Assembly (NCBI GenBank): GCA_002269645.1 | Contig: NIVC01001012.1 | Span: 75,553 to 139,552, forward strand | Origin: Macrostomum lignano | Lineage: Eukaryota | DNA length: 64,000 nucleotides | Direction of reading: 5' to 3' | In this document: one piece after another, positions 1 through 64,000 of the stretch | Numbering within the stretch: the stretch's first letter is position 1 | How the letters are laid out: each line of letters begins with the position of its first letter | Notes under the pieces: generated by a model | What the model was told of the DNA's origin: nothing | Database searches by the model: none | Seen by the model: only the letters and a program-made list of their open reading frames with translations | Translations under genes and position numbers: made by a program

Positions 1-152
1 GCTTTCCGCAACAACTCGACCGAGTCTCGATTGACTTGGTAACCAGGAAGTCTCGCTAAGAGCTTCCTCTTCGGAGCGCTCCTCTTCCGTGGGGAGTATG
101 ACTCCGGTGCCGCTTTGGACCGCTTGTATTTATAGACGATTTTGTGGGCCAA

Positions 153-325
153 AAATAGTAACATGATTCACTTGTTGCGCTACAAGGGGTAACATGATTC
201 ATCGTGTGGTTATAAATAGTAACATGACTCATTCTGCTGCTGTAAATAGTAACATGAATCATTCTGCTGCTATAAATAGTAACATGAATCATTCTGCTGC
301 TATAAATAGGAACATGAATCATTCT
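153..325. repeat. 30-bp minisatellite (AAATAGTAACATGAATCATTCTGCTGCTAT), ~6 copies
   Basis: Directly visible tandem units; explains the periodic MIHVTIYSSR ORF at 56-322. Confidence 0.9.
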
Positions 326-393
326 TAAGTTTAGGTGCGCATGCGTGCGCTTACTTACTTATAGTAGCATTCTACGATTTTCAATTTACTTCT

Positions 394-1364
394 TTGCGGG
401 AGGTAGAACACTCTACACAGGAGAAGTTCTCCAAGATTTGCTCTCGCGATTTTTATTCCAATGACTTCATTGAAGCATCGGCAGATACCAACGTCACATG
501 TAATAAGAAAAGCGAGTCGCTATCAAGGAAGTGTGTGAAGCTTGGAGCGGTTCCATCCATCTTCCCGAATCGGCGGAATGCTCCCATCTACTTGCTATTG
601 GACAAGAAGGCACCGCGAGCAACCACAGTGTCAGTGACATTGTCTAAGCGCATGGAGAGATAGCTGGAATTGGAGTCTTTCTAGAAGCTGACTTCATTGC
701 TGAGACAGACCTTCAGGAGATCCAGCGCAAGCTCGAGCAGGAAGCAACCAAGCCAGCTGGATTTCAGACGACTATCCAAGGCCAGCTCTGCATCTATAAG
801 CTAAAGGCAGCGAGTGTTCCGCGTTTCCTGCAGCATTTGTCTGGCCGAAGACCTTTCCGTCACGTATGAAGCCAATGGACTGCAGCTAAAAGCAAGCTTG
901 TTCAGCGACCTACTGACTGGAGGAAAAGCTTTGACTCCCAGCCAGCTTGTGAATCTCATGTCGAGAATCAAGAATTGGACTGAAGATTCACGCAAGGCCG
1001 AGTCGACACGAGACTGAGGTCTCCAGTCTGCTGGATGCGGTGCAAGACCTCTTGGAGGAAGCAGAAGGGCTGACAGACAATCGGACTGTGAGCTTTGCCC
1101 TGGAGCAGCTGAAGCTGAGCAGGAAGCCATCATGCACCCGGAGGTACTCCAAGGATCTCCTTGTGTTCTCCTGCTTGATCTATTCCATCAGTGCCCCAGC
1201 ATGCAATGGACAATGCTTAAGCAGGACGCCATCTGCCTCCCGTCTATAGCACGTCAAGGTCAATAACTGCAAGAGTTGGATCTTCAAGAAGCCTTGACAG
1301 TGAAGGCTTCCTTGCGCTGAGAGCTTCAAAGCTGTCACAGATGGAGAAGGTCGTGACCCTGGTC
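394..1364 (+). pseudogene. Decayed THAP-domain / P-element-like (THAP9-type) transposase, 5' part
   Basis: THAP C-terminal motifs KICSRDF..DF (H of CSxHF lost) and GAVPSIF. Transposase-like LEQLKL..RRYSKDLLVFSCLIYSISAPA follows, then SKLSQMEKVVTLV up to the LINE insertion. Broken into several frames. Confidence 0.7.
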
Positions 1365-1416
1365 CAAGTCTCCTTGATGGCCCTGGGCTCTAGCCAGAAA
1401 TTGCATTTAATACAGT

Positions 1417-1758
1417 ATGAATAAGCTCCACGCTGCCAAAGGAGCGACATTCTGTCTGCAAATTAATTTACAGCATTGCGTATCTGCGTCAGTAAATCTG
1501 ATGAAGATTGCTGAGCTGTACAGGCCAGGCCTCATCCTGATCTAGGAACCCTGGATGCGCAACGGTAAGTTGCCCAACATTCCCTCTGGCTACTCTGATT
1601 TTTATGTGTGTGGCCCGGGGAACAGCCGCCCTAGAGCGGCTATCCTCGCTGCTAGCCATCTCCAGACTTGGCTGAGGACTGATCTCTCTGATGGAGACCT
1701 TTGCGTCATCCAATCTAATCATTTCTCTCCGCGTACGTGTCTTGTTGCCTCGGTTTAT
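1417..1758 (+). pseudogene. LINE ORF2 N-terminal APE endonuclease part (premature stop)
   Basis: MNKL..CLQINLQHC...LILI*EPW (TAG at 1543-1545 where QEPW is expected) ... CLVASVY; resumes as MPSS at 2034. Confidence 0.85.
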
Positions 1759-2033
1759 CCTCTATTTGACTGCAGTTTTAGGCGCTTATAACCGTTCCCG
1801 ACGGATAGGCCGAAAACAGCCATAGACAGTTTTCAAATTTACGATCATAAATGTTGCTGCTACCACCGTTCCCGCCTAGATGAAGGAATGAAATTCTATT
1901 GATTATAAATATGGTTATATATAGCAGTCAGTAGTTCTTATACATAATATTTATATGGCCGTTTTCGGCCTCTAGTCGTCGGGAACGGCTGTGGTAAAAA
2001 ATCCAACAAATCTGGCCCATAGAGATTGATTTT
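1759..2033. mobile_element. ~275-bp AT-rich insertion with internal inverted repeat (unclassified MITE/HINE-like)
   Basis: Splits the EN frame SVY|MPS. Inverted arms at 1791-1824 and 1954-1989; no convincing TSD. Confidence 0.65.
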
Positions 2034-4358
2034 ATGCCGTCTAGCTTGGAGGTAGACAGAATGGACGAAAACGGCCATCCGTCTGCCTATGGTTATATCC
2101 CAGGCGACAGAGACCCTGCTCCTGAGAGTTTACTGCGCCTCGCGCAGTACTGCGAGTCCCAGAACGCTGAGCTGTGCTTAGGGGGCGACCTCAACGCGCA
2201 CCACAAGCACTGGGGCAGCAAAGATACCAACACTAGAGGAGAGGAGCTCCTGGCCCTCATCTCTAACACAAACCTCATGCTCTGCAACCGCGGCAGCACT
2301 CCTACCTTTAATAATGGCAGATGGACCGAGGCCCTCGACGCCACACTCGTTACCCCAAGACTCTTTGACAGAGTTGAGGAGTGGAGAGTCTGGTCTGAGG
2401 AGCCCTCCCTGTCTGACCACTGCTTTATCGCCTTTAACATCGCGGACACTAAAACCCAGTCTCCGATCACTTGGAGACGCAATATCCGCAACACTGATTG
2501 GGCGGCCTACAAGGCTGCCCTTGATCTGCACCTGCAGGAACTCACGGACTTACGTCCGATTGAGACCTGCGAGGATGTGGATCATATGGCTGAGACGCTG
2601 ACAGGTTGCATTATTGAAGCCTACGAAGCGGCTTGTCCTGCTCGCGCCTACAAAGGCAAGACCTCGGCGCCGTGGTGGAACCCGGAGCTGGGGAAACTCA
2701 GGCGGAAGGCCAAAAGCCTTCATCGCCGTGCCATGAAGACCGGAAACCCGGAGGACATGGAGCTTTTCCGGCAAGCCTCCCGCAATTTCAAATCTGAAGT
2801 GCGCAAGGCCAAGGAATGTAAGTGGCGCCAATTCTGCAATGAATTGGATCAAGACAGACCTACTTCTAGGCTTGTCAAGGCCCTTACAATGGACAAAATT
2901 TCCAAATTAGCCATGATCAAAAAAGATGATGGCTCTCTTACTAAAGACCCTGAAGAAGTGCTTCAGCATATGCTTAGCACATTCTTCCCGAGGGTACCTA
3001 CTGCTAGACCGGAGCCCAACCATTCGATGGATGGAGCCACCCTAGCGGCGGGCATTGTCACTGAAGACCTAATCGCTCGTGCGGTCAGAACCTTCAAACC
3101 CTTCAAATCTCCTGGACCTGATGGTATCTACCCTGTTCTCCTTCGTGAAGCAGCCAAGATACCCTCGTTCCTGAGACTCACCCGCAATCTTATGCGGGCC
3201 TCTATCCAGCTGGGATACGTTCCTAAATGCTGGACTGAAGCTCGGGTAGTCTTTATTCCCAAACCTGGGAAGGGTGACTACCAAAGCGTCAAGGCCTTCC
3301 GGCCTATTAGCTTCACGTCAGCAATGCTTAAGCTCACTGAGAGGCTTATTCTCTGGCGGCTGCTGTCCTGCGAGCTGACAGCGATGCCCCTCAGCAATAA
3401 TCAGCACGCCTTCCGTACCGGGAGGTCGACTGACAGCGCCCTGCATGCGATTATCGAGAAGATTGAAAGGGCGGTACTGGGTGACGGTTACGCTCTGGCT
3501 CTCTTTCTTGACATTGTTGGCGCCTTCGACAACGTTATCTTTGAAGCGTTTCAGAGGGCCCTTCAAAATCGCAAAGCTAATACTACCCTCATACGGTGGA
3601 TCATGTACATGATCTCCAACCGTACGGTCACTGCCCAACTTCTTGGGCAAACTGCCTCCACCAGAGTCTGTAAGGGTGGACCCCAAGGCGGAGTCCTCAC
3701 CCCGACGCTCTGGAACCTGGTCATGGACGCTCTTTTGAGTGACTCCCGACCCGACCCCGTCTTCAAAGTCGGGTATGCTGATGACGTCACGGCCATTGTG
3801 GCAGGACCGTCTCCCAGCACGCTCAGGGATCTGATGCAGAGCTTTATCCGCAAAGCAGAATCCTGGGCCAATGACAATGGTCTGGAACTCTCTGAGCCCA
3901 AAACCGTTGCCATTATGTTTACCAGCAGACTACGCTGGAACATACGTCCTCTGCAGCTCTACGGCAGAGATATTGCCTTCGCGCACCAGACCAGATGTCT
4001 CGGGGTCATACTTGACCACCGGCTCAACTGGTCCTCCCACGTGAAAGCAAAAGCCAAGCGTGCCTCAGCCATCCTGGCCCAGCTCCGACGAGCACTTGGC
4101 ACTTCTTGGGGTCTATCCCCAAAGCGGCTTTGGTGGATCTATACTTCCGTAGTTAGACCTGCCATTACGTACGCCTCTGTTGTCTGGGTTAGCGCTACCC
4201 AGGTCAAAAGCCATGCAGACCTGCTCAACACGATCCAAGGCAGAGCGTGTAGGCTCATCTGCAACGCCACCAGGTCCACGCCCTTTGCTGGCATGGGGGC
4301 CTTCCTTAATCTTCCGCCTCTGGACCTCTTTATCAGGGGTGAGGCGGCTAGAACTTGA
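2034..4358 (+). CDS. LINE ORF2: endonuclease C-terminal half plus reverse transcriptase
   Basis: GGDLNAHH, SDH, PWWN, SPGPDG, FRPIS, LDIVGAFD, PQGGVL, YADD, LGVILD motifs. Confidence 0.95.
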   Translation: MPSSLEVDRMDENGHPSAYGYIPGDRDPAPESLLRLAQYCESQNAELCLGGDLNAHHKHWGSKDTNTRGEELLALISNTNLMLCNRGSTPTFNNGRWTEALDATLVTPRLFDRVEEWRVWSEEPSLSDHCFIAFNIADTKTQSPITWRRNIRNTDWAAYKAALDLHLQELTDLRPIETCEDVDHMAETLTGCIIEAYEAACPARAYKGKTSAPWWNPELGKLRRKAKSLHRRAMKTGNPEDMELFRQASRNFKSEVRKAKECKWRQFCNELDQDRPTSRLVKALTMDKISKLAMIKKDDGSLTKDPEEVLQHMLSTFFPRVPTARPEPNHSMDGATLAAGIVTEDLIARAVRTFKPFKSPGPDGIYPVLLREAAKIPSFLRLTRNLMRASIQLGYVPKCWTEARVVFIPKPGKGDYQSVKAFRPISFTSAMLKLTERLILWRLLSCELTAMPLSNNQHAFRTGRSTDSALHAIIEKIERAVLGDGYALALFLDIVGAFDNVIFEAFQRALQNRKANTTLIRWIMYMISNRTVTAQLLGQTASTRVCKGGPQGGVLTPTLWNLVMDALLSDSRPDPVFKVGYADDVTAIVAGPSPSTLRDLMQSFIRKAESWANDNGLELSEPKTVAIMFTSRLRWNIRPLQLYGRDIAFAHQTRCLGVILDHRLNWSSHVKAKAKRASAILAQLRRALGTSWGLSPKRLWWIYTSVVRPAITYASVVWVSATQVKSHADLLNTIQGRACRLICNATRSTPFAGMGAFLNLPPLDLFIRGEAART

Positions 4359-5265
4359 AAACGTCGGTTCTAAGCAGTCAGCCAACACCGGCTTTGGTGT
4401 TGGAATCTTTCTGAACGGGAGGGTCATCGCTACCCACGCTCAATACACTGGGGTCAACTCCAGTGTTTTCCAAAATGAAGTTCTGGCCATCAGCTCCTGC
4501 ACTGCAGAGCTTCTCGCCACTGGCGTTACTGGTAAGAACATCATTTTCCATTCGGACAGCCAAGCTGCCTTGCACGCCATCAGTGGCTGCAGCACCAACT
4601 CTGCTACAGTCCTCGACTGTATCAAACTCCTCAACGTGTTGGGTTCCGCCAACAAAATTACCCTTAAGTGGGTTCCGGGGCATGTGGGGATCCGAGGAAA
4701 TGAGTTGGCTGACACCCTTGCAAAAGTTGGTGCCTCTGGCTCCTCTCTCGGCCCCGAACCTCTTGTCCCGATTCCTGGCTGTGTCATCGACTCGCGCATC
4801 AAAGCGTGGATCAGGACTCAGCACCGCTCGACTTGGGCGAACCGCACGAACTGCAGGCAATCCAGAGGCGCTGTCCCTCAGCCCTCTCACCAGCTCCGGA
4901 AGCTCCTCTTGCGCCTCTCGCGCAGAGACATCCGGGCTGCCACCATGACCCTCTCTGGTCACGGCTGCTTCTCCAGGCACCAGTACCTGCAGGGCAACGC
5001 CACCAATGCCACCTGCAGTTTCTGCAACTCAGGTGACGAAACCGCTGAGCATTTCGTCAGCATCTGTCCCGCCTTCACGCGGGCCAGACTCACTTACCTC
5101 GGGCCACACACATCTATTACTGAAGCGTGCAAACCCGAAAACTTTAATCAGCTCATGCGCTACCTTCGGGCCACCCGCAGGGCTGAACTCTCCTTTCCAG
5201 AGAGCATTATAGCTGCTGGCGACACTGGGGGACCTTCCTGGGCGGCGCCAACCCTCCGTCCATAG
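4355..5265 (+). CDS. LINE ORF2 RNase H plus CCHC domain (frameshifted from the RT frame)
   Basis: SVFQNEVLAI, SDSQAAL, WVPGHVGIRGNELADTLAK, CSFC..ETAEHFVSIC. Confidence 0.9.
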
Positions 5266-5364
5266 CGACGTGTCGGCCGTTCAGGGACTAGCGGAATGGG
5301 CGCTCGCGCCTTCCCGCTGTGTCCCCTCCGGGACAGCCCTGCAGCTAAGTCAAAGACCCTGGTC

Positions 5365-5500
5365 AACGACGAGATCTACATCGCAAGTAGGATTGAATCG
5401 GTGCCACCATTCACGGACGAAGCAACAGGCCAGTCTGTGTTCCTGCTATTCGATCCGGTGCACAACTTGAAAACGTCGAAAACTTTCCCTGCCGAGGAGT
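5365..5500 (+). pseudogene. Continuation of P-element-like transposase (catalytic D and DxxH motifs, internally deleted)
   Basis: NDEIYIASRIES followed almost directly by VFLLFDPVHNLK. Confidence 0.75.
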
Positions 5501-5815
5501 CTTCCATTCTCCATCCATCTCCGGCTCTTGTAATTGCAATTGTTCTTAAACAAGTTTGCTCAGAGCCTGGCTCTAAATCAATATTTTCTCTATTATTGCC
5601 ATATATTCTCATTATGAAGTCTAAATAATCATGCTAGTAGCAGCAATGTTTCCAAAATATAATCGCTTTTGTATGCTGTTGGTGTTAAAGACTCGTAACA
5701 GGTCTCTGAGAGATAAAATGCCCCTTTTTACTCACACAATAGCTGGAAAGGGTTGCCACACTAAGGTAAATGCGTGTGGGGAGCTTCCCGTCCAGTGATG
5801 CTATTTTTAGGAGTC

Positions 5816-6487
5816 CCTGGACAGACCAAGCCCATAGGCTAAGGTCTGAGATGCTCCACGCCTGCCCCTATCTTCAGCGGATAAAGGCTGGTGGGAGGTC
5901 TGCACCCCCTATTTGCCGCTGCAGCCGCAGACCCCCCCCCCCACGCTGTCTCGCAAGTCGACCCTGGGGAGACTCTAGGGTTCAAGGCAGACCCTAGGGC
6001 TGCCGGACAGACTGGGCTCGGGCGCTGGGGACCCATCCAGTGGCTTCTGCCGAACTTGGGTATGCGGGTCTGGCTCGCCAGTCCGCAGGCCGTAGTACTG
6101 CATGCTCAGCGTACCCTCTAATGCCTAAGGTGTTCGACCGTGTCGATGGGCTGGAAGGCCGGGGAGTAGTCCGGTCGCAAGCGGTTCCCCTCCTGGTGTC
6201 GGGCCCGCCTTGAGGGTTCTTTTGGCCTACTGCCCGGTCAGGTGGAGCAGCCAGGTGGGTACCGCGCGGCGCGCCTCTTTGAGGGTAGCCCACCAACCTT
6301 TATCATGGCCTTCGAGCCGACTATGGATAATCAAGCTGCTGGCGACACTGGGGGACCTCCCTGGGCGGCGCCAACCCTCCGTCCATAGCGACGCGTCGGC
6401 CATTCAGGGATTAGCGGAATGGGCGTTCGCGCCTTCCCGCTGTGTCCCCCTCCGGGACAGCCCTGCAGCTAAGTCAAGTCAAGTCAA
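5816..6487 (+). mobile_element. Non-autonomous retroelement sharing the LINE 3' end (LINE deletion derivative or SINE-like)
   Basis: 6334-6487 nearly identical to 5211-5353, with (AAGTC)3 tail; candidate 7/8 TSD TAGGAGTC (5808) / TAAGAGTC (6488); GC-rich hairpin-forming 5' body. Confidence 0.8.
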
Positions 6488-6897
6488 TAAGAGTCAAACC
6501 AAGCGGAACCACACCATTAAATCACATACGCTCGTACAAGGTAAAATACTGCAGTAAGAGACACATGTGTAAACTATATAGAATTTGTCAGAGCATTCTT
6601 TCAACTTATCAAAAACAAATTTTAACAGTAGAATCATAGGAGAAAAGCTTTATAACAGCTAATATCATATCATATTTATCATTACTTGTTATTCTTCGTA
6701 CCGACATGTACTCTGGATGAACCTGAACAAAATGAACAGATACTTTTGACATCGATAGACTAATAGCAGTCAGAAAGAGCCATAAAAGTCGACTTTTCTG
6801 CGGCCAGTGTAGTATGAGTGACTGCCTCAATGTAGAGCCCGAAAGCCTGGAGTTCTTCTAGATCTATCAAAATGATGAGGCATAATGATGATAGACC

Positions 6898-6955
6898 AGC
6901 TGCAGGGCTGTCCCGGAGGGACACAGCGGGAAGGCGCGGGCGCCCATTCCGCAAA
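6898..6955 (-). mobile_element. Very short 5'-truncated copy of the same LINE 3' end
   Basis: Reverse complement of GCGGAATGGGCG..GGGACAGCCCTGCAGCT, flanked by direct repeat GATAGACC(AGC) at 6890 and 6956. Confidence 0.85.
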
Positions 6956-8639
6956 GATAGACCAGCACAGGTAATGCTTTTGTTCCAAAACAGATTAAAG
7001 ATATGGCTCCAAAGTTTTGAGGATGGTATTAGCGTTCCAATGCTGAAATGCCATCCCACACGAAGATTGTGTAGGTCGCGTGTTAAAGTGCAGCACGGGC
7101 CTGCTGCGCGTGGCAGCTTTGGCACGTGCGACCGAACCGCGCCCCTGCCACCCCCTGCAGCCCGTGACGTGTGCCTAGAAGGCGAGGACAGTAAATGGAG
7201 GAGAGAGCTAAAAACTTTCTCTCCCCGTAAAGTTAAATAAACTCGCACATCGGTTCGAGAGACTCCACCGATCTTTACACACTACGGGCCTGAGCTCGGC
7301 CGTTAGGCTTGTGTCCACGGAAAAATCTAACCGGAGCATTGAAAATGGTTTTTGTGTTCCATCTTTTGCTGTCGTAGACAGAAGGTAGTGGATAGCTCGT
7401 ACCAACAAAATATCCGCTATAGATGGAACCACGAGCTCGTAGTTATAGATAGCACAATAGTGGCGAAGTCAGGAATAGTAGGGAAAAGTGCATACAGTCG
7501 GAGGGCTTCGCTTTTTTAAGCTTGAACCTGCCGTCGTCGAGTTTAAATGAAACCAGAAGGTAGATTCACTTAGGCAAAGTAAACTAACCTACTGAACGCA
7601 TGGTGCCGGCTAGGTAAATTAACCTTCAGTAGTAAATTTGCTCCCTGGAGGATTTCGCGGTAGGTTAATTTGCCGAAATTTACTTCACTAGCGCAGCAGC
7701 GGCGTCAGTTAATTTACGTTAGTAAGCATTAATAGCGTGACGAAATTTACTGTTGCTTAAAAGTTAATTAAACTTTAAGCTAGTAGTTAATTACCCCCCA
7801 ATATTAACCTTCTTTTTCCACGGGTGCTGTAGCTCAAAATTTTGCAAGTCTAAAATCTTAAAATCTTAAAATCTTTTAAATCTAAAATTTCTAGGAATTT
7901 CGGATAATTTGTGTTGGCGAATTTCAAGCGTATAAAATTTCAAGTCAATTAAAAAAGTATGTCAGCTATTATGACTTTTAGCCAATATAAATTTATGAGT
8001 CCTTTTCCGACTTGTTTATTGACAGAAGTAGAGCACTGGGCCATTAATCATTGTAGCAACTGCTAAATTTTGGTCTGTATATTATAAAATTTCTCTGCAT
8101 ATTGCTTTCAATTCTAGAAGGTTTCTTTGATTTGGCCGAGCATCATCCATAAAAAATTTCAAAATATTGACGTATTGAGGATACTCAGAAGCATAAAAAA
8201 TCGCCATCACAGAAGACTCCGTCTGTGATCGCCACTTTTGAGAGTGCAGGTAAAGTCTCTCAATCTTTGCGAGTGACGCAACTCAGCTATGCCGCGGCAG
8301 ACTTGAACTGAGGAATGAACTGGGGGAAGGGGAGCAGTGTGCGAGGGTTAAACGGATTAAAGCTACCCCGATCAGTTTTCTCGTGTCTTTTAGTTCAGAA
8401 AACAGTCCAAGAGAGATTGCTCACTGGCGCATAGAGTAAGGACTTTTCAATGTTGCTGAGTATATATCAGAATTTTTACAAGATTATGCGAATCTAGTAC
8501 TGTACCTCAGGTATCACAGTAATTTTAATTACTAATTTTAAAAATTCATGCCAACATTAGACAAAAGGATATTTTCAAAGGTAAAAGTTGCTTATTTATC
8601 GTTTATGGTAAAAAATTTAGAAGGTAAAGTTATTGAGTA

Positions 8640-8814
8640 TATGGGTATTTTGTTGTACTTTTTATTTGCAACTCAGATTTGTCATAAATTACCATAGACT
8701 AATTTCCTTTCACAGTTCTTTCTCGCAGTTTAGTTTCTCGCCCCAAGCCCTCTCGTCTTTAACTCATAAAATATATTGCAATTCGAATCTAAGTCAAGTT
8801 GTAGTTTCACTACA
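8640..8814 (+). repeat. 5' LTR
   Basis: Identical to 13177-13351 except one C/T difference; ends in TCACTACA. Confidence 0.95.
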
Positions 8815-8817
8815 AAT

Positions 8818-8833
8818 TGGTCCGGTGAGGCGG
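8818..8833 (+). promoter_or_regulatory. Primer binding site TGGTCCGGTGAGGCGG (probably tRNA-Tyr)
   Basis: Starts with TGG 3 nt after the LTR; complement ends GGACCA like eukaryotic tRNA-Tyr 3' ends. Confidence 0.65.
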
Positions 8834-8879
8834 CGAAAGATATTACTCGCATACTCAATACTTACAGAAGACAAATCCA

Positions 8880-9789
8880 ATGACGGACAGTGCAAGCAAC
8901 AATTCCGCTCCTACACCACCTACAACCACGCAAGCCGCACCAAGTTCGGCCGCACCAGTGGTTACACATGCAGTAGGAAACGCCGCCGACACCGCTTCAG
9001 TCTCCCTGGCCCACCTGAAGCTGCCAATCTTCTATCGCAACAACCCGGAAGCATGGTTCCTCACGCTGGAGGCCCAGTTTATGCTCAACAGGGTGACCAA
9101 CGAGACCGCCAAATTTTACCACCTAGTCTCTCATCTACCGGAGGATATCGCGGCTCTGCACTTGTCCGCCCAGACTCCAAAACAGTATGAACAACTGAAA
9201 ACTGCGATTACATCGACTCTGCAAAAGTCCAAGCAGGAGAAGGTTTCGGAAGTATTGCAAGTCTCGGACCTCGGAGGAGACAAGCCATCAATCTTCATGC
9301 GCAAACTCCGGAGCAAGATGGAGCAGTGCCAGATACAGCCCGACGAGGAACTCCTCAAGGCCACTCTGATGCGCTGTCTTCCACAGGACCTTCGTATCGC
9401 ACTGTCGGGATTTCAACAGCAGTCATCCCAGCAAATTTCCGAGATTGCTGACTCGTCAGATGTTGGTCGTCAGAGGCCTTAGCTCTCCATCGCCAGCGAC
9501 AGTTTGCCCAATTCAGCAGGCCGGTGCAGATAGGACACCCCAACAGCGCTTTGAGCAAGCTCCACACCGACAAGCACCTGGTAAGCCCACTGGAACAGAC
9601 CCATTTAAGCCTGGCCAACGCCCCGTCGTTTGCCGCTCACACCTCTACTATGGCCGCCGTGCTCGGTCGTGTCGCCCGTGGTGCCAGTTTCCCAAGGACA
9701 GCTCGCGTCCGATCCGAGTGCTGCATCCCAATGAAAAAACGCCATCTCAGTCGCGTTCATCATCACCTTCTCGACAGCCGGAAAACTAA
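8880..9789 (+). CDS. gag: Gag (one frameshift near 9460)
   Basis: [20 protein letters not shown] capsid motif in 8880-9482; CxxHxxYGxxAxxCxxxC knuckle in the 9445-9789 frame. Confidence 0.9.
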
Positions 9790-12700
9790 GTCGCACTGCG
9801 ACCGAGGTCGCGGTGCGCAGTGCCGAGATACCATCGACCACCTGTTTGGAGTTAGATGTTAAAATCAACAATACCTACAGCAAGTTTCTTGTGGATACCG
9901 GAGCCTCGGTTTCCATTGTTCCACCTCACCTCGTTAATGCACTCGTTCAAGATACAAACGTTCGTTTAATTACTGCTACCGGAGCCGCCATACCAGTTCG
10001 CGGGTCGGTCCTACTGGATGTCTCAATCCGCGGTTTGCGTCGCGCCTTCCAATGGACCTTCCTCGTGGCGTCAGTGGTGAAACCCATCATTGGTTACGAT
10101 TTCTTGGCTTACCATGGGTTAGTTGTCGATTGTCAGCGCAAACACGTTCGAGACTCAGAAACAGGACTGTCTACTGTTACCTTGTCAATTTCAAATGTTC
10201 ATTGTGGCCCATTCACTGTGTCGGTAGAACTGCCACCCAACCTGGATTCTCGGACGAGTACGCTGTTGACAAAGTTTGCAGATTGTTTTTCTTTCGTTGA
10301 AGGCGGAGCCCTTCCGCCAGCTTCAGAGGTCAAGCATGACACTGTTCACCGGCTAGACACTGGCAGTGGACAACCAATTCACTTGCGACCCCGGCAACTG
10401 CACCCTGCAAAACTACAGGCTGCAAAGCAGGAGTTTCAGCAGCTAATCGATGCTGGCTACCTCAGACCTTCCTCAAGCGCTTGGGCGTCACCCCTCCACA
10501 TGGCACCCAAGGGAGCTGGCTGGCGTCCGTGCGGTGACTATCGCAAATTGAACAAACGAACAAAGCCGGACAACTATCTGGTTCCACACATTCAAACCTT
10601 CACTCGGTACCTACACGGAAGCACTGTGTTTTCAAAGTTAGACCTTGTTCGCGCCTTTCATCAAATTCCAGTTGCCGAAGAGGATATTTGCAAAACCGCT
10701 ATTACCACACCGTTTGGATTGTTCGAGTACACACGCATGCCCTTCGGCCTGAGGAATGCAGCACAAACATTTCAACGCTTCATTGACTCTGTTTTTCACG
10801 GACTGTCATTCGTCATCTCTTACATCGATGATGTCCTGATATTCTCAAAGACTCGTGAGGACCACTACTCACATTTGGAACAAGTTTTGGACCACCTAAG
10901 AACACACGGCCTACAGGTTCATTTGAAGAAGTGCGAATTCTTTCAGTCCGAGGTAGATTTCCTTGGCCATCGCGTGACTCCTGAAGGAATAAAACCTCTC
11001 CAGAAGAAGATCCAAATAATCACTGACTGGCCGACACCCACGGATTCGAACGCACTTCGGCGCTTCCTCGGTGTCGTCGGTTTCTACCGTCGATTCGTTC
11101 CCAACTTTGCCGACTGCATCTGTCGGCTGCAAGACCTACTCACTGCATCACTACAGTCAGCAGGAAACTTCCAATGGACAGAGCAGCATCAGAAATCTTT
11201 CGAAAACATCAAACTAGCTCTCTCAGAGAGACTACTGCTGCATCATCCGGACCCCAACTGTACTGCGTACCACCTGTACACTGATGCATCAGCCGACTGT
11301 GTTGGTGCCGTTCTGCATCAAACCTCTTCAACCGGAACGTCACCTCTTGGCATGTTCAGCAAGAAGTTGTCGTCATCTCAAAGGATGTACAGTACGTTCG
11401 ACCGAGAACTACTCGCGGCGTACCTGGCAGTGTTGCACTTCCGCAGCCTCATTGAAGGACTGAGCGTGACCTTGTTCACCGATCATAAACCACTAGCTCA
11501 GGCCTTCCACGCCAATCGCACCACTACGTCAGATCGCAATCAGCGCTACTTGACCGTCTTGTCCGAGTACGTGGCAGATGTCCAGTACATTCGCGGTGCA
11601 GACAACGTAATAGCTGATGCCCTTTCTCGACTGCCTGACTTCCCAGTGAATGATCACGTGTCCAACATCGCAACAGTCGCTGTAGTCGCTGCCCCATCAA
11701 GCCAATTCCCTGTTGATCTGCCTAGTATCGCTGAAGCACAACGACCGGAGTCGTCCTCAGCTGCACCAAATATTCGATCGTATTCTCTGGACAAAGACGT
11801 CGTCGTTTGGTGTGAGACGTCAACGCCGTATCCTCGCCCGATCATTCCGCCGTCCCTCCGCGACGCCGTGATTGCTTCCTTCCATCGACTTGGTCATTTC
11901 GGCTACCGTAAAACAGCAAAACTCATCACAGAACGTTACTTTTGGCCCGGAATGCGCAAGTCCATCAAGACCTACTGCTGGAACTGCCAGGACTGCCAAC
12001 GGAGTAAAGTCACTCGCCACACTGTCTCCCCGCAACAGGCCTTCGCATTACCATCAAATCGCTTTGAGGCGGTACACATCGATATTGTGGGACCACTTCC
12101 ACCAGCTAATGCTGCCACCAGTCTGCCCGCTACCTTCTCACGATGGTCGACCGCTCGACTGGCTGGCTAGAAGCTACACCACTGGAATCTATAACCGCGG
12201 AAGTAGTCGCCCATGCATTCGTCTCGTCTTGGGTCTCGCGCTACGGAGTGCCACTGTATGTAATCACTGATCGGGGGCGCCAGTTCGAATCAGAATTCTT
12301 TCACTCGGTCTCGTCATCAATTGGTTTTCATCGATTACGCACAACGGCCTACCACCCTCAAACCAATGGCAAGGTCGAGCGAGCCCATCGCACCCTGAAG
12401 ACGATGCTACGTGCTCGAGGCAATGACTGGCTGACAGACCTACCTGTGGCTCTCCTCGCGATGCACGTCGCACCTGACGACCAAGGAATATCACCGTTCA
12501 CCAGGGTTACCGGCGAGCTTCCGATGGTTCCGCGCATCCTAACTTCTGAACCACTCGCCCCAACAGACATTCGGACACGGCTGCAGGAACTGCTGACAGA
12601 GTTACCGAGTCCACACGCGAAGACGCACGAACCACGGAGCTACGTACCCAAGGACCTGGATATGGCTGAATTCGTCTGGGTTCGGGTCGATCGCGTGCGG

Positions 12701-12982
12701 TCGCCGCTCGAGGCGCCGTACTCAGGGCCGTATCGCGTGAAACAGCGAACTGACAAGTTCTTCGTTATTTTCCTACCGTCAGGCAACACCGAATCTGTCT
12801 CTATCGATCGCCTCAAGCCGGCGCGACTTTCGCTTCCGAAGTCGGCTGTTCAGCCGGCCGCGAACTCGCTGCCGGAAAAAGCCGCCAAACCAAAGGAACC
12901 GGTGGACTCATCACCTCCTAGAGCGACCTCTAGCGGCCGCCGAGTCCAATTCCGACGCCATAATGATTACATTTATTATTAA
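9780..12982 (+). CDS. pol: Pol polyprotein PR-RT-RNaseH-integrase (one frameshift near 12115)
   Basis: [33 protein letters not shown], HxxxH..Cxx[28 protein letters not shown] motifs. Confidence 0.95.
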
Positions 12983-13162
12983 CCTTGTAATGTATAACGA
13001 CTACTGACTGCTGTTCCAATGTTCTCAATATTTCTCAATGTTCAACCCCTCATATATAATTTAGCTCGTATTTCAACTGTATAACCGCTTCGTTTCAATA
13101 ATTTAAGCCATGCCACCATTTTATAATTCAGTTACAGTCTCTTTTCCCCGTGCTCCGCAATT

Positions 13163-13173
13163 GGAGGGGGGAG
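13163..13173 (+). promoter_or_regulatory. Polypurine tract
   Basis: GGAGGGGGGAG just upstream of the 3' LTR. Confidence 0.85.
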
Positions 13174-13176
13174 TCG

Positions 13177-13351
13177 TATGGGTATTTTGTTGTACTTTTT
13201 ATTTGCAACTCAGATTTGTCATAAATTACCATAGACTAATTTCCTTTTACAGTTCTTTCTCGCAGTTTAGTTTCTCGCCCCAAGCCCTCTCGTCTTTAAC
13301 TCATAAAATATATTGCAATTCGAATCTAAGTCAAGTTGTAGTTTCACTACA
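13177..13351 (+). repeat. 3' LTR
   Basis: Direct repeat of 8640-8814. Confidence 0.95.
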
Positions 13352-13392
13352 AGTATATCAGGCAATTTGTTTTGAAATATTTTACCAACGCA

Positions 13393-29081
<15,689 letters not shown>

Positions 29082-30383
29082 TGTTCTTTAAGAAAATATT
29101 GGTCGCAACGAGTCTGTTGCTGGCTATCCGGTAGAAAATTTTCAATCGCAGAGTTTTCAATCGTTTCTTATATATTCTGCGCCATAAAGGTGTTCCGTTG
29201 CATGCAGCCAGCAGCATAAAACCCACCATATCTGATTGCAATGCGGTGGACTGCACTAGCATTCACTCTATCTGTTTTGGTGCTTTCAATGCCAATTTCG
29301 CCATGTTTCTGACCGCTTGCCATTACTAGACAGAAATCTCTATCTAATGACTTTGCCATCGAAAGAGACATGAGCGGCAGTTGTTTTTCAGTTCAGACAC
29401 TTTTCGGCCGTGAAATTTCATTAAAAATTTGATAATTTGAGAATTTTCAGAAGAGGAAAAATCGATTTAGATTAAAATAGCTCTCACGAAGAAGACGTTA
29501 TTGTGAATTGTCTTCACGTTTTCGTGCCGTTTGTCTGTTCGAACATTTTGCACATGGGCTTTTTCTCAGTCAGGACTGTCTTTTGATGTGGGACACCCTT
29601 TTGCTCCTTATTATTTTGGACTGTAATCTGAAAGTCTGTCTATTCCCATTGCTTAGCTAATGACTTAGTAATCACTCACTTTAATAAATATGACCCCAGG
29701 TATTTGATTTAGCGCAATTAGCGTTCGAATCGTGCTGAAATTATTCAAACTAGAACAACTGGCCGTTTACGTATTTAACAGCTTAATTATGTCAAGCTAT
29801 ATGCTGATAGAGAAAAGTGCTAACACTGCCGATGTAGAAGTGAAACTGAGGGGAGCTCAAATGATGCAATACTCAATACATTTGTATCAATGTAGGTCGT
29901 ACTTACCGAAGCCACGTATTGCGTGTAAGCCGCAATTTAAAGAGGAAACTTATTTATCATCGCCACTCCATATGCATCAGAGTTCCAGGGAAATAATTTA
30001 GAAAGGCCATGTGATTCCGCGCCGTAGACGAAGGAATTCCCATCATGATAAATTTTTCTACACTATTCAATTCATCCCTCTCATAGAGTCACTTTACACC
30101 GGTTATGTCTAGACTAGAAGTGCCTAGCCCTGTGTTCGCTATTGTAGCGTATGGGAACCGGGATGATTAGTCCTGGTCATCCTGGTCCTAAGCAGCGAGG
30201 CCTGCTGACTGTACATGTACATATCGTCGCCAAAAAATCGAAGCCGGCCCAATTCTCACTCCGCAAAGGTCTCAGCAACAGCAGCTGGTAGCAGTTTTCA
30301 ACAGCAACGGAATCTGGGCAACAATAATAGCAGTATACGTTGTCAGCCAGTCTCAGCGAGTCAAGAGGCAAAGACAACGTAAC

Positions 30384-31700
30384 AGGGCGCGTTTCAGGGC
30401 CTGGGCGCAAACGTACATGTATGCCTCACCATCGGCAGTGTCCAGGGCGCCAGCATCAGCCAGCAGGCAGTCGATGAAGCGCCGAGTGCGCGCCTGTTCC
30501 CGCCGGTAGGGTGCCTGCAGCGTGAGCAACAGCACCTCATGCACCGGCTGCGGGCAGTAGGACTCGGCTCAGATGATATGGCCTGCCAGATGAAGCCTCC
30601 GACGGCGCAACAGTTCGCTGGGACGGGACATACCGGTGCGGCGATAGAGTGCGGCATTGCTGACGTGCTTGAAGCTAATCTTGAAGGCGGTGCACAGCAG
30701 GCCAGCGTGCGCCGCATCGACCTGCTGTTCGAGCGAGTACATCAGCGTCCAGGTCTCAAAGTTGAACAACAGGACGGTCTCGATCACCGCCTGGAACAAC
30801 TTCGCCCTCTAGCAGTCAGGCAGAGCCTTGGACTGCAGAACAGCTCTCACGGAACGGAAGGCAGCCCAGGCAAGTCCGCCGCGTCGTGACAGAAGCTCCT
30901 CGCTTCATGTACACGCAGGCACCAGACCACCGAGGTAGACGAACTGCTGACAGTGCGGAAGCTTCATCACCTGCGCGTCAGCGCCTCGGCAGCCTCGGTG
31001 TCATCGATGTCGTCCGGCACGAAGCCGGAGCACGAAGCGGTCTTCTGTGTGTTCACCACCTGCTCGACGCTCGCCGCAACGCTCACCAGCCGGTCCAGCT
31101 GGCGCCGTGCGCCCTCAACGGTCGAGGACAGCAGGACGAGATCGTCGGCGTAGCCAAGCGCGCTGAGCAGCCAGTCTGGTTGGTGTCGATGCAGCAGGAA
31201 GCCGTCCTCTCTTCTGCCGGCAACGGCGTCCCTGGCGGCAACCTCAGATCGTTTTGCAGCGAGGGCAGCGGTGCGTTAACGATGGCGGCCAAGAATTCGC
31301 GCAGCTCATTTCTGCGCTCATTGGGGGGTATCATCAGCCAGCTCGCCCTGTCAGAGCGTTGATGGCGGACCAGGCCACGCGCCCTTTGGCGTTGAGTCGA
31401 AGGCCTGGATGGCGTCGCCAACAGCAGCTTGTTGCCGCTGCAGGAAGACAGCTGCAAGAGTCTCCTCCGCCTCACGAGTTCGCCGCCTGTTCAGACGGAG
31501 CCTCTGCTTTGGCCTCGCTTGCCGAATCGCAGAGTCTTCCTGCCTCAGTGTAGTTGGCTTGCCCACACCTGTCACCAAGCGTGCTGACGAAGTCGCTAGT
31601 AAAATGGCGACGTGTCTGGGTGGCCTTGAGCGCACGGTACTAGCGCCGCAGTGTCTTCAGCGTCTCGTAAAATCTAGTTTAAATCAGTGTTTTGATTGAT
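30384..31700 (-). mobile_element. Internally deleted, frameshifted RTE-like LINE
   Basis: LGYADDLVLL, FQAVIETVLLFN..WTL, RRRLHLAGHI, LKRAL 3' end. Confidence 0.85.
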
Positions 31701-31768
31701 TTGGCTATTCTTTTATGCTGAAGTTTAGCATTATTTTGCTATCCATTTTACGAGTAGCTGTAGCTGTA

Positions 31769-34446
<2,678 letters not shown>

Positions 34447-35056
34447 CCCCGCTGCCAAGTACACAAAGCGTCGGCCAAAGCAAAGCAAACTTGGGCTGAT
34501 CGAAAGCTTAGAAATAGATCTTCGGTTGGAACAATTGTCTTGTCGTTTAAGCTCTTGGAGGAAAGAATAGAATGGAGTGTGCTAATCTGAGCCAGTTATT
34601 TTTTGTCTTGTTCTGTAGAGATCTCCAAGCTTAGCAGACTACTAAAAGTAGTAAGATAAAAAACATGAATACTATTAAAAAACTAAAATGCGTCATACTC
34701 TATTTTCAGTAATACCTGCAATATCACGTAAACAGCGAGTGATCATTAAATAGTCCGAACAACCGGTTTTCAACCTATATGGTAAATTTCAATTTAAATG
34801 CGACCCAAGCTTCACCCCTTTCTATTGATTCTATTGAGTTATTGAATTTGAAGCCTCCCTATTCCTAAGGGATTGGATAGGATCTGCGGACCGATTTCGA
34901 TACTCTCGGATGATTATTGATTGATTGATTTTGGTACCCTAGAGTAACCGATAGGAGCACACGACTCCGATTTCGTTATTTCTAGGAGAAGACGCCTTTG
35001 TGGAGGACCCTTATACATGTATTGTTATAGAGTTGACTTTGTTATTAGGGCGCATC

Positions 35057-35184
35057 TCTGCACTCGAGGAATATATTGATTTCTGCACTCGAGGAATATA
35101 TTGATTTCTGCACTCGAGGAATATATTGATTTCTGCACTTGAGGAATATATCGATTTCTGCACTTGAGGAATATATCGATTTCA
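35057..35184. repeat. 25-bp tandem repeat, 5 copies (TCTGCACTCGAGGAATATATTGATT)
   Basis: Direct. Confidence 0.9.
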
Positions 35185-35247
35185 GCTTTCCGCATACGGC
35201 CAATTAGCGCACTTGGTTTCCTTATTTTGAGGTACTAATAGATAAAA

Positions 35248-35620
35248 ATGTCTGTCGCGTATTCCGACATAAAAAATTACTTGCTTAGTGGCACATACGA
35301 CGTCCCTGCGTCTTTGACAACAACCAAGGAGAAGAACAACTTCAAAAGCAAGGTTCGGCAAAAGGCGCGCAACTTCAGGTACGAGGGCCAGCAGCTGTTC
35401 TATAAGCTCTCAGCTAGGGATGATAGTCAGAAGAAGCCTGAAGGTTGAAGAGCAAGAAGAACGGAGTCGATTAATTCAAGAATATCACACCTCTGTGACT
35501 GGAGGAGCTCATCAGGGGATAAAGTCCACCCTATCGAAGCGTCAGGGGCGCTTTCATTGGGACGGCATGACAAAATCTGTGCAAGATTACATTCAGAAGT
35601 CAGCGCAACAACAAGAGGGC
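35248..35620 (+). pseudogene. Ginger/GIN-like (Gypsy-type) integrase N-terminal zinc-binding remnant
   Basis: YSDIKNYLLSG.Y...FRY...LFYK, then (frameshift) RLIQEYHTSVTGGAHQGIKST..RFHWDGM..VQDYI; the CxxC half is lost. Confidence 0.7.
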
Positions 35621-37394
35621 CGTGGCGAACGAATCCCAATTGACGCCAATTTTGATTCCGTTGATGGCCGAACGAGTATTCGGTTTTGTCTGCGTTGACT
35701 ACGTCAGGTTCAAGCCATCTTCGAAAGGTGATTGATTAATCGATTAATAGTTTTTGTGGCTATGTGTATCAAATTTAAGTAGCATTCTCTCATTCATTTT
35801 AATGTAAACAACAGCACAATGCTCCACAGGGAATCAATACCTGCTGACAATTTGCTGCAAATTCACCAAATTTGCCCTGGCTTAAACGATATGGAAGTTT
35901 AATAATTCAACATATGCTTGTAATTTCTGTACGCATATTTGTAAAATGTCCACGATTTATTTTAAGGACAGTCTAAATTAGCAATTTACGGAAAAATTAT
36001 TTTTCACGTCAAGCCTTATAATATTATAAAGTGAATTAACTAATTTTGTGTACGCGAGTACTTCATTCAGTTCTGGATTGCTGTTGTCTTTTTGTAGCAA
36101 TATGCACTTTACAGTAAATATTTATTGTCTACTCGCAATGTTGTCGGAATATTTAAAGACGAATAAAATAAGGCATACGATAGTTTCTGCTCAGTGAGTG
36201 AGAGAATTCAAGATGAACGAATGAGTTTGGATAACTGAAAAGTATTTGGCCAAATACGTTTGTCGTCTTGTTTCATTCAGCCGAATAAAACACCCAGCCC
36301 AGCCACACCCAGCCCAGGTATAGGACTTTAAAATCTTGTCAACAGACTTGCGGACGAGAATTTGCGGCTATAAAAACTTTGGCAGTGTTCATGTAGGTGA
36401 TATCAGATCACGGCTTAAACTGATTATTCACAGGTTTTTAATCTCGTAAACCCCAGAGAGAAATCAGCCTAGGAGTGCGCTTGGCATGACTTATGTCGTG
36501 CCGTATTCAATCTGGGCCCAAATAAAATAACGCATCCAAAGTTATTCAGCCGAATACTTTTCTGCCTAGGATAATGGTTGGCGTAACACCGGGGTCCTGG
36601 GGCAGCAGCCCCGGCTACATGTAGCTCTGCGATTATCTTAATTATCGATGACACGTAGTTACTCGTATCAGATTGCTTAATTCGAAAATAATTTATTTTT
36701 GCAGGATTCTTCAAGTAACTTTTGCCAATAAACCTTACATGTACTTATTGTATGCAATAAATGCATGTATACTCGTAACTTTTTGTCAAACAACGTCAAT
36801 TTCGCAAAAAGTTGAGGATGCAATGGTACATTTTTATGAAAATTCAGCCAAGGTGATTAAAAAATATTTTGAGCTCGTCGTTTGGCTTTTGTTCAACTCA
36901 GCTTCATTTAAACACTAATCAAGTGAATTTAAATGTACTGGCCAAGCAAGATGTCAATATTCCACACGTATTTCACGCTAATCTAAAAGTAGATGGATAG
37001 TGAACGTGATAAAGCAATAACGTGATGTAATTTGTACATATGTTACATGTAAATTAGGGAGCGCCGTGGAACAATTACAAAATATTGTACTTTTGTTTCT
37101 GTCTAGACGAAACTATTGAATTCTGATCGACCAAATCAATGTGGAGGAAAAGCACAGGCAGCAGTGTATGCCAGTAATTATAGATTTATACGAGTACTAT
37201 GATGAATTAACAAAGCAGTAAATGAATTTTACGAGAAAAAACTGAATGTACAGAAAGTTTTTATGTATTTAATGTCCGATATTTACAGCGTATTTATACA
37301 GAAGAGTAAATATTCTGTATCAGTAACAGCCTCGGATTCTGATCGCCAGTTTTAAAACAGCGCCCTCTCATTCTTAGTAGGAGAGCAAAGTCTC

Positions 37395-37523
37395 TTATGA
37401 GGCAGCAACAACCCAAAGTACAGTGTTAGTTGGATCTTCCAATAAAGAAATAAAACTGGATTTCCAGCTAGCAGACTCCAACATTATCACTAATTTTGTC
37501 TCTGTAGCTAGCTCTGTTATTAG
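37395..37523 (-). pseudogene. Paralogue Z: isolated terminal (tail) exon
   Basis: TTGATCAG|LITELATETKLVIMLES..KSSF..EDP*, homologous to 51138-51275. Confidence 0.55.
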
Positions 37524-40500
37524 CTGATCAAGCGATTCTGTGTTCTCAGAGTTCTGTCAGAGTTCAGAGTTCTGTGGAGAAGAATAATATGCTTTTTGTT
37601 GCTGTAAATTAATAGTTATAAGTTATTGGAGGGCTCACTCAAATGTTGACCCTCTTTAAAGTCTTCCGTTAGAACATTAAATATTTTGTTTCTTGCCACA
37701 TTGCCACCTATTAGTGCAGAGATTGATCGCAACGAAAATTAAAGAAATCGATTTTTTGAGTAATTTGAAGGTTACAATCCGAATAAATTGATGTCGATCA
37801 CTGCATTAAATCATAAATTCAATTAAATTGACAGCTTCATTCCTGAAAATACAGACTTTTCCTAAGAACAGCCCAGGTAGGACAGTCCCATAAAGGACAG
37901 AACCATAATCAGTATGACGCATTCCAAGCATTCAACCCACCCCGAGCAAAAACTGGAATCCGCTACAGAAATCCCAGTTTGGTGCAAGAAATTGAGCATC
38001 GCATCACTCACAGTTGAAGTGCAGCAGACAGCAGCAGAAGAGTCGCCAGGCTTCTGCCAATCGTTATCTGCAGATTCAGCCGCATGCCGCACTTCCTGCA
38101 CCTAAAAATCGCGATGAGGGTTGAGCGCAGCATGCTGATAATATGTCTGCGTTAGCATTTATAGGTGAGACGTGAGACTGCCAACATGGAAATTCGAAAT
38201 GACATCAAACTTTGCAATACGAGCGTACTTTTAGGTGATCTGATTTCTGTTCTCGTATCCGTAAGTAGTAACAATTACCTTTTCTAAACCCAACCCTGCT
38301 AACCAGGATATTCTGTAATAAAAGCGTGTGGATTTGACTTTTTATTTGATTTTTAATTTAATTTTGCATCTCTAGGTGAGACAGAGTCTTTTCTAAAAGA
38401 TGCTACGGACAAGATACTACACATGTACATATAATACATTGAAAATTCATGGCATCTATTTGAATTTAACGATCATTTAGCAGTAGATATACAATACACT
38501 ATCAAGGACCACTAGCAGTATATGATCCGATCTTAGAGTTTAGCGTCCTGATATGCTGCTAGTGGACCTTGTACACTATACACATAAGCCCCATAAAGAT
38601 TCGAGAACGAGAATGGCTGTTCTTTGAACAAAAGCAGGAAATTTTCTGGGAACAGAGAAAGATTTTGTTAAAATAATGCAGCTAATACTCGTACCTAAGC
38701 GAATTTACCCTTTCTCTCCTACGTCCTTCTCAAACAAATATAATTTGGTAAATAGGATTGTTTAGCATAGCCAACAAGTAGTGCTCAAATTTCTTAAAAA
38801 CTAACGTGCACGAAACTCACTTTCTCAATGAAGCCCAAATTACAGCTCAAAGTCAATTCCGTGGCTTTTCTATGGAAATTTAATCAGTAGAATTGTTTGA
38901 GTAGTGTTGAATTAAAGCAGTGCGAGTCTGTGCGCGCTCTTCATTGTTGCCTCTCAGTTAGCTCAATCTATAGCTAACTAATAGACTACGTACCCGGCCC
39001 TTCAGCTCAAAGCACTCGACTGCAAGGAATAAGATTACGCTCGTACAAGCGTGTAACGTTGGTCTGGCTGATGTCCCTGCTGTCTAAGCTAAAGGATTAA
39101 ACGTTTATTTATTTATTTTCTTAATTAACAGGGACTGTGGTGCACAAACAACATTAATTTCGCCGCTCTTTTTTGTCTCTTTGGTGGAAAATTTAGCTAA
39201 AACTTTGGGGCACGCTTTACATTCACAAGCCTTCCAATTTCTTCAGATTCTGCATTAACAAGATTTTACGTTCCCTAAATGTTTCATTCCCAAATATTCT
39301 CACTCTCAAGATAGCTTTCTTCTGATTTTACATTCCCCAGATTTCACATTCGCTTCAGAGTTCACATTCCCCAGATTTCCCATTCCTTGTCTTTCACATT
39401 TCTCAGATTTCGCCAGCCTCATGTATGTGTCGCGGGTTCGCACCTTGCCCTGCCTGGATTGCCCAGCAAGATTTTTCAAACTTTATATGCATTTTCCCAG
39501 CAGGAGAACACTAATAATTTTGCTCCGGTCATGGGGAGTCAGTCAGACGGAATTTGTCGCAGTCTCGAAAATGCCCGTCGTGCAGGTAAAAGCCTTTGGT
39601 TTTCTATTCCTTAAAAACATAAATTAATACTCGCAGCTTATCTTGCCAGCTTGATGCTGCCTTCAGGACATGTACAATACATAAGTATACAATAGTACAA
39701 TTATGACATGGTAATTTCAGTCGGTTGGTTATGACATTCCGAATTTGTAAAATCAATGCAGCAGCTACAGCCTTAATTTGAGATGCTTTAGCAACTGCGT
39801 CACATCTTAAATGTTTTTACTATTACAACGCGGCTCGTATTTATGCAAATAATCAATTTTCCCTACAGAATTTTTACAATCTTACAGCTGCATCATTATT
39901 AAATTCCATAATTATTCTTCTTTCTCATTTTTGTTGTATTTATTTTTATTTAATTTAGGTATTAATTAAAGGAAGTTTTTCGATTGCCTACTTTCTAGAT
40001 TATTCTTGGAAGTACGACGTATCTCTGTGACTACCTTAATCATCATTCACTTTGTTATCAGCTTGCATAATTCTTGAATAGCTTCATTTCTGCTGGATTC
40101 TTAAAGTGACAGGTTAATCAATATTTTTTTTTATAAAATTTCGTTGGCATATGCAGCAATATACGCTTGTAAATTCACACCAATTACAAACTTAAGTTTC
40201 GCAGACAGATAAAAAGATAAACTACAGATAAGATGAGATACAGATAAAATGGTTAGGTTAGTAGGTCAAATGTTAAACAATGCCCAAAATTGTCCATGCA
40301 CTCGTTTTTTTCACCACTGTTTAATTCAGCAACAAACTAAGCAGTCAATCCTTATTCCACACATCTTTCGCGTTAGTGCAGTGAAAACATCAAAAGATGT
40401 GTGGATGGATAAGGTAAAGCAGTGAATGAATTCTAAGTAAATGAAATATTTATAATATTTACAGCGATTACAGCATTTATAAAGCAGAAAAATAGTTGCA

Positions 40501-40535
40501 TAATAGTGACAGCATAAGTGTACAGTGATCACTCG

Positions 40536-40660
40536 CAGCTGGCAGGCCACGTCATCCGCGCCGAGGCCTACTGTCCGGAGCCGGTGCAGGAGGTGCTGCT
40601 ACTTACGTTGCAGGCACCCTACCGGCGGGGACAGGCGAGGACTCGGCGCTACGTCGACTT
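40536..40660 (+). mobile_element. RTE-like LINE 3' fragment
   Basis: QLAGHVIRAEAYCPEPVQEVLLLTLQAPYRRGQARTRR matches the 30.4-30.6 kb copy. Confidence 0.85.
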
Positions 40661-43050
40661 TCTGCGTTCCCTTCGAAGTCTGCGTTCGCTAAGCTTCGAA
40701 GAGCGCCATCTGACGCTGCTTTTTGCGAACCGGCAGCGTACTCTGTTGTTGTTGTTGTAGCCTTTGTCAGGGTGATGGGTGTCACTACGTCCGTAATGGG
40801 CACATGGGTTGACTTTGTGGAGGGCGGAGCATTCAGCTACGACGTCTGAGGCGCGACGAACCAAAGATTTTTCAGAGTCGGATTGGCAGACCTCAAACCT
40901 TCCTCCTTTTTCAAACGGGCTTAAGAGCGTTGCTGCCGTATATTGAAGGTTCTTCTTGTGCTTTCTTCTCACAAAAAGTAGCGTCGCAGTAAAGATAAGT
41001 GCTAACAGAGTCGTAGCAAAAGCTCCAAGCAGAACCATGCTCAGCACACTCATCTCTTCAAGACTGGGACTTAGTCTCTTCTTAGACTTAGACTTAGTCC
41101 CTTCAGTCTGTTCTTCTTCCGCAGCCGGCTGGGCAGCCGCAAGCATCCAGCTGAGCACAGGTTGACTTGAGTTTCCGCATCTGTTTCCTGCCGCATCCGG
41201 GAAGCTGATCAGAGCCGTAAGCTGCTCACTGCAGTCCGTGAAGCTCACCAGCCCGAGTACGTCACCATCAATGGTAAGATTGACAGCTCTGAGCGAGCCG
41301 CAGGAGACTGAGGAGTTCTTAGTCTCGACAACATGGTACCTGGAATTCAAGTGTCAGGAGTTTGTGATTTGTATGTGACTTGACTAGCAAGCAAGGTTAA
41401 CAAAATTTGAGACTGCTGATTCTCAAGTCAAGAAACTCACAGCTTATCAGCATCCTCGAACTCAGCTATTTTGCAGCCAGCTTCTGCCCCGCAGTTCAGG
41501 TAGAATACCTTCTTGGTCCTGTGCTCATAGAACAGTCCGATGCGAAGCCTCTGAGCGAGATTCAGCGGCTCCTTGCTGCGGGTGCTCAGGCCGGAGCCGA
41601 CGCGAGTTCGCTGGCCTGGAGCCGGTGTTCAAGGGGAGTGAAATTGTGCAAGAGTTAAGCTGTGCTGCCTATCTAAAACTCGTGCTTTTGTCACTAAAAT
41701 GATATTGTTCGTTTTAGTCCATACTACTGCGAGTAAGATTAGCTCGAAAGAGTAGCAATACGCTATTTTATGGCTGATTCTATCCCTACTGGGCTCAAGT
41801 CTCGTTGTGCTTAAAAAGCCACCGGTTCACTACAGCTTACTCTTTGTGACGAAGTTCTGCAGAGCTGCGGAGCTGCTGAAGCTGGCGAGCCTCATGACTC
41901 CGCTGTCAGCGCTCATCGCAGCCAGCTCAGCAGTCAGGGACCGACGAACCGATCCAGTGGTGTAGCAGTTGCTCTCAAAATTTGTAATGTTTCTGCAGCA
42001 GAATCCCGGCTCCATCAGCCGAATTTGTAGACCTGGGATATTCGCTGAGCTTCTCCGACTCAGCCGGAATGAGACCGTCAGGTAGCTCCTACAGTTTTTA
42101 TGTAGAGTACAGTGGTTGAGTTCAATTACAGAATTATGGATTTCAAAAAATCGGTCCAGCATCAAGCCAGCTCTATCGTACCCTTTCGTCAGTTGCAGCA
42201 CGCGCAGCATCTCCAGCTCCACGGGCTTTGGCTCGCTTGTTGAAGGCGACGAGCAAGTCGCTGAAAAGTTCAAGTTCCATTGGGAGTTGACTGCGTTTAT
42301 CTAGTACCGGCTAGAAGTCAGTAGTGGGGCATTAAAACAAAATTCTCGCTCACACTTGCCATTCAACAAGTGCAGACTTCACTACTGCACAAAGCATTTA
42401 TAAGTAGGCGTGAAGTTCAATTTTATCATCTCTACTGTTTGATTTTAACTTCCTCAAACTATATAACTCTTTATAACTCTAAGAGAGTTATTAACTCTCT
42501 TCGTTTGGCTACCAGACGGCTAATTAGATGCTTTATTATCTATATTGAGCCTTTTGTTGGTAATTAACTGAATGAACGTTATTGAACAGTTTTTAGATGT
42601 TCTGTTTCTAGCAAAAGAGTAACTTATGAGTAAGAGTAAAAGAGCAAAAGAGTAAATAGACAAAATCGAATATTATTATTTATTCACTAACTGTGCTCAA
42701 ATCTATGCTTACAGTCCGAAGCCTTCGAGTGCAGTTCGTATCGCATCGGTTGTTGCTGTGCAGCTGAATCTACAGATCTTTTCCACCTCCGCTCGCTTAG
42801 GTGCGCCTCCGTGTCAAAGCCAGTCAGAACCACTACGACTTTGTCAAGGTGGTCAGTCAGAATCTTCCATTTGCAGTTGAGCCCTTCCTCAGGCACAGGG
42901 TCCGCGTCAGTTTTAGGAATGATTCGATCTTCAGTGAACTCAAGGCTGAGCTGGAACTCATTGGTGTTGCCACGCGGATAGCAGTACTGGTTGCCTGCAA
43001 GAGCTCTGTGGATAAGAAGAATGAGGAGGAGTAGATTTTTTGTAAATGGA
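40649..43050 (-). CDS. Paralogue A: short cadherin-like/CTLD-like/TM receptor (exons ~42713-43050, 41841-42300, 41441-41615, 40649-41339)
   Basis: Signal-like LLLLILLIHRALAG; EC-like TDADP..NCKWKI..FDTE..YEL.SKASD; NCY..LASFSS; TM VLSMVLLGAFATTLLALIFTATLLFVRR. The last three exons splice in frame; the first junction is unresolved. Confidence 0.6.
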
Positions 43051-43566
43051 CAGTGAAAAGTTGTTGGAAGGCTCAGCTCACTTAAAATTTGGTCTCTTTA
43101 ACGTTATTTTCTGAGCTATTATTGGCAAAATGGGTTGTTGATTATGCGATTAATTGGCTTTTTGGCCGGTATTTCAGTTATTTCTCGCATACGAAACTGT
43201 TAAATAATATTTTATATTCTACGAGTAATAATATATAGAGTGTATGATCACAACCTACTATTATTATTAGCTACGCCCATGAACATGAAGAAATGTCATC
43301 GATTTTGTGACAACATTCTAGCTGAAATCAATACGATAAAATAGTTGTGTACTTACTATCCTACTGATAGTAAAAAGACAAAAAAATCTTGAGTGAAAAA
43401 CAAGTGCTGTTTAACCCACAGAACTGTTCTGCGGTTTAACCAGCTACAGTTGTTCAATGGTATAATTCAATTAACTTTCGTACAATAATGTACGACATTA
43501 ACAGCGCCAGCCCCACCAAGGGGCAGTCCCCAAAAAAGACAGCACCAAAAAGGACAGTGCCCCAAG

Positions 43567-43832
43567 CAGTATGACACCCCAATCATTATGATGACCCAAT
43601 CAGTATGATGACCCAATCAGTATGATTACCCAATCAGTATGATGACCCAATCAGTATGATGACCCAATCAGTATGATGACCCAATCATTATGATGACCCA
43701 ATCAGTATGATGACCCAATCAGTATGATGACCCAATCAGTATGATGACCCAATCAGTATGATGACCCAATCAGTATGATGACCCAATCAGTATGATGACC
43801 AAATCAGTGACGCCCCAATCAGTATGACACAC
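43567..43832. repeat. 17-bp minisatellite (ATCAGTATGATGACCCA)n
   Basis: Direct. Confidence 0.93.
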
Positions 43833-44333
43833 CCAAAGTGTGGCATCCAAAAGCATTTAAACCACACCAATCAAAACCTGAAATCCGCTACAGAAATCCC
43901 CGCTGGTGCAAGAAATTAAGCATCGCATCACTCACATTTGAAATGTGGCAGACAGCAGCAGAAGAGTCGCCAGGCTTCTGCCTATCACAATCTGCAAATT
44001 CAGCCGCATGTCGCTCACTTCCGGCACCTAAAAATCGCGATGAGAGGTGGGCGCAGCATGGAGATTCTGTGTCTGCGCCAGCATTTATACGTAAGACGTG
44101 AAACTGCTGAACAAGGATATTCGTAAATTGCATCAAACTTCTTGTACGCGTACTATACGAAATTTCTAATTTTAGCAATCTGATTTCTGTTTTAGTACCC
44201 GGATGTAGTGACACATTTCTTGGCTTTTAGCTCGTAGTTTACCTAACCCTGCTGCCAAGGAATTTTAGCTGTAAAATCGTGTAGATTTAATTCTTTCTTT
44301 GATTTTAAATATAACATTGCATCTGGTGAGACA

Positions 44334-44546
44334 CAGTGGCGTAGCCAGGAATTTCAATTTGGGGGGCCGGGTTAACCTGGCTGGCCAAGTCTCATGCCTG
44401 CAGTGCCACTTTTGGCGCCGCAGGCACTCATTTTAGAGCCGCAGGCACTCAATTGTCTCATGGTTTTTGGTACCGGCCGCGCCCAACCCCACCACCCCCA
44501 GGCCATTGGGGGGGGGCCAGGCCGCCCCCCCCTGACTACGCCAGTG
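44334..44546. mobile_element. hAT-type MITE
   Basis: TIR CAGTGGCGTAGCCAGG / CCTGACTACGCCAGTG; 8-bp TSD GTGAGACA; empty site at 38376-38383. Confidence 0.9.
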
Positions 44547-44785
44547 GTGAGACAGACTCAGCCTTTGCTCTGACTTACCTGAACATACTTATACTCTAGT
44601 GACTCTAATGAACACCGGTAGCTATGTACGCTCGTATGTACGTGTACTGCATGTACACTCGTATTACAAAGAAATCATCGCGTACGTTGAATTCGAAAAT
44701 TATTTAGAAATAGAAGTAAAATACACAATGCCCCTAAGGACTCGAGAACGAGTCCGTCTGTTAATCGAACGACAGTAGAAAATTC

Positions 44786-45751
44786 TGTAGTGAGCCGCTA
44801 GTTTAGTGTTGGCGTCCCCCCCCCTTTTGTCAGCAGTCTCCCTCGCCCTCGCCCTGGGTTGCTGTCTGCCGCTTGTCAGCTTCCCGCCCCTTGGCCTGTT
44901 CTGCCCTTCTGCGTCTCTGTTCTCAGCCTTCAGCTTCTCTACTGTGGGCTGTCTCTGTTTCGTTCCCGTCCCGTTTTCCTCTGTCTTGTGAGCAAGTCAC
45001 ATGACAGATCTTGCGTTCTTGGAGTCTTAAAGTGCAGTAAATTAACATGTTTACTGCACTCGTTGGCCCTGTTTACCGGGAGAATCACGTGCTTTCGGAC
45101 CCCTCCCTTCTCTAAGGAGAGGAGTGACTCATGTTGCTAAAAATAGCAACTGAGTCACAGCCGCGTGTACTCTGGCCGGAGACCTCAAGTGACGTCAGTT
45201 GTTCTAAAAATAGAACGAGTCCCGAGACCCTGCCCGAGACCTCAAGTGACGTCAGTTCTAAAAATAGAACAAGTCACAAGGTCTTGTGCGTGGGTGTTTC
45301 CCGGCTATAAATAGGGCCTTCTCCCCCTTGTTTCCGTCAAGGAGTCTTTGCCTGAGGCTGTTATTCATCAAGTTCTAAGTTCCGGAGCTCCCGAGACTGA
45401 GTGTCAGCCCGTCTGTGTGCTTTAAGTTCTCCCTTCCTGGTCTGTCTGAGACCCTATTAAAAACAAACCCCAATCCTACGAGAGGCTAACTCAGCCCTCC
45501 CCGTACCAACCAAGCCCGGCAGGTGCTGCTGACGAGACGCCTTGTACGTTGAACTGCAAATCTGCACCCGGTGCTGAGTTCGTTGACTTCGTTATTTCGT
45601 TCCGACGGGAAGCTCACCTCATCGAAGGCCGAGACCTGAAGGAACTGGTGGCAGCACTACCTACGCTACTAAGAGTTAAGAAGGGTCCCGAGTGAGAAGA
45701 CGGAGAGTCCAAGTCACTGCGCTGGACAGCAGGACAACCATGAGTACAACA
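44786..45751 (+). mobile_element. Solo LTR (966 bp)
   Basis: TGTAG..ACA ends and TSD ATTC; absent at the paralogous site ~55640; TATAAA at ~45305; ATTAAA at ~45456. Confidence 0.85.
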
Positions 45752-46829
45752 ATTCCGTGGGAACAAAAAATATTTTGTTTAACATTCTTAACTACTATTT
45801 TGCTTCCTTCTATCTTTCCTCAAACAAATATCATTTGACAAAAAAGGACTCTTTAACTTTAACATGGCCATCAAATTATGCTCAAATTTCTTAAAAACTA
45901 ATCAACTATGGTAACTAAATGTGCACGAAACTCAACTCACTGTCCATGTGGACTCACACTCACCAAGAGATTTTGGCCAACTCCAGCTTCCTGCAGACTT
46001 TATACAAGAAAATTTAGGAAGGGAGCACTGCGGAAAACCCATGATTTTACAGGCGAAGCCGCGGTAACTCTGTGGCAGATCCAAGTGAAATCCAAGTAAA
46101 ACCCACGGCTTTTCCGCGTTCGAATTTGCTCTAAAGCAGTTGGAGCTTGCTCTTTTTTCCAAGTACAACTAAAAGGCAATTCCATGGCTCTTCCATGGAA
46201 ATTCAGTCAGTAGAATTATTTAAATAGGGTAGGAGTATGGGGTGTGCAAGCGCAGTTGCCGTCCTTTACCCCACTTCTGTACATAGCATGCCAGGAAAGA
46301 GAAGCAGAGGACGCACGCTTCTGTACCGTGCATGCGCTTCGCGACCAAGCATGCACTGTTCTCTGTACGCCGCATAACGTCAGTGCTGTACAAAAAAGAG
46401 AACTTCAGTTTTCCAAGAAATTTAGAGTTCTATATTTTTTTGCACTTTCTAAAGGTGGTGAAATAAATAAATTTGAATGCATACAGATCCCACAATCAAT
46501 AGCTAGTAACTAATAATAGCCTACCGTTCAGCTCAAAGCAGTCAACAGCAGGGAATAAGATAAGAGTTAATTACAGGCATGTGACATTGAGTCTTGATCT
46601 GGCGGATGTTCCTGTCGTCTAGTTTATGAAACTAAAATTTCTTTACGGGTTCACAAGGGTTTTCAAAATGCATTTATAAATTAATTATTCTTTTACTTTA
46701 GTTTAGCAACTGCGAGCAGTGCGAGCTAAAAGTACTGCGGTGCAGACATCATGAGTATTGGTTTCGTCGCTCTCATTTGGTCTTTTTGGTGGAAAACTTT
46801 AGCTAGAACTTTAGGGTAGGTTTCAGATT

Positions 46830-47092
46830 CCCCCGATTTTACATTCCCCAGATTTACATTCATAAGATTTCACATCCCCCAGATTTCACATTCCCCAGAT
46901 TTCACATCCCCAGATTTCATATCCCCAGATTTCACATTCCCCAGATTTCACATTCCCCAGATTCCACATTCCCCAGATTTCATATTCCCCAGATTTCTCA
47001 TTCCCCAGATTTCTCATTCCCCAGATTTCACATTCCCCAGATTTCACATTCCCCAGATTTCACATTCCCCAGATTTCACATTCCCCAGATTG
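46830..47092. repeat. 16-bp minisatellite (ATTCCCCAGATTTCAC)n
   Basis: Direct; degenerate versions at ~39330-39400, ~47585, ~56565-56915 and ~61000. Confidence 0.9.
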
Positions 47093-47779
47093 CACAAGCC
47101 AGGAGAGTGAAGCAGAAGGACGCACGCTTCTTGTACCAAAGCAGTTTCCAAAGCAGCATGTACTGTTCGCTGTACGCCCCCCCCCCCAAAGTCAAGTGCT
47201 GTACAAAAAAGGAACTTCAGTTTTGTTCCAAGTACTTTAGATTTTTTTGTTGTTATTTTGAAAGGTTGCGAAATAAATGAATACGCAATATATGGTACAG
47301 TTCCCACAAAAAGCTCTTAATCAATAGACTTATCGCACAGCTCAAAGCACTCAACTGCAAGGAATAAGAATATAAGCATGTGAAATTACGTCTGAGTCTG
47401 GCTGGCGTCCCTGTCTAAACCAAGGGATTAAAAGTTTCATTTTTAATCTTTCTTTTAGTTTAGTTCAACAACTGCGGGCTCAAGGTACTGTAGTGCACAA
47501 ACAGCATTAATTTCGCTGCTCTCATTTTGTACCTTAGGTGGACATGTTAAGCTAGAATTTTAGGGCACTGGGTATGTTTCAAATTGCCCCAAATTTACAT
47601 TCCCTAAATTTTACATTTCGCAAGTTTTACGTTCTCAAATTCTAGATTCCTTAGATTTCCCTGGCTTCGTAAGGATCGAAGCATCAATTAGATACGCTGT
47701 CAGATTCCTTAGACAGCAGCGGCACAGGGCGCGCCTCTGGGCACCACCACCACTTTGGCCATTCTTGGCCCCAACAACA

Positions 47780-48442
47780 GCCCCTTGGTGCTAAAGCCCC
47801 TTGGTGCTAAAGCCCCTTGGTGCTAAAGCCCCTTGGTGCTAAAGCCCCTTGGTGCTAAAGCCCCTTGGTGCTAAAGCCCCTTGGTGCTAAAGCCCCTTGG
47901 TGCTAAAGCCCCTTGGTGCTAAAGCCCCTTGGTGCTAAAGCCCCTTGGTGCTAAAGCCCCTTGGTGCTAAAGCCCCTTGGTGCTAAAGCCCCTTGGTGCT
48001 AAAGCCCCTTGGTGCTAAAGCCCCTTGGTGCTAAAGCCCCTTGGTGCTAAAGCCCCTTGGTGCTAAAGCCCCTTGGTGCTAAAGCCCCTTGGTGCTAAAG
48101 CCCCTTGGTGCTAAAGCCCCTTGGTGCTAAAGCCCCTTGGTGCTGGCGCCCCTTGGTGCTAAAGCCCCTTGGTGCTAAAGCCCCTTGGTGCTAAAGCCCC
48201 TTGGTGCTAAAGCCCCTTGGTGCTAAAGCCCCTTGGTGCTAAAGCCCTTGGTGCTAAAGCCCCTTGGTGCTAAAGCCCCTTGGTGCTAAAGCCCCTTGGT
48301 GCTAAAGCCCCTTGGTGCTAAAGCCCCTTGGTGCTAAAGCCCCTTGGTGCTAAAGCCCCTTGGTGCTAAAGCCCCTTGGTGCTAAAGCCCCTTGGTGCTA
48401 AAGCCCCTTGGTGCTAAAGCCCCTTGGTGCTAAAGCCCCTTG
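47780..48442. repeat. 16-bp minisatellite (GGTGCTAAAGCCCCTT)n, ~41 copies
   Basis: Direct. Confidence 0.96.
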
Positions 48443-49268
48443 TTGCTGGTTCTGACGCCCAAAAGTACCGGGGTGATAACAGAATGCTTGAGATACCAGC
48501 TGAGGATGTCCAGCAGCTCCGCCTGGGTGAAGCCTAGTGACTAACGAATGCAGAGCTGATGCAGACACATGTGGTCGACGTGTTGATGAAATTTGGAGGC
48601 TTGGCAAGGCTGCACTGAGGCGCAGTGCTGATTGGCGCACAGGGGTGTACTGAATGCACTGGCGCTTATGGGAAAAATCCGACCTTCTGGCAGAATCGTC
48701 AAATATCTCGACGGTCCGGAGGGCTGGCGACTTGATTCTTGTTTGAGAAGGTGCGCAACAAAATTTTTGCCTGTGTTATTGAATTTCGTATGCCTGCGTT
48801 GCTCCAGTACGGCGCAGAAAAAAATTGTCAGGGGGATACCCCCTCTGGGTAGTTCTACTGTTAATTAAGTTCTCGGATTTTTTATCGTTACTTAATTTTA
48901 TTTTCTTCCTCGTTATTGTTTTATTTCCTCTTACAAATGTTTGATCCAGGGATTACATTTTCGATTGCCTTCTTTCTAGATTCTTGAAAGTAGCTCTCTG
49001 ACTACCTTGATCATCGATCACTTAATCAGAGTGCATAATTCTTGAATAACTGGATTCTTCAAGTGACATCTTAATCAATTTCGCTTATTACTGGTAAAAT
49101 TTATATTGTAATTCCTATATACGCTTGCAAATTGATACACTTTTATTACAAAAGTTAATAAATGGTTAGGATACAATAATAGGTTAGTACGTAAATGTGG
49201 CTTAGTTCCGAAATTCTCAATGCGTTCGATTATCGGGCCACTACTTCGTATTAACTTAGTTACGAGCG

Positions 49269-49438
49269 CAGGGGCGTCGCCACCGGGGGGGGGCATGGGG
49301 GACATGTACCCCAGTAAAAGCTATGGGGGAGACATATAGCACCTGCGGCACCAAAATGAGTGCTAACAACACTAATTCACAATAATGTACATGTAGAAAT
49401 TTAGTCATGTACTTGTAAAATTTATGGCGGCGCCCCTG
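49269..49438. mobile_element. hAT-type MITE
   Basis: TIR CAGGGGCGTCGCCA / TGGCGGCGCCCCTG; 8-bp TSD TACGAGCG. Confidence 0.92.
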
Positions 49439-49673
49439 TACGAGCGTACATATTAAACAGTGTACTATTATTCCACACTTACTTCACTCTACTGCAAATA
49501 TAAGGAGGCGTGGATGGACAATAAACGTAACATGACAGGTCCGGTGATGAAATTTGTACATGGGCTAAGTGTACATTGGGGAGCTACTGAGGAACAATGG
49601 GCATGTTTTGCAAATGTATCTGGGTAGAAGTATTCTGGACAGAAGCTCGTGCAGCCTCCATGACTTCTCTCCA

Positions 49674-49925
49674 AGCCCCTTGGTGCTAAAGCCCCTTGGT
49701 GCTAAAGCCCCTTGGTGCTAAAGCCCCTTGGTGCTAAAGCCCCTTGGTGCTAAAGCCCCTTGGTGCTGGCGCCCCTTGGTGCTAAAGCCCCTTGGTGCTA
49801 AAGCCCCTTGGTGCTAAAGCCCCTTGGTGCTAAAGCCCCTTGGTGCTAAAGCCCCTTGGTGCTAAAGCCCCTTGGTGCTAAAGCCCCTTGGTGCTAAAGC
49901 CCCTTGGTGCTAAAGCCCCTTGGTC
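49674..49925. repeat. (GGTGCTAAAGCCCCTT)n, ~15 copies
   Basis: Direct. Confidence 0.95.
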
Positions 49926-49939
49926 CTGGCGGCTGGACC

Positions 49940-51230
49940 TCTCATTGCAGTCGTCCCTGAAAGGCACAGCCCCAATAAAAAGCCTAACTGAAAACCCTGA
50001 TATGAAGAACTCTAAACCAGGTCCGGGAATTTTAGAACTTGACGATAAAACATTTCCGTCGAATTCTGACTCCCACCCACTGGGTAGACATGCAGCTTCA
50101 AGACACTTGTACAAAGAAATGAAGCCCGAACACTAACTACATCTAGATTTAATACTCTGTTGTCTAAAGAATAAAAAAGGTTAAATTCGATTCATTCTAA
50201 TAATCCCGTACAGAAATCCGACACACGTGACGCCGCAGGTAAACGCAGGTACTTTTACAATGCAGGGACGTTCAGCCAACGTCGTTATTCGTAAGTACAA
50301 TGCGCCCATTTGTCGGATTCTATGGGCACTCGGTTATGATCTATTCCGAATTAGTGAAATGCATTTTGACATTACATTCAATTATTCTTCCCTGTTCTTC
50401 TAATTACCTTTCTTCTTATTCAACTCAGGGATGACTTACAGGCAGTTTTTCGATGCCTACTCATCTAGAATATTCTTGAAAGCAGCTCTCTGACTACCGT
50501 AATCACCGATAATTGAGATATTAGATTGCACAATTCTTGAATTACTGCGTTTCTGCTGGATTCTTCAAATGACAGGTAAATCAGTTTTTTATTATACCCT
50601 GGTACGCTTGTAAATTCACACTAATTCAGGTACACTTGCATTAAAATCATAAATTTTGCAAAATGTTAAGTATACAACTGCTACGAGTAGATTAGTGCGA
50701 AACACTCAGTCTCAATGCACTCGTTTATCAGCCACTACTTATTTAATTAACTCAGCTAAAATGCATTCTAAACAGTCTACCATCATTTCACACTTCGCTA
50801 ACGGTAGTGAATAGATAAAGAGGGGTACAAGACAAAACATTGGTAAATGTGCTTTAGGGAGCAACTTTGGGAAGCAATGAACACCAAATAATGAAATGTA
50901 CAGAAATTTTACACAAAATAAACATTACAATGCCCGATGCGAGCGTATTTGTCGTATTTATACAGCAAAGTTATTATTCTGCAACAAAAGCGGCATATTT
51001 ACAAAGCAATTAACTGGTATATTTACATAGAACTGGCATGTTTCTCACTCAGTGGGCTGTGTTGAAGCTCTTCATTGAACTTCCGAAGACTTTCTTTTTG
51101 CTGCTCAGGAGGCAATTGAAAGATTTTATTTTTTAGTTCACAAGTTAACAGCAGCAGCAACATCCCCAAAATACGGTTTTGTTGGATCTTCCGATGAGAA
51201 AGTGAAACTTGATTTCGGCTGATCAGACTC
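49940..51230. repeat. Segmental duplicate of 62735-64000
   Basis: Near-identical colinear sequence, differing mainly by small indels. Confidence 0.92.
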
Positions 51231-53490
51231 AGCTGTCATGGATAATTCTGTATCTGTTGCTAGCTCTGTTATTGGCTGATCAAGCCAACAAGATAAGCAG
51301 GGCAAAATGCGAGCTAAAAGGCTTTCAATCTTTTTATGTGTGTGTTCTACCCTTGGTCAGGTTGCCAGGGAAAGGTGCTGATTATTGCGTCACTCTGTTT
51401 GCATGACACCTAAGACGCTGCCTCCGTTACACCAGAGGTTTTCCAGAGTCAGAGTGGCAGACCTTATCAAACCCTCCTCCTTTTTCAACCGGGCTTGGGA
51501 CCGTCTTTGGCGGAGTTACTGCTCTATATTGAAGGCATGGCCGTCGACCCATAAAAAGTAGCATCAAAGTAAAGATAAGTGCTAATAGAGTGGTAACAAA
51601 AGCCCCAAGCAGAACCATACCCAGCACACTCATCCCTTCAGGACTGGGACTTAGTCTGTTCTTAGACTTAGAGTTAGTTCCTTCGGTCTGTTCTTCTTTC
51701 GCAGCCGGCTGGGCAGCCGCAAGCATCCAGCTCAGCACAGATTGGCTCCAGTCTCCGCATCTGTTTCCGGCCGCATCCGGGAAGCTGATCAGAGCCGGAA
51801 GCTGCTCACTGCAGTCCCTAAAGCTCACCTGCCAAAGTACCTCACCACCAGCTCCCACATTGACAGCTCTGAGCGATCCGCAAGAGACAAAGGAGTTCGT
51901 AGTTTCGACAGCATGGTACCTGGAATTCAAATTCCAGGAGTGTGAAGGTATAAACTAATTAGAGAGCCAATTGCTGTGAATGAAAATAAACTTTTGTCGT
52001 CAAGTTAAGAAACTCACAGCTTATCAGCATCCTCGAACTCAGCCATTTTGCAGTCTTCTGCCCCGCAGTTCAGGTAGAAGACCTTCTTGGTCCTGTGCTC
52101 ATAGAACAGTCCAATGCGAAGCCAATGTGCAAGATTCAGCGGCTCCTTGCTGCGAGTGTTCAGGCCGGAACCGACGCGAGTTCGCTGGCCTGAAGCCGGC
52201 GTTTAAGTGGAGTGAAATTGTGTAACATTTAAAATGTGCTTCCTATCCCAAACCCATGTGCATTTGTGCAAATATGTGCAAAAGCCACCTCTTAACTCCA
52301 GCTTACTCTCTGTGACGAAGTTCTGCAGAGCCGCGGAGCTGCTGAAGCTGGCGAGCCTCATGACTCCGCTGTCAGCGCTCATCGCAGCCAGCTCAGCAGT
52401 CAGGTTCCGATGAACCGATCCTGTGGTGTAGCAGTTGCTCTCAAAATTTGTAATGTTTCTGCAGCAGAATCCCGGCTCCATCAGGCGAATTTGTAGACCA
52501 GGGATATTCGCTGAGCTACTCCGATTAAGCCGGAATGAGACCGTCAGGTAGCTCCTACAGTTTGATGTAGAGTACAGTGGTTGAGTTCAATTACAGAATT
52601 ATGGATTTCAAAGAATCGGTCCAGCATCAGGCCAGCTCTATCGTACCCTTTCGTCAGTTGCAGCACGCGCAACATCTCCAGCTCCACGGGCTTTGGCTCG
52701 CTTGTTGAAGGCGACGAGCAAGTCGCTGAAAAGTTCAAGTTCCATTGGGAGTTGACTGCGTTTATCTAGTACCGACTAGAAGTCAGTAGTGGGGCATTAA
52801 AACAAAATTCTCGCTCACACTTGCCATTCAACAAGTGCAGACTTCACTACTGCACAAAGCATTTATAAGTAGGCGTGAAGTTCAATCTTATCATCTCTAC
52901 TATTTGATTTTAACTTCCTCAAACTATATAACTCTTTATAACTCTAAGAGAGTTATTAATTCTCTTCGTTTGGCTACCAGACGGCTAATTAGATGCTTTA
53001 TTATCTGTATTGAGCCTTTTGTTGGTAATTAACTGAATGAACGTTATTGAACAGCTTTTAGATGTTCTGTTTCTAGCAAAAGAGTAACTAGACAAAATCG
53101 AATATTATTATTTATTCACTAACTGTGCTCAAAGCGCTGCTTACAGTTCGAAGCCTTTGAATGCAGTTCGTATCGCATCGGTTGTTGCTGTGCAGCTGAA
53201 TCCACAGATCTTTTCCACCTCCGCTCGCTTAAGTGCGTCTCCGTGTCAAAGCCAGTCAGAACCACAACGGCATTGTCAAGATGGTCAGTCAGAATCTTCC
53301 ATTTGCAGCTGAGGCCTTCCTCAGGTACAGGGTCTCCATCAGTTTTGGGAATGATTCGATCTTCAATGAACTCGATTTTTTTGCTGAGCTGGAACTCATT
53401 GGTGTTGCCACGCGGATAGCAGAACTGGTTGCCTGCCAGAGCTCTGTGGATAAGAAGAATGAGGAGGAGTAGGATTTTTTGTAAATGGAC
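51138..53490 (-). pseudogene. Paralogue B of the cadherin/CTLD/TM receptor (1-bp frameshift in CTLD exon near 52565)
   Basis: Colinear with A; TM VLGMVLLGAFVTTLLALIFTLMLLFMGRR; tail exon 51138-51275; CAGTTTGATG versus CAGTTTTTATG in A. Confidence 0.6.
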
Positions 53491-53872
53491 AGTGAAAAGT
53501 TGTTGGAAGGCTCAGCTCACTTAAAATTTTATCTCTTAAACGTTATTTTCTGAGCTATTATTGGCAAAATGGGTTGTTGATTATGCGATTAATTGACTTT
53601 TCGGTCGGTACTTCAGTTTATTTCTCGCATACCGACCTGTTAATTAATTTGTGTTATATTTTAAAAATATACAGAATACATAGTAATATATTATTATCAA
53701 TAGCAATACGCATGAACGTGAAGAAATGCCATCGATTTTGTGGCAAAATTCCAATTAAATTTCGTACATCAATGTACACTGACCGCGTCAGCCTCGCAAG
53801 GACAGGCCCCCAAATAACAGTCCCATAATGGGAAGCCCCCAAAAAGACAGCCCAACAAAGTACATCGCCACC

Positions 53873-54720
53873 CCAATCAGTATGACGCCCCAATCAATCA
53901 GTATGACATTCCAATCTGTATGACACCTCAATCAGTGACACCCCAATCAATCAGTGACACCCCAATCAATCAGTATGACATTCCAATCTGTATGACACCC
54001 CAATCAGTATGACACTCCAATCAGTATGACACCCCCAATCAGTATGACACTCCAATTAATCAGTATGACACCCCAATTAATCAGTATGACACCCCAATTA
54101 ATCAGTATGACACCCAAATTAATCAGTATGACACCCAAATTAATCAGTATGACACCCTAATTAATCAGTATGACACCCCAATCAGTATCACACCTCAATC
54201 AGTATGACACCCCAATCAATCAGTGTGACACCCCAATCAATCAGTATGACACCCCAATCAATCAGTATGACATCCCAATCAATCAGTATGACATCCAAAT
54301 CAGTATGACACCCCAATCAATCAGTATGACACCCCAATCAATCAGTGTGACACCCCAATCAATCAGTATGACACCCCAATCAATCAGTATGACATCCCAA
54401 TCAGTATGACACCCCAATCAATCAGTGTGACACCCCAATCAGCATGACACCCCAATCAATCAGTGTGACACCCCAATCAGCATGACACCCCAATCAGTAT
54501 GATGGCCCAATCAGTATGATGACCCAATCAGTATGATGACCCAATCAGTATGATGACCCAATCAGTATGATGACCCAATCAGTATGATGACCCAATCAGT
54601 ATGATGACCCAATCAGTATGATGACCCAATCAGTATGATGACCCAATCAGTATGATGACCCAATCAGTATGATGACCCAATCAGTATGATGACCAAATCA
54701 GTGACGCCGAAATCAATATG
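53873..54720. repeat. Mixed 21/17-bp minisatellite (ATCAATCAGTATGACACCCCA / ATCAGTATGATGACCCA)
   Basis: Direct; occupies the same position as 43567-43832. Confidence 0.93.
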
Positions 54721-55227
54721 ACGCACCCAAAGTGTGGCATCCAAAAGCATCTAAACCACCCCAATCAAAACCTGAAATCCGCTACAAAAATCCCAGTTGG
54801 TGCAAGAACTTGAGCATCGCATCACTCACATTTGAAATGTGGCAGACAGCAGCAGAAGAGTCGACAGGCTTCTGCCTATCACAATCTGCAAATTCAGTCG
54901 CATGTCGCTCACTTCCGGCACCTAAAATTCGCGATGAGAGGTGGGCGCAGCATGGAGATTCTGTGTCTGCGCCAGCATTTATAGGTAAGACGTGAAACTG
55001 CTGAACAAAGATATTCGTAAATTGCATCAAACTTCTTGTACGCGTACTATACGAAATTTCTAATTTTAGCAATCTGATTTCTGTTTTAGTACCCGGATGT
55101 AGTGACACATTTCTTGGCTTTTAGCTCGTAGTTTACCTAACCCTGCTGTCAAGGAATTATAGCTGTAAAATCGTGTAGATTTAATTCTTTCTTTGATTTT
55201 ATATGTAATGAAGCATCTGGTGAGACA

Positions 55228-55427
55228 CAGTGGCGTAGCCAGGAATTTCAATTTAGGGGGCCGGGTTGACCTGGCTGGCCAAGTCTCATGCCTGCAGTGC
55301 CACTTTTGGCGCCGCAGGCACTCATTTTAGAGCCGCAGGCACTCAATTGTCTCATGGTTTTTGGTACCGGCCGCGCCCAACCCCACCACCCCCAGGCCAG
55401 GCCGCCCCCCCCCTGAATACGCCAGTG
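55228..55427. mobile_element. hAT-type MITE (duplicate of 44334-44546)
   Basis: Same TIR and GTGAGACA TSD. Confidence 0.9.
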
Positions 55428-56564
55428 GTGAGACAGACTCAGCCTTTGCTCTTACTTACCTGAACATACTTATACTCTAGTGACTCTAATGAACCCCGGT
55501 AGCTATGTACGCTCGTATGTACGTGTACTGCATGTACACTCGTATTACAAAGAAATCATCGCGTACGTTGAATTCGAAAATCATTTAGCAATCGAAGTAC
55601 AATACACAATACACAGCCCCTAATCGAACGACAGTGGAAAATTCCGTGGGAACAAAAAATATTTTGTTTAACATTCTTAACTACTATTTTGCTTCCTTCT
55701 ATCTTTCCTCAATTAAATATCATTTGACAAAAGGGGACACTTAAAAACTATGGTAACTAAGTGTGCACGAAACTCAACTCACTGTCCATGTGGACTCACT
55801 CACCAAGAGATTTTGGCCAACTCCAACTTCCTGCAGACTTTATACAATAAAATTTAGGAAGGGAGCACCACGGAAAACCCATGATTTTACAGGCGAAGCC
55901 GCGGTAACTCTGTGGCAGATCCAAGTAAAATCCAAGTAAAACCCACGGCTTTTCCGCGGCGAATGTTTCTCTTAAAGCAGTTGGAATTTGCCCCTCCTTT
56001 CAAGTACAACTAAAAGGCAATTCCATGGCTCTCCCATGGAAATTCAGTCAGTAGAATTATTTAAATAGGGTTGGAGTGTGAGTGTATGCACAGTTGCCGC
56101 CCTATTGTACGAGTACGTAGCATGCCAGGAAAGAGAGACAGAAGAGATCTGTATCGTTCATGCGCTTTCAGACCAAGCATGAACTGTTCTCTGTACGCCG
56201 CCTAACGCTCTACGTTCGTACAAAAAAGGGAACTTCAGTTTTTTCTGTGAACTTTAGAGTTCTTTATTTATTGTTCAAAGCTCAAAGCCCAAAGGCAAAG
56301 CAGTCAACGGCAGGGAATGATTACAAGCATTTGACATACGTAGGGTCTGGCGGATGTCATTGTCGTCAAAGTTGAGACTAAAATTTTCTTTAGTGGTTCA
56401 CAAGGGTCTTCAGAATGTGTTTATGAATTCTTCTTTTAGTTCAGTTCAACAACTGCGAGCAGTGCGAGCTAAAAGTGCTATGGTGCAGAAACAGCTTGAA
56501 TATAAGTTTCGTCGCTCTCATTTTGTCTTTTCTGGTGGAAAACTTTAGCTAGAACTTTAGGGTA

Positions 56565-56915
56565 TGTTTCACATTCCTCAGATTTACATCTCCCAGATTT
56601 CACATTCCAGATTTTAAAAATTTCTCAGATTTGACATTCCCTCAGATTTAAAATTCCGCAGATGTCACATTCCCCAGATTTAAAATTCCGCAGATTTCAC
56701 ATTCCGCAGATTTCACATTCTGCAGATTTCACATTCCCCAGATTTCACATTCCCCCAGAGTTCACATTCCCCGAAATTCACATTCACCAGAATTCCCATT
56801 CCCCAGATTTTGCATCAACAGATTTCACATTTCCCAGATTTAACATTCCTTGCATTTCACGCTCACCATATTTCACATTCCCAAGATTTTACGTTCCAAA
56901 AATTTTACATTCCCC
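56565..56915. repeat. Degenerate (ATTCCCCAGATTTCAC)-type array
   Basis: Variant units visible. Confidence 0.75.
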
Positions 56916-56949
56916 ATATTTCTCCGGCGTCGCAATAAACAACAATACA

Positions 56950-57115
56950 GCGGCACAGGGCGCGCCTCTGGGTCAGGTCGCAAAGAAAAGCCACGTCGCC
57001 GACTGAATCCGGGGCGCCGGCGTCAGACAGCAGGCAGGAGACAAGGCGCGAACCCGCGATACATGGCCTGCCTGCTTGTGCCAGCTGGACGCCGCCCTCA
57101 CTCCATGTACGCAGG
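56950..57115 (-). mobile_element. RTE-like LINE 3' end fragment (paralogous copy at ~61157-61330)
   Basis: CLLSDAGAPD..G..FLCDLTQRRAL. Confidence 0.7.
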
Positions 57116-58869
57116 CCAAACTCAAAGCTATTTTTAGCAACACATCTATAGAGAGCCATCTGCATGTGCAAGTACAAGGAGATTCTCTGGTCTGTGCGGA
57201 ACGCTCCTGGATTTTTAAACGTTATTAACAGGTTTTTCCCTATTATCTTCTGCTTGCATGGCAGAAAGACTTCAAACACACTGGCCTCTAAAGGCCCTAT
57301 TATGAGTGTGAGGCTCACAGCTCAGAATTCGCAGTACTGAACATTATTCAAAGCAGTGTATCTTATAGTCAACTAAAACGCATACGCACAATGCAGAAGT
57401 AATGAATATTTTGAGCGGGGTAGGCTTAGCGCTCACGCAGTTTCTCTCTGTGCTGTTTTTATGGCAATTATCAACCCCGCCTCTCAACACATTTTGCTGC
57501 GAGTCTTCTGTGTCACGCGTTCGCAGGCTACTGGCTTGGCCCTCAAATCTCAGATTCGTTATTGTCATTTGGGCATTGAGATCGGCTTCTTAAGCTGGTC
57601 TGTTTGGATAGGTTTGGTCAAGATGAGTAGAGGTTGTTGTTTTTTCCACTTCGATGCAAGCGCTTTTCCGGTGCTTACAGACAGGTATTAAAAGAATGAA
57701 AGAAACTGCAAATGATAACACGAACAAGTTTTGTAACTTAGATACTTACTGAATGTTATCTTACTTTTTATTTTCTTTCTTTCTAATCTCTTTCCACTTT
57801 CTTACTAATCTCTTCTTTGATTAAAAAGATCAGGAGCGTGGCCACGGAAGGGCCAAAGGGCGATCCGGCCCTCCAAATAGGCTGGCAAAGCTAATGGCTG
57901 AGTACCTACTGACTTGGCGCCTCTTCAGCAGGTTTGGCGCTTCTTTTCCCAATTCTAGCAGTTCCCCCGACCACCACTTTGGCTACTTTGGCCCCAACAA
58001 CAGCCCTTGGTGCTGGCGCCCCTTGGTGCTGACTCTCATTGGCTCAAAAGTACCGGGGTGATAACGGAATGCTTGAGATACCAGCTGAGGATGTCCAGCA
58101 GCTTGCCTACTGGATCTCGCTTGATCATCGAAACTAGATAAATTTGCAACAGCGTGTCTATAGTCACCTGGTGCCACCTGTGGAAGGTCCAGAAGCTCCG
58201 CCTGGGTGAAGGCTAGTGACCAACGAAGTAAGAGCTGATGCGGACACATGTGGTCGACGTGCTGATGAAATTTGGAGGCTTGGCAAGGCTGCACTGAGGC
58301 GCAGTGTTGATTGGCGCACAGGGGTGTACTGAATACACTGGCGCTTATGGGAAAAATCAGACCTTCTGGCAGAATCGTCAAATATCTCGACGGTCCGGAG
58401 GGCTGGCGACTTGATTCTTGTTTGAGAAGGTGCGCAACAAAATTTTTGCCTGTGTTCTTGAATTTCGTATGTCTGCGTTGCTCCAGTACGGCGCAGCAAA
58501 AAATTGTCAGGGGATGCCCCCCTCTGGGTAGTTCTACTGTTAATTAAGTTCTCGGATTTTTTATCGTTACTTAATTATATTTTCTTCCTCGTTATTGTTT
58601 TATTTCCTCTTACAAATGTTTAATCCAGTGATTACATTTTCGATTGCCTTCTTTCTAGATTCTAGATAAATATTTCCGATATTTGCAGAGATTTACAGCA
58701 TTTAAACAGCAGAACAGTAACAGCATAATTATACAGTCATCACTCGCATGTAACAGCATATTTCTCATTCAATCCTCTTATAGTTTCAATGAAGAGCTTT
58801 GAGGCTGTGAACTATTATTCTTACGATTAGTAAAGCTTAGTTAACACCAACAACTAAAACACAAAATCT

Positions 58870-59240
58870 TCAAACCTGACATCTACTCGATGAAGCCGAT
58901 GAGGAAGTGAAGCTGGATTTCGAGTAATCAGACTCCATAATTATGGATAGTTTGGTCTCTTTTGCAAGCGCGGCTATTGGCTGATCAAATACGAGCTAGA
59001 GTTGACTGGCGAACCAAAATCAGACTCATTCTTTTAGGACTGCGACTTGCTTGTTCTTAGCTCGTATTCTGCAGTTGGCTGGGCAGCCGCAAGCATCCAG
59101 CTGAGCACAGGTTGGCTCGAGTTTTCTCTCTTAATTATCATCTCTTGTTGGCTCTTATCATCAATGATAAGATTGACAGTTCTGAGTGAGTCACAGAAGA
59201 CTGAGGAGTTTGTACTCAAAGCAGTATGGTTTCTATGGTA
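58870..59240 (-). pseudogene. Paralogue C: TM exon with the TM deleted plus tail exon; upstream exons absent
   Basis: SSQPVLSWMLAAAQP..SQS* followed by TTGATCAG|PIAALAKETKLS..ESD.SKSSF. Confidence 0.6.
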
Positions 59241-59254
59241 CGTTTGGTACTTTT

Positions 59255-60186
59255 GGCAGTCAAATTGTGGCAGTCAAATTGTGGCAGTCAACTTGTGGCA
59301 GTCAAATTGTGGCAGTCAAATTGTGGCAGTCAAATTGTGGCAGTCAAATTGTGGCAGTCAAATTGTGGCAGTCAAATTGTGGCAGTCAAATTGTGGCAGT
59401 CAAATTGTGGCAGTCAAATTGTGGCAGTCAAATTGTGGCAGTCAAATTGTGGCAGTCAAATTGTGGCAGTCAAATTGTGGCAGTCAAATTGTGGCAGTCA
59501 AATTGTGGCAGTCAAATTGTGGCAGTCAAATTGTGGCAGTCAAATTGTGGCAGTCAAATTGTGGCAGTCAAATTGTGGCAGTCAAATTGTGGCAGTCAAA
59601 TTGTGGCAGTCAAATTGTGGCAGTCAAATTGTGGCAGTCAAATTGTGGCAGTCAAATTGTGGCAGTCAAATTGTGGCAGTCAAATTGTGGCAGTCAAATT
59701 GTGGCAGTCAAATTGTGGCAGTCAAATTGTGGCAGTCAAATTGTGGCAGTCAAATTGTGGCAGTCAAATTGTGGCAGTCAAATTATGGCAGTCAAATTGT
59801 GGCAGTCAAATTGTGGCAGTCAAATTGTGGCAGTCAAATTGTGGCAGTCAAATTGTGGCAGTCAAATTGTGGCAGTCAAATTGTGGCAGTCAAATTGTGG
59901 CAGTCAAATTGTGGCAGTCAAATTGTGGCAGTCAAATTGTGGCAGTCAAATTGTGGCAGTCAAATTGTGGCAGTCAAATTGTGGCAGTCAAATTGTGGCA
60001 GTCAAATTGTGGCAGTCAAATTGTGGCAGTCAAATTGTGGCAGTCAAATTGTGGCAGTCAAATTGTGGCAGTCAAATTGTGGCAGTCAAATTGTGGCAGT
60101 CAAATTGTGGCAGTCAAATTGTGGCAGTCAAATTGTGCAGTCAAATTGTGGCAGTCAAATTGTGGCAGTCAAATTGTGGCAGTCAA
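59255..60186. repeat. 14-bp minisatellite (GGCAGTCAAATTGT)n, ~66 copies
   Basis: Direct; gives the spurious SNCGSQIVAVKLWQ ORFs. Confidence 0.97.
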
Positions 60187-62077
60187 CTGCCACAGACTCA
60201 ACTAAATGTGCACGAAACTTAACTCATTGTCTCTGTGTACTAACCAAAAGAAGTTTCTCTGCTTCTTGCAATATTTGCAAATTTTGATGGGGGTAGCAAC
60301 CGTGGCAAACGCATGATTTTAATTACAGGTGAAGCTGCGGTAACTCTGTGGCAAGTCCAAGTGAAACCCACGGCTTTTCCGCGGATTTTTCTTCTGTGAA
60401 TAAGTCTCCAAGTACTTTTAAAAGGCCATTCCATGGCTTTTCCATGGAAATTTAGCCGATACAATACAGGAATGCGGATCTATGCCGCCGAGTACTATGC
60501 GAGGAAAGAGAAGCAGAAGGACGCACGCTTCTTGTACCAAAGCAGTTTCCAAAGCAGCATGCACTGTTCGCTGTACGCCTCCCCCCCCCAAAGTCAAGTG
60601 CTGTACAAAAAGGAACTTCAGTTTTGTTCCAAGTTACTTTAGATTTTTTTGTTGTTATTTTGAAAGGTTGCGAAATAAATGAATACGCAATATATGGTAC
60701 AGTTCCCCAAAAAAGTTCGTAGTTAATAGACTCATCTCACGGCTCAAAGCACTCAACTGCAAGGAATAAGATTATAAGCATGTGAAATTACGTCTGAGTC
60801 CGGCGGATGTCCCTCTCGTCTAAACTAAGGGATTAAAAGTTTATTTTTGTAATCTTTCTTTTAGTTTAGTTTCACAACTGCGAGCTCAAGGTACTGTACG
60901 TGTGTGCACAAACAGCATTAATTTCGCTGCTCTCATTTTGTACCTTAGGCGGACATCTTAAGCTAGAATTTTCGGGCACTGGGTATGTTTCAAATTACCC
61001 CATATTTCATATTTTCCAGATTTCACATCCCTGAATTTTACATTTCTTACATTTTACATTCCCCAAATATTACGTTCCAAATTCTACATTTCTTTGATTT
61101 CCCTGGCTTCGTAAAGAAGCATCAATAAGATTACGCTGTCAGATTACTTAGACGGAAGCGGCACAGGGCGCGCCTCTGACCAGGTCGTGAAGGATTGTCA
61201 CGTCGCCGACCGAATCCGGTACATTAACGTCAGCCAGCAGGCTGCAAACAAGGCGCGAAGCCGCGATACGCGGCCTGCCTGCTTGTGCCAGCTGGACGCC
61301 GCCCTCACCCCATGTACGCAGGGGCGAACCCCAGAGCTATTTTTAGCAACACATCTGTAGAGTACAACTTGGGGATTCTCTGGTCTTTTCTGAAGGCTCC
61401 TTGATTTTTAAAACGTTATTAACAAGTTTTTTTCCTGTTATCTTATTATTGCATCGCTGAAGGACTTCAGCGATGTAATAATAACACACTGGCCTCCAAA
61501 AGCCCTATTGAGCGCGAGGCTCACAGCTCAGAATTCGCAGTACCGAATATTATTCAAAGCAGTGTATCTTATAGTCAACAAGAACGCATAGGCACAATGC
61601 AGAAAATGAATATTTTGAGTTGGGTAGAGTTAGCGCTCCTGCAGTTTCTCTCTGTGCTGTTGTTAAGGCAACCATCAACCCCGCATTTTGCTGGGAGTCT
61701 GTGTCACGCGTTCGTAGGCTGCTAGCTTGGCCCTCAAATCTCAGCTTCGTTATTGTCCTTTGGGAATTGAGGTCGGCTTTCTTAAGCTGTCTGTTTGGAT
61801 AGCTTCATGGTCAAGACGAGTAGAGGTCGTTGTTTTTCCACTTCGATGCAAGCTCTTTTCACCACCAAGCTCTTTTTCGGTGCTTACAGTTATTAAAAGA
61901 ATAAAAGAAACTGCAGATGACAAAATAAACATATTTTGTAACTTATATACTAATTTTATCTTACCTTCTATTTTCCTTCTATCTAATTTCTTTCCACTTT
62001 CTTATCAATCTCTTCTTTGATTAAAAAAGATCAGAAGCGTGCCAGGGAAGGGCCCTCCAAATAGGCTGGCAAAACTA

Positions 62078-62730
62078 AAGCCCCTTGGTGCTGGCGCCCT
62101 TGGTGCTGGCGCCCCTTGGTGCTGGCCGCCCTTGGTGCTAAAGCCCCTTGGTGCTAACTTGGTGCTGGCGCCCTTGGTGCTGGCGCCCCTTGGTGCTAAA
62201 GCCCCTTGGTGCTAAAGCCCCTTGGTGCTAAAGCCCCTTGGTGCTAAAAGGTGCTAAAGCCCCTTGGTGCTAAAGCCCCTTGGTGCTAAAGCCCTTGGTG
62301 CTAAAGCCCCTTGGTGCTAAAGCCCCTTGGTGCTAAAGCCCCTTGGTGCTGGCGCCCTTGGTGCTAAGCCCCTTGGTGCTGGCGCCCCTTGTGCTAAAGC
62401 CCCTTGGTGCTAAAGCCCCTTGGTGCTAAAGCCCCTTGGTGCTAAAGCCCCTTGGTGCTAAAGCCCCTTGGTGCTAAAGCCCCTTGGTGCTAAAGCCCCT
62501 TGGTGCTAAAGCCCCTTGGTGCTAAAGCCCCTTGGCTAAAGCCTTGGTGCTAAAGCCCCTTGGTGCTAAAGCCCCTTGGTGCTAAAGCCCCTTGGTGCTA
62601 AAGCCCTTGTGCTAAAGCCCCTTGGTGCTAAAGCCCTTGGTGCTAAAGCCCTTGGTGCTAAACCCTTGGTGCTAAAGCCCTGGTGCTAAAGCCCTTGGTG
62701 CAAATAAGCCCTTGTGCTAAAGCCCTTGTC
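62078..62730. repeat. (GGTGCTAAAGCCCCTT)n, ~41 copies with many indels
   Basis: Direct. Confidence 0.95.
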
Positions 62731-63908
62731 CTGGCGCCTCTCATTGCAGTCGTCCCTGAAAGGCACAGCCCCAATAAAAAGCCTAAAAGCTGAAAACCCT
62801 GATATGATGAACTCCAAACCAGGTCCGGGAATTTTAGAACTTGACGATAAAACATTTCGTCGAATTTCTGACTCCCACCACTGGGTAGAGATGCAGCTTC
62901 AAGACACTTTGTACAAAGAAATGAAGCCCGAACACTAACTACATCTAGATTTAATACTCTGTTGTCTAAAGATAAAAAAGGTTAAATTCGCATCATTCTA
63001 ATAATCCCGTACAGAAATCCGACACACGTGAGCTGCAGTAAACGCAGGTACTTTTACAATGCAGGGACGTTCAGCCAACGTCGTTATTCGTCGGTGGCAA
63101 TGCGCCCATTTGTCGGATTCTATGGGCACTCGTTATGATCTTTTCATAATGAAATGCACAATACATTCAATTATTCTTCCCTGTTATTCTACTTACCTTT
63201 ATTCTTATTCAACTCAGGGATGACTTACAGGCAGTTTTTCGATGCCTACTCATCAAGAATATCTTGAAAGAGCTCTCTGCTACCGTAATCACCGATAATT
63301 GAGATATTAGATTCACAATTCTTGAATTACTGCGTTTGCTGGATTCTTCAAATGACAGGTAAATCAGTTTTTATTATACGACGCTCGTAAATTCACACTA
63401 ATTCAGGTACACTTGCATTAAAATCATAAATTTTGCAAATGTTAAGTATACAACTGCTACGATAGATTAGTGCGAAACACTCAGTCTCAATGCACTCGTT
63501 TATCAGCCACTACTTATTTAATTAACTCAGCTAAATGCATTAAACAGTCTACCATCATTTCACACTTCGCTAACGGTAGTGAATAGATAAAGAGGGTACA
63601 AGACAAAACATTGGTAAATGTGCTTTAGGGAGCAACTTTGGGAAGCAATGAACACCAAATAATGAAATGTACAGAAATTTTACACAAAATAAACATTACA
63701 ATGCCCGATGCGAGCGTATTTGTCGTATTTATACAGCAAAGTTATTATTCTGCAACAAAAGCGGCATATTTACAAAGCAATTAACTGGTATATTTACATA
63801 GAACTGGCATGTTTCTCACTCAGTGGGCTGTGTTGAAGCTCTTCATTGAACTTCTGAAGACTTTCTTTTTGCTGCTCAGGAGGCAATTGAAGGTTTTTAC
63901 TTTTTAGT

Positions 63909-64000
63909 TCACAAGTTAACAGCAGCAGCAACATCCCCAAAATACGGTTTTGTTGGATCTTCCGATGAGAAAGTGAAACTTGATTTCGGCTGATCAGACT
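63909..64000 (-). CDS. Paralogue E: tail exon end (gene continues beyond the window)
   Basis: ESDQPKSSFTFSSEDPTKPYFGDVAAAVNL*, identical to copy B. Confidence 0.5.
   Translation of the reverse strand, partial: SDQPKSSFTFSSEDPTKPYFGDVAAAVNL

What the first reader, a model, noticed from the sequence alone, without database searches (positions are those of the whole stretch)
37395..64000. Tandem birth-and-death cluster of short paralogues of the same receptor
Seen: five same-strand copies (Z tail only, A, B, C, E) inside mosaic segmental duplications. A and B show synonymous differences in the first exon (cac cta/cac tta, gta/gtg, tcg/tca), supporting coding function. Inference: a fast-evolving multigene array of the kind seen for recognition or immune-type receptors.
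Basis: partly seen in the sequence, partly recalled or inferred. Interest (0 to 1): 0.72.

Follow-up and report, generated by a model that had tools for sequence, protein, structure and literature searches.

The report
Tandem flatworm lectin-like receptor gene cluster
This stretch of the flatworm Macrostomum lignano genome holds a tandem cluster of a worm-specific membrane-protein family, with two intact genes and three broken or partial copies, which is a clear but ordinary case of genes being duplicated, patched from one another and lost.

Summary
The duplications are real. The genes lie on the minus strand, and the sequence is Macrostomum lignano.

Contents of 37395-64000:
- **A (44009-40649) and B (54903-51427):** two intact six-exon genes of 519 and 454 aa, all introns GT-AG.
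- **Z:** an intact signal-peptide exon (38085-38012) joined to 3' flank. A 2.76-kb deletion removed exons 2-6.
- **C (59040-59231):** a fragment of the last exon.
- **E:** only its 3' flank (62493-64000). Its body starts about 200 bp past the window end.

The proteins have a signal peptide, a CUB-like beta-sandwich, a divergent C-type-lectin-like domain (CTLD), one transmembrane helix and a short variable tail. The domains rest on a predicted structure and weak profile matches, with no Pfam hit. Every credible homologue found is from M. lignano.

Exons stay 86-100% identical between paralogues (92-100% for exons 1-5), while introns range from 49 to 100%. Ectodomain dN/dS is 0.15-0.64. Each gene is a patchwork of conversion tracts. 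An independent contig shows the same E-C-B order.

A birth-and-death tandem array is supported. A fast-evolving or immune function is not shown: the ectodomain is under purifying selection, and the membrane-spanning and cytoplasmic parts vary most.

The parts
43936..44009 (-). Gene A exon 1 (start codon and signal peptide, 74 nt, GTGAGT donor)
   Evidence: Motif search and splice context. HMM E=8e-9.
42713..43005 (-). Gene A exon 2 (first half of the CUB-like domain).
   Evidence: tblastn of P0002 gives 95% identity. dN/dS 0.18.
42182..42260 (-). Gene A exon 3
   Evidence: The boundary matches the splice used in annotated proteins (…LTKG|SYLTV…).
41841..42088 (-). Gene A exon 4 (end of the CUB-like domain and start of the CTLD)
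41441..41615 (-). Gene A exon 5 (middle of the CTLD)
   Evidence: There is an in-frame 3-nt indel against B.
40649..41339 (-). Gene A exon 6 (end of the CTLD, stalk, transmembrane helix, cytoplasmic tail). The distal tail is frame-shifted by a 7-bp insertion at about 40823-40829 and runs on into unrelated sequence next to a repeat fragment.
   Evidence: The repeat fragment 40536-40665 is an inverted copy of 30463-30592.
54830..54903 (-). Gene B exon 1 (signal peptide)
53145..53443 (-). Gene B exon 2
   Evidence: 100% identical to P0004 by tblastn.
52647..52725 (-). Gene B exon 3
52307..52554 (-). Gene B exon 4
   Evidence: The 1-bp indel against A lies in intron 3, so B is not frame-shifted.
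52018..52189 (-). Gene B exon 5
51427..51919 (-). Gene B exon 6 including the stop codon. The tail contains LQYRAV, an ITIM-like LxYxxV motif.
   Evidence: 98% identical to P0004.
38012..38085 (-). Relic Z: an intact exon 1 with a GTGAGT donor. No exons 2-6 follow it.
37402..37565 (-). Relic Z deletion junction (37565/37533) and a remnant of the non-coding 3' flank (37402-37533, matching 51154-51285). The 2.76 kb holding exons 2-6 in contig L002 is replaced here by 31 bp.
59040..59231 (-). Relic C: a fragment of exon 6 (CTLD end and stalk; family profile positions 292-318 and 347-371). It has no transmembrane segment and sits inside a 79-codon ORF (59037-59273).
62493..64000 (-). 3' flank of copy E (94% identical to 49673-51229, the flank downstream of B). 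The gene body is outside the window.
41814..42640 (-). Recent gene-conversion tract between A and B (matches 52280-53089). It is 96.8% identical, and introns 2 and 3 differ by only 2-3%, against 32-40% divergence in introns 4 and 5.
43561..43827 (.). 17-bp minisatellite in intron 1 of A. Its counterpart 53869-54689 lies in intron 1 of B.
47779..48447 (.). 16-bp minisatellite in the A-B spacer. The same unit recurs at 49673-49924 and 62075-62725, at the edges of duplicated blocks.
59254..60186 (.). 14-bp minisatellite (67 copies, 99% matches) directly abutting relic C
13396..17307 (-). Distant same-strand family member Y, outside the finding. Exon-like ORFs at 16903-17307, 16086-16355, part of 14444-15460, and 13396-13962.
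   Evidence: Family HMMs, (E=5e-29, 4e-9, 1e-8).

Best explanation
The region is part of a head-to-tail array, with a period of about 11 kb, of a Macrostomum-restricted gene family on the minus strand.

Each intact gene has six exons and encodes a type I membrane protein of about 450-520 aa. The parts are a signal peptide, a CUB-like beta-sandwich, a divergent C-type-lectin-like domain without the canonical Ca2+/sugar motifs, a short stalk, one transmembrane helix, and a cytoplasmic tail with a conserved portion of about 40 aa that has no known signalling domain.

The array evolves in three ways:
- Unequal crossing-over duplicates units. The duplicated blocks are bounded by shared 14-17-bp minisatellites.
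- Gene conversion or recombination between paralogues leaves every gene a mosaic.
- Copies are lost by deletion and truncation (Z, C).

A and B are functional genes under purifying selection.

Shown: anatomy, intactness, constraint, mosaicism, relics, restriction to M. lignano in the databases searched, and a predicted fold.

Inferred: the proteins sit on the cell surface and bind an extracellular ligand through the CTLD/CUB-like ectodomain, in recognition or adhesion. Signalling, if any, would go through partners or short tail motifs that differ between paralogues.
For: - **Organism and family.** Nine hits, all M. lignano, at 63-88% identity. B is essentially BOX15_Mlig008400g2: 4 differences in 1365 exon nt and 1 in 726 intron nt.
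- **Gene models.** Six exons, all introns GT-AG, consistent phases, ORFs of 519 and 454 aa.
- **Constraint.** A vs B ectodomain dN/dS is 0.31. Introns 4 and 5 are 32-40% divergent while the flanking exons have dS of 0.17-0.26. Across six genes, exons are 86-100% identical (92-100% for exons 1-5) and introns 49-100%. Over 21 pairs, the CUB-like region gives omega 0.15-0.38 and the CTLD 0.35-0.64.
- **Mosaicism.** Intron 5: A vs L002_g1 100%, A vs B 60%. Intron 2: A vs B 98%, A vs L002_g1 88%. Intron 4: B vs L002_g1 94%, A vs L002_g1 75%.
- **Relics.** Z deletion. The Z-equivalent in L002 has a TAC>TAA stop. C fragment.
- **Independent contigs.** Four Mlig_3_7 contigs carry similar arrays. L001 has the same E-C-B order.
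- **Fold.** The AlphaFold2 model has pLDDT 70, pTM 0.66, and CTLD blocks mostly 80-94. Foldseek matches CTLDs (NKR-P1, NKG2D, Mincle, LOX-1; target TM 0.6-0.72, probability 1.0) and CUB domains (neuropilin, C1r, PCPE-1). In PDB profile searches, 18 of 18 and 26 of 29 weak hits are CTLDs aligned on the C..F.g.CY…LAS.S motif, best E=0.006.
- **Restriction.** A full HMMER scan of 1.84 billion representatives gave 20 hits. The 10 looked up by name were 9 M. lignano proteins and one spurious bacterial repeat protein, and three more were already known as M. lignano. A CTLD profile search gave 23 hits, all M. lignano.
- **Transcription.** The GenBank models of Mlig_3_7 derive from RNA-seq transcript assemblies (PMC5730564).
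Against: - No Pfam family, including Lectin_C and CUB, matches any member, even at E up to 1-10.
- The CUB-like assignment has no sequence support from the PDB and only moderate fold scores (target TM 0.42-0.51).
- The structure is a prediction from a 20-sequence, single-species alignment. Only one of the five models reached pLDDT 70.
- No expression data for the window's own copies was examined.
- A's distal tail is frame-shifted relative to its closest relative.
- Ligand, cell type and function are unknown.
Confidence: 0.8

Rival explanations
1. The copies are an assembly artefact or uncollapsed haplotypes/subgenome copies of a single gene in this neopolyploid genome.
For: The Mlig_3_7 assembly is known to be redundant, with 180 Mb in blocks at least 95% identical (PMC5730564). 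M. lignano carries three subgenomes (PMC10733133). The region is rich in minisatellites.
Against: - A and B differ far more than subgenomes do. Reported SNP divergence between subgenomes is 1.4-2.4%. A and B are 60% and 72% identical in introns 5 and 4, have different intron lengths, and have dS of 0.15-0.26.
- They lie head to tail on one sequence, separated by unique spacer.
- The independent contig L001 shows the same E-C-B order, and three further contigs carry multi-gene arrays.
Confidence: 0.03
2. It is a rapidly diversifying immune or recognition receptor array, like NK-complex lectin-like receptors or C. elegans clec genes, with positive selection on the ligand-binding surface.
For: - CTLD fold, tandem array with relics and copy differences between contigs, and lineage restriction.
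- There is a local patch of raised replacement, pN/pS about 0.9, at residues 310-329. I infer that this corresponds to the beta3-beta4 face of the CTLD.
- The tails differ between paralogues, and some carry an ITIM-like LxYxxV motif.
Against: - Ectodomain dN/dS is well below 1 in nearly all pairs.
- The CTLD core is nearly invariant among eight close paralogues.
- No sliding window with meaningful divergence exceeds 1 in the ectodomain.
- There is no EPN/QPD or WND motif.
- No expression or induction data was examined.
Confidence: 0.15
3. The copies in this window are all decaying pseudogenes, and the constraint signal only reflects recent duplication or conversion from functional copies elsewhere.
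For: - Z and C are clearly dead.
- The Z-equivalent in L002 carries a stop codon.
- A's distal tail is frame-shifted.
- Gene conversion is active.
Against: - A and B keep complete ORFs and all ten splice sites each.
- Exons 5 and 6 are conserved next to introns that are 32-40% diverged, which conversion alone does not explain.
- Indels within the exons of A vs B are in multiples of three.
- B is almost identical to an RNA-seq-derived annotated gene.
Confidence: 0.05

Closest known systems
Vertebrate NK-gene-complex C-type-lectin-like receptors (Ly49/KLRA, NKG2/KLRC, NKR-P1/KLRB, CD69, LOX-1)
   Same: The predicted CTLD fold matches these best (Foldseek target TM 0.6-0.72; weak PDB profile hits to CD69 and NKG2A). 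The canonical Ca2+/sugar motifs are absent, as in these receptors. From general knowledge, they also form tandem clusters with pseudogenes, gene conversion and copy-number differences.
   Different: Those are type II proteins with an N-terminal cytoplasmic tail, are usually dimeric, and have no CUB-like domain. The proteins here are type I, with a signal peptide and an N-terminal beta-sandwich. No common ancestry beyond the CTLD superfamily is shown. The ectodomain here is under purifying selection.
Caenorhabditis elegans clec genes (CTLD proteins, many combined with CUB domains, in tandem clusters)
   Same: An invertebrate, lineage-expanded, tandemly arrayed family combining CTLD and CUB-type modules. 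This comparison rests on general knowledge and was not tested here.
   Different: Most clec proteins are secreted and are recognised by the Pfam Lectin_C and CUB models. The flatworm proteins are membrane-anchored and match no Pfam model. No sequence relationship was detected.
Type I single-pass CTLD membrane proteins (layilin, CD302, chondrolectin) and CUB-bearing receptors (neuropilins, Neto)
   Same: The topology is the same: signal peptide, extracellular CTLD or CUB, one transmembrane helix and a short tail. Neuropilin CUB domains are the top Foldseek hits (E=2e-5).
   Different: Those are conserved single-copy genes across animals. This family is restricted to M. lignano in the databases searched, has many copies, and combines the two folds in one small ectodomain.

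Membership tests
C-type lectin-like domain (CTLD) superfamily | CTLD fold (two helices and two antiparallel sheets) | tested here: met
   In the AlphaFold2 model, residues of about 180-340 have block pLDDT mostly 80-94. Foldseek against the PDB returns dozens of CTLDs at probability 1.0 and target TM 0.6-0.72. This is a prediction, not a solved structure.
C-type lectin-like domain (CTLD) superfamily | Significant match to the curated sequence model (Pfam Lectin_C) | tested here: not met
   No Pfam hit for A, P0004, P0005, P0007 or ten distant members. PDB profile hits are almost all CTLDs but weak, best E=0.006.
C-type lectin-like domain (CTLD) superfamily | Signature residues: the N-terminal Cys pair in 'C…CY', a WIGL-like core motif, and the C2-C3 Cys pair | tested here: inconclusive
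   The invariant columns are C6, C17-Y18, L43-A44-x-F46-x-S48, R83-x-G85 (RIGL in place of WIGL) and C152, with C129 nearly invariant. The Cys of helix alpha1 and its partner are not conserved, judging from the alignment to CD69. Disulfide geometry was not checked.
Ca2+-dependent C-type lectins in the strict sense | EPN or QPD plus WND carbohydrate/Ca2+-binding motifs | tested here: not met
   No such motif occurs in the CTLD of any of seven full-length genes.
CUB domain | Match to the Pfam CUB model or to solved CUB sequences | tested here: not met
   No Pfam hit. A profile of residues 26-176 finds no CUB in the PDB. The UniProt name 'CUB domain-containing' is one of many inconsistent automatic names given to this family.
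CUB domain | CUB beta-sandwich fold | tested here: inconclusive
   The top Foldseek hits are neuropilin CUB-containing fragments (E=2e-5). Single CUB domains (NRP2 CUB1, C1r CUB2) reach target TM of 0.42-0.51, but other beta-sandwiches score similarly. pLDDT in this region is 50-85.
Birth-and-death tandem multigene family | Head-to-tail paralogues on one strand that include intact genes and pseudogenes or relics | tested here: met
   A and B are intact. Z, C and the L002 Z-equivalent are dead.
Birth-and-death tandem multigene family | Copy content differs between haplotypes or homeologous loci | tested here: met
   Exons 2-6 of Z are present in L002 and deleted in the window. Downstream of the B-equivalent, L001 is only 80-90% like the window's A unit. 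Assembly error in either sequence cannot be fully excluded.
Diversifying (immune-type) recognition receptors | Excess of non-synonymous change (dN/dS above 1) in the ligand-binding ectodomain | tested here: not met
   Pairwise omega is 0.15-0.64 in the ectodomain. Values above 1 occur only in the transmembrane helix and tail, or where dS is about 0.02. Site models were not run.
Diversifying (immune-type) recognition receptors | Expression in immune or barrier cells, or induction by challenge | not testable with these tools
   No expression data is accessible. No paper mentions the gene identifiers.
Paired activating/inhibitory receptors | Near-identical ectodomains joined to alternative transmembrane/tail modules, one with an ITIM and one with a charged transmembrane residue | tested here: inconclusive
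   Two clearly different stalk/TM/tail modules exist among paralogues (TM dN up to 0.47). An LxYxxV motif occurs only in B-type tails. No charged residue was seen inside either transmembrane helix (read from the sequences). A six-residue motif is weak evidence.

The most novel reading that the evidence does not exclude
The array encodes an invertebrate analogue of paired lectin-like receptors. Gene conversion would keep a common CUB-like/CTLD ectodomain nearly constant, while recombination shuffles it onto alternative stalk/transmembrane/tail modules. Some of these carry an ITIM-like LxYxxV motif. One ligand-recognition unit would then be wired to different downstream outputs, in a family that arose de novo within Macrostomum.
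Probability: 0.08. Interest if true: 0.6.

Novelty: new member of a known kind. Interest (0 to 1): 0.33.

Why it matters
This is a clean, well-resolved example of how a young, lineage-restricted receptor-like family grows and decays in a neopolyploid flatworm. The evidence covers unequal crossing-over next to minisatellites, patchwork gene conversion, and loss by deletion and nonsense mutation.

It also gives a first structural reading (CUB-like domain plus divergent CTLD, type I membrane protein) for several dozen M. lignano proteins. These are currently labelled 'hypothetical' or carry contradictory automatic names.

M. lignano has transgenesis and RNAi, so the function could be tested directly. 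On present evidence, this is an ordinary tandem gene family, not a surprising system.

Tried and rejected
- **The repeat finder on the whole window** was swamped by an 8-bp microsatellite at 31.6-34 kb. I replaced it with self-BLASTN.
- **A whole-window tblastx** timed out. I replaced it with ORF-level BLASTP and HMM searches.
- **My first four-exon model of A** wrongly read through intron 3 and made B look frame-shifted. The annotated proteins corrected it.
- **Pfam scans** of raw ORFs, full-length proteins and distant members gave nothing usable.
- **The first AlphaFold2 run**, with eight close paralogues, failed at pLDDT 31. Adding distant paralogues rescued it.
- **A profile of the CUB-like region** against the PDB found nothing.
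- **P0019**, the only non-flatworm hit, is a bacterial SpaA-repeat protein and was rejected as spurious.
- **P0009**, the 843-aa 'protein kinase domain-containing' model, is a chimeric prediction. Its first 92 residues are an antisense translation of exon 2, its C-terminal half belongs to a different gene at 25.8-29.1 kb, and it has no kinase hit. This rejects the idea of a longer 'same receptor'.
- **Literature searches** for the gene identifiers, and for CUB or C-type lectin in Macrostomum, found nothing about this family.
- **The 'tail' similarity of Z, C and E** was considered as a possible extra coding exon. I rejected this because B's ORF and its annotated protein end upstream of it.

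Full report
**What the sequence is.** The window is eukaryotic. It is rich in micro- and minisatellites and retroelements. A protein search with a first gene model returned only Macrostomum lignano proteins at 63-88% identity. One of them, P0004 (BOX15_Mlig008400g2), is 98-100% identical to copy B, exon by exon. The window is therefore M. lignano DNA, and the genes of the finding lie on the minus strand.

**Check of the observation.** Self-BLASTN confirms mosaic segmental duplications:
- 40860-44737 matches 51431-55623 at 82-97% identity.
- 45751-47091 matches 55640-56840.
- 47098-47739 matches 60499-61178.
- 48496-48987 matches 58174-58666.
- 49673-51229 matches 62493-64000 at 94%.
- 56819-57894 matches 61001-62078.

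A profile HMM of the family, run against all six-frame ORFs, finds every exon of A and B (E from 1e-9 to 1e-80). They lie in exon 2. The real first exon is a 74-nt signal-peptide exon further upstream.

**Gene models.** With the annotated proteins as a guide, both A and B resolve into six exons. All introns are GT-AG and the phases are consistent.
- A: 44009-43936, 43005-42713, 42260-42182, 42088-41841, 41615-41441, 41339-40649, giving 519 aa.
- B: 54903-54830, 53443-53145, 52725-52647, 52554-52307, 52189-52018, 51919-51427, giving 454 aa.

A 1-bp difference that at first seemed to frame-shift B lies in the 92-93-nt intron 3. A's distal cytoplasmic tail carries a 7-bp insertion relative to its closest relative. 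It then runs on into unrelated sequence, which adds about 65 residues.

**The relics.**
- **Z.** It keeps an intact exon 1 with its GTGAGT donor (38085-38012). Contig L002 is colinear up to window position 37565 and resumes at 37533. The 2.76 kb that carries exons 2-6 in L002 is replaced by 31 bp in the window. In L002 itself, that copy has a TAC>TAA stop in exon 4.
- **C.** At 59040-59231 it is a gapped fragment of exon 6 without a transmembrane segment, abutting a 14-bp minisatellite. The same 79-codon fragment is present, almost unchanged, at three other loci.
- **E.** It contributes only non-coding 3' flank. In L001 its last exon ends about 200 bp beyond the point that corresponds to the window's end.

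**Are A and B real genes?**
- Between A and B the ectodomain has dS 0.17 and dN 0.053, so omega is 0.31. Exon 2 alone gives 0.18.
- Introns 4 and 5 are 32-40% diverged, yet the exons beside them are conserved. Exonic indels are in multiples of three.
- Across six genes from five sequences, exons are 86-100% identical (92-100% for exons 1-5), while introns range from 49 to 100%.
- Over 21 gene pairs, omega is 0.15-0.38 in the CUB-like part and 0.35-0.64 in the CTLD. One low-divergence pair gave 1.97 in the CTLD, with dS of only 0.018.
- Omega approaches or exceeds 1 only in the transmembrane helix and tail. In a sliding window, the only ectodomain patch with appreciable divergence and pN/pS near 1 is residues 310-329.
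- The GenBank models of this assembly come from RNA-seq transcript assemblies (PMC5730564). B's near-identical counterpart is therefore a transcribed gene. I did not examine reads for the window's own copies.

**Mosaic evolution.** The closest relative of each gene changes from segment to segment:

| Segment | Closest pair | Contrast |
|---|---|---|
| Intron 5 | A vs L002_g1, 100% | A vs B, 60% |
| Intron 2 | A vs B, 98% | A vs L002_g1, 88% |
| Intron 4 | B vs L002_g1, 94% | A vs L002_g1, 75% |

The 0.8-kb tract 41814-42640 is 96.8% identical between A and B. This is the signature of gene conversion or recombination among paralogues. Shared 16-17-bp minisatellites sit at several block edges, which would favour unequal exchange. 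That last point is an inference.

**Artefact or haplotypes?** Reported SNP divergence between the three M. lignano subgenomes is 1.4-2.4% (PMC10733133). That is far below the divergence between A and B. The independent contig L001 has the same E-C-B order, with a B gene differing at 5 of 2091 aligned exon and intron positions. Three further contigs carry arrays of one to three genes plus relics. Downstream of B, L001 is only 80-90% like the window's A unit, so the arrangement differs between sequences.

**What the protein is.**
- No Pfam model matches any member.
- A structure prediction from close paralogues alone failed (pLDDT 31). With distant paralogues added it reached pLDDT 70 and pTM 0.66, with the region 180-340 mostly at 80-94.
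- Foldseek against the PDB gives two groups of hits. The first is CUB-containing proteins for the N-terminal part: neuropilins at E=2e-5, and single CUB domains at target TM 0.42-0.51. The second is C-type-lectin-like domains for the second part: NKR-P1, NKG2D, Mincle, LOX-1, Endo180 and DEC-205, at target TM 0.6-0.72 and probability 1.0.
- Profile searches of PDB sequences return almost only CTLDs, aligned on the N-terminal 'C…F.g.CY…A…LAS.S' motif. These hits are weak, best E=0.006.
- The CUB-like part has no sequence support.
- The canonical EPN/QPD and WND motifs are absent.
- A signal peptide and a helix at residues 389-414 give a type I topology.
- The region after the helix has no recognisable domain. 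Its conserved portion is about 40 residues. B-type tails contain LQYRAV or LQYRTV, which fits the ITIM pattern, but other paralogues lack it.

**Distribution.** A full HMMER scan of 1.84 billion representative proteins found 20 hits at E below 1e-3. Of the 10 I looked up by name, 9 are M. lignano and one is a spurious bacterial repeat protein. Three more were already known as M. lignano. A search with the CTLD profile found 23 proteins, all M. lignano. Their automatic UniProt names are mutually inconsistent (CUB, LAM_G, ZP, Tub, Ricin, PilZ, CRAL-TRIO, Vitellogenin and others) and should be ignored. A distant member of the family, Y, lies on the same strand at 13.4-17.3 kb in the window.

**Verdict.** The array is a birth-and-death family with conversion, and it has two functional members in the window.

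The 'fast-evolving immune-type receptor' reading goes beyond the evidence. The ectodomain is conserved, the variable parts are the membrane and cytoplasmic segments, and the function is untested. The most likely role is a cell-surface binding protein acting through a non-canonical CTLD. My confidence is about 0.8 in the anatomy and evolutionary mechanism, and about 0.5 in the receptor or adhesion function.

It is a new, uncharacterised member of a familiar class, and of modest interest.

Noticed in passing
window 13396-17307 (-): A distant paralogue, Y, of the same family lies on the same strand.
   Followed up: partly
window 8640-13352: An LTR retrotransposon with 176-bp LTRs that are 99.4% identical (8640-8815 and 13177-13352) and long open gag/pol/integrase reading frames. 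It looks like a recent insertion, ending about 45 bp from the last exon of paralogue Y.
   Followed up: no
window 1998-5262 (+): A non-LTR retroelement with a 786-codon open frame that reads like a reverse-transcriptase gene, followed by a 370-codon frame. No domain scan was run on either.
   Followed up: no
window 31607-34100: A roughly 2.5-kb array of an 8-bp microsatellite with 25% GC and GC skew of -0.83. It separates the receptor cluster from the upstream genes.
   Followed up: no
window 14444-15500 and 19100-23200: There are kilobase-scale simple repeats. The arrays at 19276-20206 and 22218-23135 are inverted copies of each other at 73% identity.
   Followed up: no
window 24833-29087 (-): An unrelated gene, X, has a signal-peptide ORF (28725-29087) and a transmembrane ORF (24833-25231). 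The part mapped at 25787-29084 corresponds to the C-terminal half of the chimeric UniProt model P0009. It has no hit to the family HMM or to Pfam.
   Followed up: partly
window 40536-40665 and 30463-30592: A 130-bp repeat fragment, inverted and 85% identical, sits at the 3' end of gene A, next to where A's frame-shifted tail terminates. A's 7-bp insertion is at about 40823-40829.
   Followed up: partly
L002 18057-18065 (NIVC01002507.1): The counterpart of relic Z on this contig is a complete six-exon gene apart from a single TAC>TAA nonsense codon at the start of exon 4. It is either a very recent pseudogene or a sequencing error.
   Followed up: partly
window 59037-59273 (-); L001 5630-5866; L003 19698-19934; L004 18987-19223: The C fragment is an open 79-codon frame kept almost unchanged (0-1 amino-acid difference from the window copy) at four loci. 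This is unexpected for a dead fragment unless the loci diverged very recently or the piece is used, for example as an alternative exon.
   Followed up: partly
L004 10001-29025 (NIVC01000712.1): The annotated protein P0005 spans two tandem genes: the N-terminus of one gene and the C-terminus of the next. Annotation in these arrays therefore fuses neighbours. P0009 even includes an antisense translation of exon 2.
   Followed up: partly
window 51427-51560 (-), tails of B-type paralogues: An ITIM-like motif (LQYRAV or LQYRTV) is present only in B-type cytoplasmic tails. Two distinct stalk/transmembrane/tail modules are distributed among paralogues that have near-identical ectodomains.
   Followed up: partly
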